Shown here: positions 1 through 64,000 of the stretch, piece by piece
Layout of the letters: each line of letters starts with the position of its first letter
Position numbering within the stretch: the first letter of the stretch is position 1
Source of the DNA: Escherichia phage vB_Ec-M-J
Sequence record: OQ718158.1
Strand: one strand, 5' to 3'
Length of the DNA: 64,000 nucleotides
Translations under genes and position numbers: made by a program
The notes under the pieces: model-generated
What the model was told of the DNA's origin: nothing
The model's input: only the letters and a program-made list of their open reading frames with translations
The model's database searches: none

Positions 1-2
1 CG

Positions 3-176
3 GTTGTGTCTATGTACAATGATGTGCAGCATGGAATTATCCCTGAAATTCTTCAAGATGGTCTAAATATTAACACAAAGATTCCAGCACAAGAGCCTGA
101 AGAGGTTGTTCAGCCTGAACCAGAACCTCCTATACGTAAAGTACTGGATCTGTCTGGCATCAAAATTAACATCTAA
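3..176 (+). CDS. hypothetical protein, 5'-truncated by window edge
   Basis: Frame +3 open from window start to TAA at 174-176; Pro/Glu-rich tail. Confidence 0.35.
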   Translation, partial: VVSMYNDVQHGIIPEILQDGLNINTKIPAQEPEEVVQPEPEPPIRKVLDLSGIKINI

Positions 177-198
177 AATACATTCAATAGGAGAAGTA

Positions 199-348
199 AT
201 GAGTAATCAAAAAATCGACTTAGTAGTAAAACTTCAAGAGATTCAAGCACTAGCTAAAGAACTTGATGAAAAACGTGCAGCAGCAGTTGATTCACTGTGT
301 GCAACAATTCTGACTGTTTTTGCAGATTACGAAAAGAAATCTGATTAA
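199..348 (+). CDS. hypothetical small protein
   Basis: ATG at 199 preceded by AGGAGAAG; hairpin terminator follows. Confidence 0.55.
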   Translation: MSNQKIDLVVKLQEIQALAKELDEKRAAAVDSLCATILTVFADYEKKSD

Positions 349-360
349 ACATTACTTTAT

Positions 361-388
361 ACCCAGTCTAGTACTGGGTATTTTTTTA
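361..388 (+). terminator. intrinsic terminator
   Basis: acccagtctagtactgggt hairpin followed by T7 run. Confidence 0.6.
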
Positions 389-398
389 AGGAAATAAA

Positions 399-791
399 AT
401 GACTGAATCAGAACTACATGAAATGATAGATTTCATTTATGAAATGATACAAGATAAAAATAACATCAATACAATTATTTCTGGTCCAAGACAAATTGGT
501 AATCAAATGACATATTCTTTATCTTTATGGATAAAACAGAACTACAAAGTTGATTGTTTGTATTTCCGTCCTGATATTGATGCTTATTATTTTGTCAATC
601 ATGATGCATTAATGAAACCAAATAAGCGTCCAGTTGATGATACCTTTGTGACACACCCATTTTACCTGGCTGATTCCGAAGAAGATGAGTTTCAAAAGAA
701 CACAACGTTAAGCCCAGGTGAAATTTGCATCCCTTACACACTAAAAGATAAAATGATTTACATCACAGAAGTTATGAAAACATGCTGGTAA
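399..791 (+). CDS. hypothetical protein (EE-FQ motif family)
   Basis: ORF with AAGGA SD; contains SEEDEFQKNT motif shared with dispersed paralogs. Confidence 0.65.
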   Translation: MTESELHEMIDFIYEMIQDKNNINTIISGPRQIGNQMTYSLSLWIKQNYKVDCLYFRPDIDAYYFVNHDALMKPNKRPVDDTFVTHPFYLADSEEDEFQKNTTLSPGEICIPYTLKDKMIYITEVMKTCW

Positions 792-839
792 GTGCAATGA
801 AACTCTGATATAATACAAATAATGATAATAGGAGGATAT

Positions 840-1058
840 ATGAAATTTATTAATTTTGATATTTCTAAGGTCAAAGAATTATTTGTAAGAAATGCAGTTT
901 ATGATATCATGTTACATAACGGTACTGTACAAGAAGATGTTGTATTGTTTTCGTTTGATGGTGAAAATCTCGAAACTATATATAAATTCAGCAACTTAGA
1001 TGGTGACTTTTGGGAAACCAGTGCTGTTAAAATGTATAGAATTAAAAAGGAGCAGTAA
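840..1058 (+). CDS. hypothetical protein
   Basis: ATG at 840 after AGGAGGA SD; track ORF 822 trimmed to SD-supported start. Confidence 0.6.
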   Translation: MKFINFDISKVKELFVRNAVYDIMLHNGTVQEDVVLFSFDGENLETIYKFSNLDGDFWETSAVKMYRIKKEQ

Positions 1059-1059
1059 T

Positions 1060-1548
1060 ATGCCAATTCGTGGTGTACCAGAACCATTAATGGAAGTTAT
1101 TAAGCATGTTCGCATTGGAGATCGAGAAGTTAATCTTCGCCGTAATAACATTTTTTACTTTAAAACTTCAGAAATGAGTTCTGTACAGATTGTCATTGGT
1201 ACATCTATTAAGATTACTCGTGTACTTGATGGTAGTACTGACTTCGTTGAATATAATGTACTTACTAATAAAGTAACGCATATATATAAATGGAGTGGGT
1301 ATAAAACTATTAAGTATGAATTTGACTTAGCTAGAACTGAAGAAGAACGATTTATGCTGAGTACTATCAATCCAGCAAACTATCCTGACCTTGATGCATT
1401 TTTGCTAATTTTAAAATTGTATAATGAAGCAAATCAGAAAGCCAAAGATTATGATAGAATCATGTATGAACGCCGAAAAGAACGTGCACAAAAAAGTTAT
1501 GATCTGTATGATAGCCCATACGTGAAATATAGTAAGGGGTCGAAATGA
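1060..1548 (+). CDS. hypothetical protein (EE-FQ motif family)
   Basis: ATG at 1060 after AAGGAG SD; TEEERFMLSTI motif. Confidence 0.6.
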   Translation: MPIRGVPEPLMEVIKHVRIGDREVNLRRNNIFYFKTSEMSSVQIVIGTSIKITRVLDGSTDFVEYNVLTNKVTHIYKWSGYKTIKYEFDLARTEEERFMLSTINPANYPDLDAFLLILKLYNEANQKAKDYDRIMYERRKERAQKSYDLYDSPYVKYSKGSK

Positions 1549-1949
1549 ATAAAGAAGTTCAAATTATCATAACTCCACCTATACAAAGTCTGGATGTATC
1601 CATTAGTGATTTTTTGGAAAAATACTATGAATGGTTTAATGAAGATTCAGTAATTTATAACCATTCATTACCTGATGGTTTCGTTGAGCTTATTGAATTA
1701 AATGCCAAATCACTATACTTCTGTGTTGAATACAATGATTATATGACAGATGAAGCATATCGTTTTCGTTGTACATTGTATCCTAACCATTTTTCCATTG
1801 GTTATAAAGACTATCAGTACTGCACCACAAACTATAGTGTAGAGGAAGAATTTCAGTACAATTTACTTTATCCTGATTTGGATTATACGATTGCAGTACT
1901 GTTGACTAAAATCATGGATTTTTATAAAGATAAATATAATGCAGCCTAA
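1545..1949 (+). CDS. hypothetical protein (EE-FQ motif family)
   Basis: ATGA overlap with upstream gene; VEEEFQYNLL motif. Confidence 0.6.
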   Translation: MNKEVQIIITPPIQSLDVSISDFLEKYYEWFNEDSVIYNHSLPDGFVELIELNAKSLYFCVEYNDYMTDEAYRFRCTLYPNHFSIGYKDYQYCTTNYSVEEEFQYNLLYPDLDYTIAVLLTKIMDFYKDKYNAA

Positions 1950-2124
1950 GACATTTGATGAGTGGTTTAATCTACACTATAATATAAATGCAGCAGATAT
2001 ATACTATTTTAAGCTTGAATTGTATATATCATTGCGTAACCCAATTGAGTACTATAACAACATTATCAATTGTGATGATTTTGGTACATATTTTAGTATA
2101 GCAGTCATGGACAAAATAAGATGA
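1939..2124 (+). CDS. hypothetical small protein
   Basis: 61-aa ORF overlapping neighbours. Confidence 0.45.
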   Translation: MQPKTFDEWFNLHYNINAADIYYFKLELYISLRNPIEYYNNIINCDDFGTYFSIAVMDKIR

Positions 2125-2294
2125 CACACAAAGAATGGTTAGATGAACTAAAATTTAAACATAATCCTTTTGGTTTTGGTATACGCCAAGGTCATTATGA
2201 TGTGTTAAAAGATAAACAACTTTTCAAATCATTTGTACTTGATGAGGATAGTAATCACTGGTACATCTATGAGCTTGCAATTAGGAAATAGAAG
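2121..2294 (+). CDS. hypothetical small protein, MTH(E/K)EW family
   Basis: 57-aa ORF, ATGA overlap; N-terminus MTHKEWLDEL similar to the tandem 54-aa genes at 3620-4106. Confidence 0.5.
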
Positions 2295-2301
2295 ATATAG
2301 T

Positions 2302-2651
<350 letters not shown>

Positions 2652-2664
2652 CGAGGAATCCAAA

Positions 2665-2862
2665 GTGACTAAAGCAGAACTTGTAGCATTATTGGAATCA
2701 TATCCCGATGATGCATGTATTGAAGTTGTTCATAGTGCGAGACATTTTGACATTGAAGATGTAGTACGTTATAATGATAAAGGTGTACTCATCATGGAAC
2801 TATGTATTGGTGAAATGAAAACTGTACCCGAATCAGAAAAACGTAAAAATAGTAAACCGTAA
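2665..2862 (+). CDS. hypothetical protein
   Basis: GTG start after ACGAGGAAT SD. Confidence 0.55.
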   Translation: MTKAELVALLESYPDDACIEVVHSARHFDIEDVVRYNDKGVLIMELCIGEMKTVPESEKRKNSKP

Positions 2863-2872
2863 GGAAAATAAA

Positions 2873-3091
2873 ATGGAATCTACTCTATTAGAAGTTATTA
2901 ACTCATTAAACGCTGGCGACAATGTTCAAGTACTCCTACAGGGATACCGTGTAAAAGGTTCAGTAGTTTTAGTTAATGACACCACTGTTGTTGTAACTGA
3001 AACTAACCCGTTTGACAGTAATGAACTTGCTAATATCCATATTGATATTAAAAGTATTATTGGTGTTGGTGTAACTAAACCACAAGAATAA
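2873..3091 (+). CDS. hypothetical protein
   Basis: AAGGAAAA SD then ATG. Confidence 0.6.
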   Translation: MESTLLEVINSLNAGDNVQVLLQGYRVKGSVVLVNDTTVVVTETNPFDSNELANIHIDIKSIIGVGVTKPQE

Positions 3092-3112
3092 CAATTGTTA
3101 TTGGGGATTACT

Positions 3113-3379
3113 ATGCATTTTGAAAAATTCAATACAAATCGTAACACACGCATTGACGTTCTTTATGAAACACAAGACTCAATAAGCATTCGTACACGTA
3201 GTGGTGATGTATATCATGACTGTACTATTGGTTGGGAACAGGGAAGAACACGTAGTGCAGAATTCGATAACTATCGCTTCTACCAAGGGGACACCACAAT
3301 CTGGCCTGAAGACGTAGAAGATATTGCGTTTGAAGATGAACATAAAGATGAATTTATAAAATTTAATCCCGAATCATAA
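3113..3379 (+). CDS. hypothetical protein
   Basis: ATG at 3113 after GGGGA; track start 3095 is TTG. Confidence 0.55.
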   Translation: MHFEKFNTNRNTRIDVLYETQDSISIRTRSGDVYHDCTIGWEQGRTRSAEFDNYRFYQGDTTIWPEDVEDIAFEDEHKDEFIKFNPES

Positions 3380-3396
3380 ATATTGGAACAGACTAT

Positions 3397-3512
<116 letters not shown>

Positions 3513-3516
3513 AAAT

Positions 3517-3602
<86 letters not shown>

Positions 3603-3619
3603 CAATTAAAGGTTAAACC

Positions 3620-3780
<161 letters not shown>

Positions 3781-3784
<4 letters not shown>

Positions 3785-3941
3785 CACATGAAGAATGGAT
3801 GAATGACATTAATTTTAGATATTCGGGTATCGGTAAATGGCTAAAGTATCATTGGGAATTCATTTCAGAGCCACATCTGTATGATAAACTTATCAACGAT
3901 CCAGCATATGAAATGTACTTAATTGAACTACTGGTACGAAT

Positions 3942-3945
<4 letters not shown>
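3781..3945 (+). CDS. hypothetical 54-aa protein, MTHEEW family copy 2
   Basis: Near-identical 5' half to copy 1; ATGA overlap. Confidence 0.55.
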
Positions 3946-4113
<168 letters not shown>

Positions 4114-4114
4114 G

Positions 4115-4536
<422 letters not shown>

Positions 4537-4540
<4 letters not shown>

Positions 4541-4565
4541 CTAAATAGTTCAGTACTGATATAAT
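4537..4565 (+). promoter_or_regulatory. sigma70-like promoter with cagtactg spacer
   Basis: TTGACT-N17-TATAAT. Confidence 0.6.
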
Positions 4566-4569
4566 GAAT

Positions 4570-4910
4570 TCCACAATCAGACGTATATGGTGTAAGTTAC
4601 GTCGATGTAATCCAGAACAAGATCTCTGGTACTCTAGGAAGTGGTGAATGTTAACCTAGACGGGTTTGATAATTGGACGATAGGCAATTATTACTTGACT
4701 AGCAGGTTTAAACTAGAGGTGACAGTCCTTTACCAAACTGGAAAACCGGATGGACTTTTATTTAAAAGGGTAAGGCGTGGAAATATGTTTACAGTAGTTG
4801 CTTTTAGTAGCCTGTACGCCCCACGTCAAGGTAGCCGAAAGGCAAGTTAAAACGGGTGGTTATAAAGCTGAATTAACAGCGGCGTTTAAAAGCGTCACCA
4901 TCCATTTTTT
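4570..4910 (+). ncRNA. candidate structured non-coding RNA (about 340 nt)
   Basis: Promoter-proximal, locally GC-richer, no convincing ORF, ends in T8 run. Confidence 0.3.
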
Positions 4911-4928
4911 TTAATTAAAGTTGGTGAT

Positions 4929-5568
<640 letters not shown>

Positions 5569-5572
5569 CAAA

Positions 5573-5730
<158 letters not shown>

Positions 5731-5755
5731 CAAAAAAAAACAATGAGAGGTATAA

Positions 5756-6253
<498 letters not shown>

Positions 6254-6254
6254 T

Positions 6255-6286
<32 letters not shown>

Positions 6287-6330
6287 GATTCCCGATTCAG
6301 TAGTTTTAAAGCAGACCCGTATGTGCCTAT

Positions 6331-6422
<92 letters not shown>

Positions 6423-6441
6423 AGAGGTACTTCGAGTATGC

Positions 6442-6493
<52 letters not shown>

Positions 6494-6582
6494 TCAGTAC
6501 TACTTTTTAATTGACATATCATTGGATGAGGTGTAATATGGTTCAAGAAGAAAACTGGGGTTTTTAACACAAAGAGGCCAAT

Positions 6583-6725
<143 letters not shown>

Positions 6726-6726
6726 A

Positions 6727-6766
<40 letters not shown>

Positions 6767-6882
6767 TCAGGTCGATTAGTTAAAAGAGTATAACACGGAC
6801 CTTGTAAGTCTGAATAATCAGTGCAATTCTGATATTGACCTCAAAAATGATATTTTTCTTACATATAAATACTCCATAATAT

Positions 6883-7290
6883 ATGGAGAACTATATGAAA
6901 GAAAAACGTTATTGTACATGTTGTAAAATTGAATTGGTTCGAAAGGGCCAAACAAAATATTGTAGTGTTGCATGTCAACAAGAGCTACAATATCAACAGA
7001 AAGTTGATAAATGGCTTAACGGTGAACATCCTGGATATAAAGGTATTACCATACAGTTATGTCCATTTGTGAGAAGATATCTACATGAAACACGCGGAAC
7101 TGCATGTGAAGAATGTGGATGGGATAAACGTCATCCAATAGATGGTGCAGTACTGACAGAAGTTGAGCACATTGATGGTGATGCTACAAATAATGACCTA
7201 CCAAATTTAAAAATCCTTTGCCCTAATTGTCATTCGATGACACCAACATTCAGAGCAAGGAACAAGAACTCCGCAAGGAATCGTAAATAA
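6883..7290 (+). CDS. HNH homing endonuclease
   Basis: N-terminal Cys cluster plus EVEHIDGD...NN...LCPNCHS HNH motif. Confidence 0.75.
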   Translation: MENYMKEKRYCTCCKIELVRKGQTKYCSVACQQELQYQQKVDKWLNGEHPGYKGITIQLCPFVRRYLHETRGTACEECGWDKRHPIDGAVLTEVEHIDGDATNNDLPNLKILCPNCHSMTPTFRARNKNSARNRK

Positions 7291-7306
7291 TTTTTTAAGG
7301 TACAAT

Positions 7307-7726
7307 ATGACATACAACATTGTTAAAATGGTGAACTACGTATTAAAAAACAACGCATGGTCACTGCATGATGTACAATTAGAAGATATTGGTGAAGTTA
7401 GAGTTTTTTGCTATGATGACGATTTGAACGAAACCACAGATTTGAGTAAATGTTTTAATATTTTTCTTGGTTATGAAATCGATAATCATTTTTATTCATT
7501 TGATGTGTATGTTGAACGAGTTAAAATCAGAATTTCTAATGTAAATAGTGATTATTTTGACACTATTATGATTGAATTGAATTTTGACGATATTGATACT
7601 GAAGAAAAATTCTTTCAGTACTGTCTCGTAAACGATCTAAATGGATTGACATTTGAGGACATTAAAGCTATACTTATAGTTCAAAGATTAATTCCAGAAG
7701 AGGTTATAAATCCCTTTAATGACTAG
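7307..7726 (+). CDS. hypothetical protein (EE-FQ motif family)
   Basis: TEEKFFQYCLVNDLNGLTFEDI motif; paralog of next gene. Confidence 0.6.
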   Translation: MTYNIVKMVNYVLKNNAWSLHDVQLEDIGEVRVFCYDDDLNETTDLSKCFNIFLGYEIDNHFYSFDVYVERVKIRISNVNSDYFDTIMIELNFDDIDTEEKFFQYCLVNDLNGLTFEDIKAILIVQRLIPEEVINPFND

Positions 7727-8078
7727 TTTAATAACTCGTATAATGCAAGATGTTCGTAAGAATCTTCATACTGGTAATTTTGATGATCCTAACATAAAAA
7801 TATTATGTTATGATGTATTCACACTGGTACACCCATCTGAATCTAATAATATATACATAGCATATACTTCTCCTAATATTTTGTATCAATTTGACTTATA
7901 TAGTACAATGGCTAAGATAACATTAGATGTTTCTAAGGAGCCATTTTTTATAGCAGTACGTGATTTTGAGTACACAGAAGAGTCATTATTCCAGTACTCA
8001 ATGATAAATGACATTGGTGACTTGACATTAGAAGAGATAAATGTTATAGTTGGTATGTGTCGTTTGATTAATCCATAA
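7719..8078 (+). CDS. hypothetical protein (EE-FQ motif family)
   Basis: TEESLFQYSMINDIGDLTLEEI motif; overlaps upstream gene by 8 nt. Confidence 0.6.
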   Translation: MTSLITRIMQDVRKNLHTGNFDDPNIKILCYDVFTLVHPSESNNIYIAYTSPNILYQFDLYSTMAKITLDVSKEPFFIAVRDFEYTEESLFQYSMINDIGDLTLEEINVIVGMCRLINP

Positions 8079-8091
8079 CTCGGAGCTTAAT

Positions 8092-8283
8092 ATGTTTTTG
8101 AATTTGTTATGCTTATTTGGTCGTACATTGGTTCTTGCTATTATTCATACACCTGGTATTCGTAATTATGTTTCTTATGAATTTAAGAAAAATTACCACA
8201 ACAATACTGAAGTTCGTGCAACTAAGATGTGCAAAGACTTCAATGGAGATGTTCCACCATTCAAGAAGTACGAGGATGAATAA
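8092..8283 (+). CDS. hypothetical protein
   Basis: GGAG SD; TAATG coupling to next gene. Confidence 0.5.
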   Translation: MFLNLLCLFGRTLVLAIIHTPGIRNYVSYEFKKNYHNNTEVRATKMCKDFNGDVPPFKKYEDE

Positions 8284-8567
8284 TGGAATTTATTGTTGCA
8301 CCTGATGAACTAAAAACATTCACGTTCCGAGACAATAACAATTATCCTTATACAAATCATTCATTGAATTCATTGCATGTTATTTCAATCATTGCATCTG
8401 AATACAGAGACAATCCATGTATTGATTTTAAAACCACTGATGGTGAATATACATGGGTAGTTCCGAACGATAAATACAGTTATCAGGGTGCAGTAGAGAT
8501 CCGCGACTCGATTCTAAAGCAAATCGAAGATGGACATACTCATCCTAAACTAAACATTCAGTACTGA
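8283..8567 (+). CDS. hypothetical protein
   Basis: TAATG overlap start. Confidence 0.55.
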   Translation: MEFIVAPDELKTFTFRDNNNYPYTNHSLNSLHVISIIASEYRDNPCIDFKTTDGEYTWVVPNDKYSYQGAVEIRDSILKQIEDGHTHPKLNIQY

Positions 8568-8726
8568 AATCGTTTAACCGGATAGCTTCTAGTCGGTACT
8601 GAATTCCTCCTTTTGTCTAGAAGCTATCACTCTTTTAAAGTATAATGATATCACCCTCATGGTTCATTATATTCGTTACCCTCTAACAGTATCTTTTTAT
8701 TCCTCTTTGATACTGTATTTTAGAAG

Positions 8727-8756
8727 TTGACATTTTTACTTCTACTGTGTTATACT
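8727..8756 (+). promoter_or_regulatory. sigma70-like promoter
   Basis: TTGACA-N18-TATACT. Confidence 0.5.
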
Positions 8757-8759
8757 TAA

Positions 8760-8795
8760 GGCTGATTCATTATGAATCGGCCTTTTTTCTTGTGG
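8760..8795 (+). terminator. hairpin plus T-run immediately downstream of promoter (attenuator-like)
   Basis: ggctgattca..tgaatcggcc stem followed by TTTTTTC. Confidence 0.4.
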
Positions 8796-8806
8796 GGATT
8801 AATGTA

Positions 8807-9223
8807 ATGAATAAAGAAGTTATTAGTTTAATGGATGAGTATATCAACCAAACATATCGTTTTATATTTTTTAATGCATTTGAGTCCAGGACAACGTATC
8901 ATTCTGGTGAATATGAGATAATAACTGGATCATTTCTTAACGGATACATGGAGTTTTTAGAACAAAGCGATAATGTTTTCATTTCCATATCTGAAAAACA
9001 TGGTGATGATTATGTTATTGATGTATGGCCTAATAAAGTAGAGATTGACACTACAAAGAAAATTGTAATTGATGTGGACGAATCATTGTATGATTTAACT
9101 GAAGATATGTATATGCAACTAAATTTCGTATACGATCTAACTAACATAAGTTATTCTAATCTAAGTAAATTATTTTATATTTGTGGTGTACTACATAAAA
9201 ACGTACAACAAAATAAAGGATAA
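8807..9223 (+). CDS. hypothetical protein (EE-FQ-like motif)
   Basis: ATG at 8807 (MNKEV); track ORF 8747 trimmed; TEDMYMQLNFVYDLTN motif. Confidence 0.55.
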   Translation: MNKEVISLMDEYINQTYRFIFFNAFESRTTYHSGEYEIITGSFLNGYMEFLEQSDNVFISISEKHGDDYVIDVWPNKVEIDTTKKIVIDVDESLYDLTEDMYMQLNFVYDLTNISYSNLSKLFYICGVLHKNVQQNKG

Positions 9224-9234
9224 ACATTTAAATG

Positions 9235-9263
9235 TTGACAATTGACAACATAAATGGTATCTT
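9235..9263 (+). promoter_or_regulatory. sigma70-like promoter
   Basis: TTGACA-N17-TATCTT with TG extension. Confidence 0.4.
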
Positions 9264-9295
9264 TGAAATTGCCAGAAACCTACGAGGAATATGAT

Positions 9296-9703
9296 ATGGT
9301 CAAAATTTTAAGTGACAATGCGGTTGATATTGTCATTGATGTACTTGAAAACAGTAATACATTTGAGAAGAAACACAGTACTGTATACTTCGGTAAAGAT
9401 TGTTGGCTGAACTATACATCTGATAGTTCATTTATAATTCGTGTTGAGAAGGGTGATATTGGATTAACGATACATGCTTCCTATACTAAAACAATCACTG
9501 TTATTGCCAACAAGCCAAGTACTTCTGATTTCTGGGATAGAATTGATGATTGTGACCATTTCATGTCAACATTCTATAAAACAGAAGAAGAACATTTCAT
9601 GGATAGTACTGTCAAAGAATTAGCTATTCCATTTAAACTTATGAAAGCAGCAAGAGATTTTATTTTAAAATACAAAAAAATAGGAGTTGATGATGCAATT
9701 TAA
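9296..9703 (+). CDS. hypothetical protein (EE-FQ motif family)
   Basis: ATG after ACGAGGAAT; KTEEEHFMDSTV motif; alternative start at 9254. Confidence 0.5.
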   Translation: MVKILSDNAVDIVIDVLENSNTFEKKHSTVYFGKDCWLNYTSDSSFIIRVEKGDIGLTIHASYTKTITVIANKPSTSDFWDRIDDCDHFMSTFYKTEEEHFMDSTVKELAIPFKLMKAARDFILKYKKIGVDDAI

Positions 9704-10139
9704 TGGTAAGGTTTCTAAAGTAGGTTTAGTTTTTGAAAATTGTGAGTTCATTGAGATTGATGTAAAGAATGTTTTATGGATGCATATTGCTGACGTGAAA
9801 ACTCTTTGTAGTCGTTTTTCCAACGGTCTAACTATTAGTACTGGTATTGGTGAGTTCGGTATTGCATTGCGTAGTGATACTCCATCGGATTTCATGGATA
9901 ACTCTACACTGTTAGACCGTTTAAAAATGCGTGATGTTACACACGTTTATCTTTATGATACTAATGGTGTTGAACAGCGTTATGTAGTTGAATGGGCTAA
10001 TTATAACCTTAGTGATCAATATTCAGTAAACCAGCGTGTTCAACTCACCCCTGGTGGTAATATTGTGTTTGTTAGTTCAACTGGTAAATTAATCAGTGTA
10101 GATGATGAAAGTATTGATCTATTCACTTCATATAACTAA
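9690..10139 (+). CDS. hypothetical protein
   Basis: AGGAG SD; overlaps upstream stop. Confidence 0.6.
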   Translation: MMQFNGKVSKVGLVFENCEFIEIDVKNVLWMHIADVKTLCSRFSNGLTISTGIGEFGIALRSDTPSDFMDNSTLLDRLKMRDVTHVYLYDTNGVEQRYVVEWANYNLSDQYSVNQRVQLTPGGNIVFVSSTGKLISVDDESIDLFTSYN

Positions 10140-10150
10140 TACGAGATAAT

Positions 10151-10570
10151 ATGAAAACAATCAAAACACATTTCAAAGATACATGGACAGAAGTAAGTAC
10201 TGGTAATATTCAAGATATTTTATACAGTACTGAAACTATTCATGTATATGATGAAGAGACAGCAGCCGAGCAGTTAAAGGTATTGCATCGTAGTGTAGGT
10301 GAACACACCGAGTACGGTGTCAAACATACTCGTGAATTGGTAAGTACTGATCATATTGACACCCGCACTGTAAATCTATCAAAAGAAGAAATGTTTGATT
10401 TTATTCTAAACAATACTTTAGCAATTCAACCAGATGGTTCACTATACAGTAAAACAGATGGTACACAAGTTCGTAAAAAGTACAATGTGACCATCAATGA
10501 TACGGTGATGTCTGGATATGATTTAGTTGATGCAATCAACGAGTACGTTTCTATGCAGAGGTTGAAATGA
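10151..10570 (+). CDS. hypothetical protein
   Basis: 139-aa ORF. Confidence 0.55.
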   Translation: MKTIKTHFKDTWTEVSTGNIQDILYSTETIHVYDEETAAEQLKVLHRSVGEHTEYGVKHTRELVSTDHIDTRTVNLSKEEMFDFILNNTLAIQPDGSLYSKTDGTQVRKKYNVTINDTVMSGYDLVDAINEYVSMQRLK

Positions 10571-10932
10571 TTAATCTGATATATTTTACAATTATTTGTT
10601 GCATTACTATTGTACTTTGTCGTCTAATTCATGTATACTCATATCATAAAGCGTTGAGAATCGAACAAGAGATTTACAACGAAAACCGTGAGCCAGAGCC
10701 AGAGAAGCTACCCCGCTCACCATATGCATTGAAGCGTGAGATGCATTCGGAGAGTAAGAAGTGGGGTTATGCAATAACCAAGCATGGTTATATCTACACT
10801 GCTGCAAATGGCTATTTTCAAATTCACCATGATCTTTCAGTTGCGATTGGAATTTTATGGGAAATGGAGGATATAGGTGGTTATGAGCGTACTAAATTCC
10901 CAAACTTACAAAATGATCCAGGAACTTCATGA
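10567..10932 (+). CDS. hypothetical membrane-anchored protein
   Basis: ATGA overlap; hydrophobic N-terminal helix. Confidence 0.55.
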   Translation: MINLIYFTIICCITIVLCRLIHVYSYHKALRIEQEIYNENREPEPEKLPRSPYALKREMHSESKKWGYAITKHGYIYTAANGYFQIHHDLSVAIGILWEMEDIGGYERTKFPNLQNDPGTS

Positions 10933-11086
10933 AGAACATGATATAATTGTAGATGTAGAAAAGAAGGAAGTTGTTATGAAGAAGCAAGCATACCGCATCT
11001 TAGACAACTTCTATCTTAAGGCATTTATAATGAAGTTCTGTGCAGACGAGCACTTAACAGGACGTGTTATACGCAAGGAGTCGTAG
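10913..11086 (+). CDS. hypothetical small protein
   Basis: ATG at 10913 overlapping upstream gene end. Confidence 0.4.
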   Translation: MIQELHEEHDIIVDVEKKEVVMKKQAYRILDNFYLKAFIMKFCADEHLTGRVIRKES

Positions 11087-11428
11087 ATGGACATGAGTTC
11101 AACAATTCAGTACTTGAGCGAGAATTTTGTCAAAATCATTTCACGTGGTGGTATGATTGTGCATCCTGAAACTGAAGATATGTATATCATTCGTTTTGAT
11201 GCAAATTCTTATGATCAAGTACTTGTTGTTTCGAAATTAGTAGGTTATAATGAAGTCGTTCAGTTCTGCTGTACCGAGTTCGGTATCTATATTAAAGATG
11301 CAGAAACCAATGAGATTTCACATTATTTTTATCACACACTGATGGGTACTAAAGATTTTGGATTGAAATTCAATGATTTAGTACAATGTCACTATATGTT
11401 TAAAACATACCCAGCATCTGGGAAATAA
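11087..11428 (+). CDS. hypothetical protein
   Basis: AGGAG SD then ATG. Confidence 0.6.
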   Translation: MDMSSTIQYLSENFVKIISRGGMIVHPETEDMYIIRFDANSYDQVLVVSKLVGYNEVVQFCCTEFGIYIKDAETNEISHYFYHTLMGTKDFGLKFNDLVQCHYMFKTYPASGK

Positions 11429-11439
11429 GGAGTAACAAT

Positions 11440-12255
11440 ATGAGCAACATTTTCTTCAAAACCATTTCCTTCAAAAAAGAATCTTACTCTTACGCTTATG
11501 TAGATGGTAAAGTACTCAATATCGTTCTAGATGGTGTTGATGTGCCTGTTCAATTTACCAGTCATCAAGAAGCGATTGAGGGTGCTCAAGAGCTTAACAG
11601 CTTACTAAATGGTATTGAGAAGAAACCTGAAGTTAAATCTGACCTTGATTTATTGGTTGACAAAATTAAAAGTGGTGAACTATTATCAATTCTAGACCAG
11701 TGTAATGAAAAATTACGTGGTGTTGTTGGTGATGTACGTACTACAGTTCAAGATCGTCTACTTGAGCAAGCATTCAAAGAAGTTACTAAGAAAACTGAAG
11801 AACGTGTTGAAGGTATGATTAAAAACATTGATGACGTTCTCACTCATATGTTCACCAAGCCATACGAATCAAGTACTGATTCTGAAGAGAAACAAGAAGA
11901 ACCAGTAGAACGCACCAAGCCATCTATTGTTACTAAAGTTAAACATAGTTTTGGTTCACTGGATGATGTATTTGGCTTTACAAATGTACGTGTTAGTACT
12001 GATGAAAAACCAGAAGTTGATGAAATGCTAATTGGTGACATGACAACTGGACAACTCAAAAAAGAGATTGATACCTTTGTTAATGAACTAATTAGTTCTG
12101 AACGTGCTGAAAATATGTTTAGCAGTATTTCAGCAAACTTCGGTAAAGAAGCAACTGAGCAAGCAGTACAGGCATTCAAAGATTTGATTTACACTGTTGC
12201 AATTGCTAATCCAGAACAAACACTGGAAGAAGTTCTACGTAAAAACTTCAAATAA
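11440..12255 (+). CDS. hypothetical acidic protein
   Basis: 271-aa ORF with AAGGAG SD; followed by terminator. Confidence 0.65.
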   Translation: MSNIFFKTISFKKESYSYAYVDGKVLNIVLDGVDVPVQFTSHQEAIEGAQELNSLLNGIEKKPEVKSDLDLLVDKIKSGELLSILDQCNEKLRGVVGDVRTTVQDRLLEQAFKEVTKKTEERVEGMIKNIDDVLTHMFTKPYESSTDSEEKQEEPVERTKPSIVTKVKHSFGSLDDVFGFTNVRVSTDEKPEVDEMLIGDMTTGQLKKEIDTFVNELISSERAENMFSSISANFGKEATEQAVQAFKDLIYTVAIANPEQTLEEVLRKNFK

Positions 12256-12261
12256 GATATA

Positions 12262-12298
12262 GATAAAAGAAAAGCCACTACAATGTAGTGGCTTTTTT
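12262..12298. terminator. bidirectional intrinsic terminator
   Basis: gccactacaatgtagtggc hairpin flanked by A-run and T-run between convergent genes. Confidence 0.65.
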
Positions 12299-12299
12299 G

Positions 12300-13457
12300 T
12301 TATGCGTTATAACCAACAATGACTACAGTACAGCCAAATGGTTCAACAACTTTTAATACAACATTATCATCTGCATCGAGTTCAACTTCACTTAGAACAA
12401 CATGATTGTCTTCAGCATATACTTGAACTTGTGGGAGGATTTTACCATGTTCACTGACAGGAATGGACAGTGTGTACATAGAATCACCATCAACTACCCA
12501 ATCACTATCGGTATACGTGTTGTGATATGGAGTGGTGTGTAAGGTTTTACCAATAATACTCAATGAGATTGGAGCGTCATCAGTTTGGTACACAGTAATA
12601 TTACCGCTAGGATCTACAATGAGGTCTACTCCAATTTGGAATAAATCACCACTGTATGCTTGTAGAGCAAGATACTCACCACGCTCATGCACAGTAGCTG
12701 GTACAGTTGCCATGTACATACCATCGGACGTGTACTCAAACTGAGATAGAAGTACTGAAGTAACGAAGTCAATATCTTCGCCGCTTTCTAGTATATCAAA
12801 TTCAATAGTTTTGGTATTATATATGTCAGAAGTGAGTATGATGGTTCCTTTACCGGATTGAGTAATTGGATCAACTGGAATACTAAAAACATCATCAATT
12901 ATTTCAGTTGTGAAGTACTCGGTTCCGTCAGGAAGTATAACGGTAATACGCATTCCAGTTGTATCAATGGCTGAACCTGCGTTGAATAGGCGACCACCTA
13001 CCAAATCATCACCTACGAACGTTGGGAACATAAGGATGTTGTCTATATCTCTATCTATAATCCCGCATTCAGGGGTGTACATATTATATAGTGTTTGTGA
13101 ACTACCTAGAATTGTTTTGTGCAAAAGAAACTTATAAACAAACCCAGTAGGATCTGATTCAAGTTTAGCATCTGAGTATCCTCTTACGAAAAAAGAGTTC
13201 TTTCTTATTTCACTTAGGATTTGGTCATTAGTTTTGTTGTAGTTTAATTGATATCCTTGTATATCCTTTGTTGTAATTTGTACTTTACGATAAATTACAT
13301 TACTTACAGGATCAAGTAAATCATATAATCTATGGCTTCTCTGACGATAGATTCGAACATTTTTGAGTTTAGTCCCATCGTTGAGAATTGCACCATCGAC
13401 TACATATCCACATTCACCGAACTTATATCGTCCAGCAGCAGCAATCGATCTTGACAT
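12300..13457 (-). CDS. hypothetical protein (lone minus-strand gene in plus-strand block)
   Basis: 385-aa ORF with GGAGGG SD upstream on minus strand. Confidence 0.65.
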   Translation of the reverse strand: MSRSIAAAGRYKFGECGYVVDGAILNDGTKLKNVRIYRQRSHRLYDLLDPVSNVIYRKVQITTKDIQGYQLNYNKTNDQILSEIRKNSFFVRGYSDAKLESDPTGFVYKFLLHKTILGSSQTLYNMYTPECGIIDRDIDNILMFPTFVGDDLVGGRLFNAGSAIDTTGMRITVILPDGTEYFTTEIIDDVFSIPVDPITQSGKGTIILTSDIYNTKTIEFDILESGEDIDFVTSVLLSQFEYTSDGMYMATVPATVHERGEYLALQAYSGDLFQIGVDLIVDPSGNITVYQTDDAPISLSIIGKTLHTTPYHNTYTDSDWVVDGDSMYTLSIPVSEHGKILPQVQVYAEDNHVVLSEVELDADDNVVLKVVEPFGCTVVIVGYNA

Positions 13458-13517
13458 TCATCCCTCCATTGGTATAATTATTATAACGTATTTATTCTAG
13501 ATAGGTAAAAAAGCACC

Positions 13518-13546
13518 TTGACTGAGTTGTGTTTTTGACGTATACT
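13518..13546 (+). promoter_or_regulatory. sigma70-like promoter
   Basis: TTGACT-N17-TATACT. Confidence 0.55.
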
Positions 13547-13573
13547 TAAATGGAATATCAATAAGGGGATTTT

Positions 13574-14158
13574 ATGAGTGTTGTAGAAAAACGTTTAGTA
13601 CTGAAAAATGGTAAAATGACTGTTAAGCTATACAAAGATGAAGCTGATTCTTTTATGGCTAAAGCAATTGAGAAATCCGAACGATATAAAATTCTTGCAC
13701 CTGCAAGTAAATCGCCGTATGGGTTTAATCACGCTCACAGTCATTTTGTTGGTATGGTATGTGAACATGCTTCATTTGTACTTTTTAATGAAATTGAAAA
13801 CTATTCAGGTATTGCACTTAACATCGATCCAGCGTTCCAAAGTGATGGACGTGATGGGGAATGTGATATCAAAGTAAACAACTTAAGAATTGAAGTGAAA
13901 GGTATCAAGTACAAATCGTGGACCGACTTTGGACCATGTGTTAGTACTCGACAGTTAAAAAATATACAGAAAAAAGCTGACGTTATTCTGTGGGTATTGT
14001 ATAATGAGAAAAAGCAAGAATTCACATTTGAGGGATTCAACTATGTAAAAGACATTAGTTCGATTCCAGTTGTGCTAACAGGTGTACCAGGGCGACCAAT
14101 GATTGAAAATCACCCAGTACTGAGTATTATTAAACCACTTCAGGAGTTACCATTATGA
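13574..14158 (+). CDS. hypothetical protein
   Basis: 194-aa ORF after AAGGGG SD. Confidence 0.65.
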   Translation: MSVVEKRLVLKNGKMTVKLYKDEADSFMAKAIEKSERYKILAPASKSPYGFNHAHSHFVGMVCEHASFVLFNEIENYSGIALNIDPAFQSDGRDGECDIKVNNLRIEVKGIKYKSWTDFGPCVSTRQLKNIQKKADVILWVLYNEKKQEFTFEGFNYVKDISSIPVVLTGVPGRPMIENHPVLSIIKPLQELPL

Positions 14159-14382
14159 TTACTGCCACTGTATATCAAGATATTAATGAAGAATTTAATT
14201 CTAAAATTGCATTTTTATCCTTTCCCGTATTGCCAGCTATTGGTGCTACGTTGAATCTTACAATCTGTGGCTTTGAAAAATACTATGAAGTACTAGATAT
14301 TGAGTACTGTGCAGATGTTTATTCATGCAACAGTGAGATTGCTATTCCTGTGCAAATCGACATTATTGTAAAAGAGGTTTGA
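14155..14382 (+). CDS. hypothetical protein
   Basis: ATGA overlap. Confidence 0.55.
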   Translation: MITATVYQDINEEFNSKIAFLSFPVLPAIGATLNLTICGFEKYYEVLDIEYCADVYSCNSEIAIPVQIDIIVKEV

Positions 14383-14843
14383 TTATGTTTAAACACTTTC
14401 TAGTAATCACTGCTGTTGTATTCAGTACTTCCTGCTTTGTTGCACCAGTACATGCGGAAGACCAGCGTCAAACAATCAAGACGATTGGAACAGGGAAAGC
14501 CCAACCAAAACGTACTGCTGAAGAATACATGCCTGAGATGCGTGAACGTTACCGCCAGCAATACCGTGAAAAACATGCTAATGATAAGCCTATCAAAAAG
14601 CATAAATGGAATGTAGTCAAATCGCCATCGTTTTGTGCTGGGTATGCTAAGGTTAAGGATGAACAGCACAACAAACAGTACTATAAAGATATGTACACAT
14701 TCTATGATTCGAGGATCTCGGATGATGACATGATGGCTGCTAAGGTTGATAAAGAAGAATTTCTTCAGGGTTATGACATGACCGATGATGACAAGATCAT
14801 GGAATGTGTTGAAGTATATGAAAAATACAGAGGTTTTGAATGA
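14379..14843 (+). CDS. hypothetical secreted protein
   Basis: ATGA overlap; signal-peptide-like N-terminus ending VHAEDQ. Confidence 0.6.
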   Translation: MIMFKHFLVITAVVFSTSCFVAPVHAEDQRQTIKTIGTGKAQPKRTAEEYMPEMRERYRQQYREKHANDKPIKKHKWNVVKSPSFCAGYAKVKDEQHNKQYYKDMYTFYDSRISDDDMMAAKVDKEEFLQGYDMTDDDKIMECVEVYEKYRGFE

Positions 14844-15283
14844 CACTTTTGCTGATTCTAGGTTTATTAGTGTCATATTTCATTTTTCTTAACATCTTCT
14901 CTGATGCATCACATTTTGCATATGCTTCAGCTATTGCAAAACACGAAGGGATAAAGAAGTATATTCCTGCATTGTTATTCTCATATATGTACCATCCAAG
15001 GTACTTTACACTAGGTGTGTTTGACAAGTATGTATACGACGAAAAAGCACTCAATGAAATTGAATACTTTGTAAGAACTCATGCTAATAACAATCCAAAA
15101 TCATTAATTAACTTTACTGATAATCGCAAACGTGTTAGTATTAGAAGTGACTTGTATCCTACCAGTCACTTTCATCTAGGCGATTGTAGTGTGTACAGGG
15201 TTAGATACGAAAACTTACTGTTACCACCATCACATATAAGATACATAGAAAAATACTTGTTGAAATGTGTTGACTCCAAATAG
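14840..15283 (+). CDS. hypothetical membrane-associated protein
   Basis: ATGA overlap; N-terminal hydrophobic helix. Confidence 0.55.
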   Translation: MTLLLILGLLVSYFIFLNIFSDASHFAYASAIAKHEGIKKYIPALLFSYMYHPRYFTLGVFDKYVYDEKALNEIEYFVRTHANNNPKSLINFTDNRKRVSIRSDLYPTSHFHLGDCSVYRVRYENLLLPPSHIRYIEKYLLKCVDSK

Positions 15284-15336
15284 TAAATGGCAGTATAATA
15301 GCTTCGTACCGCAATAACTGACAAGAGGATTTAACG

Positions 15337-15795
15337 ATGGACGTATTAGCTACTCAATTCAAACGCAACGCAGAAGAACGTGAAGGTTACCTAAGTATCA
15401 GTGAAGTGGTTGAAGATGGATTCAAGCAGTACATTTTCAACAGTGCAATTAAACTGAAGCCAACAAAAGATTCACCGGACCGCAGCTTCACCAAGTGGAT
15501 TGCATTCTGGGAAGAGTCACCAATTGCAATCGAAATGACTGTCATCACTACAGTACTGGAAACTGGTTACATCAAAGCAATTGTAGTTGATAAGAAAGTT
15601 CGTACTCTTGATGAAATCGGGACATACCCAGCACGTAACTCTAAAGTATTTGGGTGTTTAGTTGATGGTAAGTTTATGATTGAAAAAGATGCTAAGAACT
15701 ATGTAATTGATAAACTACAAACCAGTGCTACTAAACAGGAAGTCGTAGACCAGAACGCAGTGGATGCTATTAAAAAGGCATGGGGTCTGAAATAA
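15337..15795 (+). CDS. hypothetical protein
   Basis: AGAGGA SD. Confidence 0.6.
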   Translation: MDVLATQFKRNAEEREGYLSISEVVEDGFKQYIFNSAIKLKPTKDSPDRSFTKWIAFWEESPIAIEMTVITTVLETGYIKAIVVDKKVRTLDEIGTYPARNSKVFGCLVDGKFMIEKDAKNYVIDKLQTSATKQEVVDQNAVDAIKKAWGLK

Positions 15796-16217
15796 TGTTC
15801 ACACTTAGCAATGCAAAGTATCTATTTCTTATTGCTATTATTGGTTGGGTGATGGCTCCAGTGCTTAATGCACTGGGGTTTCCAGACGGACATAAACTTG
15901 TAAATGTTTCAGGTGTAATCCAGGGCATTTCATGGTATTCATTGATTATATTTTCTATATGTATTCATACATTTGCACGTGATCACCGCCGTCTGCTTTT
16001 TGTTAAAGTATTCGGTACTAAGAGATATAGTTTTGTGTTTACATTTATTTTAATACCATGTATTATCTATGCTTTTGTATTTGATTACTATACTTATCTG
16101 TGGGTGTGTGGTTCTATGTTTGTTATGTTGGAATATACAAGAACTGTTCAAAACTCATATGCTGATGAGTATTATGATCTTGAAGTTAAACGAAAATTAA
16201 CGGAGCTAAACAAATGA
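15795..16217 (+). CDS. hypothetical membrane protein
   Basis: TAATG coupling; multiple hydrophobic segments. Confidence 0.55.
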   Translation: MFTLSNAKYLFLIAIIGWVMAPVLNALGFPDGHKLVNVSGVIQGISWYSLIIFSICIHTFARDHRRLLFVKVFGTKRYSFVFTFILIPCIIYAFVFDYYTYLWVCGSMFVMLEYTRTVQNSYADEYYDLEVKRKLTELNK

Positions 16218-16639
16218 GGGGATACAATAAGATTTGTATTTTTGTATTTTTAGTTTGTGCAATCAATACATTTGGATATTACTGTACTGAAAACAACATT
16301 TCATATGGTTTAAATCCTTTGTGGTTTACAATTGCCAATGTAGCACAAATTGGTATTGCTGTTATGTCTGCACTTATGTTCTGTCCAATTGTCACTATGG
16401 ATACTGATCATGAAAGGCTTGGATTTATCCGTGATACTGGAGACGAACCTTACAGTAGATTGATTGTGTTGTATCCATTTATTGTTATTTTAGGTACTAA
16501 CATCCAACTTGGGTCTTTATCTAATAGTGTTACTTCAGCAGCCATTACAGTCTTTGCATTCACATTTTTTATGGTACACAAATCAGTACTCAAATGGCAC
16601 ATCACCAAAATGGCAGAGAAAGGTACGGAAAACAGTTGA
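16214..16639 (+). CDS. hypothetical membrane protein
   Basis: ATGA overlap; multiple hydrophobic segments. Confidence 0.55.
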   Translation: MRGYNKICIFVFLVCAINTFGYYCTENNISYGLNPLWFTIANVAQIGIAVMSALMFCPIVTMDTDHERLGFIRDTGDEPYSRLIVLYPFIVILGTNIQLGSLSNSVTSAAITVFAFTFFMVHKSVLKWHITKMAEKGTENS

Positions 16640-16664
16640 CGTGAGTTATTGAGAGATATATAAT
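16636..16664 (+). promoter_or_regulatory. sigma70-like promoter
   Basis: TTGACG-N17-TATAAT. Confidence 0.55.
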
Positions 16665-16698
16665 TATTACATCAAAACTGGGAAATGGTAAGGAACTT

Positions 16699-16950
16699 AT
16701 GAACATCGATAAGGTCAAAGAACTTAGTGAAGCACTAATTAAGAACGAAGAAGCTTGTGAAGAACTTCGCAGTACTATCAAAGTTGAGTACGCACGTCTT
16801 CAAGCTATGCTTCAGGAATCCGAATGGGTTGTAACTAAATCTATCGAAGCAATCTATAAGGATATCGAATCCCTTTTCAACAAGAAAAGTAAGATTGAAT
16901 CTGATTCATATAACAAACGTAAAGAGTTATCTACTGCACTTGGTATCTAA
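16699..16950 (+). CDS. hypothetical protein
   Basis: AAGGAA SD. Confidence 0.55.
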   Translation: MNIDKVKELSEALIKNEEACEELRSTIKVEYARLQAMLQESEWVVTKSIEAIYKDIESLFNKKSKIESDSYNKRKELSTALGI

Positions 16951-16956
16951 AAGTAT

Positions 16957-16985
16957 TTGACTTAACCAATAACATGGAGTACAAT
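16957..16985 (+). promoter_or_regulatory. sigma70-like promoter
   Basis: TTGACT-N17-TACAAT. Confidence 0.5.
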
Positions 16986-17024
16986 GTGCTCCTAATTTAA
17001 TTATCAGCTAAAAAGGAAAACATT

Positions 17025-17285
17025 ATGAAATCTATTCTCGTTGCAGTTAACCTGGTTGCTTCCCCATCTTTTAACTTCAAACAAGTTGTTGCTGATAATC
17101 TGAAGAAGATCTGTCCAAACGCTGAATTGACTTTCTGTGTGTTTGATTCAGAAAAAGTAACTAAAGTTGATCTAAACTATCTTTTGAACGAAGTACAAAG
17201 TATTTCTGGTGAAAGTAGTTTGGAAGTACTGAATACGGTTGCTGATGACTATGATGATACACTGGTAATTTCGGAGAAATTCTAA
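17025..17285 (+). CDS. hypothetical protein
   Basis: AAGGAAA SD. Confidence 0.55.
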   Translation: MKSILVAVNLVASPSFNFKQVVADNLKKICPNAELTFCVFDSEKVTKVDLNYLLNEVQSISGESSLEVLNTVADDYDDTLVISEKF

Positions 17286-17290
17286 ATCCA

Positions 17291-17710
17291 ATGCTTAGAT
17301 TTATACATTACTTAATCAGTAAGTTCTTTGGTTATTATACTATTGAAGGTAAAGCTACGCTTGCACATAAAATCTTTGTAGCATTATGTGTGGGTGATTA
17401 TGACGTATTGAATAAGCACTGTAAATCTAAAGCATGTATTGACATAATGGCACTTCGTATCTATGAGTGTCAGTTCAATAGATATAATTTTTACCAGTAC
17501 AGATATGATAAAGATGATTTTGATAGCATTAAAATGCTAAAGAATTTATGTAATAATAAAAAGAATATGCATATATCTGAATTTGTTGCATTGTATTTTT
17601 ATTTAAAAAGTTCATTATACATGAATACACTACAACGCTTCGATACTAGAATTAATGTATTCAACGATAAAGAATTTTATATCTATGATAAATTTTTAGA
17701 TAAGGTTTAA
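17291..17710 (+). CDS. hypothetical protein
   Basis: 139-aa ORF. Confidence 0.5.
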   Translation: MLRFIHYLISKFFGYYTIEGKATLAHKIFVALCVGDYDVLNKHCKSKACIDIMALRIYECQFNRYNFYQYRYDKDDFDSIKMLKNLCNNKKNMHISEFVALYFYLKSSLYMNTLQRFDTRINVFNDKEFYIYDKFLDKV

Positions 17711-17711
17711 T

Positions 17712-18209
17712 ATGACAACTGTTTATATTGATAAACGCTTGGGAGTATTACTTACTGATTCAAAAGTGACATCAACTGAGCAACGTTCATTTTTGAACCT
17801 ATTCCCGTTGAAGCCAAAACTTAGTTATGGTGTAGTTTCACAAAAAACATTGTATGTACACGACCGACTGTTTAGTGCTTGCGGTGAGGTTAGTGAAATT
17901 AACAAAGTACTGAGATACTTGATTTCACAAGAGACTGTGATACCAGACCGCAAGGCGAGTTGTCACTGTGTTCTTGTGTCAAAAGATTACATCATTCACT
18001 TAATCGTTAATAAGGGTAAGTTTACCAAGAAGATTGATTATCTCCATAATGATTATACATTCTTTATGGGTAGTGGTGGTGAATACATGCTTGATGCAGC
18101 AGTACATGAAGAGTATAATACTCTTCTTGATAAGGTATTTGATACCTTCATGGATGTTCATAACCATGATATCTATACCGATGATAATATTAATGTATAC
18201 CGTTTTTGA
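17712..18209 (+). CDS. hypothetical protein
   Basis: 165-aa ORF. Confidence 0.55.
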   Translation: MTTVYIDKRLGVLLTDSKVTSTEQRSFLNLFPLKPKLSYGVVSQKTLYVHDRLFSACGEVSEINKVLRYLISQETVIPDRKASCHCVLVSKDYIIHLIVNKGKFTKKIDYLHNDYTFFMGSGGEYMLDAAVHEEYNTLLDKVFDTFMDVHNHDIYTDDNINVYRF

Positions 18210-18231
18210 TTTCATTCATTAGGAGAAGTAA

Positions 18232-19200
18232 GTGAAAAAGCTTGATTTAAATGCAATTTCTGAAGAAGTACTGGATGAGTGTTTTGCTAGTGAAGAAGTC
18301 AACGTATTAGAGGCTCTTGATTCCGTAGAAGAAGAAGAAGAACATGACGGTCACAAGTTTGAGAAACCAAAAACAGGTATCAGCTTAACTCGCCCTAAAG
18401 GGATAACGAATGAAATGCTCATCCAAGCAGTGCGTGATGGCATAGACGTTAAAAAGAACATTGACCTTTTGGTTCGCTACAACTATCCAATGGTAGTAAG
18501 TGTTGCACGTAAGTGTACATGTTTTATCCCATTTGAAGATAAGATTTCTTATGGTGTTGAAGGTTTAATGCGAGCAATTCATACGTTCGACACTACCAAA
18601 AATGTTAAGTTCATTACATATGCAACAACAACTGTGTACATGACAATCTATAACGAAAGTGCAGATGCTAATTATCTAGTGCATTTCCCACGTTATATGA
18701 GTGTTAATAACATTTATGTGAAACGTTGTGTTGAAGAGTATCAAAGGAAACATGGTAAATACCCAACTCCTGAGATGGTGTCAAAAGAGACTGGTATTGA
18801 GATTCAACACGTTAAGAATTGTCTAACTTACAATAACACTTATGTAGCATTGAATATGAAAATGAGTAATGATTCAGAAAGTACATTATCTGACATTGTT
18901 ACTTCAGTTGAACCTGATTACAACTTAGGTGTAGAAACTGTCAGTACCCCACTGGTACAAAGTATTGCAGAAATGATGAGTAACCTATCTACCAAAGACC
19001 GTGAATTGATTGAACGTGTACATGGTATTGGTTCTTATTCTGAACCAGAAACGCTACGAGAAATCATTGAGAGTGGTTTTGAAGATGAGAAGGGTAAGGT
19101 CATGACTGCTCGTTCTTCATTGCACCGTAAGTACTCTGAAGCAATGGAACGACTGCGTAAGATGGTTAAGACAAAAGGTTATGAGTTCGAAGATTTTTAA
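18232..19200 (+). CDS. RNA polymerase sigma factor, sigma-70 family (phage-encoded)
   Basis: GTG start after AGGAGAAG; region-2-like GVEGLMRAIHTFD...KFITYATTTVYMTI and region-4-like LSTKDRELIERVHGIGSYSEPETLREI; acidic N-terminus. Confidence 0.6.
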   Translation: MKKLDLNAISEEVLDECFASEEVNVLEALDSVEEEEEHDGHKFEKPKTGISLTRPKGITNEMLIQAVRDGIDVKKNIDLLVRYNYPMVVSVARKCTCFIPFEDKISYGVEGLMRAIHTFDTTKNVKFITYATTTVYMTIYNESADANYLVHFPRYMSVNNIYVKRCVEEYQRKHGKYPTPEMVSKETGIEIQHVKNCLTYNNTYVALNMKMSNDSESTLSDIVTSVEPDYNLGVETVSTPLVQSIAEMMSNLSTKDRELIERVHGIGSYSEPETLREIIESGFEDEKGKVMTARSSLHRKYSEAMERLRKMVKTKGYEFEDF

Positions 19201-19207
19201 GATTAAA

Positions 19208-19236
19208 GGGTTGACTTCGGTCAGCCCTTTTTTTAT
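19208..19236 (+). terminator. intrinsic terminator (PeSL-like hairpin lacking the -10)
   Basis: gggttgacttcggtcagccc UUCG-loop hairpin followed by T7. Confidence 0.65.
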
Positions 19237-19239
19237 GGG

Positions 19240-19760
19240 ACAAATTTATTAATGGTGATACAATGATCTATGTACAATCACAATGACAGTACTGGTACTG
19301 ACAATCTTCCCCTACTTCACTTGAAAATGTAAAGGATAGATGAGCTTTTCATTGTAGCGAACAGCAAAAGAAACCCGTTAGATGTGGGCATAGTTTGAAC
19401 CCCTCACGGCAATGCGGCTGTATAAAGAACCACGTTAGGATAGCTGGTGGTTCCTCGATAGACATATAAGGATAACACCTTACGAATTATCTAAGGGAGA
19501 GTTATCGAATTTTGTACAGGAAAGTTGCGTCCAAAATTTGAGTACTCACATTAAGTATTTGATTGCATAGATACTTAATGAAGATACACTATGTTTAAAA
19601 GTGTAGACCGTCATATGAAACTGAAGTAGAGAGAAACAGGATGACCCGCTTTCGCACTCGTTATGAGTAATCTTCAATGCAATAGCTCTGATACCATTAG
19701 CGTCAAATTTCCCTCCGTGCGGGGGGGAAGAAAAATCCCTTCCTCAAATCCCGTCAATAT
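19240..19760 (+). ncRNA. ORF-free structured region, candidate non-coding RNA
   Basis: About 520 nt with no ORF of 60 aa or more on either strand, locally GC-richer, between terminator and next promoter. Confidence 0.3.
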
Positions 19761-19769
19761 TAAAAGTCC

Positions 19770-19798
19770 TTGACAGTTATGATTCATTCGCGTAGAAT
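19770..19798 (+). promoter_or_regulatory. sigma70-like promoter
   Basis: TTGACA-N17-TAGAAT. Confidence 0.55.
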
Positions 19799-19862
19799 AC
19801 GTAGTATTAGAAGCGAACAGACATCTCGAAGAGATGGATGATTAACCACTAAGGAATATCTA

Positions 19863-20072
19863 ATGAATTCAGTAATCTTTTTAATTATTGCTCTTTCACC
19901 ACAATCTGGTGTACAAATCACCCCAATGAATTCAATGAATCAATGCATTGCAGTACGTGACAGTACGTATGAACAAGTAAACAGCGTTTCACTTAGAACA
20001 GTTGGTGAAGAATTAATGTGGTGTTACAATAGTAATACTAAAGAAAAACTAATTGTTGGACAAACAGAATGA
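19863..20072 (+). CDS. hypothetical secreted protein
   Basis: AAGGAA SD; hydrophobic N-terminus. Confidence 0.55.
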   Translation: MNSVIFLIIALSPQSGVQITPMNSMNQCIAVRDSTYEQVNSVSLRTVGEELMWCYNSNTKEKLIVGQTE

Positions 20073-20296
20073 GTTATGGTGTTCGTTTTGAGATTCGTTC
20101 TATTGTTATCAATGACGAGAAACAAGCATCGTTGGATGACGATATACGAGAACTATATCTATCATGTATCCGTGCAAAATCTGAAGCAGATGCATTATCA
20201 CAAATGATTGGTTTTAATTTCTTTCATGGATACTATTTGGTACGAGTTATCGAAGTTAAAAAAGTCACTTTTGAGTGTCTTGCTGGAGAAATATAA
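20069..20296 (+). CDS. hypothetical protein
   Basis: ATGA overlap. Confidence 0.55.
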   Translation: MSYGVRFEIRSIVINDEKQASLDDDIRELYLSCIRAKSEADALSQMIGFNFFHGYYLVRVIEVKKVTFECLAGEI

Positions 20297-20297
20297 A

Positions 20298-21092
20298 ATG
20301 AGCACTATAGATGAATTGATTCGCCGGAATTCAAAATACTACGAACCATCAGAAATTGTCGGCAACATTACTAAATCTGAGTTCGGACCAAATACTCGAA
20401 AACTCATTCATGTAATGTCACGTGATGGCTTTAAATGTGATTGTTGTGGTGAATCCAATGTGGTATTCACTTTACATAAGCACAGTACTAAAGACCGTTA
20501 TAAATTCAGACCTTATGTACTTAAAGGGAAACGCCTTGTACGCATGACGTTAGACCATAATGTACTAGACTGTCTTCAGGGCGGTAATGATAAAGAGAAC
20601 ATGACTGCATTGTGTGAGGATTGTAACGCATTACGCCAGCATAAGTTTGCTGAGTACAGTGAGTTTAAGTACTGGTATCATAACGCAGATCGTTCCATCG
20701 AGCCTGACGTTAACTACTGCTTCATTGAGTACATTAAGAATGCAAAAGATACATACATTCTAAAATCAATGTCACCTATTACAGTGTTCCCTGAGAATCT
20801 ATTCAGTACTATGCAGCGTGATTTTAAACGTGGTATCATTAATGCATTCAAACACTTAGACAAAGGTATCAAGCACTTTGAGGTGCAATGCTTAAATGAA
20901 GGAATGAATCGTTTAGTACAAATTTACATGAAATCATTTATAGGTGTTGACACCGCACGTCTACCAGTATATAATTACTTTATTGAAAGCGAAGAAGGTG
21001 AATCACTTCGTGATTATGGTGAAAGATTTAATAATAAAGTTTTCACTGCAATCGCAAACGAGATTCATTACTATAAACCATATGTAATTTAA
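20298..21092 (+). CDS. HNH-family endonuclease-like protein
   Basis: ATG at 20298; KCDCCGE...LDHNVLDC...ALCEDCNALRQHK Cys/His/Asn motif. Confidence 0.5.
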   Translation: MSTIDELIRRNSKYYEPSEIVGNITKSEFGPNTRKLIHVMSRDGFKCDCCGESNVVFTLHKHSTKDRYKFRPYVLKGKRLVRMTLDHNVLDCLQGGNDKENMTALCEDCNALRQHKFAEYSEFKYWYHNADRSIEPDVNYCFIEYIKNAKDTYILKSMSPITVFPENLFSTMQRDFKRGIINAFKHLDKGIKHFEVQCLNEGMNRLVQIYMKSFIGVDTARLPVYNYFIESEEGESLRDYGERFNNKVFTAIANEIHYYKPYVI

Positions 21093-21106
21093 TTAGAGGA
21101 TATATC

Positions 21107-21289
21107 ATGCAAATCATCATTCTTATCGTAGGTATCATTCTTGGTGTATATGGTCACTCCTGGATGAACGAGAAGTTCCCTAATACCCGTCCTGAGTATT
21201 GCAGTACTAATGTATTCCAGAATAGTGATAAACCAAAGGATAGTATTGGTAAGAAACTGGACAAAGTACTTGACGTAATCAACGAATAA
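21107..21289 (+). CDS. hypothetical small membrane protein
   Basis: GAGGA SD; N-terminal TM helix. Confidence 0.5.
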   Translation: MQIIILIVGIILGVYGHSWMNEKFPNTRPEYCSTNVFQNSDKPKDSIGKKLDKVLDVINE

Positions 21290-21298
21290 GGGTAAAGT

Positions 21299-21499
21299 AT
21301 GTTTAAATCAAATACAAATGTTGGTAAGAAGGTTCAATTACTTGAGGATGTATCCACTATGAGTGGAACCTTCACTAAAGGTCACATCATGACTATTATT
21401 GCCGAAACATCCCGTGGGTGGGATTTGGAAGATGCTGATGGTAATCGCATCCTTGAGGCTGGATTCTATGGTCATCGTGAATATAAAATCATTGATTAA
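21299..21499 (+). CDS. hypothetical protein
   Basis: 66-aa ORF. Confidence 0.5.
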   Translation: MFKSNTNVGKKVQLLEDVSTMSGTFTKGHIMTIIAETSRGWDLEDADGNRILEAGFYGHREYKIID

Positions 21500-21595
21500 G
21501 GATGCAACATGACTTTAGAGATTGTCTTTGGTATTGTTAGCTTAGTCGTCTGTGTGGGTTGGTTTGGGTATCTGATGATTTTTGGTGATTAATAC

Positions 21596-21623
21596 TTGAC
21601 ATAAGATATCAGTACTGTATAAT
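21596..21623 (+). promoter_or_regulatory. sigma70-like promoter with cagtactg spacer
   Basis: TTGACA-N16-TATAAT followed by gtttatatcaaa. Confidence 0.6.
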
Positions 21624-21668
21624 GTTTATATCAAACGACACCCACTTTAACAAATAATAGGAAATATT

Positions 21669-21947
21669 ATGTCTTTTACCAAAGAAGAACGTGACCTTAT
21701 TAAAAAAGCAATCTGGTTTTATGCTAATGAAGGGGAGTGCGATGAAGAAAAAGCACGTGAACTGTGTAATATCCTTGAGCAGAAACAAGAACTGAAAGTT
21801 TATCGTATCCGTGTTTTGGATGACGGGGATCGTATTGTCCTAGCTGAAACAAAAGAAGAAGCAGAACAAATCTTCACTGATAAAAACGAAAATCCACATT
21901 GGATGGAAGAAGTCTGTGAAGTAAAAAAAGGTACTTATATCGATTGA
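21669..21947 (+). CDS. hypothetical acidic protein
   Basis: 92-aa ORF downstream of promoter. Confidence 0.6.
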   Translation: MSFTKEERDLIKKAIWFYANEGECDEEKARELCNILEQKQELKVYRIRVLDDGDRIVLAETKEEAEQIFTDKNENPHWMEEVCEVKKGTYID

Positions 21948-21972
21948 CTGTACTGAATAATAGCAGTATAAT
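21945..21972 (+). promoter_or_regulatory. sigma70-like promoter
   Basis: TTGACT-N16-TATAAT followed by gtttatatcaaa. Confidence 0.55.
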
Positions 21973-22065
21973 GTTTATATCAAAGGGAATGCAGTGAAAG
22001 GAAAGACAGCATAATCGTACTCGTCACTGCGTTTCCACCCTTTTAAATTAAATGAGGAATTAACT

Positions 22066-22374
22066 ATGTTTCAAACTAACACTCAAGGTTTTGTAATCAT
22101 CGATTTGAATCAAAACAGCGGTTATTGGATGAAACCTACTGACGCATGTATGCAGTTTGATTTTTTAGGTTACAGGATTAGTGTAAGTACTGGTGCTTCT
22201 GTACTGCGTGGTGGTTGTATCGTTGAACATCTGGTAACTGATCCAGAAGGTCGTGAGTATGAAATCGCAGGTTCAGTACAAGATGCCATTATGTTTGTAT
22301 GTCAGCGTGAAATGAATAGTTCGAATTCAAATGCACTGACTCATGCTCTTTCTCAAGAAGTGGAGGTTCGTTAA
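22066..22374 (+). CDS. hypothetical protein
   Basis: GAGGAA SD. Confidence 0.6.
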   Translation: MFQTNTQGFVIIDLNQNSGYWMKPTDACMQFDFLGYRISVSTGASVLRGGCIVEHLVTDPEGREYEIAGSVQDAIMFVCQREMNSSNSNALTHALSQEVEVR

Positions 22375-22625
22375 TGAAATATATCGTAGCAGTACTCGTT
22401 GCATTTTTACTCACTGCATGTGACGCTTCAACCAAAGAACGCACAAGTGATTTTATTCTCCCTATTGAATTACAAGAAGCAGGATGTAAGATTTATCGTA
22501 TGCAAAAGGATGGTGCTGGCGTAACCTTGTATACAGTTTATTGCCCTAATGCAAATACCAGTACTGGATACAGCAGCGGTAAAACACGAATCAATACTTC
22601 AGTGATTAATGGAGTACAACAATGA
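22374..22625 (+). CDS. putative lipoprotein
   Basis: TAATG coupling; signal peptide with lipobox LLTAC. Confidence 0.6.
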   Translation: MKYIVAVLVAFLLTACDASTKERTSDFILPIELQEAGCKIYRMQKDGAGVTLYTVYCPNANTSTGYSSGKTRINTSVINGVQQ

Positions 22626-22990
22626 GCCTTGATACAACCCGTGCAACAGATTTATTAACTCGTATGAATAATGAAGAATTTCTTGCTGAAATAAAGTACA
22701 AGCTTGAAAAACTGGCACGAAGTGCTGAAGTAATTGAAGTTGAAGGTCACTTACCAATGGACCAATTCCATACGTTCAACGAAGATATGGTTTATTATCC
22801 AAATGAAATTTGGATTGAGTGGGAGTCATGGACTAACAAAACTCTACGCATTGAAGGTTATTGTGTGAATTATGAATCTGAACCTGGTGATGTTACAAAA
22901 ACTCTCTCCATTTGGTGTACAAAAACACATGAACTCGTTGAGGTGAATTTGAATTATATGAAAGGTTTCCGTTGGGGTGATGTTCAATGA
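22622..22990 (+). CDS. hypothetical protein
   Basis: ATGA overlap. Confidence 0.55.
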   Translation: MSLDTTRATDLLTRMNNEEFLAEIKYKLEKLARSAEVIEVEGHLPMDQFHTFNEDMVYYPNEIWIEWESWTNKTLRIEGYCVNYESEPGDVTKTLSIWCTKTHELVEVNLNYMKGFRWGDVQ

Positions 22991-23262
22991 TTAAAAAACT
23001 ATTGACAGTTGTCTTTGTATTCTGTACAATGTTTCTTACAGCATGTAATGATGACGGCAGGTTTAGTGCAAAAGACTTAGTTCGTCAGGATTGTACATTC
23101 ACAGGTAAGTCTTTTATTAACGAGTATGAAATATGTACACAATCAGGTCGTATCTGTGGTGGTTGGGAAAAACGTCAGGAGCGATTGTATGTATATGAAT
23201 GCCCTGGTCATCTCAACAAAGTACTAAGCACACACAAACTTGTTTATGATAAGGTTGAATAA
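22987..23262 (+). CDS. putative lipoprotein
   Basis: ATGA overlap; signal peptide with lipobox FLTAC. Confidence 0.6.
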   Translation: MIKKLLTVVFVFCTMFLTACNDDGRFSAKDLVRQDCTFTGKSFINEYEICTQSGRICGGWEKRQERLYVYECPGHLNKVLSTHKLVYDKVE

Positions 23263-23477
23263 TGACTACCAATGAAATGATGCAGGTTATTTGGGATAAA
23301 GGTTGCGATCTTAAAATCACCAGTACTGATGTTCGTGTATTCAAAACTGAATATATGGAGTACTTGGACCTTGATACTTATAATAATATTGTATCAATTG
23401 AACACAAAGGTGCAGTACTGGAAACAATTGACGTAGTACTGAAGAAAGCTACCGACCTATTAGGAGCGGCAGTGTGA
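23262..23477 (+). CDS. hypothetical protein
   Basis: TAATG coupling. Confidence 0.55.
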   Translation: MTTNEMMQVIWDKGCDLKITSTDVRVFKTEYMEYLDLDTYNNIVSIEHKGAVLETIDVVLKKATDLLGAAV

Positions 23478-23620
23478 ATAACAAAGAGTGGGAAGAGTAC
23501 CGTAAGAAGTGCAGGGAGTTTGATAAAGAACTAACTGGTACAGTGAATGCAGTAATGTGGGTATCTGTAATTATTGCAGTTCTTGCGTTGGGTGCTATTA
23601 TTATTAATAAATTATTCTAA
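23474..23620 (+). CDS. hypothetical small membrane protein (48 aa)
   Basis: GTG start overlapping upstream stop (GTGTGA); C-terminal TM helix; below track cutoff. Confidence 0.3.
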   Translation: MNNKEWEEYRKKCREFDKELTGTVNAVMWVSVIIAVLALGAIIINKLF

Positions 23621-23630
23621 GGCGAATATC

Positions 23631-23831
23631 ATGTTTACTTTATATCTCGCAGTAGTTCTCACCAATGGTGAAATCACTCGTACTATTGGTGAAGGTGTAT
23701 ATAAAACACCAGACCAGTGCTACTCTGCTACTCATTGGCCTCGCGATAGTGGGGATGAAACTCGCACTGAATTCAAATGCATGAAAGTAAAAGGTGATTT
23801 TGTTAACCTTAAGGTTATCGAGGCGAAATAA
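23631..23831 (+). CDS. hypothetical protein
   Basis: ATG at 23631 after AAGGCGA; track ORF 23574 trimmed. Confidence 0.5.
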   Translation: MFTLYLAVVLTNGEITRTIGEGVYKTPDQCYSATHWPRDSGDETRTEFKCMKVKGDFVNLKVIEAK

Positions 23832-24346
23832 TGGATATTAATGAGTTGTTGATCTTATTGTTTAATCGTGGAAATGATGTAAGACGTTCTGAATATCAAG
23901 ACAAAATTCACATTGAAACTGATAAATGTTATGGTAAAACAACTCATGAGATTTTGAAGCCAAATGGCAAACGATATGCCGATGTATGTTTTCATGAACG
24001 AAGTGATGGTAGTGAAATAATCAGTACTGAAATTGTGTTTTATGATAGATCCTCGGAAGGTTCGTATGAAATAGAACTTATATATTGTCCTGGTTCAGAA
24101 ACACACAATAAACGTCAGATATTATATGATGTTTATTCACCTCCAGGTGTAGCTGAATATTTTGTTATTGATTACAGTACTGAAGAAAGTGTGTTTCAAC
24201 AGAGCTTGATTCATAACTTCCAGTTGAATGATCCAAATGTACCAAAGTTGTTCAAACTACTCGATACTATCGATGTTGATTTTGAATTTGTTATGTGCAT
24301 TAGAACTTCCTTGATCGATGAATTTATGGAACTACTTAATATATGA
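23831..24346 (+). CDS. hypothetical protein (EE-FQ motif family)
   Basis: TAATG coupling; TEESVFQQSLIHN motif. Confidence 0.6.
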   Translation: MDINELLILLFNRGNDVRRSEYQDKIHIETDKCYGKTTHEILKPNGKRYADVCFHERSDGSEIISTEIVFYDRSSEGSYEIELIYCPGSETHNKRQILYDVYSPPGVAEYFVIDYSTEESVFQQSLIHNFQLNDPNVPKLFKLLDTIDVDFEFVMCIRTSLIDEFMELLNI

Positions 24347-24564
24347 ATCGTTACTACATTGTGTATGAGCATGTATCTGAGTTTAATAATGTACGTGGTT
24401 ATAAGAAAGAAGTACAGAAGATTGATGTATTTGTTCGTGCATTAAGTCCAACACATGCACTATTTAAATTGTTTGATGAAGTAACTAAGTACAACACACC
24501 AAAAACACAACGCTATATTGAAACAGTACATAGTGTAATACTCACTGAATATGATGGAGAATGA
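24343..24564 (+). CDS. hypothetical protein
   Basis: ATGA overlap. Confidence 0.55.
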   Translation: MNRYYIVYEHVSEFNNVRGYKKEVQKIDVFVRALSPTHALFKLFDEVTKYNTPKTQRYIETVHSVILTEYDGE

Positions 24565-24567
24565 CAA

Positions 24568-24786
24568 ATGAATTTATATCTAGTTGAAGGGTCAGTACAA
24601 GTATCCAAGCAAGACGGAGAAGGGTATCGTTTTTCACATGTAGAATATTTTAAGTACGTAGTAAAGGCCGATGGTCAGTACGACGCAGAAATTCAGGTTG
24701 AAGAATCATTCCGTAAGAAGAATGATATTGGTAAATTTGAATACCAAGACTTACAATTCACTGTATGGCCTAGCATTAATGACTAA
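24568..24786 (+). CDS. hypothetical protein
   Basis: GGAGA SD. Confidence 0.55.
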   Translation: MNLYLVEGSVQVSKQDGEGYRFSHVEYFKYVVKADGQYDAEIQVEESFRKKNDIGKFEYQDLQFTVWPSIND

Positions 24787-24787
24787 G

Positions 24788-24991
24788 ATGTGGTGGTGTC
24801 ATGGTGTCTACAATGTCTATGAATATGGTAGATTCAAAATGAGCAGCACCTATGCCAGACGTGTTAATGCGAAAAACCAAGTTGATGCTGCTTGTGAGAT
24901 TGTAGAGTGGTATGCAGAGTTCAATGCAATTGATTTTATGTACGAAATAGTTACAATAAATGTTGTACAAATTGACACGTCTTTGATATAA
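24788..24991 (+). CDS. hypothetical protein
   Basis: ATG at 24788 just after upstream stop. Confidence 0.45.
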   Translation: MWWCHGVYNVYEYGRFKMSSTYARRVNAKNQVDAACEIVEWYAEFNAIDFMYEIVTINVVQIDTSLI

Positions 24992-25025
24992 TAACTGTAT
25001 CAAAACAACCGCAACTGAGGATACT

Positions 25026-25688
25026 ATGTTAGTTAATCTTAATTTCATCACTTCTCCTGATTGGGCATTGCGTGGTGTTTCTTTGAACTTTAAAGAAACT
25101 AATTTCGACTACATTGGTGATTGTACTTTAGTTAATGCTAAATTTGATCCTCATCATCCTTTTTGGGCTGAAATTCATGATCCTAATGTAAACAATAGTA
25201 CATCTGTTATGACTATTGTACAGACGAAACATACAGGTATCCTCGCAGGTTACAGACCAGGACATGCGATTGAACACTTCACTGATTATGATGTAGTAGA
25301 TGAGTATCCAATGATCCATGAAGATGGAAGTTTATACACGTCAGAAGACTTCCGTGCTATCTTTAATAGTACTGATGACATTCTACCAAGTGGTCGTCCA
25401 CGTCCTGAGTCTTATCTTATGCACTCGTCTTATGGTGTAGCAGATACGCTTGAACAGATTTTGACGAAGTACAAGAACCTTATTGAAGGTCCAGAAGAAA
25501 TTGTCATGTGCTATCATCCAGTACTGAAGTCTGACCAACCAGAGAGTGGTGGGTGGCGTTGGCATAAGAATGGTGAGTACATCGGTACTAAGCGTAGTAA
25601 AGAACGCTTTGAGTACTTGTATGATGAGCCAGATGTTGAGGTTGTTTTATGTTATAATTTTCTTAAGGTGAAAAAGAAATGTATCTAG
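25026..25688 (+). CDS. hypothetical protein
   Basis: 220-aa ORF with GAGGA SD. Confidence 0.65.
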   Translation: MLVNLNFITSPDWALRGVSLNFKETNFDYIGDCTLVNAKFDPHHPFWAEIHDPNVNNSTSVMTIVQTKHTGILAGYRPGHAIEHFTDYDVVDEYPMIHEDGSLYTSEDFRAIFNSTDDILPSGRPRPESYLMHSSYGVADTLEQILTKYKNLIEGPEEIVMCYHPVLKSDQPESGGWRWHKNGEYIGTKRSKERFEYLYDEPDVEVVLCYNFLKVKKKCI

Positions 25689-25921
25689 TATTGAGTTTTG
25701 TAGTTGCATTATTGTTTATGTTCTACCCTACACTAGTAGCAGTAGCCACTAAACGAAAGCTGGTGGATATCACTACTGTATTCTTGCTAAACGTGGCACT
25801 CGTTCTAGTGTCTATTATAATTCCCGTGAGCTTTACGGTTATTGATATGGCATCTGTATTACTATTCGTCTTCAGTTATCTTATGCTTATTGAAGAAAAA
25901 CCTGTTGACAAACGTTTGTAG
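25679..25921 (+). CDS. hypothetical membrane protein
   Basis: Two hydrophobic helices. Confidence 0.5.
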   Translation: MYLVLSFVVALLFMFYPTLVAVATKRKLVDITTVFLLNVALVLVSIIIPVSFTVIDMASVLLFVFSYLMLIEEKPVDKRL

Positions 25922-25932
25922 TACTGTATAAT
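25905..25932 (+). promoter_or_regulatory. sigma70-like promoter
   Basis: TTGACA-N16-TATAAT overlapping upstream gene end. Confidence 0.5.
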
Positions 25933-25979
25933 GGTTCTTGTAGTCTGAAACTTAACACTTAAACTTGAGGATATAAAAC

Positions 25980-26306
25980 ATGTTATCAGTTCTAATTTCA
26001 ATTCCTGCTCTAATTCTGTTATGGGTTATGGTTTTCGAATTCTTCATTAAAGACGAAACCGAGCGTGATGAGTTTCGTGAGTTGTTTATGTTAGACTCAC
26101 CCATTGTACGAATCTTCTTCGTTGTAGTACTTATTTCAGTACTGTCATGGTTAGTAAATTTTGTATTACCAATTGGACCATTTGTTTCAATTATGAATTT
26201 AGTTGAGAACATTGTTGGTATTGTGTGGTTTACTAATGCATTGTTTGCTGGTAAAGTTTCCATTTGGTTTGATATCTTGAAAGATAAACTAACTAGTAAG
26301 AAGTAA
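25980..26306 (+). CDS. hypothetical membrane protein
   Basis: GAGGA SD; hydrophobic segments. Confidence 0.55.
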   Translation: MLSVLISIPALILLWVMVFEFFIKDETERDEFRELFMLDSPIVRIFFVVVLISVLSWLVNFVLPIGPFVSIMNLVENIVGIVWFTNALFAGKVSIWFDILKDKLTSKK

Positions 26307-26384
26307 CGTTCAAAAAGTCTCTAATAGTATTAAATACTTCTGTACAAATAATATGTGCAGAAGTATTGCTCGTTAGAGGTTATA

Positions 26385-26750
26385 ATGAAAAAATATATAA
26401 GAATGATAATGGTGTTTGTAGTATTCATGCTTTATTCAAGGTTCAGTACAGCCGTACCTGCTTACCTTGATTGTATGGGAAACGATGGAACATGGCATGT
26501 ACTTTCTAATGACCCACAAAATGGAAACAATATTGTCGTAGATAATGAGGTTTACCGTTTCAGGGCCGAGAGTTTGATTGGGAATAAAAAGGTATCGACA
26601 TATAAATCAGATGCTGGTATAATAGCAAATGTAATATTGATAGTGGACCCCAAGACAAAGGATGGGGATATTTACATAGTCATTTATCAAGATTCGTCGA
26701 ACAAACGCGATCAGGATATTGATAAATTGAATATTCATTGTGAACTGTAA
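26385..26750 (+). CDS. hypothetical secreted protein
   Basis: ATG at 26385 after AGAGG; signal-peptide-like N-terminus. Confidence 0.55.
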   Translation: MKKYIRMIMVFVVFMLYSRFSTAVPAYLDCMGNDGTWHVLSNDPQNGNNIVVDNEVYRFRAESLIGNKKVSTYKSDAGIIANVILIVDPKTKDGDIYIVIYQDSSNKRDQDIDKLNIHCEL

Positions 26751-26760
26751 GGTATAACAA

Positions 26761-27144
26761 ATGATAAACGATGTAATGCTTTATGTATTAATTACTCCGA
26801 TTCTTATTAACTCAGTAATAACTATTTCAATGGCATTATTTGGTATAGTAGCAATTGTTTATGCGGTTAGTACTGGAAAGTATACTTTAATTAGTAAGGT
26901 TGATTCATGGTTCGCATCTGATAGTGTACCATATTCAGCTAGTATGATTACGATTGGTATTCTAATCGTTGCATTTACACTGCACTGTATTGGTTTTATT
27001 AATACAAGTATTTTTTCAGTTTTTATTGGTCTATCATTATATCCATCACTTTGGTACTTGATTTATGTAATCGATGTTTGGTATAATAACTACAAGCAGT
27101 ACAAAGTGAAGAAATCCATTTTATCCAAAGGAAACAAATCATGA
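26761..27144 (+). CDS. hypothetical membrane protein
   Basis: Several TM helices. Confidence 0.55.
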   Translation: MINDVMLYVLITPILINSVITISMALFGIVAIVYAVSTGKYTLISKVDSWFASDSVPYSASMITIGILIVAFTLHCIGFINTSIFSVFIGLSLYPSLWYLIYVIDVWYNNYKQYKVKKSILSKGNKS

Positions 27145-27491
27145 AAGTAATTTTGTTTTTTGTTTGTATGATTATATGTGGTATGTCTTATGCAGAACCA
27201 TTACCTGGACTAGTCTGTACTGAAGGTGATATTAAACACATTTACCAAGGTGATAGCGATGACCATACTATCGTTTATATCGATGGTGAAGTGTATAATT
27301 TTGTTAAAGAACATACTGTAGGTGACATTAGTTTTACGCAGTACTCGAATGATACTGATCCCAATATGCTTGCATTTCTTCAAGTTGATGTATATGAAGA
27401 AAGTAATGGTGAACAGTATGTTAAACTTGTGATGATGCGTAAGGCAGCAAAACAGGCAACATTCGGTGGCTTGTGTAAATATGAGGACTAA
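27141..27491 (+). CDS. hypothetical secreted protein
   Basis: ATGA overlap; signal peptide. Confidence 0.55.
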   Translation: MKVILFFVCMIICGMSYAEPLPGLVCTEGDIKHIYQGDSDDHTIVYIDGEVYNFVKEHTVGDISFTQYSNDTDPNMLAFLQVDVYEESNGEQYVKLVMMRKAAKQATFGGLCKYED

Positions 27492-27495
27492 ACAT

Positions 27496-27687
27496 ATGTT
27501 GATTTATCAATGTGATAACATTCGTGTTATGCAGCATCCCTACTTACAAATCTTTGATGTGCAGCAGTATATGGAAGGTGATGACCCAAGAACCTATGGT
27601 CGTAAGTATGATTACTTCACTGTAAAGCAGTGTCATAACATCAAAGAAGTACGACAATTAGTTCAAGAACTTCAAAATAAAGGTTGA
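27496..27687 (+). CDS. hypothetical protein
   Basis: ATG at 27496 after GAGGA; stop overlaps -35 of next cassette. Confidence 0.5.
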   Translation: MLIYQCDNIRVMQHPYLQIFDVQQYMEGDDPRTYGRKYDYFTVKQCHNIKEVRQLVQELQNKG

Positions 27688-27713
27688 CTTCGGTCAACCT
27701 TTTTTGTTATAAT
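27681..27713 (+). promoter_or_regulatory. PeSL-like promoter/UUCG-hairpin cassette
   Basis: aggTTGACTtcggtcaacct hairpin containing the -35, T-run, TATAAT 18 nt downstream. Confidence 0.6.
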
Positions 27714-27742
27714 TACTTCATCAACTACTGGGGATTTTAATT

Positions 27743-28183
27743 ATGTACGTATATCGTTTTGAACTTAAATTCAGTTATATTGAACCTAACTTAGATCCAG
27801 CAAAAACAGTAGGGCCGTTCGCACGGTACTCTTCACGATACAGTACTAAAAATGGATTTGACCGTTTGTGCATGACCACGCCTTCGCAATTCCAACCAGA
27901 ACCAACTGAAGATGGAATCTATTCAATCAAACGTGGCTGGGCATTTGGCTGTCAGAGTTTGAATGATTTGTTTAAGTTCTTTACTATGGACTTGGGTAAA
28001 TTACATCGTGCAGGGTTTGCTGTATCAGTATATGAAGTTCCTGATAATCATGTTGACATTGGTCGTAGTCAGGTTCAGTACTATTGTGGTAGTGCCAATC
28101 TGGTTCGTATTATGTCAGTGAGAGAAGCAAAGGATGAGTACCGCCAAAGTAAAAGAGTAATACATGAGGCTGTATATGGATAA
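27743..28183 (+). CDS. hypothetical protein
   Basis: 146-aa ORF downstream of cassette. Confidence 0.6.
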   Translation: MYVYRFELKFSYIEPNLDPAKTVGPFARYSSRYSTKNGFDRLCMTTPSQFQPEPTEDGIYSIKRGWAFGCQSLNDLFKFFTMDLGKLHRAGFAVSVYEVPDNHVDIGRSQVQYYCGSANLVRIMSVREAKDEYRQSKRVIHEAVYG

Positions 28184-28520
28184 GACTCAAATAGAATTAA
28201 AAAAATTTGTATCGTTTTATCTACCCAATGACCCACGTTGTACACAATATGATGTTGCATATTACAATGCATTGACTACACAGTTAATGAAGAAATTCAA
28301 ACAGTGTTTGACTGTATTCAATGATGATGGTAGACGTAGATATAGAATCATTCCAATGAATGATGAAAACGATAACTACTTTGACTTTGATGTTGTTTTT
28401 CGAGCATATAATGATGATAGAATAAAATTAAATTATGAGCAAATAATGCTTGACCTCAGTGTTATCTGTGTTATAATTACTCACATAGCCGAACTTGATG
28501 GTTTAAAAGAATGGTATTAA
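28176..28520 (+). CDS. hypothetical protein
   Basis: ATG at 28176 overlapping upstream gene end. Confidence 0.5.
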   Translation: MDKTQIELKKFVSFYLPNDPRCTQYDVAYYNALTTQLMKKFKQCLTVFNDDGRRRYRIIPMNDENDNYFDFDVVFRAYNDDRIKLNYEQIMLDLSVICVIITHIAELDGLKEWY

Positions 28521-28534
28521 CTTAGAGGATAATC

Positions 28535-28801
28535 ATGAAGCTTAAATTACAATACAATGGTTTTACTTTGCGTAACGACACTGAGTTTGTCAATCGTTCA
28601 CCAGGTGCTGAGTTGTTTTTGCGAGAGATGAACATTCCTTTCGTCATCACTACTGTTGGTGACCGTGAAGTGCTACAATACGCAGAGCATCCAGTTATTG
28701 ATGTTCCGTGGTATTCTGAGCATATGTATATGGATATGGCCCGTCGCTACGACTGTAAGTTCGTAGTTGAAGGTGATAAAATTACAGTCCAATTCAAATA
28801 A
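28535..28801 (+). CDS. hypothetical protein
   Basis: GAGGA SD. Confidence 0.6.
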   Translation: MKLKLQYNGFTLRNDTEFVNRSPGAELFLREMNIPFVITTVGDREVLQYAEHPVIDVPWYSEHMYMDMARRYDCKFVVEGDKITVQFK

Positions 28802-28812
28802 GGTAACTTAAA

Positions 28813-29106
28813 ATGATCAGTACTTCAGTAAATGCAAGCATCGTGGCAGACGTAGAAATGGTTAAAGAATGTACAGACGAAACCCTTCGCAACATGTACA
28901 TCAATGATTTGATTTCAGAGTACGGAAGTCGTGGTGTTCATGAGTTTGTTCGCCTAAGCGGTGAATTGATGAAGAATCGCATTCGTATGAAGCTTAATGT
29001 GCATCCAAAAGCATGGGCGTTTACAATGAAGTACGCTGAAGATATTGTTGAGTTGCGTCGCAATGATGTGTATAATCGTTTACACAATGGTACATTAAAG
29101 GACTAA
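28813..29106 (+). CDS. hypothetical protein
   Basis: AAGG SD. Confidence 0.55.
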   Translation: MISTSVNASIVADVEMVKECTDETLRNMYINDLISEYGSRGVHEFVRLSGELMKNRIRMKLNVHPKAWAFTMKYAEDIVELRRNDVYNRLHNGTLKD

Positions 29107-29156
29107 ATTATAGGAATCCGTAAAAGGATTCCTGTTCTTGTTTATAAGGTAATAAA

Positions 29157-29381
29157 ATGAAATATCTAGTACTAGTACTGCTATTCTTGAGTACTGTTGT
29201 ATGTGCTAAACCAAAGTATCATGTAGTGTGTATCAACGAGATGGAAGGATATACTGAAACATATAAGAACCATATTGTTGAAGTTGCAGCCCAAGGTTCC
29301 TATGGGACCATCATCTTCCTTAAGAACAATGTGATTGTTCAGTACAAAAAAGATTCAAATTGTAAAGTGACTAAAAAATGA
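29157..29381 (+). CDS. hypothetical secreted protein
   Basis: Signal peptide MKYLVLVLLFLSTVVCA. Confidence 0.55.
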   Translation: MKYLVLVLLFLSTVVCAKPKYHVVCINEMEGYTETYKNHIVEVAAQGSYGTIIFLKNNVIVQYKKDSNCKVTKK

Positions 29382-29451
29382 TCTAGATCAATTTTTCAGA
29401 TATTCTCTGTAAATAATAGCAGTACAGAACATTATTTTACGGAGGTGTAAT

Positions 29452-29688
29452 ATGGAAACTATAATCATCATATGTGCGTTGTTTGCATTTTTGGTAATGT
29501 GGTCACCAACATTCATTGCATATAAAATGAAAAATAAAAATGCAGAAGCAATTATGTACGTAAACTTATGTTGCATACTAACTTATGGAATACTTTTATT
29601 CTTTACTGAATTTACATTAATCCCAGTAGTAGTTTGTTCATCAATGTTTATTTGGTTGTTTCTGCTTTATGAATCTATTAAAAAATAA
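29452..29688 (+). CDS. hypothetical membrane protein
   Basis: GGAGGTG SD; TM helices. Confidence 0.55.
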   Translation: METIIIICALFAFLVMWSPTFIAYKMKNKNAEAIMYVNLCCILTYGILLFFTEFTLIPVVVCSSMFIWLFLLYESIKK

Positions 29689-29742
29689 AAGATATAGGGT
29701 TGGTAATATGCCATCCCTTTTACTTTATGTGGGGTTTAATTA

Positions 29743-30315
29743 ATGAATAGAAAAGGTAAGTTCAAAGTATCAAAGAAGAACAAAAGTTCTAGATTTAGAC
29801 CTATAACTTTAACTTTTAAGGCTAAAGAAGAATTAACTGCACTTAGTAAAAAGATAATTTCATCTAAGATTAAAGTATCATACGTAAATTCGGTAAAATT
29901 TCAGAAGGTTAAACCACAAGACAAACTCATTTCACTTATATTTAAACGTAATGATTTTGAGATATTAGTAGATGATTATAGAGCCTATAATGCTGGATTC
30001 ATTCATGTCACTTGTAATACCGAACTAACTGAGTTGGAACATTTGACATGTATCATAAGTGTAGATAACGGTGTGGTGAAGTACAATTTTTTACATTTTA
30101 CCAATATCAATAATGGAATGGGTGTACAATCCAGACCTATAGTACCTACATGTGATGTGACTAATTTAGCAAAGCTCAATGAAGAAGAATATTTTCAAGA
30201 AAGCATTGTAACTGAGCATTTAGATGCTATAATAGCAACTTACAAAGAATGCATATGGGTTTTGAATGCGATAAAGCCCAAATTGTGTTTAATGAATGTC
30301 GTTCGTGATTTATAA
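29743..30315 (+). CDS. hypothetical protein (EE-FQ motif family)
   Basis: NEEEYFQESIV motif. Confidence 0.6.
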   Translation: MNRKGKFKVSKKNKSSRFRPITLTFKAKEELTALSKKIISSKIKVSYVNSVKFQKVKPQDKLISLIFKRNDFEILVDDYRAYNAGFIHVTCNTELTELEHLTCIISVDNGVVKYNFLHFTNINNGMGVQSRPIVPTCDVTNLAKLNEEEYFQESIVTEHLDAIIATYKECIWVLNAIKPKLCLMNVVRDL

Positions 30316-30328
30316 CTGGAGATGTAGT

Positions 30329-30772
30329 ATGGGTTGGATTAACGTTAATAGCATTGAACTAAATGAGCAAGACATATTTGCCTTTGTTAATTTGGTAGAG
30401 AACATTGCTATTAAAGGTCGTCTGTTTAGTTCATCGGACGGTAAAAAATGGATCTCTCTTATGAACGACAATGGCGAGATTTATGACGTTATGCAACTAC
30501 CTCATTGGGCTTATAAGAATACATCTGATGATGTGATGGCTGCTGTTATGCGTGAGTTTGAGAAGCTGCCAGGTGGTGATATTAAGAACATCGTATTCAA
30601 TGCAGAACGCATGAACTACACACCAGAGCAGCTTCAACAGTTGGCAATTGCTGCCTATCAAGCTGCCATTAAGAAACCTGAATGTGTGATATTAAAGTAC
30701 ACACCGAACTTGAAGTTAACACTAGAAGATATGGATTCCTTTATCTTCAGTTCAGAACTTAAACAGTACTGA
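30329..30772 (+). CDS. hypothetical protein
   Basis: ATG at 30329 after GGAGATG. Confidence 0.55.
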   Translation: MGWINVNSIELNEQDIFAFVNLVENIAIKGRLFSSSDGKKWISLMNDNGEIYDVMQLPHWAYKNTSDDVMAAVMREFEKLPGGDIKNIVFNAERMNYTPEQLQQLAIAAYQAAIKKPECVILKYTPNLKLTLEDMDSFIFSSELKQY

Positions 30773-30883
30773 TTTGACTTTGGAACAACCATTTCATATG
30801 TGATATAATCTTAAGTGTCTGTTGAAATAAACAGCACATGAAGTATAAATATTAAAGTAATTTATCTCTTTAAGGAGTATGAA

Positions 30884-31267
30884 ATGGTTGATAAATGGAA
30901 TAAGAAAGATCCATCGCATGATGTGGATATTTCTGGAATTGATAATGCACATAAGCATAAGTATCTTGATTCACTAGGTCTACTAAAGCCTGACCAAAGT
31001 CTTGCACATGATCGTCCTTCACGCGAAAAAGCTTTCAGTTTAGAATCACTAGGCCATGAATTGAATCGTGTATTTGAAGATCATCCAATTTATGTACGTG
31101 ATATCATTGAGAAACTTAAAGTGACTCCTAAAGAGCACTTCAAGGCAACAGTACACGCAGCATTCCGTGCACTACATGAAGCACTAAAGAAAACTCATAA
31201 CCTTCGTAAGATTCATGATGATATCGTGAACTCTATTGAAGGCGAAAAACATAAGTTTAAAAAATAA
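30884..31267 (+). CDS. hypothetical basic protein with SLGLL motif
   Basis: AAGGAG SD; KYLDSLGLLKP motif shared with 32115 gene. Confidence 0.6.
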   Translation: MVDKWNKKDPSHDVDISGIDNAHKHKYLDSLGLLKPDQSLAHDRPSREKAFSLESLGHELNRVFEDHPIYVRDIIEKLKVTPKEHFKATVHAAFRALHEALKKTHNLRKIHDDIVNSIEGEKHKFKK

Positions 31268-31274
31268 TTAAAAG

Positions 31275-31307
31275 GGGTTGACTTCAGTCAGCCCTTTGTC
31301 GTATAAT
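31275..31307 (+). promoter_or_regulatory. PeSL-like promoter/hairpin cassette
   Basis: gggTTGACTtcagtcagccc hairpin, TATAAT 18 nt downstream. Confidence 0.55.
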
Positions 31308-31354
31308 ATTTTCATCAAGTGATACAAAATACAAACAACGTGAGGTATTAAATT

Positions 31355-31468
31355 ATGCAAGGTACTAAATTCATCATCGCTGCCCTAATCGCTGCTGTTG
31401 TAGTGGGTACAGTATGTTATTCAATTGACACCTATATCAATACACCTAGTGTTGAACAAACCAAATAA
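31355..31468 (+). CDS. hypothetical small membrane protein (37 aa)
   Basis: GAGG SD; single TM helix; below track cutoff. Confidence 0.4.
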   Translation: MQGTKFIIAALIAAVVVGTVCYSIDTYINTPSVEQTK

Positions 31469-31476
31469 GGGATATC

Positions 31477-31740
31477 ATGGCTGAAACATTATCACTATAT
31501 GCGTTAGTACTGTTATTTGTCGGATTTCTTCCCGCACTCATTACAGCCATTCGTGTTGTTAAACATGAAGCTGCATTGATTGTATGTAGTATTGGGTCGA
31601 ACATTCTATTGTATTTCTTTTTGACAAACACTATTGTACTGTTCGCTTTCTTTATCATGATTCTGTGGGTACTTGTAATTCTCGGATTCTTCATTTGGTC
31701 ATTGGTTGATCCTAAGAAAAAAACAGGAGAAGTGAAATGA
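31477..31740 (+). CDS. hypothetical membrane protein
   Basis: TM helices. Confidence 0.55.
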   Translation: MAETLSLYALVLLFVGFLPALITAIRVVKHEAALIVCSIGSNILLYFFLTNTIVLFAFFIMILWVLVILGFFIWSLVDPKKKTGEVK

Positions 31741-32033
31741 AATTAATTATTGTAATGATGATGTTTTTGGCTTTCCCAGTACTGGCTACTCCTAATCTGG
31801 ACTGCACACTGTTGCGTTCAGATGGTGACACACTTGAAATCAACACATATGAACTCTTTGGTCCAAGTGTAGTGGAGAATGAAACCACCTACAATTTCAA
31901 AGCTATTGACTTTGAAGGTAATGTTCCAGTACTAACTACAATGACTATTGACAAAACTACTTTACTCGGACGAATCACCACACAACGCGGAGAAAGTAAA
32001 ACATTCACAGCGAAAGCTGACTGTAACTACTAA
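31737..32033 (+). CDS. hypothetical secreted protein
   Basis: ATGA overlap; signal peptide. Confidence 0.55.
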   Translation: MKLIIVMMMFLAFPVLATPNLDCTLLRSDGDTLEINTYELFGPSVVENETTYNFKAIDFEGNVPVLTTMTIDKTTLLGRITTQRGESKTFTAKADCNY

Positions 32034-32045
32034 TGGTATAGTACA

Positions 32046-32076
32046 GTGAAAATAGGGTTGACTTCGGTCAACCTTT
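32046..32076 (+). promoter_or_regulatory. PeSL-like promoter/UUCG-hairpin cassette
   Basis: ggTTGACTtcggtcaacc hairpin, TATACT 17 nt downstream. Confidence 0.55.
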
Positions 32077-32114
32077 TCTTTATACTATAAATATAGTCAT
32101 AGAGAATAAACAAT

Positions 32115-33626
32115 ATGAAATCTATGGAGAGAAATCAAATGCCAGGTCAATTTACTGATAAAAATGGCGGGAACATGGCAGGTCACTCTGATAAATGGAG
32201 TGAACGCAATCGTCGTCAAAATAGCTACCAAGCAGGACAGGGGTCACGTGGTTCACGTAATCAAGGGACAGGTTTAGCTGGTAAGGCAAACGCAGAAGCA
32301 GGTGAAGTTAAGAGTACTGAGAACATGACTGAGCTAGAAAAGCTACGTTATGTTAACTCATTAGGTCTTCTTAACGCAACACAGAAACAACGCCTTGCTG
32401 ATATGGAACGTGCTGAGAAAGAACAAGAAGTTCCTAAAGAAGAACCAAAACCAGAAGCTCCTAAAGCAGCTAACCCTGTTAAAGAGTTATCTGATAACTT
32501 AGGTAAGATCTTTGCTAACAAACCACAGTTGATTCAGGGTATTGTCAAAGCACTACAGGCAGTTCCTAAAGAAGAACTCAAAGGTAAAGCACAAGCTGTA
32601 CTTGATGCAATGAAAGGTAATAAGAGCACTGAACCTACTGAAGTATTCAGTACTATCATGCGTGCACTTGAAGGTACACACAAAGAAGATTCCAAAGAAC
32701 CTGAACAGGGTGAAGCAAGTCTTGATGGTATTCTTAAAACTTTTGATAGTATTGGTAAAGCAGACCGTGCTAATGCCCAGCAAGTCAAGAATGTACTGGC
32801 TAAACTTGAAAACCGTTTAGAAGGTAAAGATGATAAGGTTAAGCTCGTATCAGATGCAGTTAACAGTGCACTTAAATCTTATGTACAAGGTGAGAAAAGT
32901 CGCTTCGTAACAGCTATGGATGCTGCATTCAACACTATGAAAAAGTATGAAGCAGAACATGGTGAGAAAGTGACACCTGATGGATATCTACTACGTAAAG
33001 ATGAAGAAGGTGCAGTTGAACAGAAAGATGTTGAGCCTGAGCAAGAAGATCTACCTGATACCGTTGATATGGATGGATACATTCATCGTCCTGAGATGGA
33101 AGAGTTTGGGTCAGATAAAGAAGGTTTTGAACATGCAATGGCAGTATATAAAGCATTAGTTAAAAATCCAGATTATGCTAACCGTTTTGTTGACGAGTTT
33201 GATAGTGCATGGAATAACTACAAAGAGAAAGGTTATGATTTCCCTGCTGAAGCTGCATTCTTTGAACTTGGTAAACTATTAGCTAAACATGGAATTGACG
33301 TTGGTTCATCTGATTCCGAAGGTATGGAAGAAGAACATCTTGAAATGACTGATAAATCAATTCATGAACTTCAAAAGTTAATGATGTGGATATCCGAGAT
33401 TGGTAAAAAAGCAGGTGCTGATAGTAAAAGTATCAACAAAAATATTAGTTGGATTAAAGATAATGTTGGTAACAATGCTCGTAAACTTCAAAAGGCTTGG
33501 GCTGATTTAGTAAATGGTGCAGATGATGTTGACATTGAATCACCAGAAGCATATGAGTATGCACTAACTACACTTGATAACTCATTCAAAGAGTACGACC
33601 GTGGTGTTGGAAAGGATAAAAAATAA
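32115..33626 (+). CDS. hypothetical charged Lys/Glu-rich protein (503 aa) with SLGLL motif
   Basis: Long ORF; RYVNSLGLLNAT motif; start codon uncertain. Confidence 0.65.
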   Translation: MKSMERNQMPGQFTDKNGGNMAGHSDKWSERNRRQNSYQAGQGSRGSRNQGTGLAGKANAEAGEVKSTENMTELEKLRYVNSLGLLNATQKQRLADMERAEKEQEVPKEEPKPEAPKAANPVKELSDNLGKIFANKPQLIQGIVKALQAVPKEELKGKAQAVLDAMKGNKSTEPTEVFSTIMRALEGTHKEDSKEPEQGEASLDGILKTFDSIGKADRANAQQVKNVLAKLENRLEGKDDKVKLVSDAVNSALKSYVQGEKSRFVTAMDAAFNTMKKYEAEHGEKVTPDGYLLRKDEEGAVEQKDVEPEQEDLPDTVDMDGYIHRPEMEEFGSDKEGFEHAMAVYKALVKNPDYANRFVDEFDSAWNNYKEKGYDFPAEAAFFELGKLLAKHGIDVGSSDSEGMEEEHLEMTDKSIHELQKLMMWISEIGKKAGADSKSINKNISWIKDNVGNNARKLQKAWADLVNGADDVDIESPEAYEYALTTLDNSFKEYDRGVGKDKK

Positions 33627-33635
33627 ACATTTAAA

Positions 33636-33667
33636 AGGTTGACTTCGGTCAACCTTTTTTTGTAAAT
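33636..33667 (+). promoter_or_regulatory. PeSL-like cassette (weak -10)
   Basis: aggTTGACTtcggtcaacct hairpin plus T-run; -10 only GTAAAT. Confidence 0.45.
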
Positions 33668-33697
33668 ATTGTAGAGGGTTTTATAAGAGGTAATGCA

Positions 33698-33949
33698 ATG
33701 TTTAAATATGTTTTATTTTCACTTGTATTGTTTACTGATATAGTTTATAGTACTGAATACCAGTGCTCCATTGCTAGACAGGAGTTTAGAAACGGTGAGT
33801 TCTATACCAAGTCTTACACTAGAGGATTGGTACATGACAATAATAAAACTATAGGGTTCAATGCATTTGATAACAAAGATCGATATACGTCTGGAATACT
33901 ATCTGAACGTAAGTCTGATATACTAGGTATCGAGCGTGAATTCCGGTGA
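33698..33949 (+). CDS. hypothetical secreted protein
   Basis: Hydrophobic N-terminus. Confidence 0.5.
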   Translation: MFKYVLFSLVLFTDIVYSTEYQCSIARQEFRNGEFYTKSYTRGLVHDNNKTIGFNAFDNKDRYTSGILSERKSDILGIEREFR

Positions 33950-33959
33950 CACGGTTGCA

Positions 33960-34310
33960 ATGTGTAATGATATTGAGAGTACTAAGAAAGTATATACTAA
34001 TGGTGAAAATACTTTTAGATTCCACAATCTTACTACTAATGAAAGTTTATACTTCTACAACTGTAAAGAGTTCATTAAACCTGTGGATAACTCATGTGAT
34101 ATGCCGGAGCCAAAAGCTGCTGTATGTGAGGAACCACAATCCAAAGCTGACAAAGATTCAAAAGATAAGAAAGACAAAGCTGACAAATCGGATAAAAAAG
34201 AAAACAAAAAGAAAGCTAAAGATGATAAAGATAAAAAGTCCCCTAAGCCAAATCCATTTGAAAAGCCAAAGAATGAAAAGCCAAAACCAGACATGACATG
34301 TAAAATATAA
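33960..34310 (+). CDS. hypothetical Cys-containing protein with Lys/Asp-rich tail
   Basis: ATG at 33960; low-complexity KDKKDKADKSDKK tail. Confidence 0.45.
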   Translation: MCNDIESTKKVYTNGENTFRFHNLTTNESLYFYNCKEFIKPVDNSCDMPEPKAAVCEEPQSKADKDSKDKKDKADKSDKKENKKKAKDDKDKKSPKPNPFEKPKNEKPKPDMTCKI

Positions 34311-34317
34311 AAGAAAA

Positions 34318-34350
34318 GGGTTGACTTCGGTCGGCCTTTTTTGCTATAAT
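34318..34350 (+). promoter_or_regulatory. PeSL-like promoter/UUCG-hairpin cassette
   Basis: gggTTGACTtcggtcggcc hairpin, T-run, TATAAT, conserved leader catttcatcaact. Confidence 0.6.
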
Positions 34351-34376
34351 CATTTCATCAACTACTGGAGGCAAAC

Positions 34377-34790
34377 ATGTTAAAAGTTATTTTCCGTTCT
34401 ATCAGTTCATTACTTCTTATGATTAGTTCAGTTTGTTATGCAAATGAAGTATCTGATTTATTTGAGAAGAATTACCCAACTGCACAAGAGATGGGTGTTT
34501 TAAAATGCAAGCTAACTTCGTACAACATCATCGGCAGTAAACTTGTACTAGAACATGAACGTAGTACACCAATCCCTCTAGTAGAAGAAGGTAGTACCTT
34601 TAGCTTCAAGTACGGGGTGAACGTAACATCTGGTGTAATGAACAATGTTGATGCAGAGACTGGTTCAACATGGAGTACTAGCGGTAAAGATGTGTTTCAT
34701 CGTATGCGTGAAAATGGTAAACTGAAGTACGTATATGAAAGTTCATTCATGAAACGTGTATTCATTATAAAAAATTGTGTACCAGCATAA
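34377..34790 (+). CDS. hypothetical secreted protein
   Basis: GGAGG SD; signal peptide. Confidence 0.6.
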   Translation: MLKVIFRSISSLLLMISSVCYANEVSDLFEKNYPTAQEMGVLKCKLTSYNIIGSKLVLEHERSTPIPLVEEGSTFSFKYGVNVTSGVMNNVDAETGSTWSTSGKDVFHRMRENGKLKYVYESSFMKRVFIIKNCVPA

Positions 34791-34801
34791 GGAACAACAT
34801 C

Positions 34802-35077
34802 ATGCGTTCATTTGAAAACTTAATAGGTAAACTTCGCTTACAAGAAATTGAAGCTGATGTGAAGGAATTATCTGAAACTAAGAGTTACATTCATTTAGAT
34901 GAACTGTTTATTAAGTACGGTGAGATTGGTTTTAAGTCATTATTTGTGTTTGTCATGAAGGTGCATAGTTTAAAGTACTTTGATTTGAGTTCAAAAGACG
35001 GACAACCAAATCTGTATTACATGTATTATCTTAAGAACATAGACGAAGCTAATACATTATTCTTAGAATATATGTAG
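34802..35077 (+). CDS. hypothetical protein
   Basis: ATG at 34802 after AAGGAAC. Confidence 0.5.
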   Translation: MRSFENLIGKLRLQEIEADVKELSETKSYIHLDELFIKYGEIGFKSLFVFVMKVHSLKYFDLSSKDGQPNLYYMYYLKNIDEANTLFLEYM

Positions 35078-35086
35078 GGGTAAAAA

Positions 35087-35425
35087 ATGGAACAACATTT
35101 TGAATTAATTAATAAGGTATCATTTTATGTAGTATCATTAATTTGGGTGTATTACATGTTTTGTTACATTATTGCATTCTTCCGATACACGACCTTGTAT
35201 CAACGCATATACTACGATGCACCCATTTCATTTATGATGTTCTGTGCATGTACGTGGGGGATAATTGAAGCACTGGTATGTGGATATAGTACTGACGAAT
35301 TAAATCTCGTATCGGGGTTGACATTACTAACAATTGCCATTATGATAGCTACTGTTCCGATATTTTTGCTCTTTAAACTGCTTCATCGTATCGATGAGTG
35401 GCGTAATAAAATCCCTGAAAAGTAA
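35087..35425 (+). CDS. small 3-TM membrane protein, family copy A
   Basis: Three hydrophobic helices; C-terminal WRNKIPEK. Confidence 0.6.
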   Translation: MEQHFELINKVSFYVVSLIWVYYMFCYIIAFFRYTTLYQRIYYDAPISFMMFCACTWGIIEALVCGYSTDELNLVSGLTLLTIAIMIATVPIFLLFKLLHRIDEWRNKIPEK

Positions 35426-35434
35426 GGATTGATA

Positions 35435-35776
35435 ATGATTTTTTACACTAATGCGTTTGCTTATGCCGTTGCATCAATCTACATTGTGTACTTCTTATTT
35501 GGTGGAGTACTGTACTTCTTTAAGTACAAAACATTGTTTAACCGAATGTATCCAAATCACCCAATTGTAGTAGTACTTTTGATGATTTCTGTTGCTCACA
35601 TCATTGTAGAAACAATAATGGGTATCAGTGCAGTACATTACAGTCTAGGTACTATTGTGATTATTACTATGATCATCGCATACATTTTAGTAATGGGTTC
35701 TGGTTTATTTGGGAATGTAGCAATGAAATTGTATAATCGAATTAAAACCTTACGTGATAATCTACCGGAGCGTTGA
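35435..35776 (+). CDS. small 3-TM membrane protein, family copy B
   Basis: C-terminal LRDNLPER; tandem to copy A. Confidence 0.6.
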   Translation: MIFYTNAFAYAVASIYIVYFLFGGVLYFFKYKTLFNRMYPNHPIVVVLLMISVAHIIVETIMGISAVHYSLGTIVIITMIIAYILVMGSGLFGNVAMKLYNRIKTLRDNLPER

Positions 35777-35777
35777 G

Positions 35778-36122
35778 ATGTATAATTTAAATTTAATCTC
35801 ATATATCATAACAACACTGTTTACTTTCTATACCTTTGTCGGTATACTCCTACTGTACTTTAAATTTTATAAACTCTTTGACCGTTTATATCCATCATTG
35901 GAACATGAATTCTTATTGGTGATGTACATCTGTTTAACGTGTATGTCTACATTTTTCACTGTATTTGATGGTATCATCGGTATTAAAGCTGAAGATCCAA
36001 ATGGCAGTACACTTGTTGCCTTTATCCTGGTAGGATTCTTCGGTACTTATATCACTTTCATTTCAACATGGTCTGTGGTTGATTATCTCATTAGATTACG
36101 AGATAAAATGCCAAATCGATAG
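35778..36122 (+). CDS. small 3-TM membrane protein, family copy C
   Basis: C-terminal LRDKMPNR; ATG 2 nt after upstream stop. Confidence 0.6.
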   Translation: MYNLNLISYIITTLFTFYTFVGILLLYFKFYKLFDRLYPSLEHEFLLVMYICLTCMSTFFTVFDGIIGIKAEDPNGSTLVAFILVGFFGTYITFISTWSVVDYLIRLRDKMPNR

Positions 36123-36131
36123 GGGATTGCT

Positions 36132-36389
36132 ATGTTTGCATTGCGTAATAAAAATACAAAAGAGATTCTATGTATCTCAACAGTATGGGATTGTGCAGGA
36201 AGTGAAATGATCCTCGAAGAAGGTTCAGGTGATTGTGTTTATGTTGTTCATGATCGTCGCGAACTGGAATCATTACTTGATGAATTTAATGCTGGTGGAA
36301 ATCCTAAAAGTACTCAATTCCCTGAGATCAGGAATCCAGCACCACCAGGCTCTTATGAAATTCTACAACTGTGGGAGATGGATAAGTAA
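36132..36389 (+). CDS. hypothetical protein
   Basis: 85-aa ORF. Confidence 0.55.
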   Translation: MFALRNKNTKEILCISTVWDCAGSEMILEEGSGDCVYVVHDRRELESLLDEFNAGGNPKSTQFPEIRNPAPPGSYEILQLWEMDK

Positions 36390-36769
36390 TGCGACAAATG
36401 CACAAAGTAACCGAGCTAAACAAGCGTCTGATTAAACAATCAATGTTTGAGGATAAAGAGTCTTACTATAACTTCAAACGTGCTGTAGAGGCTGCTATCC
36501 ACATTCAGAAGCTTAAAGATAGTGGATGTATTATTCTCGAAAATGGTTCTGACGTTGTTACTGATGACTTCAGTGTAGCGTTTGATGTTTCACCTGATGG
36601 TTCGCTATCAATGCCACGCTTAGGGACTGGTGACATGACTGTGTGGGTAGGTTTCACTATGGGGAATGTACCAGGCACGGTGTATGTAGATGATGCTGAG
36701 TTGAAAGAAAGCTTTAAAAACTTATCGCATCTTGAACCACAATACGCACATGAAATGAATTTATTTTGA
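36389..36769 (+). CDS. hypothetical protein
   Basis: TAATG coupling. Confidence 0.55.
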   Translation: MRQMHKVTELNKRLIKQSMFEDKESYYNFKRAVEAAIHIQKLKDSGCIILENGSDVVTDDFSVAFDVSPDGSLSMPRLGTGDMTVWVGFTMGNVPGTVYVDDAELKESFKNLSHLEPQYAHEMNLF

Positions 36770-36770
36770 G

Positions 36771-36799
36771 TTGACAAACTCATTCAGTACTGTATAATG
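36771..36799 (+). promoter_or_regulatory. sigma70-like promoter with cagtactg spacer
   Basis: TTGACA-N17-TATAAT followed by gtttatcaa. Confidence 0.6.
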
Positions 36800-36845
36800 T
36801 TTATCAAGGGGATGAACTTCTCATCCCCACAATCGAGGAATTGTC

Positions 36846-37400
36846 ATGATTACTTTTAAGAAAACTGCTAACCACATCCATGAGATCTACATTAACGGTC
36901 ACAAAGCTGGCCTTCTTCGTTTACTCGCCCATCATCCGAATATTACCGTATCTGATAATGAACCTAAAGATTGGCGTGTATTTTTCTTTGGAAAGTACAG
37001 TGATTTTCAAGTATCAAACCTGAAGAACATTCGTTCAGTATGCACGTTAACTGAAATTAAAGAAAAGTTAACCAAAGCATTGAAAACTAATCCAGATGGT
37101 GTTCTTCCACCTGATAACTTTGTAGAGAAAGGATATGCCTTAGCTCATTTCAAAGATGGTACTATTCAATCTATCAGTACTGAATATGAATATCAATGGA
37201 CTGAGTACTTCACTTATGGATCGCGTAATACATTGATGGCTTCACGTAGTAAATTGGAAGAAGTACTGACTCGTATGAATGAACGCGAGCGTCAGTACTA
37301 TGACAAACCAGAAATGTGGAGTTCAACTTACATTGACCGTATTGACTATGTTATTATGACTCCAATCTTTGACACTGCTTACTATGATTCTTTGAAATAA
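36846..37400 (+). CDS. hypothetical protein
   Basis: CGAGGAA SD; 184 aa. Confidence 0.65.
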   Translation: MITFKKTANHIHEIYINGHKAGLLRLLAHHPNITVSDNEPKDWRVFFFGKYSDFQVSNLKNIRSVCTLTEIKEKLTKALKTNPDGVLPPDNFVEKGYALAHFKDGTIQSISTEYEYQWTEYFTYGSRNTLMASRSKLEEVLTRMNERERQYYDKPEMWSSTYIDRIDYVIMTPIFDTAYYDSLK

Positions 37401-37411
37401 GGATAACTTAT

Positions 37412-37588
37412 ATGAAACTACGTACTCGTAATCGACTGATGGATGCACTGTACCATGAACAGCTTTCACTGAATGAAGTGAAGCGACAGTTAATGTACAC
37501 ATATCTGTTACCCGCTCGCATTGCAAAACAACGTGCTAAAGAATTGCTGAAAGAAGCAATCGAGTACTGGGAATCTGATTCGTACTAA
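37412..37588 (+). CDS. hypothetical small basic protein (58 aa)
   Basis: AAGGA SD; below track cutoff; the overlapping antisense track ORF is rejected. Confidence 0.45.
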   Translation: MKLRTRNRLMDALYHEQLSLNEVKRQLMYTYLLPARIAKQRAKELLKEAIEYWESDSY

Positions 37589-37616
37589 TTGTCACGTTAA
37601 TTAAGTGAGGCGATAA

Positions 37617-37868
37617 ATGAAAATTTTATTAGTTCTAATACTACTAATTGTTTTACCATTTACGTTAGTATCCCCTGAACTTGCATGGAATGTGTTTGTG
37701 TACTTACTATGTACTATGATAGTAAATGGTATCTTGTTCTTAGTTCTATTCATAAATGGAATAGGACACGGTGGAGGATGGACCAGTACTGCTGATATTG
37801 TACATAAAACCACTATGTCTTTATTTGTAGTGTGGAATTTATTCTGGACTTGGTTTGTGTTCTTCTAA
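37617..37868 (+). CDS. hypothetical membrane protein
   Basis: GAGG SD; TM helices. Confidence 0.55.
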   Translation: MKILLVLILLIVLPFTLVSPELAWNVFVYLLCTMIVNGILFLVLFINGIGHGGGWTSTADIVHKTTMSLFVVWNLFWTWFVFF

Positions 37869-37878
37869 TTAAAAAAAT

Positions 37879-38250
37879 ATGAATATAGATTTGAAAGGTG
37901 CAACACGAACTGTCATACTCATTGGGGAATATGCTATCAAGATTCCAACCTTTAAAAGTTGGAAGCTATTCTTAACAGGGATGATAGCTAACCTCAATGA
38001 ACGTTCGTGGATGCAGTACTCCAAGCGTAGTGATACTGGTATCTGTCCTACTTTGTGGTCATCATGTACTGGACTAGTAACTGTACAGAAACGTTGTAAG
38101 CCAGTACAACATAGGGGTTTATTTTGGGTGGAGTTGTGTGCTTTAGCATTGAATTCAGAGTTAAGTACTGACTTCTTCTATTCAGATGCGAAGCCAGAAA
38201 ACTTTGGGTATCTGTGTGGTAAGTTGGTTAAACTTGATTATGGAGATTAA
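37879..38250 (+). CDS. hypothetical protein
   Basis: 123-aa ORF. Confidence 0.5.
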   Translation: MNIDLKGATRTVILIGEYAIKIPTFKSWKLFLTGMIANLNERSWMQYSKRSDTGICPTLWSSCTGLVTVQKRCKPVQHRGLFWVELCALALNSELSTDFFYSDAKPENFGYLCGKLVKLDYGD

Positions 38251-38251
38251 T

Positions 38252-38521
38252 ATGTACGCATTGTATAATAAAGAAAAGAAACGATTTGCTAAGGTTGAAA
38301 TTTCGATTGATACATTTGATATGTTGGAGTACTGTATTGTAACGGACTTATATGCTAACTTGTATTACGTTCTTGATGACGTATCAGTACTGCAACGATT
38401 GCTTGAGAATTCCAAAAGTCAATGCCAGGGCATCCATGATGGTTCATCTTATGAAACACCTGAGTGTTCCTACGGCTATCTGGACGGGTATGAGATTGTG
38501 AAGTTGGGGATTGTTGAATAA
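38252..38521 (+). CDS. hypothetical protein
   Basis: ATG at 38252 after GGAGA. Confidence 0.5.
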   Translation: MYALYNKEKKRFAKVEISIDTFDMLEYCIVTDLYANLYYVLDDVSVLQRLLENSKSQCQGIHDGSSYETPECSYGYLDGYEIVKLGIVE

Positions 38522-38533
38522 ATGGATTAAACA

Positions 38534-38947
38534 ATGAAGAAGTGTATCACGTGTAATATTGAAAAAGACATTAGTGAATTTGGTATAAGAAGTGATACTG
38601 GGAAACATAGAAATACATGCAAAGGTTGTAGTAATATTACCAGTAAGAAAACCAGAAATAAAAAAACTGATGTCAAAAAACTTGAAGAAATCAAAAGAAA
38701 AAATAAAGATTTCATGACCAGAGTTAAATCATTTTATGGTTGTAGTGTTTGTATGATGAAGTATCCAGAATGTTTAGACTTTCACCATCTTGACCCTAAT
38801 ACCAAAGAACATACACCAAGTTCTATGTTCAGTAAAAGTCGAGATGCTATCAAAGATGAAATTCGAAAGTGTATGATTCTTTGTTCTAATCACCATCGCA
38901 TGGTACATTCTGGTAGACTATGTTTGATTGAAAGAAAAAAGGGTTGA
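38534..38947 (+). CDS. HNH homing endonuclease
   Basis: CxxC pairs plus DFHHLDPNTKEH...ILCSNHHRMVH; stop codon lies within the -35 of the next cassette. Confidence 0.7.
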   Translation: MKKCITCNIEKDISEFGIRSDTGKHRNTCKGCSNITSKKTRNKKTDVKKLEEIKRKNKDFMTRVKSFYGCSVCMMKYPECLDFHHLDPNTKEHTPSSMFSKSRDAIKDEIRKCMILCSNHHRMVHSGRLCLIERKKG

Positions 38948-38973
38948 CTTCGGTCAGCCCTTTTTGCTATAAT
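38941..38973 (+). promoter_or_regulatory. PeSL-like promoter/UUCG-hairpin cassette
   Basis: gggTTGACTtcggtcagccc hairpin, T-run, TATAAT. Confidence 0.65.
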
Positions 38974-39001
38974 CATTTCATCGAAACGAGAGGATGAATA
39001 C

Positions 39002-39517
39002 ATGACACGCATTAACTTAGTACACGTTAAAGAACTTGCTGACCAACATCTGATGGCTGAATATCGTGAACTCCCACGTGTGTTTGGTGCTGTACAAAAA
39101 CATGTTCAAGCACGTAAGCGAGTCCGTGATTTCAAAATTAACAGTACTTACCTGTTAGGTTCAGGTCATGTAACATTCTTCTACAACAAGTTATTGTACT
39201 TACAGAAGCGTCATATTGATATTGTTAACGAATGTTTGCGTCGTGGTATGAAGATTCAAAACACTGAAGTAAACGACATTAGCGGATTCCCTGCTGAGTT
39301 TTGTAATGACTACGTACCATCGGAGTCAGAGATTAAAATGTCTCGTGAGCGTTTGATTGAGAAGCTCCAGATGAAGCCTACGTGGTATAAATTTACTGAC
39401 GTTGAACGCCCACAGTACGTTAAAGATATGCAGGACGTAAGTAGTAATATAGAATCTAGTACTGATATGTTAGACGAAATTGAAGAACAAATCAAAGATG
39501 AAATGAATAATTATTAA
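39002..39517 (+). CDS. denV: endonuclease V (pyrimidine-dimer DNA glycosylase/AP lyase), T4 DenV homolog
   Basis: N-terminus [35 protein letters not shown]...RVRDFKI...GHVTFFY closely matches T4 endonuclease V as recalled from memory. Confidence 0.8.
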
Positions 39518-39522
39518 AGGTA

Positions 39523-39540
39523 AGGGTTAACTTCGGTCAC
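39523..39540 (+). repeat. degenerate remnant of PeSL-like cassette
   Basis: gggttaacttcggtcac resembles the cassette hairpin but lacks T-run and -10. Confidence 0.35.
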
Positions 39541-39555
39541 ACAAAGGAACATAAC

Positions 39556-39750
39556 ATGTTATTAGTATATTCAAAGCGTTTCTGGATTTCTTTTATTGTA
39601 CTATCGCTTATCGGCTTCGGTGTGAGTATACTCTTTTCGTGGGATGAATTGGGTACATGGTATTATGAAGTTCCGTGGTACATGAAGATAGCTCCTTGTT
39701 ATGCGGCATTGTTCGTGTCATTCCTTATTGTTGTCTTCAGCGAGGATTAG
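39556..39750 (+). CDS. hypothetical membrane protein
   Basis: AAGGAA SD; two TM helices. Confidence 0.55.
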   Translation: MLLVYSKRFWISFIVLSLIGFGVSILFSWDELGTWYYEVPWYMKIAPCYAALFVSFLIVVFSED

Positions 39751-39801
39751 TTGATGTAGTAGGTGCTACACCAAAGTATTTGGATATTTGAGATATAAAC
39801 A

Positions 39802-39830
39802 TTGACACCTGTTCTATCTTTCTGTATTAT
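39802..39830 (+). promoter_or_regulatory. sigma70-like promoter
   Basis: TTGACA-N17-TATTAT. Confidence 0.5.
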
Positions 39831-39856
39831 GTACATCACCAAATGAGGAATACCAC

Positions 39857-40216
39857 ATGGCATCTTTAAGTGAAATCGCGGAATACAACCCACTAACAAT
39901 CTCAACAATTCAACGTACAAAAACTTTTTATTTCCGTCCTGCTGATGGATGGAAACGTGGAATGAATGGTGACTATCGAGTACTGGAAGATGCACTCGTC
40001 GAGCGTATCAACTCTGAACTACATAAGTATGAAGGTGTTAAAGTTGTGCGTTCAACTTCTCGTTATTTTGAGTACTACATTGAGTCTTCAACTGTAAATG
40101 AAAACTCATCATTCTCGGTGGATAACACTGATATTCTTCGCAATGCAGTTGGTCTGTTATGCAACATTGCTGAGGAAATGGGATTAACTATTACTACAAT
40201 GAGTGAATTAGAATGA
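39857..40216 (+). CDS. hypothetical protein
   Basis: GAGGAA SD. Confidence 0.6.
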   Translation: MASLSEIAEYNPLTISTIQRTKTFYFRPADGWKRGMNGDYRVLEDALVERINSELHKYEGVKVVRSTSRYFEYYIESSTVNENSSFSVDNTDILRNAVGLLCNIAEEMGLTITTMSELE

Positions 40217-40410
40217 TTAAAACTTTTATTCTTACTATGGTATTTGGGTCTTATGGGTATGGTGGTGGTGTAGCAACAGTTGAGTATCCATTATACGAAG
40301 ATTGTAAGGCCGCCGCTGAAGTGTTTGTAAAAACAACCAAAGATTTAGCAACTGTCACTGATGCAAAAGCTTGGTGTACAACTAAAAATACACCAGAAAC
40401 TAAGAAATAA
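40213..40410 (+). CDS. hypothetical secreted/membrane protein
   Basis: ATGA overlap; hydrophobic N-terminus. Confidence 0.5.
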   Translation: MIKTFILTMVFGSYGYGGGVATVEYPLYEDCKAAAEVFVKTTKDLATVTDAKAWCTTKNTPETKK

Positions 40411-40418
40411 AAAATAAA

Positions 40419-40451
40419 GGGTTGACTTCGGTCAGCCCTTTTTGCTATAAT
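40419..40451 (+). promoter_or_regulatory. PeSL-like promoter/UUCG-hairpin cassette
   Basis: Near-identical copy of cassette at 38941 and 41830. Confidence 0.65.
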
Positions 40452-40477
40452 TATTTCATCAACTGATGAGGTAACAA

Positions 40478-40714
40478 ATGAAACTATCTTTTATACGATT
40501 AGCTGAATTTTTCGGTACTAATGTAATTACTCTACAACAAATCGCAGATAATACATCATTAACTACTCAAGAAGTACTTGACTTAGATGTAATTCAGTGC
40601 GATAATACTTCCATCGATTACAAAGAAGGTCTTGTCGAAAAAGATAAGATTCAAGCTAAGATTAATGGTGCTGGACGGGTTCAGTACTGGAAAGGAGTTT
40701 TAAGTAATGTATAA
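40478..40714 (+). CDS. hypothetical protein
   Basis: GAGG SD in conserved cassette leader. Confidence 0.55.
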   Translation: MKLSFIRLAEFFGTNVITLQQIADNTSLTTQEVLDLDVIQCDNTSIDYKEGLVEKDKIQAKINGAGRVQYWKGVLSNV

Positions 40715-41822
40715 ATTTTATTTTAATGACGATGGTGAAAAAGTTTATTTCCACGAAGAACTTGGTATGCGTTTTGAATGGATGCACGCGGAAGACATTG
40801 AACAATTTTCTTGTGGAAAAACTGCCAAAGACCACGTTGATGACATAGAGGCATCATTCTATGATTTAGGAATAACTGATATCACAATTTTGGGTATTGG
40901 TGTGTCAAACGCAGCTGAATTTGGTATTTCTGGAAATTCACATGCTAAAATCGTCTTAAAAAAAGACGATATCATCTATAATAATTATAAAATAACTGCT
41001 TTTAAAACAAAGCTTAATAAGTTGTCAGAAGGTGATGGTATTAAGTTATCTTTTTCATACACAAATGATAATTATTACTATTACGTAACCAAACTTGCAA
41101 AATTACAATCTAAAAACTGTCATATACATCCAAATGAAATAATTGATAATGGAATTTCATCTAAAATAAAATTCACATATAGTGATGGTGTAACTGTACC
41201 TAGAAGAATAAATGATATATTGACAAAAACTAAAATTAATGTGAGTTATTTTGTAGATGATGATATTAGAGATGGGGTAGCTTTAAATCGATGTAGAGAA
41301 TTGAAATATCATTTTCAGTCTATTTACAAGCATGAGAATGGACGATACTTTGTAAAATATGAGTGTACTAGAGGTCATCAATGTGATCAAGACTATCATG
41401 CATTTACTGGTACAGCGAAGCAATCATGTGGTGTGTGTTCTAAACTTAAGACACACTCATATGGTCATAATGATACCATGAAATTTTTAAGGAATTTGCA
41501 TATTACAATAACGGAAAAAACTTTCAATGATTTGAAAGATAAAATGAAACTTCCATATGATTTTTATGTGAAAGATTTAAATGCGTTGATAGAATATGAC
41601 GGTAGTGATCATTTTAAAAATAAGTCATCTCGAAACAATTTTATTGATCGTCAGAAGAAAGATAAAATGAAAACGGAGTACGCAATCAACAATGGATATA
41701 ACTTCCTACGAATTGCATATTATGAAGGTCATCTTGAAGTACTGGAATCTTTCCTGAAACTCATCGAAGAGAACCCAGGAAAGCAAATCGTACAGATTTA
41801 TGGTGATGTGAAAATCATCTAA
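40707..41822 (+). CDS. putative nuclease with C-terminal Vsr/DUF559-like domain
   Basis: C-terminal ALIEYDGSDHF...RQKKD...NGYNFLRI pattern plus internal Cys cluster; family assignment from memory. Confidence 0.4.
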   Translation: MYKFYFNDDGEKVYFHEELGMRFEWMHAEDIEQFSCGKTAKDHVDDIEASFYDLGITDITILGIGVSNAAEFGISGNSHAKIVLKKDDIIYNNYKITAFKTKLNKLSEGDGIKLSFSYTNDNYYYYVTKLAKLQSKNCHIHPNEIIDNGISSKIKFTYSDGVTVPRRINDILTKTKINVSYFVDDDIRDGVALNRCRELKYHFQSIYKHENGRYFVKYECTRGHQCDQDYHAFTGTAKQSCGVCSKLKTHSYGHNDTMKFLRNLHITITEKTFNDLKDKMKLPYDFYVKDLNALIEYDGSDHFKNKSSRNNFIDRQKKDKMKTEYAINNGYNFLRIAYYEGHLEVLESFLKLIEENPGKQIVQIYGDVKII

Positions 41823-41829
41823 AACAAAA

Positions 41830-41862
41830 AGGGTTGACTTCGGTCAGCCCTTTTTGCTATAA
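41830..41862 (+). promoter_or_regulatory. PeSL-like promoter/UUCG-hairpin cassette
   Basis: gggTTGACTtcggtcagccc hairpin, T-run, TATAAT, leader catttcatcaactgatgagg. Confidence 0.65.
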
Positions 41863-41891
41863 TCATTTCATCAACTGATGAGGATAACGAA

Positions 41892-42662
41892 ATGACCAGA
41901 GAAGCACGTAGCATTCAAATCCAGAAAAACTTCAACTCCATGATGGTTGCTCTTGAGTGTTTGCTCGACGATAACAGTACTGTAAAAAGTATGGTTGTCA
42001 GCGGTGCACCTGGTGTTGGTAAGACTTACACCCTGTCACAACGCCTCCAGAAAGCTCATGACGCAGCAGAATGGAACGTAGCTACTATCAGTGGTAAGAT
42101 GACTACTCTTGCTCTGTACGAAGTTCTGTACAAGAATCGTCACAGCACTAACGTATTAGTACTGGATGATATGGACAGCATCTTTGATTCAGAAGACGGT
42201 ATGAACCTGCTCAAAGCAGTACTGGACAGCGGTAAACGTACTGTGTCTTACATGACTAGCTCTAAGTACTTAACTACCAACGGTATCCCTAACAGCTTTG
42301 ATTTTAACGGTCGTATCGTATTCATTACTAACAAAGATTTAGCACTGAATGCTAAAGCTAAAACCAAAATGTCTGCTCACTATGCTGCTCTTATGTCTCG
42401 CTCTGTGTATGTTGACTTACAGATCCAGACTAAAAGCGATATCATGATTCACATTGAAAACGTAATGAACAAGACCAACATCCTGTCAACTAAAGGTGTT
42501 AATAGTAATGGTAGCAAAGCAATCCTGAATTGGATGCTGAAACATGAAGATGCACTTCGTGCCCCTTCACTGCGTATGCCTCTGTTGATTTCAGCAGTAT
42601 ACAACAACAACCCGTATGATTGGGAAGAGCAGTGCGAAAACTTGTTCCTTGAGAAAATTTAA
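41892..42662 (+). CDS. P-loop NTPase (AAA-like ATPase)
   Basis: Walker A SGAPGVGKT, Walker B VLVLDDMD, sensor-like RIVFITN. Confidence 0.65.
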   Translation: MTREARSIQIQKNFNSMMVALECLLDDNSTVKSMVVSGAPGVGKTYTLSQRLQKAHDAAEWNVATISGKMTTLALYEVLYKNRHSTNVLVLDDMDSIFDSEDGMNLLKAVLDSGKRTVSYMTSSKYLTTNGIPNSFDFNGRIVFITNKDLALNAKAKTKMSAHYAALMSRSVYVDLQIQTKSDIMIHIENVMNKTNILSTKGVNSNGSKAILNWMLKHEDALRAPSLRMPLLISAVYNNNPYDWEEQCENLFLEKI

Positions 42663-42729
42663 TTACATGTATTGACAGCACTACACTATGGTAGTACTAT
42701 AACTTAATATTCACCACCGGAGATACGAT

Positions 42730-43068
42730 ATGCTTGAGTTTTTTAATTCAGATACAATGCTTAGTATTACTTTGATTTATCTGTTTGGTTTTTTCTTTTA
42801 TCATGCACTAGTTGTAGTACTATGGTATTTTAAAAAGAAAATTGTTTTCAAACTGTATCCTGATGGAAATATTTCACTACTTCTTTTCACTATTATCCAA
42901 GGTATGTTTGCAATTGTTGGTCTTATCGCACACTTAATTTATTGTGCTAATCCACAGTTGAACTCAATATCACAATATATTGTTTTCCTTGGATTACTAA
43001 TTTGGGTGCTGATATACTTGTTTAATCTCATCATTAATGGTAGAGCAAAAATTCGTGGGGACTTCTAA
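42730..43068 (+). CDS. small 3-TM membrane protein, family copy D
   Basis: GGAGA SD; three hydrophobic helices. Confidence 0.6.
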   Translation: MLEFFNSDTMLSITLIYLFGFFFYHALVVVLWYFKKKIVFKLYPDGNISLLLFTIIQGMFAIVGLIAHLIYCANPQLNSISQYIVFLGLLIWVLIYLFNLIINGRAKIRGDF

Positions 43069-43415
43069 TGTTTGAATCTTATCTTGAGTTTTTAAAGAGT
43101 AGTTCTGTTGCACATTCAATTGCAGGGATTATTCTAACAGGTTATGTAACATTTTGGGTAGTTATGTTTCTAGGATGGTATTTTAAACGACAATTCTATA
43201 AGCGTAATGGTGAAGATTTTATGAATTCTTTCATTAATCAATCGTTGTTTGCATCAACATTGATAGCATGTATTGTAGCAACACTCACAGGAAAGGTACT
43301 GCCAGCATTCTCCGCAGTTTACGGTACATTGGGTATGATATGTGTAGTTTTTTACTTGACCATTAAACTTTGTTGTGTTATGATTGAACTTCGAAACAAG
43401 ATACCGGAGGAATGA
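43068..43415 (+). CDS. small 3-TM membrane protein, family copy E
   Basis: TAATG coupling; C-terminal ELRNKIPEE. Confidence 0.6.
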   Translation: MFESYLEFLKSSSVAHSIAGIILTGYVTFWVVMFLGWYFKRQFYKRNGEDFMNSFINQSLFASTLIACIVATLTGKVLPAFSAVYGTLGMICVVFYLTIKLCCVMIELRNKIPEE

Positions 43416-43750
43416 TGGAATATTTTTTACACTTACTGCCGTGGTATATGAAAGTTAGTACTATGTACTATATTCTTAGTGCTGGATTCTACTTTCTGAT
43501 GTGGTTCTTCAAACGACCAATTTCAGTATTCATCTCTGATAACATGCTGCAATTAAAATTACACGCATGGTTTTTTATGGCGATGTTTATGCCTATTATT
43601 CACTACTCAATGATTAGTAGAGGTTTACGTTCTAATGGTGAACCAATTATATTAGTATTCTATTGGGGTTCAACTATTGCATATGTAAGTTTGTTGTTGA
43701 TCCCAGCCGTTCATAAATTGCGTTCTAAAGTTCCTGATGCGAGGTACTAA
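43412..43750 (+). CDS. small 3-TM membrane protein, family copy F
   Basis: ATGA coupling; C-terminal HKLRSKVPDARY. Confidence 0.6.
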   Translation: MMEYFLHLLPWYMKVSTMYYILSAGFYFLMWFFKRPISVFISDNMLQLKLHAWFFMAMFMPIIHYSMISRGLRSNGEPIILVFYWGSTIAYVSLLLIPAVHKLRSKVPDARY

Positions 43751-44064
43751 TGGATATCGTAACATTGATTTACACGTTGTATTCATTCTATTTTATTATG
43801 TGTTGGGTTGGATTTTTATTTGTACTGAAAATGTTTGATTATGTTGAAAAACAGATAAAAGAATTTTGTATTCCTTTTATTGGGTCAACCATAATTAGTA
43901 TTACTTGTTTGTATTATTTGGTATGTGATCCACCTGTTAATACAGCAATGATTGACTTCATGTTATTACCAACAACTGTTATTTTTTTATGTAGTCTGAT
44001 GCCACCGATTAGTCGTGGGCTAACCGAATTTAGACGCAATCAAAAGCGTAAACGAGGGATGTGA
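43750..44064 (+). CDS. small membrane protein, family copy G
   Basis: TAATG coupling; basic C-terminus. Confidence 0.55.
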   Translation: MDIVTLIYTLYSFYFIMCWVGFLFVLKMFDYVEKQIKEFCIPFIGSTIISITCLYYLVCDPPVNTAMIDFMLLPTTVIFLCSLMPPISRGLTEFRRNQKRKRGM

Positions 44065-44432
44065 TGGAAATTGCACTTATTATATTAACTGCTATGTTGT
44101 TTATTAGTACAATTGTTATTATTGGCAAGTTCTTCTGTGTATCCTTCTTGGAAACCGTATACGATGAAATTGCTGATGATTATGAATTACATGCGGGATT
44201 TTTTACTACGTATTGGATTAGTTTATTACTACTTATCACTGTATGGATTTTACATATATTCAAATGGGGTATGGTAGATGGTGATCCAGTACTGGCAATT
44301 ATCTGTGTAGTGTTTGGTCTACTCGGTGGTGCTGTCCATAATCTGATGGTAATTTGGCAAACCGTACAATATGTATTAGTTCCACATTTTCAGAGAATGC
44401 ACCAAAGCATCAAATACCGCAAACGAGGATAA
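44061..44432 (+). CDS. small membrane protein, family copy H
   Basis: ATGA coupling; basic C-terminus. Confidence 0.55.
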   Translation: MMEIALIILTAMLFISTIVIIGKFFCVSFLETVYDEIADDYELHAGFFTTYWISLLLLITVWILHIFKWGMVDGDPVLAIICVVFGLLGGAVHNLMVIWQTVQYVLVPHFQRMHQSIKYRKRG

Positions 44433-44433
44433 C

Positions 44434-44796
44434 ATGAATAATATTGAATTATCTTTTATTGGTCAATTAATGGTAATGGCGTATACATTTATCTTCTCAC
44501 TGAATGCATTCGTGTGCATTGGGAAGTACTTCCATAAGCGACCATTATCAAATATATATGATGTAATACAAAGGAGATATAGTCCAGCATATACTGTGTT
44601 GAGTACAGCATTCAATTTTGGTTTTATTCTAATGCTGGTTGCATTATTAACATCGAGTTCGAATTTTATAACATTTGGTATTATGGTATGTTCACTAACA
44701 CTGTGTGTGGTTATTCTCTGTGCATCAGTTGAGTTGATGGCGTGGATGTATAATAAGATTTCCGAAATCCATGAGCGTTTAGGTAAGAGGAACTAA
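44434..44796 (+). CDS. small membrane protein, family copy I
   Basis: GAGGA SD; basic C-terminus. Confidence 0.55.
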   Translation: MNNIELSFIGQLMVMAYTFIFSLNAFVCIGKYFHKRPLSNIYDVIQRRYSPAYTVLSTAFNFGFILMLVALLTSSSNFITFGIMVCSLTLCVVILCASVELMAWMYNKISEIHERLGKRN

Positions 44797-44797
44797 A

Positions 44798-45169
44798 ATG
44801 AGTTATCGTGAAATATTTTCGATCATTACTATTATTGTGTTTAGTTTAGGTTCTTTGATTTGGTTATTGTATTACTTCTGTGTAACCCCAGTATATAATA
44901 TGCTAAATTCAGTACGCTCTGATGTTGGTATTGTTTCTTTTATTATCTTCATGGCATATTATATGCTAAGTATCACAGGTTTGGTTTTGGTTGTTATCTT
45001 TGACCTTGGACCGAATCAAGATGGTATGGAGGTGTGGGAATTGATAACGATGTTTGCATGTATGATACCTGCATTTGGTGTATGTGCTGGTGTATTTTAT
45101 GGGTTATGTAAAGGTGTGAACTACTTAAAAAATATCCACAATACTATTCGTAAAAAACGTATGTTATAA
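44798..45169 (+). CDS. small membrane protein, family copy J
   Basis: AGAGGAA SD; basic C-terminus. Confidence 0.55.
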   Translation: MSYREIFSIITIIVFSLGSLIWLLYYFCVTPVYNMLNSVRSDVGIVSFIIFMAYYMLSITGLVLVVIFDLGPNQDGMEVWELITMFACMIPAFGVCAGVFYGLCKGVNYLKNIHNTIRKKRML

Positions 45170-45172
45170 TAA

Positions 45173-45205
45173 AAAATCCAGTACTATAATAGTACTGGAT
45201 TAATT
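45173..45205. terminator. bidirectional terminator between convergent blocks
   Basis: ccagtactataatagtactgg palindromic hairpin flanked by A/T runs. Confidence 0.6.
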
Positions 45206-46330
45206 TTAATTATCTAAGCCACCAATTACACTGAACTGTGTGGTAACGTCTGAACTATTATCTATGTAAGTTCTTCGACCAACATAATATAGTTGTCCTT
45301 TTGCTTGAATAAAAGTTACGGTCCCTGTATTGAATGTTATAATATCATTGTATGTAATGTCAGGTGGTAGTGCTGCTGATAATGCAGTAACAGCACTTAA
45401 TGCAGCACTAGCACTACCATTTATACCAGCAGCAATACTACCAGTACCATAGAACTTATTATCTTTACCAATGAATACGTTGGCTGATGCTTGTGTAGCT
45501 GATGTTATTGCCTTACCAATTTGGAATGCGGTTCCTATGGTGTATGGTGTGCTCCTGGCTGCGTCTATGCTTTGTGTATATCCATCCCCTAGCTGACCAT
45601 TAACTTTGTCACCACATGAGTATAGAGTACCATTGAGGCTGTATATGATCCCACGGTTAGAGAAGCTAACAGCTTCTGCATTAGTCCATACTGGTGCGGT
45701 GTATGAGTTTACACGACTAGCGGTAGTTCCTAGACCTAGTATACCATATGTGTTATCACCACATCCAAACCATTGTCCAGAACTGTTTTGATAGAACACT
45801 GAACGTTCTGTTGATTCCATGCGTACAGCATCCACAGCACCACTTTTAACGAACGAAGTGGATGAGGATGTAGTACCAGTACCCAATGCACCATAAGTGT
45901 TTGTACCAATCGCATAGATTGATCCTAGTGGTGTCATAACACGTATGCAGTTATATCCCAATTGAACTTTACATTCAAATAGGTTGTCCCATATTTCAGG
46001 AACAGCAGAAAATAAATTTGTAATTTCGAACCATGATGTTGTCGAACCAGTTAATCCTATACTGCTTTTGTTTCCTAAAATGAAAACAGTTTTGTCCTTC
46101 TTAATTATCCATGATGATAGAAAGCCTATCTCACAGCTATGAACATTTGATTCGATTTGGGTAATATAATACTTAACGGTGTTATCACCCATAAATGCCG
46201 CAGCACCAGATGCAAAAAGGTTTCCAGTTTGTTTATTTAAAATGTAGTTATTGTTTCCATATACACTAACATCATAAGAACTTTCTTGTTTTTCGTTCCC
46301 ATAATCAAATAACAATACGAAAGGTAACAT
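45206..46330 (-). CDS. MLPF-family beta-propeller protein, paralog 1 of 15
   Basis: N-terminus MLPFVLLFDYGNE; RCC1-like blade CGDKVNGQLGDG; AAGGAG SD. Confidence 0.7.
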   Translation of the reverse strand: MLPFVLLFDYGNEKQESSYDVSVYGNNNYILNKQTGNLFASGAAAFMGDNTVKYYITQIESNVHSCEIGFLSSWIIKKDKTVFILGNKSSIGLTGSTTSWFEITNLFSAVPEIWDNLFECKVQLGYNCIRVMTPLGSIYAIGTNTYGALGTGTTSSSTSFVKSGAVDAVRMESTERSVFYQNSSGQWFGCGDNTYGILGLGTTASRVNSYTAPVWTNAEAVSFSNRGIIYSLNGTLYSCGDKVNGQLGDGYTQSIDAARSTPYTIGTAFQIGKAITSATQASANVFIGKDNKFYGTGSIAAGINGSASAALSAVTALSAALPPDITYNDIITFNTGTVTFIQAKGQLYYVGRRTYIDNSSDVTTQFSVIGGLDN

Positions 46331-46407
46331 GATAAAATCTCCTTGTGTTATACTTTATTTAATCATTTTATAATGTACAATTTTACAGCGATTTAATTGA
46401 GGTACTC
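46331..46407. promoter_or_regulatory. divergent promoter region
   Basis: A/T-rich 77-nt spacer between divergent starts, SD on each side. Confidence 0.4.
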
Positions 46408-47058
46408 ATGAATAAAAGAAGTAAGTTCTATCAAGAATATTTCACTAAACAGAAACGATTCACAAAAAAATACTTTACATCATCCCACCGACCAGTTGCA
46501 AGTTACAAACGTCCTAATACTAACTATCTTACTGGTGGCAAGTTTAGTGCAAAGTTCGAATTACTTATGCGTGAAAAGAATATCAAGATGCATTACGCAG
46601 AGACAAGAAAAAACTCATCAATTATTTGTTCTGATTTTCTTGAGTACGGTTGCTTAACTTATAAATTCAATGATGTATATTTGTATATTGATGTTGATTG
46701 TAACAGTACTCGTATGTTTGAGATTTCAATTCACCCAAATCACAACCGTTATATAAACATTAACTTGGTTGATAAAGTACTGATTGGTATATCTAGTACT
46801 GATGGTGGTGGATTTGAATTTATTGCTTCAAAATATGATGAAGATTTCGTACTTTACCCAGTACTTGATGATGTGAAAGATATTCTCAATTCATTAAAAG
46901 GAAGTCAATACAAATTATCTGAAGAACAGCTATTTCAGTACTCACTTATTCATGATGATATCGAGATATACTTAGAGTGTGCGAGAATCTTGGAGTATCT
47001 TTATAATGAACTAACAACAACTGGTAAAGTGACAGCATTCACATTATATAATATGTAA
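46408..47058 (+). CDS. hypothetical protein (EE-FQ motif family) embedded in the minus-strand array
   Basis: GAGG SD; SEEQLFQYSLIHDD motif. Confidence 0.6.
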   Translation: MNKRSKFYQEYFTKQKRFTKKYFTSSHRPVASYKRPNTNYLTGGKFSAKFELLMREKNIKMHYAETRKNSSIICSDFLEYGCLTYKFNDVYLYIDVDCNSTRMFEISIHPNHNRYININLVDKVLIGISSTDGGGFEFIASKYDEDFVLYPVLDDVKDILNSLKGSQYKLSEEQLFQYSLIHDDIEIYLECARILEYLYNELTTTGKVTAFTLYNM

Positions 47059-47091
47059 AAGAAAAAGCCAGTACATAGTACTGGCTTTATA
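47059..47091. terminator. bidirectional terminator
   Basis: gccagtacatagtactggc hairpin flanked by A-run and T-run. Confidence 0.6.
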
Positions 47092-48225
47092 TTAAACTGG
47101 TGGAGAATTATATGGCTCAAATTTATAAGTTGTCGTAGCAGTACCAGCAATGGCGTTGTTAGCTAGTATGTACATAGTCCTATAGTCGATTACTACCACA
47201 GTAATACTACCACCAAAAGCATAGTCTGTTATGTTATTAGTGTTGAATGGTAAATTAGATGAACTGGTCCATGTATTAGCTGTTGTGCTATTTGTACCAT
47301 TGGAATAGCCGACACTAGATGCACCAGTTGTCCATAAGTTTCCATCATTGAACAACGATACATGGTTAGCTGTATATGATTTATTAGGTATAGAACTATC
47401 AATTGGCGTATTCCAAACTTTAGTAACCCATGTTGTGACGGCTGTATTATTAGTAACACCATTACCTAACGAACCATTTATTGGTATACCTCTTATATAA
47501 GAAGTGTTAGTACTAGGGTCAACATATCCAAATGTATATGTATCAAATGCAAATTGAAAACAATCAGAACTCGGTAATGTGTACAGTAATGTATATGAAG
47601 ACGTGATTATTGATGAATTTGTACCGTTCACGCCTTGGTATAAAATACCACTACCCAATATTTGATTATTATTTTTTGTTATAGCAGTCATAGATGGATA
47701 TGTTTTTACTTCACGCACATCATTAGTTACATATGTTTGTGTTGATAATGCAACATTACTACCATTACCAATAACACCTGTATTTGCACCGCTTCCATAA
47801 AGTGAACCATCATTCAAAAGTACCATTGTGGCATTACTATTTCCAGTAATTGTTTTAATATTACTAACATCCACCGCAGCAAATACAGTTGATGTTAAAT
47901 CAGTGAAACGTGTATAATGTGATGTTGTGCCATTGATTGGTGTCGCAAAACCAGAATACAAAATTCTATTTTCTTTGGTAATAAGGAATGTTCCAGTAAC
48001 ACCGTTTGAATGGATATCAATAATATTATCGCCCATTAATACCCAATCACTTACGAATGTTGTACCAGCACCCAACCCATATGTCGTATTGTATCCACGT
48101 CCATACACTCTACCATCACTGAGTAATGTTACCACACATTGACCACCACCACCAAGGATAACTTTTTGGATAGTACTCTTTACTTTTATATTCCCGTACT
48201 TAACCATTCTTGCAAAAGGTAACAT
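47092..48225 (-). CDS. MLPF-family beta-propeller protein, paralog 2
   Basis: MLPFARMVKYGNIKV; Gly/Thr/Asn-rich body; conserved upstream box. Confidence 0.7.
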   Translation of the reverse strand: MLPFARMVKYGNIKVKSTIQKVILGGGGQCVVTLLSDGRVYGRGYNTTYGLGAGTTFVSDWVLMGDNIIDIHSNGVTGTFLITKENRILYSGFATPINGTTSHYTRFTDLTSTVFAAVDVSNIKTITGNSNATMVLLNDGSLYGSGANTGVIGNGSNVALSTQTYVTNDVREVKTYPSMTAITKNNNQILGSGILYQGVNGTNSSIITSSYTLLYTLPSSDCFQFAFDTYTFGYVDPSTNTSYIRGIPINGSLGNGVTNNTAVTTWVTKVWNTPIDSSIPNKSYTANHVSLFNDGNLWTTGASSVGYSNGTNSTTANTWTSSSNLPFNTNNITDYAFGGSITVVVIDYRTMYILANNAIAGTATTTYKFEPYNSPPV

Positions 48226-48295
48226 AATTCCCTCCTTTATTCTTTATACTATATTTAATCAAAAAGAAAAGCCAGTACTCTGTACTGGCATTATT
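48226..48295 (-). promoter_or_regulatory. array intergenic module: hairpin terminator plus conserved TATAA/SD box
   Basis: Minus-sense gccagtacagagtactggc-TTTTCTTTTTGATTAAATATAGTATAAAGAATAAAGGAGGGAATT-ATG. Confidence 0.55.
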
Positions 48296-49456
48296 TTAAA
48301 TTGGTGAATCTTCAACAAATATAGTACTAGCAGTACCACCAGATACTAGGTTAGTACCACTTGAATATATTTTGTTTCCATCTGTCATATATGTTTTACC
48401 ATAGCAACTTTGGATTTTAACATCTTTGAAATTCAAATCAGGAGTAATAGATTTAGTGTAAGTTAATACGTTAGTAGTTGAACCTGTACTTAATTGTCCA
48501 TAGTATGAAGTCGCTGAGTTATTACCAGCAACGTATACACCTGTGTCAGTAATAACAAAGTTAGAGTAATATCCGTACCCATATCCTATATCTAATATAT
48601 TTCCTTGTGGTTGATTTGCCACAACAGTTGTCAATATGTTGGTTGATGCTGCTGTATTAGTAGCAGCCTGTCCATATGATTGGTCACCACCAGTATACAC
48701 AGTAACAACAGACGTACTATTGTTTCTAGCAATACCTTGAACCATACCATTAACAGTACTTATAAATGCTATAGTACTAACAGTTGCTGGTAATCTATCT
48801 GATAATGCGAATACATTATAAAAACTCACGGTTGAAGTACTGTTAGTATCACCCTTAACTTCACCTGTGTAATATAGTCTACCACTTTCGGCAATAAACG
48901 AACACATGTTTATACCTGCAATAATCCTTTTCGGAACCGCACCACTTGGTATAATTGATTGTACTAAAGTAGAGAAACTGTTAGAATAAGAAGCATTCCC
49001 AAGCTGCCCTCCTGTGTTATAACCACCACTCCAAATTGTCCCATTACTCATAAGTATTGAAATGAAGTTATTCCCTAGTGATATTTCTGAAATTGTTCCT
49101 TGGGAATTAACTTGATTAATAACAGTTTGCATAGAAGTCCATGCATTAACAGATGATGTACCCATACACACATTGTATTGTCGCCCTGTGTATTGATATG
49201 TACCATCTGATTTGTGAATCATTGTAGCATACTGACCACACCATACATCAATGACATCCGATGCAGTTACTGTCCATGATGTTCTGGTTGTATTGTCTCC
49301 TAAACCCAACTGACCACTTGAATTGGAACCACGGGTATATAATTTACCATTACTACCCAATACCATAACCCAGTTATACCCTGCAACTAATTTTTTAATG
49401 GCAGCAGGGGATGGTGCAATGTTCCCGTAATCAAACAATCTTACAAAAGGTAACAT
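48296..49456 (-). CDS. MLPF-family beta-propeller protein, paralog 3
   Basis: Start set at MLPFVRLFDYGN (track ORF extends 13 codons upstream); GQLGLGDNTT and GGQLGN blades; AAGGAG SD. Confidence 0.7.
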   Translation of the reverse strand: MLPFVRLFDYGNIAPSPAAIKKLVAGYNWVMVLGSNGKLYTRGSNSSGQLGLGDNTTRTSWTVTASDVIDVWCGQYATMIHKSDGTYQYTGRQYNVCMGTSSVNAWTSMQTVINQVNSQGTISEISLGNNFISILMSNGTIWSGGYNTGGQLGNASYSNSFSTLVQSIIPSGAVPKRIIAGINMCSFIAESGRLYYTGEVKGDTNSTSTVSFYNVFALSDRLPATVSTIAFISTVNGMVQGIARNNSTSVVTVYTGGDQSYGQAATNTAASTNILTTVVANQPQGNILDIGYGYGYYSNFVITDTGVYVAGNNSATSYYGQLSTGSTTNVLTYTKSITPDLNFKDVKIQSCYGKTYMTDGNKIYSSGTNLVSGGTASTIFVEDSPI

Positions 49457-49469
49457 TTTTTTCTCCTTA

Positions 49470-50618
49470 TTATATTGATGGCATATCCAACACATATGAG
49501 TTGCTAGTAATTGATGAATATGTAGAATTTAAACCTGTACTATAAACATAATCACCTGCCCATAAGAATGTTCTATCCAATGTTGTATGTATTTCAATAT
49601 CATCATATGATGATAATGATATTTGTGCTAGTGTATATGTAGTAGCATCAATGTTTGAACCAATACCCAAAGTACCATTGTATTGTGATTGGGAGTTTTG
49701 ACCAGTTGCATATATACCAGATTTGGTTATTAAATGCTGATTGTACATTGACGTACCTTTAAACAATTTAATTAAATTAGAGTTAGGTGTAGTTATTGGT
49801 GCAGGAGCAAGTATTGTTGTTGTAGTGCCACCATCACCTAATTGTCCATATCGTTGGTAACCACCAGCGTATACCTGTTTAACTCCAGCCGTAGTTTCAA
49901 TAATAAAGAATGAACCATAGCCAGTAGTATTAAAGTCTATAATTTTATTTGTACTCAAACCAACATTATATCTAGTAAATGTTGTTGCATTTGCTGAACC
50001 ACCAGCATTCCCACCTACCATTTGCCCACTATAATAAAATGCTCCAGTACTGTCAGTATAAGCCATACAGTTCTCACTACCATAGATTTTTACTGGTGTA
50101 CTGGGGAAACTAGAGGTTATATTCACACATGTATTATATTTTGCAGTAGTTCCAGTAATTTCACCATTGTTGTTTTGCCCAATTACCCAAACTGTGTCAT
50201 CCGAACGTATAGCCATTGAGCTATAAAACGAGGATACAAATTGTTTAATAAAGGAACCAGGGAGAGAAGTAAGCATACTATTGATTTGTGCACTCACATT
50301 GGTCCATGTATTCACAACTGAATTGACACCTGCGGCTGCACCTGAACCAGAACTCCACCATGATTCATCATTCTTTTTAATCAATGTACCATTAGCAGAG
50401 CAATAAACATCAGCAACTGAACTATTAACTAATATCCATGCCCTCGCTGCTGTTGTATTACCAGTACCTAGCTGTCCTGCTGCATTACTACCCTTAGCAT
50501 ATAAATCTCCATTCTGCGTTAAAAGCATAGCATGTTGGTATCCAGTTGACAATTTCTTTATTTTTGGTAATGCTGGTGCTTCATTTCCATAATCAAACAT
50601 TCTAACAAAAGGTAACAT
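49470..50618 (-). CDS. MLPF-family beta-propeller protein, paralog 4
   Basis: MLPFVRMFDYGNEAP; AAGQLGTGNTT and YGQLGDGG blades; C-terminal YVLDMPSI. Confidence 0.7.
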   Translation of the reverse strand: MLPFVRMFDYGNEAPALPKIKKLSTGYQHAMLLTQNGDLYAKGSNAAGQLGTGNTTAARAWILVNSSVADVYCSANGTLIKKNDESWWSSGSGAAAGVNSVVNTWTNVSAQINSMLTSLPGSFIKQFVSSFYSSMAIRSDDTVWVIGQNNNGEITGTTAKYNTCVNITSSFPSTPVKIYGSENCMAYTDSTGAFYYSGQMVGGNAGGSANATTFTRYNVGLSTNKIIDFNTTGYGSFFIIETTAGVKQVYAGGYQRYGQLGDGGTTTTILAPAPITTPNSNLIKLFKGTSMYNQHLITKSGIYATGQNSQSQYNGTLGIGSNIDATTYTLAQISLSSYDDIEIHTTLDRTFLWAGDYVYSTGLNSTYSSITSNSYVLDMPSI

Positions 50619-50689
50619 AATTCCCTCCTTTATTCATTATACTATATTTAATCAAAAAGAAAAGCCAGTACTCAAGTACTGGCATTATC
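50619..50689 (-). promoter_or_regulatory. array intergenic module: hairpin terminator plus conserved TATAAT/SD box
   Basis: Minus-sense gccagtacttgagtactggc-TTTTCTTTTTGATTAAATATAGTATAATGAATAAAGGAGGGAATT-ATG. Confidence 0.55.
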
Positions 50690-51868
50690 TTAAAATTGTG
50701 GTAGTTGGTATTCAGTTAATGTCCATGTACCTGTAACTGTTCCATTCGGGGACATCCCTGTGTAGTATAATTTGCCACCAGCGTATACAAATAATGCATT
50801 GTCATTAGCAGCAACCATCGAAGTTTCTGGATCAAATACTACAGAAATTGGTAATTGTGATTGAACAAATACTGACGCATTGGTAGTTGAATTGTTACCA
50901 AGTTGTCCATAGTTGTTATACCCAGTACTGAAAATACGGCTACCATTTCTATATAATATACCCCTAGTACTTTGTGAATGTAGATCTATAAATTCAAAAT
51001 CGGAAACATTAGTTAATTGCAAATAAGTACTTTGTGGAGTTAGTGCTGTCTTATTCGTATTGGTTGTAACTCCATTACCTAATTGACCGTAAAATTGTGA
51101 TCCTAAACCATATAGCGGATAAGTACCATCTGAATAAAGAACTATACCCAACATCTTATTATGTGAAAGAATATCTATTGGATATTTCCCTGTACCAAAG
51201 TCGTATCTAGTCCAAGACGTTAATGTAGCCGACGCTGCCCCAGTTAACAAAGTACCAGTGGTAGTTGTGCCACATCGCCACGCTGAATTATCATTCTTAA
51301 TTATCCAAGTTGGACTATTAAAAAATGAACTAACCTTTTTAACATTAATATTGACCTGGGTTAATTCTGTAAGCATTGATGAACTTGAACCCAACTCATA
51401 TGTGGAGTTATTACCTATTGCATAAAGAACCCCACTATTTGTTAGTACAAACAAATTACGAACATTAGGATATATCTCTTTAATATCATCAATATTAATA
51501 CCCGAAAAATAAGAAGTACATTCCACAAAGGTAGTACTTTGTACTTCACTCGATGCACCTGTCCAGGTGTTCCATCCTGCATAATAAAATTTATTATCAT
51601 TAGTCTGTACTAAGCTATATGAAGAGTTCCTAGTGCACCAGAAATTTTTCACATTTTGCATTAATCGAACCCATGATGTCTGTGTTGTAGTATTACCCAG
51701 TCCGAAAATACCAGCATTGTTTCCACCGATACCCCACAAATCACCGTTACTATACTGTAGCATCAATGTATTGTTGGTGAACGCTGATGGTGCTTGCATT
51801 TTAATTACATTAGCTGATGGTGCAGGTTTAATATTCCCGTACTTAACCATTCTTGCAAAAGGTAACAT
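50690..51868 (-). CDS. MLPF-family beta-propeller protein, paralog 5
   Basis: MLPFARMVKYGNIKP; YGQLGNG blades; C-terminal EYQLPQF. Confidence 0.7.
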   Translation of the reverse strand: MLPFARMVKYGNIKPAPSANVIKMQAPSAFTNNTLMLQYSNGDLWGIGGNNAGIFGLGNTTTQTSWVRLMQNVKNFWCTRNSSYSLVQTNDNKFYYAGWNTWTGASSEVQSTTFVECTSYFSGINIDDIKEIYPNVRNLFVLTNSGVLYAIGNNSTYELGSSSSMLTELTQVNINVKKVSSFFNSPTWIIKNDNSAWRCGTTTTGTLLTGAASATLTSWTRYDFGTGKYPIDILSHNKMLGIVLYSDGTYPLYGLGSQFYGQLGNGVTTNTNKTALTPQSTYLQLTNVSDFEFIDLHSQSTRGILYRNGSRIFSTGYNNYGQLGNNSTTNASVFVQSQLPISVVFDPETSMVAANDNALFVYAGGKLYYTGMSPNGTVTGTWTLTEYQLPQF

Positions 51869-51943
51869 ATATTTTTCCTCCTTTATTCATTATACTATAT
51901 TTAATCAAAACGAAATGCCAGCACTCAAGTACTGGCATTATTG
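51869..51943 (-). promoter_or_regulatory. array intergenic module
   Basis: Same hairpin plus TATAATGAATAAAGGAGG box. Confidence 0.55.
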
Positions 51944-53134
51944 TTATAGTTGTCTTGGAGTATCAAGTACATATCTATTTGTACTAGGACCACCATCATC
52001 ATAAGTTCCGGTTGAATATATATTTTTCATATCAGCAGTTAGGAAAGTACGTAACGACCCTCGATATATTTTTATTTTATCATACATAGAATATGTTATT
52101 TCTGACGGCAATGGACATGCAGTAAATTTACCAATGGTAACATTAGAACCAACACCCAATGAACCAGCATAACTACTCGCATTTAAACCTGTTGCATATA
52201 CACCAGAACTCGTAACTAGTATACTAGATTGTGCTGGGTATCCAGTATGAATTGAATACAAAGTACCGGGTGGTAAGGTTGTACTATTATTTCCTAATAC
52301 TGCTCGTGCTGTACTAGACGTAGTGTTATTACCCCATGCCCCATTATTGGCGTTCCCACCCACTAGGAACTGACGTGCTCCTGTACTTGGATTCTCCACT
52401 AAAGCACTGACTGCACCAATTGTACATACAACATATTGTAATGTTTTTGTATATGTTGTACTTGGCTGATATAAAGTATATTGATTGTATGGAGTCCATG
52501 TATCAGTAGTACTTATACCTGATGTACTACCACCAATATATAAATTATTTTGTGTATCATAAAACATTACACAGCTATTTGTTGACTGTATTCGTGCAAT
52601 ATCAACATTAGGCGTGACAGCTTTTACAAATGATCCATCTGTTATTTGCTGAGTACTACCAGTACCATCAGCGAATTGTCTAGCCCCACTCCAACCAGTA
52701 CTCCATATTGTATTATTATCCATTAAGAAAGTAAACCAAGTAGTACCTGCATACATCTGTTTAATTGAAGTACCTGAACTTTGTGTGTACAAATTTTCAA
52801 TATATTGGTTATAACTTAAAAATGATGTAGTACTAGTTTCTAAACCAATATGACTACCATATCCACAATAAAAATAATTTAAGTCCTTATCTTGAACTAA
52901 CAAAGTTCCTTGTGTCATCCAGCAATCTTTGACATTTTCTCTAATTAATGTCCACGACCTTACTGCATTATTATTTCCGCGACCGAACTTCCCATAACTA
53001 TTATTTCCTCGTGCGTATAGTTGACCGTCAGTATAAAGTACAACCACATCAGTATCAGTTGGTATTATTTTCTTAATTAGAAGAGGTTCAGGTGTGATAT
53101 TCCCATAATCAAACAATCTAACAAAAGGTAACAT
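51944..53134 (-). CDS. MLPF-family beta-propeller protein, paralog 6
   Basis: MLPFVRLFDYGNITP; C-terminal YVLDTPRQL. Confidence 0.7.
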   Translation of the reverse strand: MLPFVRLFDYGNITPEPLLIKKIIPTDTDVVVLYTDGQLYARGNNSYGKFGRGNNNAVRSWTLIRENVKDCWMTQGTLLVQDKDLNYFYCGYGSHIGLETSTTSFLSYNQYIENLYTQSSGTSIKQMYAGTTWFTFLMDNNTIWSTGWSGARQFADGTGSTQQITDGSFVKAVTPNVDIARIQSTNSCVMFYDTQNNLYIGGSTSGISTTDTWTPYNQYTLYQPSTTYTKTLQYVVCTIGAVSALVENPSTGARQFLVGGNANNGAWGNNTTSSTARAVLGNNSTTLPPGTLYSIHTGYPAQSSILVTSSGVYATGLNASSYAGSLGVGSNVTIGKFTACPLPSEITYSMYDKIKIYRGSLRTFLTADMKNIYSTGTYDDGGPSTNRYVLDTPRQL

Positions 53135-53204
53135 ATTTTCCTCCTTTATTCATAATACTATATTTAACCAAAAAGAAAAGCCAGTACTTGATACTGGCGT
53201 AATG
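53135..53204 (-). promoter_or_regulatory. array intergenic module
   Basis: gccagtatcaagtactggc hairpin plus conserved box. Confidence 0.55.
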
Positions 53205-54347
53205 TCAATAAGCTTCCCACGGTAAGGGTGTCTTCCTAAATCCATACCTGGTTGTGGTCGCACCATCACCAGCAATGTATCGACCGATACCACATTGGTA
53301 TAACTCTGTACTACTACATATAGCACCACCAATAGTACCACTACTCCACAGAATTATATTAGAATATGTTATTGGTAAATCACTACATTTAGTATATACA
53401 CCAACGGTAGCAGTCCCACTAATACCACCAAACATACTTCGGTTAGCACCAGTATAATATATACCATCTGGACTCATAAATGCAGAGGTGTAAGTTGTAC
53501 TACAATCCACTGGACTTCTTATAGTATTAAGATCGCCTGGGTATGTCCTGACACCAAAGGTGTATACATTACCATCAGTTGTAATACCATTACCTAACTG
53601 CCCACTGTTTTGTCCACCACATGTAAGCAACAATGCAGAACCAGAAACAATTGCAGTAGCATTATACGAAGTACCCATCGCAATAGAAGCACCAGACAAT
53701 AGTTTTGGAGTAACAATAGCTGTTGTATTACCCTGGCCTAATTCACCATTGATATTTCGTCCCCATGCGTATATAGAAGTTGTATCCAATCGACATAGTA
53801 CTGAACCATAACTAAACGTATATCGCATGTCAATTACCGCATTAGGCAAATTAACCTTAGTTGCAACACTAATAACACCACCAGTAACACCACTGTTTGC
53901 GTTCATGTTACGACCATATGCATATAAAGAACCATCTGAAGTTTTAATATGCATCATACCATCTGTACAATACAATGCATCTATACTATCCACTGCAACC
54001 GGACCCATACTGGTAGTTATATCGGTCCACCCAAGCGTGGTAGTACTGGAAATTAAGTTATTTCCGGCGTATAGTATTCTATTATTATTAGTAACTACAA
54101 CTGTATATCTGGCAGTAACACCAATTAATCGAACATCAGTATATATCTTAGACCACGCACCTAATGAATTGGTGTTTGCATCCAAAAAGCCCAACTGCCC
54201 ATCTGTATTGTATCCAATACCCCATACATCACCTGCACTGTCCAATAACACTTCATGTGAAAATCCAATCTTAAAATCTTTTATTGTAGGAACTACCGGA
54301 ACTGGTGCAATATTCCCGTACTTAACCATTCTAGCAAAAGGTAACAT
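53205..54347 (-). CDS. MLPF-family beta-propeller protein, paralog 7
   Basis: MLPFARMVKYGNIAP; DGQLGF, GELGQGNTT and SGQLGNG blades. Confidence 0.7.
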   Translation of the reverse strand: MLPFARMVKYGNIAPVPVVPTIKDFKIGFSHEVLLDSAGDVWGIGYNTDGQLGFLDANTNSLGAWSKIYTDVRLIGVTARYTVVVTNNNRILYAGNNLISSTTTLGWTDITTSMGPVAVDSIDALYCTDGMMHIKTSDGSLYAYGRNMNANSGVTGGVISVATKVNLPNAVIDMRYTFSYGSVLCRLDTTSIYAWGRNINGELGQGNTTAIVTPKLLSGASIAMGTSYNATAIVSGSALLLTCGGQNSGQLGNGITTDGNVYTFGVRTYPGDLNTIRSPVDCSTTYTSAFMSPDGIYYTGANRSMFGGISGTATVGVYTKCSDLPITYSNIILWSSGTIGGAICSSTELYQCGIGRYIAGDGATTTRYGFRKTPLPWEAY

Positions 54348-54423
54348 AATTCCCTCCTTTATTCATTATACTATATTTAATACAAAAAAGAAAAGCCAGC
54401 ACTCAAGTACTGGCATTTTAATT
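54348..54423 (-). promoter_or_regulatory. array intergenic module
   Basis: Hairpin plus conserved box. Confidence 0.55.
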
Positions 54424-55572
54424 TTAACGAGGTATAACTATTTTTTTGAATAATCCAGTATTTCCTGCATTTTCTTCTTCATATGGAATTGTACCCATAC
54501 CAGCAGTTCTGCCACCATTCCCTGAACCATACAGTTCTCCATTCTTAATCATGAATGTTATCATATAACCATGTGTCATTTTATCATATGGAACTGGTTC
54601 AGTTATATTATTACATGCTCGCCATGTACTAATAACACTAGAGTTCGTTATACCATCACCTGATGCGTTTCCTCGACCAGCGAAATACCATATCCCACCT
54701 GCTCTAACGTGTGCTTCATAATTAGAACCACCTATGTAATCAATCGCAGTACTAGGAATACTAGAAGCTGGTATCTTTGTGATTGTTCTAAGACTGTTAA
54801 TAGTGCCATTAGTACCATCACCCAACTGTCCATATATTTGTGAACCGAATACATATAGCCCATCACTCTTTAATACGTAATTAGCACTATATGCATTTTC
54901 TGAATTTACCTGTAATACTCCAGTAGTAACAGTAGTCAATGTGGTGGTAGTTGTACCAGTCGAACCAATACTAGATTTATTCCCACTGTACTTTAATATT
55001 CCATTATTGTATAATACAAATGAAGCATTATCAGCGGTTACACCAATATCTTTAACATCAACTTCTGGTGTCAATGTCAGTACTGATACTCTTTGGTCAA
55101 CAGCCCCAGTAAAAACTTCACCGTTGTTATTGTAACCCATCTTATATAATTTATTATCTATTGTTAATAATAATGTAACGCCGTTTCCTATAACTATTTT
55201 ACTATATGTGTCATTCACATCATCAAAAATACCAAGTATTTCTGTCCATACACGATAAGTAGTATTAACACCACGATAGATTTGAGCACCAGTACTCCAC
55301 CATGTGCCATCATTTTTACGTACTAATATTCCATGTGTATTACCAGTAGTCCAAAATTCCTTTACATCAGTTAAACATAAAACCCACTCTTCAACTATAG
55401 TAGGAGAACTACTACCAGTACCTAATTGATAGTAAAAATTATGCCCTCTGCCATATAATCTTCCGTCTTCTAATAAAATAAACACATTATTCTGTAAAAC
55501 TTTTACCATCTTTATACCAACTGGCACAGGTGCTTCATTCCCATAATCAAACATTCTAACAAAAGGTAACAT
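54424..55572 (-). CDS. MLPF-family beta-propeller protein, paralog 8
   Basis: MLPFVRMFDYGNEAP; YYQLGTG and YGQLGDG blades. Confidence 0.7.
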   Translation of the reverse strand: MLPFVRMFDYGNEAPVPVGIKMVKVLQNNVFILLEDGRLYGRGHNFYYQLGTGSSSPTIVEEWVLCLTDVKEFWTTGNTHGILVRKNDGTWWSTGAQIYRGVNTTYRVWTEILGIFDDVNDTYSKIVIGNGVTLLLTIDNKLYKMGYNNNGEVFTGAVDQRVSVLTLTPEVDVKDIGVTADNASFVLYNNGILKYSGNKSSIGSTGTTTTTLTTVTTGVLQVNSENAYSANYVLKSDGLYVFGSQIYGQLGDGTNGTINSLRTITKIPASSIPSTAIDYIGGSNYEAHVRAGGIWYFAGRGNASGDGITNSSVISTWRACNNITEPVPYDKMTHGYMITFMIKNGELYGSGNGGRTAGMGTIPYEEENAGNTGLFKKIVIPR

Positions 55573-55643
55573 ATTTCCCTCCTTTATTCATTATACTATA
55601 TTTAATTCAAAAAGAAAAGCCAGTATCAAGTACTGGCATTATG
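55573..55643 (-). promoter_or_regulatory. array intergenic module
   Basis: Hairpin plus conserved box. Confidence 0.55.
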
Positions 55644-56753
55644 TTATTTTGGTAAATCAATTTTAGTAAAGACTGCAACATCCTCGCTTGCCCCTGGGAT
55701 GGCGTAATAAGAACCAGTACTATATACATCTCCGTCTTTTGTTAATATTGAAGTTAAACCATCACTAAAAAGAACATCACTAATCTCACTAACTGAAACA
55801 GGTAATTGTAAATTAGTAGCACTATATATTGCACCAGTTTGAGAATTGTTTAATCCCAAACCACGGTTCGCCCCAACACCCTTCTGATATGTACTAGTAA
55901 TTATAATTTGTGTAGCAGTATTTAATGCAGGTGAATTCGTCATAAACAACGGAGAACTATTAGGCAAAGAACTTACAGGAACTGCACGAAATGTAGTTGT
56001 ATCTGAACTAAGAAAGTTTGGCGTTTGACCACATACGAAATATGATGTACCATTATAGTAATTAAATGCATTACCACCTATAGCTGCATCTATTACTCCA
56101 GTACTACGTAATCCCCACGTGTTAATTTGTGTTCGGTTCCCCGTGCCATGCTGACCCCTGTCATTCCACCCAGAACTATATAACTTATTATCTAATGTAA
56201 TATACATACTGTCATTTGAATTCGTCATTACTTTACGCACATTAGTAGCACATTGAGTTAATGTGTAAATTGATGATGAACCAATACCTAAAGCACCACG
56301 ATATCCATTAGCCCCTGCACCATAGAGTACTGAACTAGTGCTAAGTACAAATATTAAACCATACGAACATACTATATCAGCAATTTCATTTACCGATAGT
56401 ACACTCGTAAACCACGCAGTCCTATCAACTAATACAGTACTGTAAGAAGTCCCAGTAGAAGACGAAAACCAATAAGTCTCACCAGCAGTCCATATAGTAT
56501 TGTCACTCTTAATAACAACAACTGTACGATCACCAGCAAAAAAATTAGTAACTTCTGTACTCACTAATCTCCATGAAGATACAGTGTTGGTATTACCATT
56601 TCCAGATTCACCACCTTGATTTCTACCTATGTAATATAAATCATGTGAATCAGTCAATAAGAATTGACCCTGTGTAGACGCACCAACTTTTATTATATTT
56701 TTAGGACCAGGTGTGATATTCCCATAATCAAACATTCTTACAAAAGGTAACAT
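55644..56753 (-). CDS. MLPF-family beta-propeller protein, paralog 9
   Basis: MLPFVRMFDYGNITP; RGQHGTGNRT blade; C-terminal FTKIDLPK. Confidence 0.7.
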   Translation of the reverse strand: MLPFVRMFDYGNITPGPKNIIKVGASTQGQFLLTDSHDLYYIGRNQGGESGNGNTNTVSSWRLVSTEVTNFFAGDRTVVVIKSDNTIWTAGETYWFSSSTGTSYSTVLVDRTAWFTSVLSVNEIADIVCSYGLIFVLSTSSVLYGAGANGYRGALGIGSSSIYTLTQCATNVRKVMTNSNDSMYITLDNKLYSSGWNDRGQHGTGNRTQINTWGLRSTGVIDAAIGGNAFNYYNGTSYFVCGQTPNFLSSDTTTFRAVPVSSLPNSSPLFMTNSPALNTATQIIITSTYQKGVGANRGLGLNNSQTGAIYSATNLQLPVSVSEISDVLFSDGLTSILTKDGDVYSTGSYYAIPGASEDVAVFTKIDLPK

Positions 56754-56763
56754 ATTTCTCTCC

Positions 56764-57894
56764 TTAATTTAATAATGCCCCTGGCAAATCCACTTTGACG
56801 AATTGTGCATATGCTGAGGAATTTTGATCAAAGTTTGGTCCCAATCCATAAAATGAGCTAATGCCGTCTTCATTTGTGTATATGATATAAACGTTCTTTA
56901 CATCATTTCCGCATATAAATCGAATGTCTTTCGTTTGTGTTCCCGCTGGAACATTACGAAGGTTCACAACGCCATTACTTGCATTGTTATCAGCCGACGC
57001 AATTGGTAATTGATTTTGACCATATTGACCACGCATATTTTTTGCATCTAAACCAAACACAGTATCTGATACCGCACCAACTTTCAAAAATGAACCAAAA
57101 CTATTATTGAATGACTTTGGAAATGTACCACTATAAACACTTCTCCCATCTGATAATACCGCTGAACTGAATTTCCCGCTATTCGATATGGCAAATTCAT
57201 TGTAAGGAAGTGTACCCATTTTGGTATATACAGAATATGAATTAGTGGAAGTATTATCAATAATCTTATTACCATTATATCCAATACCATACTGGTATCC
57301 GTCTGCATCTTGAACTATACACAAAGGACCACTTGGGGTTTGTGTCAACGAAACAACACGTTCAACTTGTATATCACCAAATGTATTTCTTCGCCATGTT
57401 CTATCTATTATAGTACTAGTATTACCCAAAGATAATGCCACACTATATAATAGATTGTTTTCAGTAAAAATGGCAACATAATATGCGTGGTTAATAACTT
57501 GCTTCATCCCAGCATCAATAACTTCCTGTGGAATATGATCAGTAACATCCAACCAATCAAGGTTAGATGATGCAATATCTGGAGTACTGAATTTGTCAAA
57601 TCTAGTTGAGCCACAAACTAGCACTCTATCATCATTTGTCAAAGCCACTGTGCTAGTCTGCATATTAGAACTGAATGATTTAACATTACTAATGTTAGAC
57701 TTGTACCAACCCTTATCAGCAGCACCCACCGTGAATCCGGTTCCCATTGATCCACTTGTACTTGTACCATAAGCCCACATCTCACCACTATATGTTAGTG
57801 CCATACAGTGGCTTCCATTTGCTTGGAAATCCTTTATACCAGTGGGAGCAACCACTGTATTCCCATAATCAAACATTCTAACAAAAGGTAACAT
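56764..57894 (-). CDS. MLPF-family protein, paralog 10
   Basis: MLPFVRMFDYGNTVV; only 10 nt from paralog 9 start; C-terminal FVKVDLPGALLN. Confidence 0.7.
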   Translation of the reverse strand: MLPFVRMFDYGNTVVAPTGIKDFQANGSHCMALTYSGEMWAYGTSTSGSMGTGFTVGAADKGWYKSNISNVKSFSSNMQTSTVALTNDDRVLVCGSTRFDKFSTPDIASSNLDWLDVTDHIPQEVIDAGMKQVINHAYYVAIFTENNLLYSVALSLGNTSTIIDRTWRRNTFGDIQVERVVSLTQTPSGPLCIVQDADGYQYGIGYNGNKIIDNTSTNSYSVYTKMGTLPYNEFAISNSGKFSSAVLSDGRSVYSGTFPKSFNNSFGSFLKVGAVSDTVFGLDAKNMRGQYGQNQLPIASADNNASNGVVNLRNVPAGTQTKDIRFICGNDVKNVYIIYTNEDGISSFYGLGPNFDQNSSAYAQFVKVDLPGALLN

Positions 57895-57971
57895 AACTAA
57901 TTCTCCAAATTCAAATAATTATAATGTATTTACAAAAAAAATACCAGCACATATTTCAGTACTGGTATCAT
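57895..57971 (-). promoter_or_regulatory. array intergenic module (variant box)
   Basis: Hairpin with cagtactg core plus TGTAAATACATTATAAT and GGAG SD. Confidence 0.5.
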
Positions 57972-59153
57972 TTATGGTAAAATGATAGATTGTAACGAAC
58001 TCATACCCAATGCTGGAACACTAGCCTGTGGTGCTGGAGAATTCAATTTTGGTGATGAAACCGCATATGACATTCCTGAACCCAAATCTGGATCAAAAAC
58101 TACAGCACAATAATTCCCACTATATATAAGTCCATTCTTGTATCCTTGTGCACTTTGAATGCATTTCGTGAACGTACCAATATCTGTAGTGGCATTTATT
58201 AAGTTCCTCCCACGATAACCGCAGGTGTATATGAAATTATCATCGCCTATGTACATACTAGAATCCCCAGAAGAACTACATAGATACGACATATAAGCAC
58301 GCATGTTTTTAGGAGCAACTGACAATGTACCTGCATAGAATTTATTATTCGAACCCGTAATATCACCATCACCCAATGCACCAAAACTTCCCCAGCCAGT
58401 ACCATAATATCTCTTATCACTCAAGAATATAATACAGTTGTTATTACACATCTTGACTTGATATATCAATGAAGGATCAACCCCAGGGAATGATTCAGTG
58501 TATGTTAGAACAGCCAGATCAGTACTAGCATTACATTGATGATATGTATTAGTACCAGCGGACAAGATTGTTCCATTAGCTAACAGAATTCTCGCAGTAC
58601 CAGTACCAGCAGTACAAGCAACTGCACTTCCTGCACTTCCGGTGTATATTTGTCTGAAAGTAAAGAAACCAACAGTTTTACTTCCCTGCCCACTCCAACC
58701 AGTATTATCAACTCCACACGCCCATACTGAACCATCTTGCATGATCATCATTACACCAAAGCGTTCTATTGAAATATAAACAATCTTCGTTGTATCAACT
58801 GCACTAAATCTAGAAGTTATATCAGTCCATACCTTAACACTTACCGCCGTCGCACTGGAAGTAGGATCTTCACCAGCTATCATTATCCTCCCATTGTTAG
58901 TAAGATACATTGTCTGACTATAACCAGTACTACAAAACTTAACACTATCAGTCTCTGGAACTTTTAACCACTCGTTGTAACGTGTTACGTTAGTGTTATT
59001 ACCTAACTGATAATAGTTATTCATCCCAGATACATATAACACACCATCCTTTATTAAACTATAAGTCGCACTATAGTCACTACAGGTATAACGTGTACCC
59101 ACAGGTCGCTCAACGACGTTCCCATAATCAAACATTCTAACAAAAGGTAACAT
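57972..59153 (-). CDS. MLPF-family protein, paralog 11
   Basis: MLPFVRMFDYGNVVE; divergent body. Confidence 0.7.
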   Translation of the reverse strand: MLPFVRMFDYGNVVERPVGTRYTCSDYSATYSLIKDGVLYVSGMNNYYQLGNNTNVTRYNEWLKVPETDSVKFCSTGYSQTMYLTNNGRIMIAGEDPTSSATAVSVKVWTDITSRFSAVDTTKIVYISIERFGVMMIMQDGSVWACGVDNTGWSGQGSKTVGFFTFRQIYTGSAGSAVACTAGTGTARILLANGTILSAGTNTYHQCNASTDLAVLTYTESFPGVDPSLIYQVKMCNNNCIIFLSDKRYYGTGWGSFGALGDGDITGSNNKFYAGTLSVAPKNMRAYMSYLCSSSGDSSMYIGDDNFIYTCGYRGRNLINATTDIGTFTKCIQSAQGYKNGLIYSGNYCAVVFDPDLGSGMSYAVSSPKLNSPAPQASVPALGMSSLQSIILP

Positions 59154-59226
59154 AATAAAATCTCCGTAATTAAATTATATAGTATTTACAAAAAATACCA
59201 GTACATATTTCAGTACTGACCTATTA
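59154..59226 (-). promoter_or_regulatory. array intergenic module (variant box)
   Basis: Hairpin plus GTAAATACTATATAAT and GGAGA SD. Confidence 0.5.
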
Positions 59227-60348
59227 TTAAAAGGGCAACGGTAACTCAGTAAAAGTACTTACGTCCGGTAAACCATACATTGAATTAGCATCACCACAGT
59301 AATACCACTTCGTAGAATCATGTACCACCGATAAACGCTGTGCACATAACACTTCCTGTATGTCATTAAACACCATCGGGACTAACTCATATGTATCCGC
59401 AAATGAAGATACACCACCACTCGCATGAAAAGTATTCGTCCCAGCATAAAATAACTGATTAGTGTTCTTACCCACAGCAAATGTCATCAATATCCCATCA
59501 TTCTCCCATAAAGAAGAAAACTTATCAACACTACCAGAAAGCTCTGTGTAAGTACTCGTAATGGCACTCGCAGCCGCCGCATTACCCATCTGTTTATTCA
59601 AGTTCTGTCCAGCAATAAAATATCTCGTGCGTGCACTAGAATCAGTATATAATAACCCAGTGTTCGTAGTCATCATTCCAATGTCCTTAATCGTCATACC
59701 AGTCTGTGAATAACTTAGATACGAAGTTAAACTACCATTATTACCCAACGAACCGTTATCACTCATGCCACAACGATGTAATATACCACTTGTATCAACG
59801 TAGATAGTACTAACTAAACTCGTATACAACTCTTGTACATTATTCGCAATAAACACAGCAGTCGCCTTATTACTAACCCCACCAAATGATAGGTTATTAT
59901 CAAATCCCTTAGCGTATAATTGATTATTAGTAGTCAATAATCCAATCGTGAAATAAGACATTTTCATATCCCTTACTGTACTCAAATCTACTGCCCCAAA
60001 TTGGTGCGTAACATCTGTCCATGTGAAAATCTGTGCACTACCAACACCACCCGTTTCAAACCATTTGTCACCACAGTACAATATGCGATTACCCTTAGTA
60101 AAGATAACTGTTACCAATCCACTACCACACGCAAACTTTACATCACTTCTAACCTTCGTCCAATCAAGTACATAGGTAGTGGTGTTATTACCTATACCTA
60201 ACTTGCCATAACGGTTATAACCACGCACCCACAAATCACCACTCTTAGTAATTAATAGTAATGCGTCTCCTGTACTTATTATTCGAAATCCCGAACTAGG
60301 ATCAGGTACTTCATTTCCATAATCAAACATTCTAACAAAAGGTAACAT
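59227..60348 (-). CDS. MLPF-family protein, paralog 12
   Basis: MLPFVRMFDYGNEVP; C-terminal FTELPLPF. Confidence 0.7.
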   Translation of the reverse strand: MLPFVRMFDYGNEVPDPSSGFRIISTGDALLLITKSGDLWVRGYNRYGKLGIGNNTTTYVLDWTKVRSDVKFACGSGLVTVIFTKGNRILYCGDKWFETGGVGSAQIFTWTDVTHQFGAVDLSTVRDMKMSYFTIGLLTTNNQLYAKGFDNNLSFGGVSNKATAVFIANNVQELYTSLVSTIYVDTSGILHRCGMSDNGSLGNNGSLTSYLSYSQTGMTIKDIGMMTTNTGLLYTDSSARTRYFIAGQNLNKQMGNAAAASAITSTYTELSGSVDKFSSLWENDGILMTFAVGKNTNQLFYAGTNTFHASGGVSSFADTYELVPMVFNDIQEVLCAQRLSVVHDSTKWYYCGDANSMYGLPDVSTFTELPLPF

Positions 60349-60421
60349 ATATCCCTCCTTTATTCATTATACTATATTTAATCAAAAAAGAAATGCCAGT
60401 ACTCAAGTACTGGCATAGTAT
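60349..60421 (-). promoter_or_regulatory. array intergenic module
   Basis: tgccagtactcaagtactggca hairpin plus conserved box. Confidence 0.55.
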
Positions 60422-61549
60422 TCAAAAAGGTAAATCAATTTGCTTAGTAATAATAGTATCTAACGGTATTGAACACAATGAGAAATTCTTTCCACCCGTA
60501 TTTTCAGGATTATATCCATTCATCCATACATTATTACCTTCGTAAAATGTATTCCAGTATAAAGACCCACTATATCGTGTATTCGAATTGAACGATGTAA
60601 AATTGAATTCTTGAAATGCTGTAAAATATGGAAGGGAACTTGAACTACTTCCCGTAAATGGGGTATGCCCAGTTGCTATTAGTTTGTTTGTATCTGCATT
60701 AATTAAAAATACAACACTAGTCGAATAGTCCAACGAATCAGGATGATATATATTACTCATATCACCTATAGTAAAACCAACATCAAAAACTTTACTATGT
60801 GCACCACTACCAGCAAAAGTAGTTCCAGTTGCATATATTTTATTATCAGATGTTATCATTACAAAACCAACACCAGAAACAAAACTGCATTTTATATCAT
60901 AAGATATATCATCAAACAACGGAACAAATGTGGTTGCATCACCCGATGTTGCTTTAACTTGAAAGCTGTTATTTGAACCTGAACCATATACAGTTCCATC
61001 GTTTTTAATCTTAAACAATGTATCGCCAAGGTAACCGCCAAATATATTATCCACATTAGTGTCAAGTACAGTCCACGCTGAAACATAATTTTTATGTCCT
61101 AAACCTAATGTACCACTTCGATTCCATCCTCTTCCATAAAGTGTTCCGTCTTTCATTAATATAAATGCTGTATAACCACATAACATTTTTTTAATTTGGG
61201 TAACATCTATACCAGTGAAATACACAGCCCAGTCAGTATATCCTTGTTGGAAAGTATTAGAATTCGTGAATGCATATGTTGAACCTGAACCATATATTTT
61301 ATCACCTTTAATAACAACGGAAAACGATCCTAACCATAAGTCATCAACTTCAGTTGTGATTTGTTGAACTGCTCCTAACGATACAAACTGTGTACTTAAA
61401 CCCGCATTATAGTTTGAATCTTCACCGTGTGCATATACAGTGCCATCTTGCATTAGAAACATTTCAAGAGTGTAACTAACAACACTTTTCTTTATATTAT
61501 TAACTTCGATTATATTCCCATAATCAAACATTCTAACAAAAGGTAACAT
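60422..61549 (-). CDS. MLPF-family protein, paralog 13
   Basis: MLPFVRMFDYGNIIE; C-terminal KQIDLPF. Confidence 0.7.
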   Translation of the reverse strand: MLPFVRMFDYGNIIEVNNIKKSVVSYTLEMFLMQDGTVYAHGEDSNYNAGLSTQFVSLGAVQQITTEVDDLWLGSFSVVIKGDKIYGSGSTYAFTNSNTFQQGYTDWAVYFTGIDVTQIKKMLCGYTAFILMKDGTLYGRGWNRSGTLGLGHKNYVSAWTVLDTNVDNIFGGYLGDTLFKIKNDGTVYGSGSNNSFQVKATSGDATTFVPLFDDISYDIKCSFVSGVGFVMITSDNKIYATGTTFAGSGAHSKVFDVGFTIGDMSNIYHPDSLDYSTSVVFLINADTNKLIATGHTPFTGSSSSSLPYFTAFQEFNFTSFNSNTRYSGSLYWNTFYEGNNVWMNGYNPENTGGKNFSLCSIPLDTIITKQIDLPF

Positions 61550-61618
61550 AATTCCCTCCTTTATTCATTATACTATATTTAATCAAAAAAAGCCAGTATC
61601 AAGTACTGGCATATTAAT
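61550..61618 (-). promoter_or_regulatory. array intergenic module
   Basis: Hairpin plus conserved box. Confidence 0.55.
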
Positions 61619-62767
61619 TTACTGCAAAAATGACATATCGACTTCTGTATAATTAAGAACGTTCTGTCCAGAAATACCACCCATTACTACTATTGCAAGG
61701 CCACAATAATATAATTTTCCAGTATCAGTAAGTATAAGTGAACCAGATGGGGTGCGTACCAAATTACAAGAGGTATTAAACGAAGTATATGAAGGAGTAT
61801 AGGAGTACTGATTAATATTATTACCAACACCTAATTGACCAGACGCGTTGCTTCCAGATGCATAAAGTACTTCATCACCTTTAACTATATGTGATGCCAT
61901 GTTACCAACACAAGTATATAAACTATAAACACCTGCACTCAATAATGTGGGGGTTTTATATTGTATATCAGTAGAAGAGGAAGTACCACCTGTACCAAAT
62001 TCGTTCCCATATTGTGCACCGAACTGTTTACCACAAGCGTACAAATTATTATCCGATTTGATAAAAAATGTACTCTGATAACTTACATTAAAATCTATAA
62101 CATCCGAAGAAATCATCGTCACCCCAGTAATAGAAGTTTGATTACCCGTGCCCAACTGGTAGTAATAGTTAAAACCACAACCCCATAAAGTATTATCTTC
62201 TCGCAAATAAATGTTACCAACTGCCTTTTTAACCGAAGTTATAGTATCTACTCTTTTGAATGTGTTAAAAGAATTAATGTTTGTGCCATCACCAAATGAT
62301 GATATGTTCGATATATTGTTAGCTCCACAACAATACAATGTACCATCGTTTGTTATCAAATTCACCTTCATATCATAAAAACTACTCATGTATTTTATAT
62401 CAGAAACATTAATACCACTTGATGTTATCCACGTAGTACAGTCCGTCCACAAAGTTTTTCTATCAGTTACACCAGTGAATGCCTTCGTGTTACCAGTGAT
62501 AAAAACTTTTCCAGTACCTTTCTCTTCATACAATTGACAATCACTACTGTTATCTTCCAATAGAACTCGTTTAACATTCTCCGCACAAAGAATAAATTTA
62601 CTCGATGCTACACCTGTACCAGTACCCCAATTCGTCGCAGAAGATGCATACAACTTATCAGTATAAGTATCATGAAGATACATAGAATCACTGGAATATA
62701 TTTTAAAACGCCCAGAGTTGGTAGGTGCTTCATTCCCATAATCAAACATTCTTACAAAAGGTAACAT
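61619..62767 (-). CDS. MLPF-family beta-propeller protein, paralog 14
   Basis: MLPFVRMFDYGNEAP; YYQLGTGNQT and SGQLGVGNN blades. Confidence 0.7.
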   Translation of the reverse strand: MLPFVRMFDYGNEAPTNSGRFKIYSSDSMYLHDTYTDKLYASSATNWGTGTGVASSKFILCAENVKRVLLEDNSSDCQLYEEKGTGKVFITGNTKAFTGVTDRKTLWTDCTTWITSSGINVSDIKYMSSFYDMKVNLITNDGTLYCCGANNISNISSFGDGTNINSFNTFKRVDTITSVKKAVGNIYLREDNTLWGCGFNYYYQLGTGNQTSITGVTMISSDVIDFNVSYQSTFFIKSDNNLYACGKQFGAQYGNEFGTGGTSSSTDIQYKTPTLLSAGVYSLYTCVGNMASHIVKGDEVLYASGSNASGQLGVGNNINQYSYTPSYTSFNTSCNLVRTPSGSLILTDTGKLYYCGLAIVVMGGISGQNVLNYTEVDMSFLQ

Positions 62768-62779
62768 ATTTCCTCCAAA

Positions 62780-63685
62780 TTATTTAAAAACATACTGCGT
62801 ATTAACACGTGTCCCGTTGTCGTAACCAAGTACGTAAAATATTTCAGCACTATTATTAGAGCCAAATAATGCACCAGTACTATTACTCAACGTTGTATTG
62901 ATAGCTAATGGTATCCATTTGTTTTGCTCGGCATCATATTTTAATAAATTTAATGCACCATAAGATACTGCATATATACCTTTGTCATATCTATTGTAAA
63001 TTATCTTACTAGGGTTAGCTCCACCAACTGCTGCCATTCTTGACCAAACCGCACTCTCTATGTGATATTTTTGTGCAGGAGTAGATCCTTGTCCTGTAAA
63101 ATATATGTAAGTACCATCAGTGCACATATCACCACCACCATTGTTTGTTGTATTCCCAGTAGTACCTAACGATGTCCATGTATTAGTACTCGGCGTATAA
63201 CTATATAATGCAGTATTAGACGGTGAACCCCACAAATATATCTTATCCCCTGTAGTAATCATCTTACTATATACTGCCTGGTTAGGTTTGCCAACACTTG
63301 TATTATTCAGTGTCCATGTATCAGAGCTTATGTCATATACATAAAAATTATTATTAGCAACATTCGCTGCACCTAAACCACCGAACAAATATATTTTTCC
63401 TTGATAGGCACACAATGCACTTCCATAGGTGGATACTGGTGGTGATGATAATTGTACCCATATTCTAGAATTTAAATTAAAACTCCATAACTGATTATCC
63501 TGGTTCGAAGTATTCATTATACCACCAAATATATAAGCAGTATTTCTTGATGCATCATACGTATAACCAAAGTTATTTCGTGCTGAAGGTACTGGTGATG
63601 TGGTAAATTGAGTTCGTATACCACCATTTGGGGCTGGTAATGGAGCTTCATTCCCATAATCAAACATTCTAACAAAAGGTAACAT
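62780..63685 (-). CDS. MLPF-family protein with kelch-like repeats, paralog 15
   Basis: Start set at MLPFVRMFDYGNEAP (track ORF extends 30 codons upstream); kelch-like IFGG / IYLFGG / IYLWG units. Confidence 0.65.
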   Translation of the reverse strand: MLPFVRMFDYGNEAPLPAPNGGIRTQFTTSPVPSARNNFGYTYDASRNTAYIFGGIMNTSNQDNQLWSFNLNSRIWVQLSSPPVSTYGSALCAYQGKIYLFGGLGAANVANNNFYVYDISSDTWTLNNTSVGKPNQAVYSKMITTGDKIYLWGSPSNTALYSYTPSTNTWTSLGTTGNTTNNGGGDMCTDGTYIYFTGQGSTPAQKYHIESAVWSRMAAVGGANPSKIIYNRYDKGIYAVSYGALNLLKYDAEQNKWIPLAINTTLSNSTGALFGSNNSAEIFYVLGYDNGTRVNTQYVFK

Positions 63686-63733
63686 ATTTCCTCCTTTATT
63701 CATTATATCATATTTACCCCATAAACAAAACCC
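63686..63733 (-). promoter_or_regulatory. conserved TATAAT/SD box upstream of paralog 15
   Basis: Minus-sense TAAATATGATATAATGAATAAAGGAGGAAAT-ATG. Confidence 0.5.
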
Positions 63734-63762
63734 TTGACATCCTTTCAGTACTGGTGTACTAT
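63734..63762 (+). promoter_or_regulatory. sigma70-like promoter
   Basis: TTGACA-N17-TACTAT with cagtactg in spacer. Confidence 0.5.
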
Positions 63763-63787
63763 AGAAGGAATACAAGGAGAACTACAC

Positions 63788-64000
63788 ATGACAGCTACAC
63801 TTAAGTACTACATTAATACTCTAAATGAACTAGAGTACGGTAAGTTTCTCGCGGATAGTTCGTGGCTAATTGAGCTAAAAACACATAACAGTACTGGATG
63901 TAACCTTATGCTGAACAATGCACTTGATACCCTTGTAGTGAGTATTTTACACAGCACCATCTGCGGGGATAGCAATAAACAATTATCAAAAATCTTAGTA
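63788..64000 (+). CDS. hypothetical protein, 3'-truncated by window end
   Basis: ATG after AAGGAGAA; open to window end. Confidence 0.5.
   Translation, partial: MTATLKYYINTLNELEYGKFLADSSWLIELKTHNSTGCNLMLNNALDTLVVSILHSTICGDSNKQLSKILV

Follow-up and report, generated by a model that had tools for sequence, protein, structure and literature searches.

Terminator-like hairpins, probable T4-type late promoters and a shared 5' coding segment in the repeated joints of a beta-propeller gene array of a jumbo Escherichia phage

Introduction

How are the members of a tandem phage gene family expressed, and how do they diversify, when nearly the same stretch of DNA stands in front of one gene after another? 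This question is raised by a 64,000-nucleotide stretch of Escherichia phage vB_Ec-M-J (OQ718158.1), called the window below, whose source is identified by genome matches as an Asteriusvirus (PBECO4/121Q/phAPEC6-like, Rak2-group) jumbo phage. Encoded on the minus strand are 15 paralogous proteins, 14 RCC1-like beta-propellers and one Kelch protein. A sequence-only reading of positions 48,226 to 63,733 had proposed that each array gene carries its own TATAAT-containing box, Shine-Dalgarno (SD) site and hairpin terminator, that the box belongs to a distinct, possibly late promoter class, and that the repeats could drive cassette shuffling.

In phage T4, late transcription depends on the sigma factor gp55, on gp33 and on the clamp gp45. 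The consensus of T4 late promoters, TATAAATA, spans -13 to -6; its positions -13 and -12 differ from one T4-like phage to another, with CTAAATA in Aeh1, for example (PMC1524935). Phages of the present group rely on host RNA polymerase and phage sigma factors (PMC11895373; PMC7318152). For CBB and GAP32, three promoter classes have been predicted, including a late ATAAATA, together with a gp55-like sigma, and no homologues of T4 gp33 or gp45 were reported in CBB (PMC5259590).

Composition of the array

Fourteen of the 15 genes form one contiguous block (47092-63685); the remaining gene (45206-46330) lies apart, with a plus-strand gene (46408-47058) in between. In transcription order, the body types of the contiguous array are J B U C A D E K G H V O W L, and the genes are named after them here. 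Two start sites were corrected, that of open reading frame 62780-63775 to 63685 and that of 48296-49495 to 49456.

62780-63685, minus: gene J, first of the array, Kelch (Pfam)
61619-62767, minus: gene B, array paralog
60422-61549, minus: gene U, array paralog
59227-60348, minus: gene C, array paralog
57972-59153, minus: gene A, array paralog
56764-57894, minus: gene D, array paralog
55644-56753, minus: gene E, array paralog
54424-55572, minus: gene K, array paralog
53205-54347, minus: gene G, array paralog
51944-53134, minus: gene H, array paralog
50690-51868, minus: gene V, array paralog
49470-50618, minus: gene O, array paralog
48296-49456, minus: gene W, array paralog
47092-48225, minus: gene L, array paralog, last of the contiguous genes
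45206-46330, minus: gene M, the detached fifteenth paralog, type M, MLPFVLLFDYGN

All 15 proteins begin with MLPF[VA][RL][ML][FV][DK]YGN, and protein identity between the paralog bodies has a median of 28%. Pfam finds RCC1, RCC1_2 and WD40_RLD / RCC1-like domains in the array proteins and Kelch in the product of the first gene. The AF2 model of gene B (pTM 0.77) finds its best PDB matches in UVR8, HERC2 RLD, RPGR and RCC1 (E 1e-18 to 1e-13); as modelled, the protein is a seven-bladed RCC1-like repeat beta-propeller, its confident part preceded by unstructured residues 1-17 (pLDDT below 50). The same gene product is 96% identical to phAPEC6 gp549, which was found in virions by mass spectrometry along with gp551 (PMC7247149). 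Array members of CBB are annotated as 'virion structural proteins', and CBB_551 and CBB_552 have been detected by mass spectrometry. The shared N-terminal peptide, MLPFxRxxxYGN, is probably a common virion-docking tag.

Anatomy of the joints

Ten genes are preceded by hairpin, box and SD site. Eight of these (ATG 61549, 60348, 55572, 54347, 53134, 51868, 50618 and 48225) have a canonical box, and two (ATG 59153 and 57894) have a variant, GTAAATA-N3-TATAAT, whose leader differs and whose SD is GGAG. Each joint listed here starts with the hairpin and ends with the ATG and the first 36 nt of the coding sequence.

61514-61610, minus: joint B>U; hairpin 61592-61610, T-run, TAAATA 61576-61581, TATAAT 61567-61572, SD AAAGGAGGG 61554-61562, ATG 61549
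60313-60416, minus: joint U>C; hairpin 60393-60416, TAAATA 60375-60380, TATAAT 60366-60371, SD 60353-60361, ATG 60348
59118-59220, minus: joint C>A, variant box II; hairpin 59197-59220, GTAAATA (TAAATA 59183-59188), TATAAT 59174-59179, SD GGAG 59162-59165, ATG 59153
57859-57969, minus: joint A>D, variant box II; hairpin 57940-57969, TAAATA 57927-57932, TATAAT 57918-57923, SD GGAG 57903-57906, ATG 57894
55537-55637, minus: joint E>K; hairpin 55619-55637, TAAATA 55599-55604, TATAAT 55590-55595, SD 55577-55585, ATG 55572
54312-54414, minus: joint K>G; hairpin 54395-54414, TAAATA 54374-54379, TATAAT 54365-54370, SD 54352-54360, ATG 54347
53099-53198, minus: joint G>H; hairpin 53180-53198, TAAATA 53161-53166, second hexamer TATTAT 53152-53157, SD 53140-53147, ATG 53134
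51833-51939, minus: joint H>V; hairpin 51914-51939, TAAATA 51898-51903, TATAAT 51889-51894, SD 51877-51884, ATG 51868
50583-50683, minus: joint V>O; hairpin 50664-50683, TAAATA 50645-50650, TATAAT 50636-50641, SD 50623-50631, ATG 50618
48190-48289, minus: joint W>L; hairpin 48271-48289, TAAATA 48252-48257, second hexamer TATAAA 48243-48248, SD 48230-48238, ATG 48225

The first array gene (ATG 63685) has a box and lacks the hairpin, the detached gene (ATG 46330) has a diverged box, and three genes (ATG 62767, 56753 and 49456) have an SD site only, 10-13 nt past the preceding stop codon.

63686-63716, minus: promoter-like box of gene J (Kelch), GGGTAAATAtgaTATAATgaataaaGGAGG, no hairpin upstream
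46331-46361, minus: diverged box of gene M, TAAATAaagTATAAC, SD AAGGAG
62768-62779, minus: coupled junction J>B, a 12-nt spacer with SD only, without hairpin or box
56754-56763, minus: coupled junction D>E, of the same kind
49457-49469, minus: coupled junction O>W, of the same kind
47064-47088, minus: terminator-like hairpin after gene L
45175-45201, minus: hairpin after gene M, similar to that after gene L

The figure of 10 copies in 15 given by the sequence-only reading therefore holds when the two variant boxes are counted with the eight canonical ones, but its wording that each array gene has box, SD and hairpin was too strong, since two genes have a box without a hairpin and the three without a box are not independent units. 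The 23-mer TATAGTATAATGAATAAAGGAGG occurs in nine copies at three or fewer mismatches, all on the minus strand directly upstream of array genes, and is absent from 100 shuffles.

Between 45000 and 64000 there are 21 terminator-like sites, against 8.0 +/- 3.1 in shuffles, and 12 of the 21, all on the minus strand, are a conserved CCAGTAC-loop-GTACTGG hairpin with a T-run. In the consensus, the stem is 7 bp long and three of its pairs show compensatory changes; RNA folding energies range from -8 to -16 kcal/mol. All 12 hairpins have the features of an intrinsic terminator, a G+C-containing stem-loop followed by a U-tract after a stop codon, and they are predicted to act as such. An Rfam search of the whole window gave no structured-RNA match for the joints at gathering score, the only hits being five tRNAs (3423-6842). 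The stem word CAGTAC/GTACTG is 50-60-fold over-represented genome-wide, mainly inside genes.

The promoter-like box

The box has a conserved core, TAAATA-N3-TATAAT. Each of the 12 self-standing genes in the window has TAAATA, and 9 of their 12 boxes have TATAAT as the second hexamer. Across six phage arrays comprising 85 genes, TAAATA lies 24-34 nt before the ATG in every gene with its own intergenic region (69 of 69), and the second hexamer is TATAAT in 58 of these. Its variants, TATAAA, TATAAC, TATTAT and TATGAT, differ at positions critical for sigma-70; TATAAA and TATAAC change the final T and are kept stably at orthologous positions in several phages. The 16 coupled genes of the six arrays have neither TAAATA nor a second hexamer, and boxless genes always stand 8-15 nt from the preceding stop codon. 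At its fixed N3 spacing, TATAAT is 92-100% conserved per position in a set of 53 distinct boxes that takes in those of Munch, a more distant phage of Salmonella, which retains the same hairpin, T-run and TTAAATA-N3-TATAAT with a different leader. CBB keeps GTAAATA at its single intra-array promoter.

From the end of TATAAT to the ATG there are 16-17 nt in canonical boxes and 20-23 nt in variants. The absence of a properly spaced -35 was confirmed: the boxes in the window have neither a TTGACA-like element nor a TGn extension before TATAAT, the -35 position being taken up by either the T-run or the hairpin's 3' arm (CTTTTC or GCTTTT) and the bases just before TATAAT being TAG, CTA or CAT. The box was also rightly set apart from the promoters of the other strand, as the window contains 23 TTGAC-N16-18-TAnAAT sites on the plus strand and none on the minus strand, all 23 being clear sigma-70-type promoters that precede small early genes.

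A genome-wide search for the box, which the sequence-only reading had proposed as a check, was made in ECO103 4-12-1, a relative whose complete sequence has 352 kb. All 12 copies of the 23-mer box in it lie inside the array. The 15-nt TAAATA-N3-TATAAT occurs 15 times, always intergenic and in sense orientation: 13 sites are in the array, one is at the tail-tube gene and one is at a virion structural gene. The window also has one such site outside the array.

13458-13494, minus: bipartite motif TAAATAcgtTATAAT, upstream of gene 12300-13457, which matches phrog_10468 'virion structural protein'

Outside the array of ECO103 4-12-1, TAAATA is found in 47 intergenic regions where 5 are expected, ATAAATA in 25 (1.2 expected) and the full T4 consensus in 9 (0.3 expected), while generic TAAATA sites show no TATAAT at fixed spacing. 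The distance from TAAATA to the start codon has a median of 35 nt (range 15-59). In a sample of ten genes preceded by TAAATA, one encodes a DNA polymerase. The other nine, none of them a replication gene, comprise those for tail sheath, baseplate wedge, tail fibre and major head protein, three 'virion structural' genes and two with no known function. GTATAAT is also enriched in intergenic DNA of this phage group.

Probable promoter class and its reader

Because TAAATA is present in 69 of 69 cases, is enriched before head, tail-sheath, baseplate and tail-fibre genes, and recurs in the bipartite motif at virion genes, the box is best read, on these motif comparisons, as a T4-type late promoter built on the TAAATA core of the T4 consensus. 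The distinct class suspected earlier is thus most likely a late one, by the motif shared with virion genes, and its activity is predicted. Since the universal element is TAAATA, 9 nt upstream, TATAAT is probably not the key -10 hexamer.

Like T4-type late promoters, the box is short and A/T-rich, has a TAAATA core and no -35, and lies a few tens of nucleotides before virion genes in a phage group that also encodes a gp55-family late sigma; its first two positions vary, as they do in Aeh1, RB49 and KVP40. Six of the eight positions of the T4 octamer agree at the boxes, with AT, TT, TG or GG rather than TA at -13/-12. The box departs from T4 in its first two bases, which are TT, GT or AT and not TA, and in the extra TATAAT that stands exactly 3 nt downstream in the array, at the tail-tube gene and at one further virion gene. 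Among generic sites, T is the base seen least often immediately before TAAATA (4/51). The late promoter ATAAATA predicted in CBB and GAP32 (Buttimer et al. 2017, PMC5259590) has the same core motif and structural-gene association within the same phage group, but the per-gene joint of terminator, promoter, SD and N-terminus is not described there. In CBB, most of the syntenic array forms one operon, which has just one terminator and one promoter inside it.

A factor encoded in the window had been suggested as the reader of the box:

18232-19200, plus: RpoD/RpoS-like sigma factor with regions 2, 3 and 4, in the early-gene block

We do not favor this assignment, as the protein keeps region 4 and would be expected to need a -35. 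To judge from the promoter class, the reader is more likely a gp55-like late sigma encoded outside the window, in which no such gene was found. ECO103 has a candidate at 133662-134501, with hits to phrog_12791, 'sigma factor for late transcription', at E 2.7e-154 and to phrog_234, 'late sigma transcription factor', at E 8e-18; similarity of this candidate to T4 gp55 is marginal by BLAST and phmmer (E 0.03), the assignment being that of the PHROG profiles. The activation mechanism may differ from that of T4, given that CBB has no reported gp33 or gp45 homologues.

Reordering of gene bodies and homogenisation of joints

Gene order differs in all six arrays while body types are shared, and cassette shuffling among arrays is strongly supported by these comparisons. 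The class of the upstream region follows the type of the preceding gene (80 pairs concordant, 12 discordant) and is associated more weakly with the gene's own body type (59 to 36); Fisher's test of the two gives p = 1e-4, for pairs that are not independent. Body type A of the window and that of BF17 are 100% identical from the ATG on and 23% identical upstream. Paralogs are 83-99% identical over nt 1-36 and about 30% past +45. The crossovers map within the conserved 36 nt that open the coding sequence and not in the box, and box and terminator travel with the upstream gene body. The earlier idea that repeated gene ends and boxes could drive shuffling stands as regards the reordering of bodies between phages; the exchange point is the coding segment, not the box.

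At codon 3, 83 of 85 genes have CCT, a codon used at 30% in the bodies. At codon 11, GGG (11% in the bodies) stands in 67 of 83 genes and GGT (62% in the bodies) in none. N-terminal variants are specific to the genome (UES1, EJP2). Together, the frozen synonymous sites in the first 12 codons and the genome-specific joint variants show that DNA-level homogenisation operates.

A model and its alternatives

The best overall explanation, which we consider fairly probable, is a late virion-gene array whose units are separated by joints combining a T4-type late promoter with a site of recombination. The array of the window would form 12 late-expressed transcription units, nine single genes and three translationally coupled pairs. 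At each joint, an intrinsic terminator (CCAGTAC…GTACTGG and U-tract) would close the upstream unit, and a TAAATA-core late promoter, read probably by host RNA polymerase with the phage gp55-like late sigma, would start transcription about 6 nt downstream, inside the conserved TATAAT, giving a leader about 20 nt long. The predicted promoter is followed by a near-perfect Shine-Dalgarno, AAAGGAGG, and the next 36 nt would encode the shared peptide, placed ahead of binding domains that can be exchanged, RCC1 or Kelch propellers in this phage and lectin-like ones too in relatives. Given how little the joint differs from unit to unit, homologous recombination in its coding part could swap, delete or insert whole bodies in frame, each moving with its own downstream terminator and promoter, and the same recombination would homogenise joints within a genome.

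TATAAT could itself be a -10 hexamer, as it is strongly conserved at N3 and absent from the generic late motif. It would then be the true -10 of a -35-less promoter read by host sigma-70 or by the sigma factor at 18232-19200, with TAAATA and the T-run as an A/T-rich enhancer only; the intergenic enrichment of GTATAAT and the presence of a phage sigma-70-family factor point the same way. However, transcription would then start about 7 nt past TATAAT, giving a leader of about 10 nt beginning at the SD, which would be unusual. The boxes also lack both -35 and TGn, region 4 of the phage factor is normally a -35 reader, altered final bases are stably inherited, and the invariant element is TAAATA. 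With the clear sigma-70-type promoters all on the other strand before small early genes, the array products being virion proteins, and the bipartite motif recurring outside the array only before the tail-tube gene and a virion structural gene, we regard this reading as unlikely.

It may be that the boxes share one ancestor and that gene conversion keeps them alike, in which case part of their conservation need not be functional. In a second alternative, the box would have no specific regulatory role and owe its conservation only to its place in a young duplicated joint kept uniform by gene conversion, expression would come from one promoter ahead of the first gene or from read-through, and the hairpins would be RNA-stabilising or processing elements or protein-binding palindromes and not terminators. 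The synonymously frozen 12 codons, the genome-specific joint variants, the over-represented stem word, which may serve a function other than termination, and the three genes that work without a box are in keeping with this. Yet box I, box II, gene M, Munch and CBB have diverged in the sequence and length of spacers and leaders while TAAATA, T-run, SD and a pairing-competent stem persist, compensatory changes keep the stem paired, the motif equals that enriched before unrelated virion genes, and boxless genes always lie close to a stop codon, as expected if uncoupled genes need a box. Such an absence of function seems to us improbable, even more so than a -10 role for TATAAT.

Relation to other adhesin systems

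The late-array model has partial parallels. Work by Tetart et al. in 1998 reportedly found that T-even tail-fibre adhesin genes recombine at conserved motifs. There, as in the array, short conserved DNA flanks diverged binding modules and homologous exchange yields mosaic host-recognition genes; in the array, however, the conserved segment is a whole regulatory joint with an N-terminal tag, repeated 10-15 times in tandem, and whole genes rather than domains within one gene are permuted, inserted and deleted. In the Rak2-like Klebsiella phages RaK2 and K64-1, multi-copy receptor-binding proteins are depolymerase tail spikes in a branched structure. These are related jumbo phages that likewise have many paralogous virion-surface proteins of different specificities, but the array proteins are beta-propellers of about 40 kDa.

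More tentatively, and with less confidence than we place in the model as a whole, the joint might be a 'plug-and-play' adaptor (terminator, late promoter, SD and 12-codon docking tag) for a combinatorial adhesin repertoire exchanged between co-infecting Rak2-like phages. If so, a domain recombined behind the 36-nt tag repeat would obtain reading frame, late expression as its own unit and virion attachment in one step, and the hair-like appendages seen on phAPEC6 and CBB would be candidate attachment sites. The palindrome CAGTACTG of the terminator stems, over-represented genome-wide, could then act as a nick or protein-binding site that stimulates exchange.

Phage identity and layout of the array

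By megablast, the window groups with the Asteriusvirus jumbo phages, whose hosts are E. coli and Salmonella (PBECO4, 121Q, phAPEC6, BF17, fEgEco12). Phages of the PBECO4/121Q/phAPEC6 type are Rak2-like 'group 2' jumbo phages, which redirect the host RNA polymerase by means of phage sigma factors (PMC11895373; PMC7318152); placement with a nucleus-forming chimallivirus related to Goslar, equipped with its own multisubunit RNA polymerases, was rejected on this basis. The plus strand carries about 100 small genes and five tRNAs, and the GC skew changes sign at ~46 kb, at the start of a minus-strand array of paralogous genes. Proteins starting MLPF[VA][RL][ML][FV][DK]YGN, a tag encoded by the first 12 codons (36 nt), are specified by 15 genes, all on the minus strand.

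3423-6842, plus strand: cluster of five tRNA genes (Ser-TGA, Ser-GCT, Met, Asn, Thr), with early promoters in between
45206-46330, minus strand: detached array gene (n = 1)
47092-63685, minus strand: contiguous array genes (n = 14)

Two of the called starts lie too far 5'. The open reading frame (ORF) at 62780-63775, called from a TTG at 63775, truly begins at 63685, and that at 48296-49495, called from an ATG at 49495, begins at 49456, in both cases at a Shine-Dalgarno (SD) site followed by the MLPF tag. The long call of the latter gives an apparent overlap with its upstream neighbor.

Anatomy of the joints

The units of the array are separated by a joint, comprising a putative terminator hairpin, a promoter-like box, an SD site and the 36 nt that encode the tag, which we regard as a real and well-defined feature. 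The canonical 23-mer box (box I) occurs in nine copies at no more than three mismatches, each directly 5' of an array gene, and never in shuffled sequence. A conserved CCAGTAC-loop-GTACTGG hairpin with a T-run occurs 12 times on the minus strand, with folding energies of -8 to -16 kcal/mol; terminator-like sites number 21 in total, against 8.0 +/- 3.1 in shuffles. Hairpin and canonical box are combined at eight array genes, while two others have the hairpin with a variant box (box II: GTAAATA-N3-TATAAT, followed by a longer leader with the SD GGAG). The first array gene has a box and no hairpin, the detached gene has a diverged box, and three coupled genes (62767, 56753 and 49456) have only an SD site, 10-13 nt after the upstream stop codon. 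By this tally, nine units of the window are predicted to be monocistronic and three to be coupled pairs. The sequence-only reading had given each array gene its own box, SD site and hairpin, which is contradicted by the three SD-only genes and the hairpin-less first gene; its count of 10 of 15 copies is recovered if the two variant boxes are added to the eight canonical ones. TAAATA-N3-TATAA(T/C/A), in which N3 is variable, is common to every box of the window, and an Rfam search of the joints returned no match.

A probable late promoter core within the box

We carried out a genome-wide motif search in the complete, 352-kb relative ECO103 4-12-1 (ECO103). All 12 copies of the 23-mer lie inside its array, so the full box was rejected as a genome-wide promoter, and only its TAAATA core is general. 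De novo k-mer enrichment over 210 non-array intergenic regions found TAAATA in 47 regions (5 expected), ATAAATA in 25 (1.2 expected) and TATAAATA in nine (0.3 expected), at a median of 35 nt upstream of start codons. Of ten genes sampled behind TAAATA, seven encode a tail sheath, a baseplate wedge, a tail fibre, a major head protein and three 'virion structural' proteins, the remainder being two genes of unknown function and one DNA polymerase. Of 15 copies of the 15-nt bipartite motif in ECO103, 13 are in the array and the others lie 5' of the tail-tube gene and of one virion structural gene, whose homologue in the window (12300-13457) has the same motif upstream.

Among the 85 genes of six arrays, TAAATA lies 24-34 nt before the ATG in all 69 that have their own intergenic region, and the second hexamer, TATAAT, is found in 58 of these 69 (variants TATAAC, TATGAT, TATAAA and TATTAT), whereas the 16 coupled genes have neither. 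Over 53 distinct boxes the footprint consists of a T-tract and TAAATA, then three variable positions and TATAAT (conserved at 92-100% per position), beyond which the sequence is variable. The more distant Salmonella phage Munch retains the hairpin, T-run and TTAAATA-N3-TATAAT with a different leader, and GTAAATA is kept at the sole intra-array promoter of phage CBB, a member of a different genus. The enriched motif matches the late motif predicted for CBB and GAP32, ATAAATA (PMC5259590), and in its core also the late promoter consensus of T4, TATAAATA (-13 to -6), the first two positions of which vary among T4-like phages (PMC1524935). The proposal of a distinct, possibly late promoter class is supported, with TAAATA as the putative late core. 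The plus-strand promoters are of a different class, as had been suggested; the window has 23 TTGAC-N16-18-TAnAAT sites on the plus strand and none on the minus strand.

Candidate sigma factors and a predicted start site

The ORF at 18232-19200, previously put forward as the reader of the box, lies among early genes and encodes a member of the sigma-70 family in which regions 2, 3 and 4 are present, best matched by RpoD C-terminal and RpoS models; CBB_513 is comparable (PMC5259590). A sigma that keeps region 4 should normally rely on a -35 element, which is absent from the box. A better candidate is a protein encoded beside the structural gene block of ECO103 (133662-134501), recognised through PHROG profiles, which matches 'sigma factor for late transcription' (E 2.7e-154) and the gp55-type family phrog_234 (E 8e-18); direct BLAST and phmmer comparisons with T4 gp55 gave marginal matches only (E 0.03-2). 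A homologue is not encoded in the 64-kb window. By analogy with T4, a late sigma of the ECO103 type is more likely than the RpoD-like protein to read TAAATA.

With TAAATA at -11 to -6, transcription would start inside TATAAT, giving a leader of ~20 nt with AAAGGAGG 5-6 nt before the ATG. A competing view, that TATAAT is itself the -10 hexamer, draws on its strong conservation at a fixed spacing, which a generic late motif leaves unexplained; at generic late sites, a position matrix gives only weak A preferences 3' of TAAATA and no fixed TATA element. We consider this view unlikely, and favor TAAATA as the recognised element.

ACTTGCA…GCGTATAAT, considered as a 'middle' promoter class for the RpoD-like sigma, was rejected; it represents a cluster of sigma-70-like early promoters with the consensus cTTGCA-N17-TATAAT. 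These ~25 near-identical, strong promoters (AAAAAGTACTTGCA-N17-TATAATGTTTTACAT) stand ahead of tiny genes on the minus strand of ECO103 at 301-321 kb, a block that in window orientation lies just past the array. Early genes on the plus strand of the window (27684, 31278, 34321, 38944, 40422 and 41834) have fused terminator-promoter modules, in which the GGCTGAC-TTCG-GTCAGCC hairpin stem provides the TTGAC -35, the T-run serves as spacer and TATAAT follows; these are the early counterpart of the compact late joints of the array.

Concerted evolution of joints and exchange of cassettes

Nucleotides 1-36 are 83-99% identical among the window paralogs, while the gene bodies share ~30% nucleotide and 28% protein identity. 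In the tag, synonymous sites are frozen in spite of general codon usage: CCT stands at codon 3 in 83 of 85 genes (30% use in bodies) and GGG at codon 11 in 67 of 83 (11% in bodies), where GGT, at 62% in bodies, is never used. CBB differs from the Asteriusvirus arrays in having mixed codons at both positions. Tag and box variants are genome-specific, as with MLPFGRMVKYGN on types B, C and A of UE-S1, or MLPFVRMLEYGN in EJP2, where box II is used almost throughout. Here the joints evolve in concert, through gene conversion or unequal exchange.

The 85 gene bodies were clustered at >=75% identity into 52 types; the CMSTMSU array, too frameshift-fragmented, was left out (its many frameshifts may be sequencing errors).

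Order of gene body types (capital letters or lower-case pairs) in six arrays
Window: J B U C A D E K G H V O W L M
BF17: J B K N A D E G H I F S ab O L M
ECO103: B P A D X Y E Z K H Q G I F R
UE-S1: B C A E G I H Q aa
EJP2: D E J C A N ac F ad ae af T ag
Turkey3: B P T N C A D ah ai F S I aj ak al L M

The largest share of the window's array that any database genome covers in one place is no more than 43%. Whether box I, box II or a coupled junction lies upstream of a gene is better predicted from the type of the gene before it (80 pairs concordant, 12 discordant) than from its own body type (59 concordant, 36 discordant; Fisher p = 1e-4, the pairs not being independent). From the ATG on, type A of the window and that of BF17 are 100% identical, with only 23% identity upstream, and in UE-S1 the upstream joint of D is fused to the body of E. 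The moving unit therefore begins immediately 3' of one gene's tag-coding repeat and extends to that of the following gene, with crossovers in the conserved 36 nt. Cassette shuffling at the repeated gene ends, as had been proposed, is strongly supported by the reordering of bodies across six arrays, with the crossover site narrowed from the whole joint to its tag-coding part. An integron, a shufflon and a diversity-generating retroelement were rejected by inspection only, the array being made up of paralogs alone with exchange points in ordinary homology. Type Z of ECO103 is a decaying cassette, with 59 codons left behind an intact joint (~35837-36016 of segment L008).

Array proteins and the virion

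Thirteen of the tested or aligned array proteins are RCC1-like propellers, and the first array gene encodes a Kelch protein. An AF2 model of the product of gene 61619-62767 (pTM 0.77) matches the UVR8, HERC2 and RCC1 propellers (E ~1e-18); in the model, an unstructured stretch (residues 1-17) precedes the propeller. This protein is 96% identical to gp549 of phAPEC6, which, like gp551, is an array member with the same joints and the N-terminus MLPFARM…; both were found in purified particles by virion mass spectrometry (PMC7247149). RCC entries were also looked for in the JP4 virion proteomics supplement, where none was searchable.

At the syntenic genome end of CBB (NC_041878.1, 350064-356103), a seven-gene array adjoins the terminal repeat. 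It is mostly translationally coupled, with a single internal terminator and GTAAATA. All seven proteins begin MLPFx[RI]xxxY[GA]N, and their C-terminal parts are of Kelch, Laminin_G_3 or unknown type. Several have been annotated as structural components of the virion, and CBB_551 and CBB_552 have been seen by mass spectrometry. The EJP2 and Turkey3 arrays include 'BNR repeat domain' members, Kelch-like ('NS1A-binding') forms of 245 and 296-315 aa, and forms of 449-460 aa, so that the tag fronts several domain types even within Asteriusvirus. As CBB and Asteriusvirus proteins bear the same tag on different folds, the tag is old and acts at the protein level, whatever fold it precedes. It is most economically read as a peptide, common to these proteins, that docks them to the virion. 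Hair-like appendages occur on CBB and phAPEC6 virions (phAPEC6: PMC7247149); a link of the array proteins to them would be speculative.

Genome papers have noted multiple 'RCC1 / DNA condensation' genes and speculated on a DNA packaging role, and in one GenBank record the joints bear automatically assigned repeat_region, terminator and RBS features; we found no description in the literature of the joint architecture, the late-promoter identity or the cassette exchange. Taken singly, the T4-like late promoter, the intrinsic terminator and the homologous exchange of cassettes are of known kinds, and the advance is their arrangement, not previously described, rather than a new principle. It provides a concrete, testable map of putative late transcription units in this jumbo coliphage group, in which the 'chromosome condensation' genes of Asteriusvirus look like late, virion-associated, fast-reshuffled surface-protein cassettes rather than DNA-condensing proteins, and in which regulatory DNA evolves in concert beside very old, diverged coding bodies. 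The main relevance is to phage host-range biology and engineering: if docking holds true, a compact module of ~100 bp plus a 12-residue tag could display foreign binding domains or re-target phages.

An over-represented palindrome

The 64-kb window contains 42 copies of the palindrome CAGTACTG, compared with ~0.7 expected from base composition (for example at 4130, 4551, 5311, 21610, 36785, 57957 and 59211), and 204 are present in the 352-kb ECO103 genome (3.5 expected), where AGTACT occurs 919 times (121 expected). Its sites are ~83% intragenic and spread genome-wide, with a hot region at 300-325 kb of ECO103, and the same word makes up the array terminator stems as well as the spacers in several early promoters.

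What the first reader, a model, noticed from the sequence alone, without database searches (positions are those of the whole stretch)
62780..63685. Same N-terminal module fused to a kelch-like rather than RCC1-like propeller
Paralog 15 keeps MLPFVRMFDYGNEAP but its body shows kelch-like units (IFGG..W, IYLFGG..Y..W..L, IYLWG..Y..W) instead of GQLGxG blades. The conserved N-terminal peptide and promoter therefore behave as a portable module attached to different propeller types, which argues for a targeting or assembly function rather than family-specific fold conservation.
Basis: partly seen in the sequence, partly recalled or inferred. Interest (0 to 1): 0.7.

Follow-up and report, generated by a model that had tools for sequence, protein, structure and literature searches.

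The report
Portable virion tag on phage propellers
A giant E. coli phage has 15 tandem genes that start with the same 12-15-residue peptide but encode unrelated folds (one Kelch, fourteen RCC1-like propellers); in related giant phages this peptide marks proteins found in the virus particle, so it is most likely an address label for mounting interchangeable binding domains on the virion.

Summary
The ORF at 62780-63685 (minus strand, 301 aa) begins MLPFVRMFDYGNEAP and is a six-bladed Kelch propeller. The 14 neighbouring paralogs carry the same start on seven-bladed RCC1-like propellers. No similarity remains after residue 15.

The window is an Asteriusvirus jumbo coliphage, closest to BF17. AlphaFold leaves the peptide unstructured and outside both propellers.

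The peptide travels with a late-type promoter and ribosome-binding site as a cassette border:
- Orthologous bodies that are 96-99% identical carry different tag variants in phAPEC6/121Q.
- The Kelch body is a 935-bp insertion or deletion bounded by two tag copies.

The motif M-L-P-F-x-x-hydrophobic-x-x-Y-G/A-N heads at least nine body types across 350-378-kb Rak2-like phages. These include RCC1, Kelch, RCC1-Kelch fusions, laminin-G lectin and a glycine-rich domain.

Published virion proteomes detect 8 of 11 tagged proteins in phAPEC6 and 9 of 11 in CBB (Fisher p = 2e-6 and 2e-8).

The best reading is a virion-docking tag on interchangeable binding modules. Whether they sit outside the particle (my lean) or inside the head, like T4 capsid-targeting-sequence (CTS) proteins, is unresolved. 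I found no published description of the tag. I rate it a new variant of a known kind.

The parts
62780..63685 (-). Paralog 15: tagged Kelch-propeller gene (301 aa, stop included)
   Evidence: ORF and translation. Pfam Kelch families are above cut-off. AF2 model has pLDDT 88.4 with 24 strands, i.e. six four-stranded blades. Foldseek top hits are Kelch domains. It is 99% identical to a BF17 hypothetical protein.
63641..63685 (-). N-terminal tag of paralog 15, codons 1-15 (MLPFVRMFDYGNEAP)
   Evidence: Identical 15/15 to paralog 14. Residues 1-20 have pLDDT about 47-52 and the first strand starts at residue 24. DNA similarity to the other paralogs ends at about +36 to +50.
63686..63716 (-). 5' cassette border: TAAATA (63711-63716), TATAAT (63702-63707), GGAGG (63690-63694)
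   Evidence: Read from the sequence. It aligns with the upstream regions of 9 of the other 11 paralogs aligned; paralogs 10 and 11 share only TAAATA and TATAAT, and paralog 14 has neither. The same TAAATA-N3/4-TATAAT layout lies upstream of phAPEC6 structural genes gp231c and gp244, and TATAAATA upstream of the capsid, scaffold and other structural genes. Promoter function is inferred.
62786..63616 (-). Kelch propeller body (residues 24-300)
   Evidence: AF2 secondary structure. PF24681 matches residues 28-197. TM 0.75 to the NS1-BP Kelch domain 5yy8.
62715..63649 (-). 935-bp cassette (Kelch body + RBS + next tag) present here and in BF17 but absent from phAPEC6/121Q
   Evidence: Global alignment: window 64000..63650 matches phAPEC6 5643..5993 (90%) and window 62714..62400 matches 6011..6325 (98%). 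121Q-type phages cover the region in two pieces only.
61619..62767 (-). Paralog 14: tagged RCC1-like propeller, 12 nt downstream of the Kelch gene, RBS only (co-transcribed)
   Evidence: AF2 pLDDT 74.3 with residues 1-17 below 50. Foldseek hits UVR8, HERC2 and RCC1. Its body is 96% identical to phAPEC6 gp549 while the tag is swapped.
60422..61549 (-). Paralog 13, tagged RCC1-like
59227..60348 (-). Paralog 12, tagged RCC1-like
57972..59153 (-). Paralog 11, tagged RCC1-like
56764..57894 (-). Paralog 10, tagged RCC1-like
55644..56753 (-). Paralog 9, tagged RCC1-like (RBS only, follows paralog 10 by 10 nt)
54424..55572 (-). Paralog 8, tagged RCC1-like
53205..54347 (-). Paralog 7, tagged RCC1-like (MVKYGN tag variant)
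51944..53134 (-). Paralog 6, tagged RCC1-like
50690..51868 (-). Paralog 5, tagged RCC1-like (MVKYGN variant)
49470..50618 (-). Paralog 4, tagged RCC1-like
48296..49456 (-). Paralog 3, tagged RCC1-like (RBS only)
47092..48225 (-). Paralog 2, tagged RCC1-like (MVKYGN variant)
45206..46330 (-). Paralog 1, tagged RCC1-like (MLPFVLLFDYGN)
61592..61610 (-). Intergenic hairpin + T-run (GCCAGTACTTGATACTGGC TTTTTTT), terminator-like; one of the repeated cassette separators
   Evidence: Terminator scan found 6 against 2.1 expected. The hairpin is conserved in the alignment of upstream regions.
60393..60416 (-). Intergenic terminator-like hairpin after paralog 13
59197..59220 (-). Intergenic terminator-like hairpin after paralog 12

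Best explanation
The first 12-15 residues (consensus M-L-P-F-x-[R/I/Q]-hydrophobic-x-x-Y-[G/A]-N) are a virion-docking tag. It is a short, intrinsically unstructured N-terminal peptide that attaches whatever domain follows it to one common site in the particle. Each cassette is built as late-type promoter, RBS, tag, body, terminator. The bodies are interchangeable beta-rich binding modules (here Kelch and RCC1-like propellers). They have very few charged residues and are rich in S/T/N/G. I think they most likely sit on the outside of the virion, on the capsid or tail surface or on the 'hairs' seen on these phages, and act as auxiliary adhesins. The conserved tag and border DNA also provides the homology that lets cassettes be inserted, deleted and converted, so the repertoire turns over quickly. 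Shown: the shared tag on unrelated folds, the breakpoints, the wide distribution of the tag, and its statistical association with virion proteomes of related phages. Inferred: that the tag itself causes incorporation (about 0.7 overall), that the promoter is late, and that the location is external (about 0.4, against about 0.3 for internal).
For: Fold independence. Kelch versus RCC1 is supported by Pfam, profile-profile comparison, AF2 and Foldseek. Only residues 1-15 are shared. The tag is unstructured in both models. RCC1 bodies are only 21-26% identical to each other, while M1, L2, P3, F4, Y10, G11 and N12 are invariant.

Portability. The tag heads RCC1, Kelch, RCC1-Kelch fusions (667-676 aa), Laminin_G_3, Gly_rich_2 and at least four unknown families. 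This holds in CBB, 121Q, a 349-kb ENA contig and several 354-371-kb IMG/VR contigs.

Virion association. In phAPEC6, 8 of 11 tagged proteins are in the virion proteome against 54 of 540 others (p 2e-6). In CBB, 9 of 11 against 46 of 543 (p 2e-8), including all six CBB-specific structural proteins, one of which (CBB_144) lies among ribonucleotide-reductase genes. GAP32 gp001 is reported as structural. The JP4 proteome lists three tagged proteins.

Protein-level selection. Synonymous codons vary at every conserved tag position across and within genomes.

Cassette recombination. Bodies that are 96-99% identical carry different tags in the window and in phAPEC6/121Q, with the junction near +57. 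The Kelch body is an indel bounded by two tags. Neighbouring Kelch and RCC1 genes in L003 share a private variant, MFPISIISQYGN. About a quarter of the cassettes differ even from BF17.

External lean. Paralogs have 12.6% charged residues against 23.3% in other ORFs of the window, and 40% S/T/N/G against 23% (p 9e-7 and 4e-9). Kelch shares this composition with the RCC1 bodies. pI is near neutral, not basic. The bodies are lectin or adhesin-type domains. These phages carry unassigned capsid and tail fibres. No conserved protease site follows the tag.

Late-type promoter layout.
Against: Nothing has been measured for this phage or for this Kelch protein. The two CBB Kelch proteins closest in position (CBB_550 and CBB_554) were not detected by mass spectrometry. 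phAPEC6 detections rest on only 1-5 peptides, so co-purification of abundant late proteins is not excluded. No docking partner has been identified. A 12-residue anchor is much shorter than known receptor-binding-protein anchors. AlphaFold disorder is not proof of a free peptide. The T4 precedent, the T4-like head genes and the inner body seen in 121Q/phAPEC6 favour an internal location instead. Part of the DNA identity within the genome is explained by gene conversion alone.
Confidence: 0.4

Rival explanations
1. The tag is a capsid-targeting sequence of the T4 type. It directs the proteins into the scaffolding core of the prohead. They end up inside the head (perhaps in the inner body) and are ejected with the DNA. 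The diversified propellers would then act as tight-binding inhibitors of host defence proteins.
For: [quoted passage not shown] The format is the same here: a tag starting at Met1 on unrelated bodies in a variable locus. The phage has a T4-type capsid protein, prohead protease/scaffold and portal. 121Q and phAPEC6 show an inner body of unknown composition, and the phAPEC6 authors proposed the RCC1-like proteins as candidates. Virion association is supported. Cassette turnover looks like an arms race.
Against: There is no resemblance to the T4 CTS. No conserved (L/I)-x-E or other Glu cleavage site follows the tag: many tags continue ..YGNIAP....YGNITP.. or ..YGNTVV... The bodies are 30-75 kDa beta-propellers or beta-sandwiches that would have to unfold to pass through the tail. 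Their charge is low (12.6% charged residues, near-neutral pI), unlike DNA-embedded internal proteins. Peptide counts are low for a supposed inner-body constituent.
Confidence: 0.3
2. The tag serves another protein-level purpose unrelated to docking in the particle. Examples are recognition by a phage chaperone or assembly factor, a stability or degradation signal, or export. Virion detection of the proteins would then have other causes.
For: Amino-acid conservation with synonymous variation shows selection on the peptide but does not say for what. Two to three of 11 tagged proteins in each phage were not detected in virions.
Against: It does not explain a 24-49-fold enrichment in virion proteomes across different body folds and genomic neighbourhoods, for example CBB_144 among nucleotide-metabolism genes. 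The peptide has no signal-peptide or lipobox features (sequence).
Confidence: 0.15
3. The peptide has no function. The conserved 5' segment is a regulatory and recombination element (promoter, RBS, translation-initiation region) that is homogenised by gene conversion, and the first codons are carried along.
For: Within this genome the first 36 nt are almost identical, with 0-2 mismatches in 11 of the 15 starts (the three MVKYGN-variant starts and paralog 1 are absent from that <=3-mismatch list), and are contiguous with the conserved promoter/RBS. Tags are demonstrably exchanged between genes. Tag variants are genome-specific: MFDYGN here, MVKYGN in phAPEC6/121Q, LFDYGN in L006.
Against: Across genera the upstream DNA differs and synonymous codons vary (Pro CCT/CCA/CCG/CCC; Gly GGG/GGA/GGT/GGC; Tyr TAT/TAC), yet M, L, P, F, Y, G/A and N are retained. 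The tag is kept on genes that lack the promoter (paralogs 3, 9 and 14; CBB genes separated by 0-10 nt). It does not explain the virion enrichment.
Confidence: 0.12
4. The peptide is a structural 'velcro' strand that closes the propeller ring, conserved because both propeller types need one.
For: Many Kelch and RCC1 propellers close the ring with a terminal strand (general knowledge).
Against: AF2 places residues 1-20 (Kelch) and 1-17 (RCC1) outside the fold with pLDDT <52, and the propellers are complete without them: 24 strands from residue 24 onward. The same peptide also heads non-propeller folds such as Laminin_G_3 and Gly_rich_2.
Confidence: 0.03

Closest known systems
T4 capsid targeting sequence (CTS) on internal proteins IPI/IPII/IPIII and Alt
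   Same: A roughly 10-residue peptide starting at Met1 is shared by otherwise unrelated, rapidly diversifying proteins and is sufficient to load them into the virion (PMC3012670). The host phage lineage has T4-type head genes.
   Different: There is no sequence resemblance and no conserved Glu cleavage site after the tag. The bodies are large, low-charge beta-propeller or lectin folds rather than small charged proteins. Internal location and sufficiency are untested here.
Conserved N-terminal anchor modules of phage receptor-binding proteins and tailspikes, with swapped C-terminal binding domains (general knowledge)
   Same: A conserved N-terminus attaches to the particle, and variable binding domains are exchanged by recombination at the module border. 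The gene set varies between close relatives.
   Different: Known anchors are folded domains of tens to more than 100 residues on trimeric fibres. Here the anchor is 12-15 residues predicted to be disordered, on folds that are normally monomeric.
Capsid decoration proteins that bind through a short terminal arm or small domain and display an outward module (lambda gpD, T5 pb10, T4 Hoc; general knowledge and PMC10766600 abstract)
   Same: A small binding element plus an exposed module, giving a possible multivalent adhesin layer on the capsid.
   Different: Those systems have one decoration protein per phage, not 11-16 alternatives sharing one tag. Binding to the capsid is not shown here.
RCC1-like 'DNA condensation' proteins of GAP32/121Q/PBECO4/phAPEC6 and Kelch-like proteins of CBB (PMC5259590, PMC7247149)
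   Same: These are the same gene families. The multi-copy arrays and virion detection are already reported. A4 and Turkey5 annotate the Kelch orthologue.
   Different: Those papers treat RCC1 and Kelch proteins separately and do not mention the shared N-terminal peptide, its presence on other folds, or cassette recombination. The 'DNA condensation' label is a name transfer that composition does not support.
Paralogous head and inner-body protein families with N-terminal propeptides in phiKZ/SPN3US-type giant phages (cited; PMC7411985 abstract)
   Same: Giant phages carry several paralogous low-copy virion proteins whose N-termini are involved in head assembly.
   Different: Those propeptides are cleaved at defined sites and the paralogs share a fold. 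Here the folds differ and no cleavage motif is conserved.

Membership tests
Kelch-repeat beta-propeller (paralog 15) | Significant match to Kelch profile HMMs above the curated threshold | tested here: met
   PF24681 scores 94.1 bits (cut-off 50). Kelch_1 49.9 (20.1), Kelch_3 63.8 (22), Kelch_4 59.8 (21.6), Kelch_6 60.0 (25.3).
Kelch-repeat beta-propeller (paralog 15) | Six four-stranded blades forming a closed propeller | tested here: met
   The AF2 model (pLDDT 88.4, pTM 0.87) has 24 strands between residues 24 and 300. This is a prediction, not a solved structure.
Kelch-repeat beta-propeller (paralog 15) | Structural similarity to solved Kelch domains rather than other propellers | tested here: met
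   All top 50 Foldseek PDB hits are Kelch-type propellers (NS1-BP, KLHL12/17/20, LZTR1, KEAP1, designed Kelch proteins), TM up to 0.77.
RCC1-like domain (does paralog 15 belong with the other 14?) | Match to RCC1 repeat profiles, or profile-level homology to the RCC1 paralogs | tested here: not met
   Paralog 15 has no RCC1 family hit at E<=1. hhalign of the Kelch alignment against the alignment of the 14 paralogs gives probability 3%. BLASTP finds only residues 1-15.
RCC1-like domain (paralogs 1-14) | RCC1 repeat profiles above threshold and a seven-bladed fold | tested here: met
   PF13540 and/or PF00415 are above cut-off in 12 of the 14. The paralogs at 59227-60348 and 51944-53134 are significant only against PF25390 (E 5e-15 and 3e-16). 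PF25390 has E 1e-8 to 1e-26 throughout but stays below its 150-bit cut-off. The paralog 14 model matches UVR8, HERC2 RLDs, RPGR and RCC1 at TM 0.6-0.73.
Eukaryotic RCC1 function (Ran exchange factor / chromatin binding, the basis of the 'DNA condensation protein' label) | Basic chromatin- or DNA-binding surface, or a Ran partner | tested here: not met
   pI is 4.8-8.6, net charge -11 to +3, and only 12.6% of residues are charged. Bacteria have no Ran (general knowledge). The label is a name transfer.
T4-type capsid targeting sequence proteins | Short N-terminal peptide shared by otherwise unrelated proteins | tested here: met
T4-type capsid targeting sequence proteins | Proteins are present in the virion | tested here: met
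   This rests on published proteomes of relatives, not on this phage: phAPEC6 8/11, CBB 9/11, JP4 >=3, GAP32 gp001.
T4-type capsid targeting sequence proteins | Prohead-protease cleavage site (L/I-x-E) at the end of the targeting peptide | tested here: not met
   A Glu follows the tag in only some members (..YGNE|AP..GNIIE|V). Many have none within 20 residues (..YGNIAPVPVVP....YGNITPGPKN..).
T4-type capsid targeting sequence proteins | Location inside the head and ejection with the DNA; the tag is sufficient to package foreign cargo | not testable with these tools
   Requires fractionation, protease-protection or bubblegram experiments, and tag-reporter fusions.
Receptor-binding-protein N-terminal anchor modules | Conserved N-terminus with exchangeable C-terminal binding domains, and a recombination junction at the border | tested here: met
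Receptor-binding-protein N-terminal anchor modules | The anchor is a folded domain on a trimeric fibre or spike | tested here: not met
   The anchor is 12-15 residues predicted to be disordered, and the bodies are single propellers or beta-sandwiches. Oligomeric state was not tested.

The most novel reading that the evidence does not exclude
The 12-residue MLPF...YGN peptide is a self-sufficient, transferable address label of the whole Rak2-like jumbo-phage clade. Any domain placed behind it is mounted on, or loaded into, the virion at a common site. The tandem array is then a recombination-driven cassette system, with the tag and promoter acting as the cassette junction. Through it these phages assemble and reshuffle a repertoire of a dozen or more virion-borne binding modules (adhesins or pre-loaded anti-defence binders). 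This would be a phage counterpart of the T4 CTS, but serving many more and far larger cargo types.
Probability: 0.4. Interest if true: 0.8.

Novelty: new variant of a known kind. Interest (0 to 1): 0.62.

Why it matters
If the tag really directs incorporation, it explains several things at once. It explains why a dozen or more 'regulator of chromosome condensation', Kelch, lectin-like and unknown proteins turn up in the virions of giant enterobacterial phages. It corrects a misleading annotation ('DNA condensation protein', filed under DNA metabolism). It identifies candidate components of the unexplained hairs or inner body of 121Q-type phages. It would also give phage engineers a 12-residue handle for displaying or packaging cargo in 350-kb phages, as the T4 CTS does for T4. 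Finally, the tag-bounded cassette exchanges show how jumbo-phage genomes gain and lose virion accessory genes, and they give a sequence rule (start = MLPF..YGN) for finding such genes in metagenomes.

Tried and rejected
- Velcro-strand idea: rejected, because AF2 leaves the tag outside both propellers and the tag also sits on non-propeller folds.
- T4-like cleavage site after the tag: looked for and not conserved.
- Canonical sigma-70 promoters: the scan is not enriched (21 found against 26.7 expected) and does not call the cassette promoters. I therefore compared them with upstream regions of phAPEC6 structural genes instead.
A 42-aa alignment found nothing because the word index returned only 15 candidates, so this says nothing about distribution. 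The degenerate DNA pattern scan of IMG/VR was used instead.
- Pattern hits outside the 350-378-kb contigs (a major head protein in 39-72-kb contigs, a baseplate hub, short ORFs) are about as many as chance predicts by my rough estimate of about 14. I do not claim them.
- Literature. 'MLPF' + phage returned nothing relevant. The jumbo-phage comparative genomics paper, the JP4, Sharanji and phiKp24 papers, and the 121Q capsid paper say nothing about the tag or the location of these proteins. Two literature calls failed on term syntax. The phAPEC6 supplementary files are not held.
- The JP4 supplementary table gives protein-level identifications only, so retention or cleavage of the tag could not be read from peptides.
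- Direct Kelch-RCC1 homology: BLAST single linkage appeared to join them, but the links run only through RCC1-Kelch fusion proteins.
Full report
**What is at the coordinates.** The minus strand carries an ORF from the ATG at 63685 to the stop at 62780. It is 301 aa, has a GGAGG 5 nt upstream, and starts MLPFVRMFDYGNEAP. The mechanical ORF list extends it to a TTG at 63775, but the closest relative annotates exactly the 906-nt gene. It is the first, most upstream member of 15 tandem minus-strand genes (45206-63685) that all begin MLPF[VA][RL][ML][FV][DK]YGN. The 32-nt start occurs 11 times with <=3 mismatches, against none in 100 shuffles. The window is an Asteriusvirus (121Q/PBECO4/phAPEC6-type) jumbo coliphage, 98.4% identical to phage BF17 over 62600-64000.

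**Two different folds behind one peptide.**
- Pfam puts paralog 15 in Kelch (PF24681, 94 bits, E 1e-26, with five classical Kelch models above threshold) and gives no RCC1 hit.
- All 14 others hit RCC1 families and never Kelch.
- BLASTP between paralogs 15 and 14 finds only residues 1-15 (15/15 identical, E 4e-8). A profile-profile comparison of the Kelch and RCC1 alignments gives 3% probability.
- AlphaFold2 predicts a six-bladed propeller for paralog 15 (pLDDT 88, 24 strands). Its best PDB matches are all Kelch-type propellers (TM up to 0.77).
- It predicts a seven-bladed propeller for paralog 14 (pLDDT 74), matching UVR8, HERC2, RPGR and RCC1 (TM up to 0.73).

**The peptide is not part of either fold.** In both models the first 17-20 residues have pLDDT below about 50 and make no strand. 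The Kelch propeller starts at residue 24. Among the 14 RCC1 paralogs the bodies are only 21-26% identical, yet M1, L2, P3, F4, Y10, G11 and N12 are invariant.

**Anatomy of the repeated unit.** Twelve of the 15 genes are separate units. Each has a palindromic hairpin plus T-run left by the previous gene, then TAAATA-N3/4-TATAAT, GGAGG, and the tag. Paralogs 3, 9 and 14 follow the preceding gene by 10-13 nt with only an RBS. For the Kelch gene, identity to the other paralogs is 92% over nt +5..+34, 47% over +35..+49, and background (25-34%) beyond. Upstream it shares the TAAATA..TATAAT..AAAGGAGG stretch.

The promoters are not canonical sigma-70 sites. In phAPEC6 the capsid, scaffold and several tail genes are preceded by the T4-type late motif TATAAATA. 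Two structural genes, gp231c and gp244, have the same TAAATA-N4-TATAAT layout as the array. Late expression is therefore inferred, not shown.

**Recombination at the tag.** Three results show that the tag region is where cassettes are joined.
1. Orthologous bodies carry different tags. Window paralog 14 and phAPEC6 gp549 are about 99% identical in DNA from +57 onward (96% in protein), but read VRMFDYGNEAPTNSG against ARMIKYGNIAPGDDG before that. Paralog 9 and its 121Q orthologue behave the same way.
2. In phAPEC6 the orthologue of paralog 14 sits directly behind the promoter region that drives the Kelch gene here. A global alignment leaves 62715-63649 (935 bp: Kelch body, RBS and next tag) as an indel whose ends lie inside the two tag copies (also the two-piece matches).
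3. Tag variants are genome-specific. Most genes here and in BF17 have MFDYGN, all genes in phAPEC6/121Q have MVKYGN, and five adjacent genes of a metagenomic relative have LFDYGN. In a distant 349-kb phage a Kelch gene and the adjacent RCC1 gene share a private variant, MFPISIISQYGN.

Even against BF17, four window cassettes have no orthologue, and BF17 has four or five that the window lacks.

**The tag is much wider than Kelch versus RCC1.**
- In Pectobacterium phage CBB eleven genes start MLPF[SPAT]x-hydrophobic-xx-Y-[GA]-N. They comprise three Kelch, Laminin_G_3 lectin-like proteins, and several families without a Pfam match.
- In the 349-kb ENA contig the tag also heads a Gly_rich_2 protein, a 165-aa unknown and a second Kelch. 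121Q and BF17 have a glycine-rich-type member inside the array.
- A degenerate DNA pattern for the tag gave 65 matches in IMG/VR. Of these, 51 lay on nine contigs of 348-378 kb. The rest were scattered singletons, about as many as chance predicts.
- Clustering the bodies gave nine groups. One group includes 667-676-aa proteins with tag, RCC1 propeller and Kelch propeller in a single chain.
- Across these genomes the conserved codons use different synonymous triplets (Pro CCT/CCA/CCG/CCC, Gly GGG/GGA/GGT/GGC, Tyr TAT/TAC). Selection therefore acts on the peptide, not only on the DNA.

**Link to the virus particle.** Published mass spectrometry of purified virions gives the following.
- phAPEC6: 62 of 551 proteins were detected. 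Eight of the eleven tagged RCC1-like proteins are among them (gp003, 005, 006, 007, 009, 010, 549, 551). Odds ratio 24, Fisher p 2e-6.
- CBB: 55 of 554 proteins were detected. Nine of eleven tagged proteins are among them (CBB_144, 247, 536, 537, 548, 549, 551, 552, 553), p 2e-8. All six structural proteins the authors singled out as absent from GAP32 carry the tag. One of them lies among ribonucleotide-reductase genes.
- GAP32 gp001 (RCC1-like) is reported as structural.
- The JP4 virion dataset lists three tagged proteins.
- Other virion proteins, such as the capsid, scaffold, portal and the untagged structural genes in this window, lack the tag. The tag thus marks a subset.

**How it most likely works.** The simplest account is that the tag is a docking peptide for one common site in the particle. 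The body is an exchangeable binding module, and the conserved tag/promoter DNA doubles as the recombination junction. I put about 0.7 on the tag causing virion incorporation. Where the proteins sit is open.

I lean to the outside (about 0.4) for these reasons:
- The bodies are lectin or adhesin-type beta folds.
- Kelch and RCC1 bodies share a striking composition: 12.6% charged residues against 23.3% in other ORFs of the window, 40% S/T/N/G against 23%, and near-neutral pI. To my knowledge this is typical of phage fibre and surface proteins and unlike DNA-embedded internal proteins.
- No protease site follows the tag.
- These phages carry unassigned fibres on head and tail.

The main rival (about 0.3) is a T4-style capsid targeting sequence that loads the proteins into the head for ejection. 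It is supported by the close formal analogy, the T4-type head genes and the inner body of 121Q/phAPEC6. A purely regulatory or recombinational explanation (about 0.12) fails to explain the cross-genus amino-acid conservation and the virion enrichment. A velcro strand (about 0.03) is contradicted by the models and by the non-propeller bodies.

**Comparison with what is known, and novelty.** The RCC1-like arrays, the CBB Kelch proteins and their detection in virions are published. Some relatives annotate the Kelch orthologue. I found no mention of the shared N-terminal peptide, of its presence on many folds, or of tag-bounded cassette exchange. That search covers only the open-access library. 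The concept of a short N-terminal targeting peptide on diverse cargo is known from T4. Conserved N-terminal anchors with swapped binding domains are known from receptor-binding proteins. I therefore class this as a new variant of a known kind. The 'DNA condensation / regulator of chromosome condensation' label, filed by PHROGs under DNA metabolism, is a name transfer with no support in composition.

**Limits.**
- Nothing here is experimental for this phage.
- The phAPEC6 detections rest on few peptides.
- The two CBB Kelch proteins most similar in position were not detected.
- No partner protein is identified.
- The AlphaFold models are predictions.
- The IMG/VR pattern required the conserved residues, so it cannot measure how often they vary. 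The unbiased sets (window array, CBB cluster, ENA contig) show some members that keep MLPFP but lose YGN.

Noticed in passing
L025:6413-8416, L020:140-2161, L041:1903-3933 (IMG/VR contigs of 355-371 kb): These are single 667-676-aa proteins with the MLPF tag, an RCC1-like propeller (about residues 29-270) and a Kelch propeller (about residues 400-560) in one chain. The two propeller types that are separate adjacent genes in the window also exist as a fusion.
   Followed up: partly
L003:18183-19457: The called gene starts with one tag (MLPFPRMVQYAN..) and has a second in-frame tag (MLPFCILITYAN..) 41 codons later, before the RCC1 body. It looks like a recombination scar or a mis-called start.
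   Followed up: no
window 46408-47058 (+): A 216-aa ORF on the opposite strand sits inside the array between paralogs 1 and 2. It is conserved in BF17 and phAPEC6 (gp011c), has no Pfam match, and hits phrog_34359 of unknown function. Whether it relates to the array, for example as a partner or chaperone, is unknown.
   Followed up: partly
window 3423-6842 (+): A cluster of five tRNA genes: Ser-tga, Ser-gct, Met-cat, Asn-gtt, Thr-tgt.
   Followed up: no
window 12300-13457 (-), 11440-12255 (+), 32115-33626 (+): Three ORFs match PHROG 'virion structural protein' families (phrog_10468, 14991, 20398) but do not carry the MLPF tag. The tag therefore marks only a subset of virion proteins. The first is a lone minus-strand gene among plus-strand small ORFs.
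   Followed up: partly
window 18232-19200 (+), 20208-21092 (+), 40707-41822 (+): An RNA polymerase sigma-factor-like ORF (phrog_351) and two HNH/homing endonuclease ORFs lie among long runs of small plus-strand ORFs of unknown function.
   Followed up: no
window array intergenic regions, e.g. 61592-61610, 60393-60416: The cassette separators are near-perfect palindromes, GCCAGTACT-N3-AGTACTGGC, followed by a T-run. Upstream of the Kelch gene only the left arm (CCAGTACTG, about 63740-63748) survives. This fits the Kelch gene being the first unit of the array.
   Followed up: partly
window paralogs versus BF17 (L007) and phAPEC6 (L008, L044): Array content differs even between phages about 98% identical. 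Window paralogs 3, 5, 12 and 13 have no BF17 orthologue (best 25-31%), and BF17 has four or five cassettes missing here, including a 245-aa glycine-rich-type member.
   Followed up: yes
L013:8262-9320, L018:893-2539 (IMG/VR contigs of 20-72 kb): Outside the jumbo clade, the loose tag pattern also hit the start of a major head protein (MLPFTPLDGYGN.., four related contigs) and a baseplate hub-like protein (MLPFYSVKDYAN..). This is probably chance given the expected background, although both are structural proteins.
   Followed up: partly
PHROGs and GenBank annotation of the paralogs: RCC1-like paralogs are labelled 'regulator of chromosome condensation' or 'DNA condensation protein' and filed under DNA, RNA and nucleotide metabolism (phrog_4219). 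Individual copies are also labelled 'S-layer protein', 'Ig domain-containing protein' or 'E3 ubiquitin-protein ligase HERC1'. These are name transfers from the fold.
   Followed up: partly
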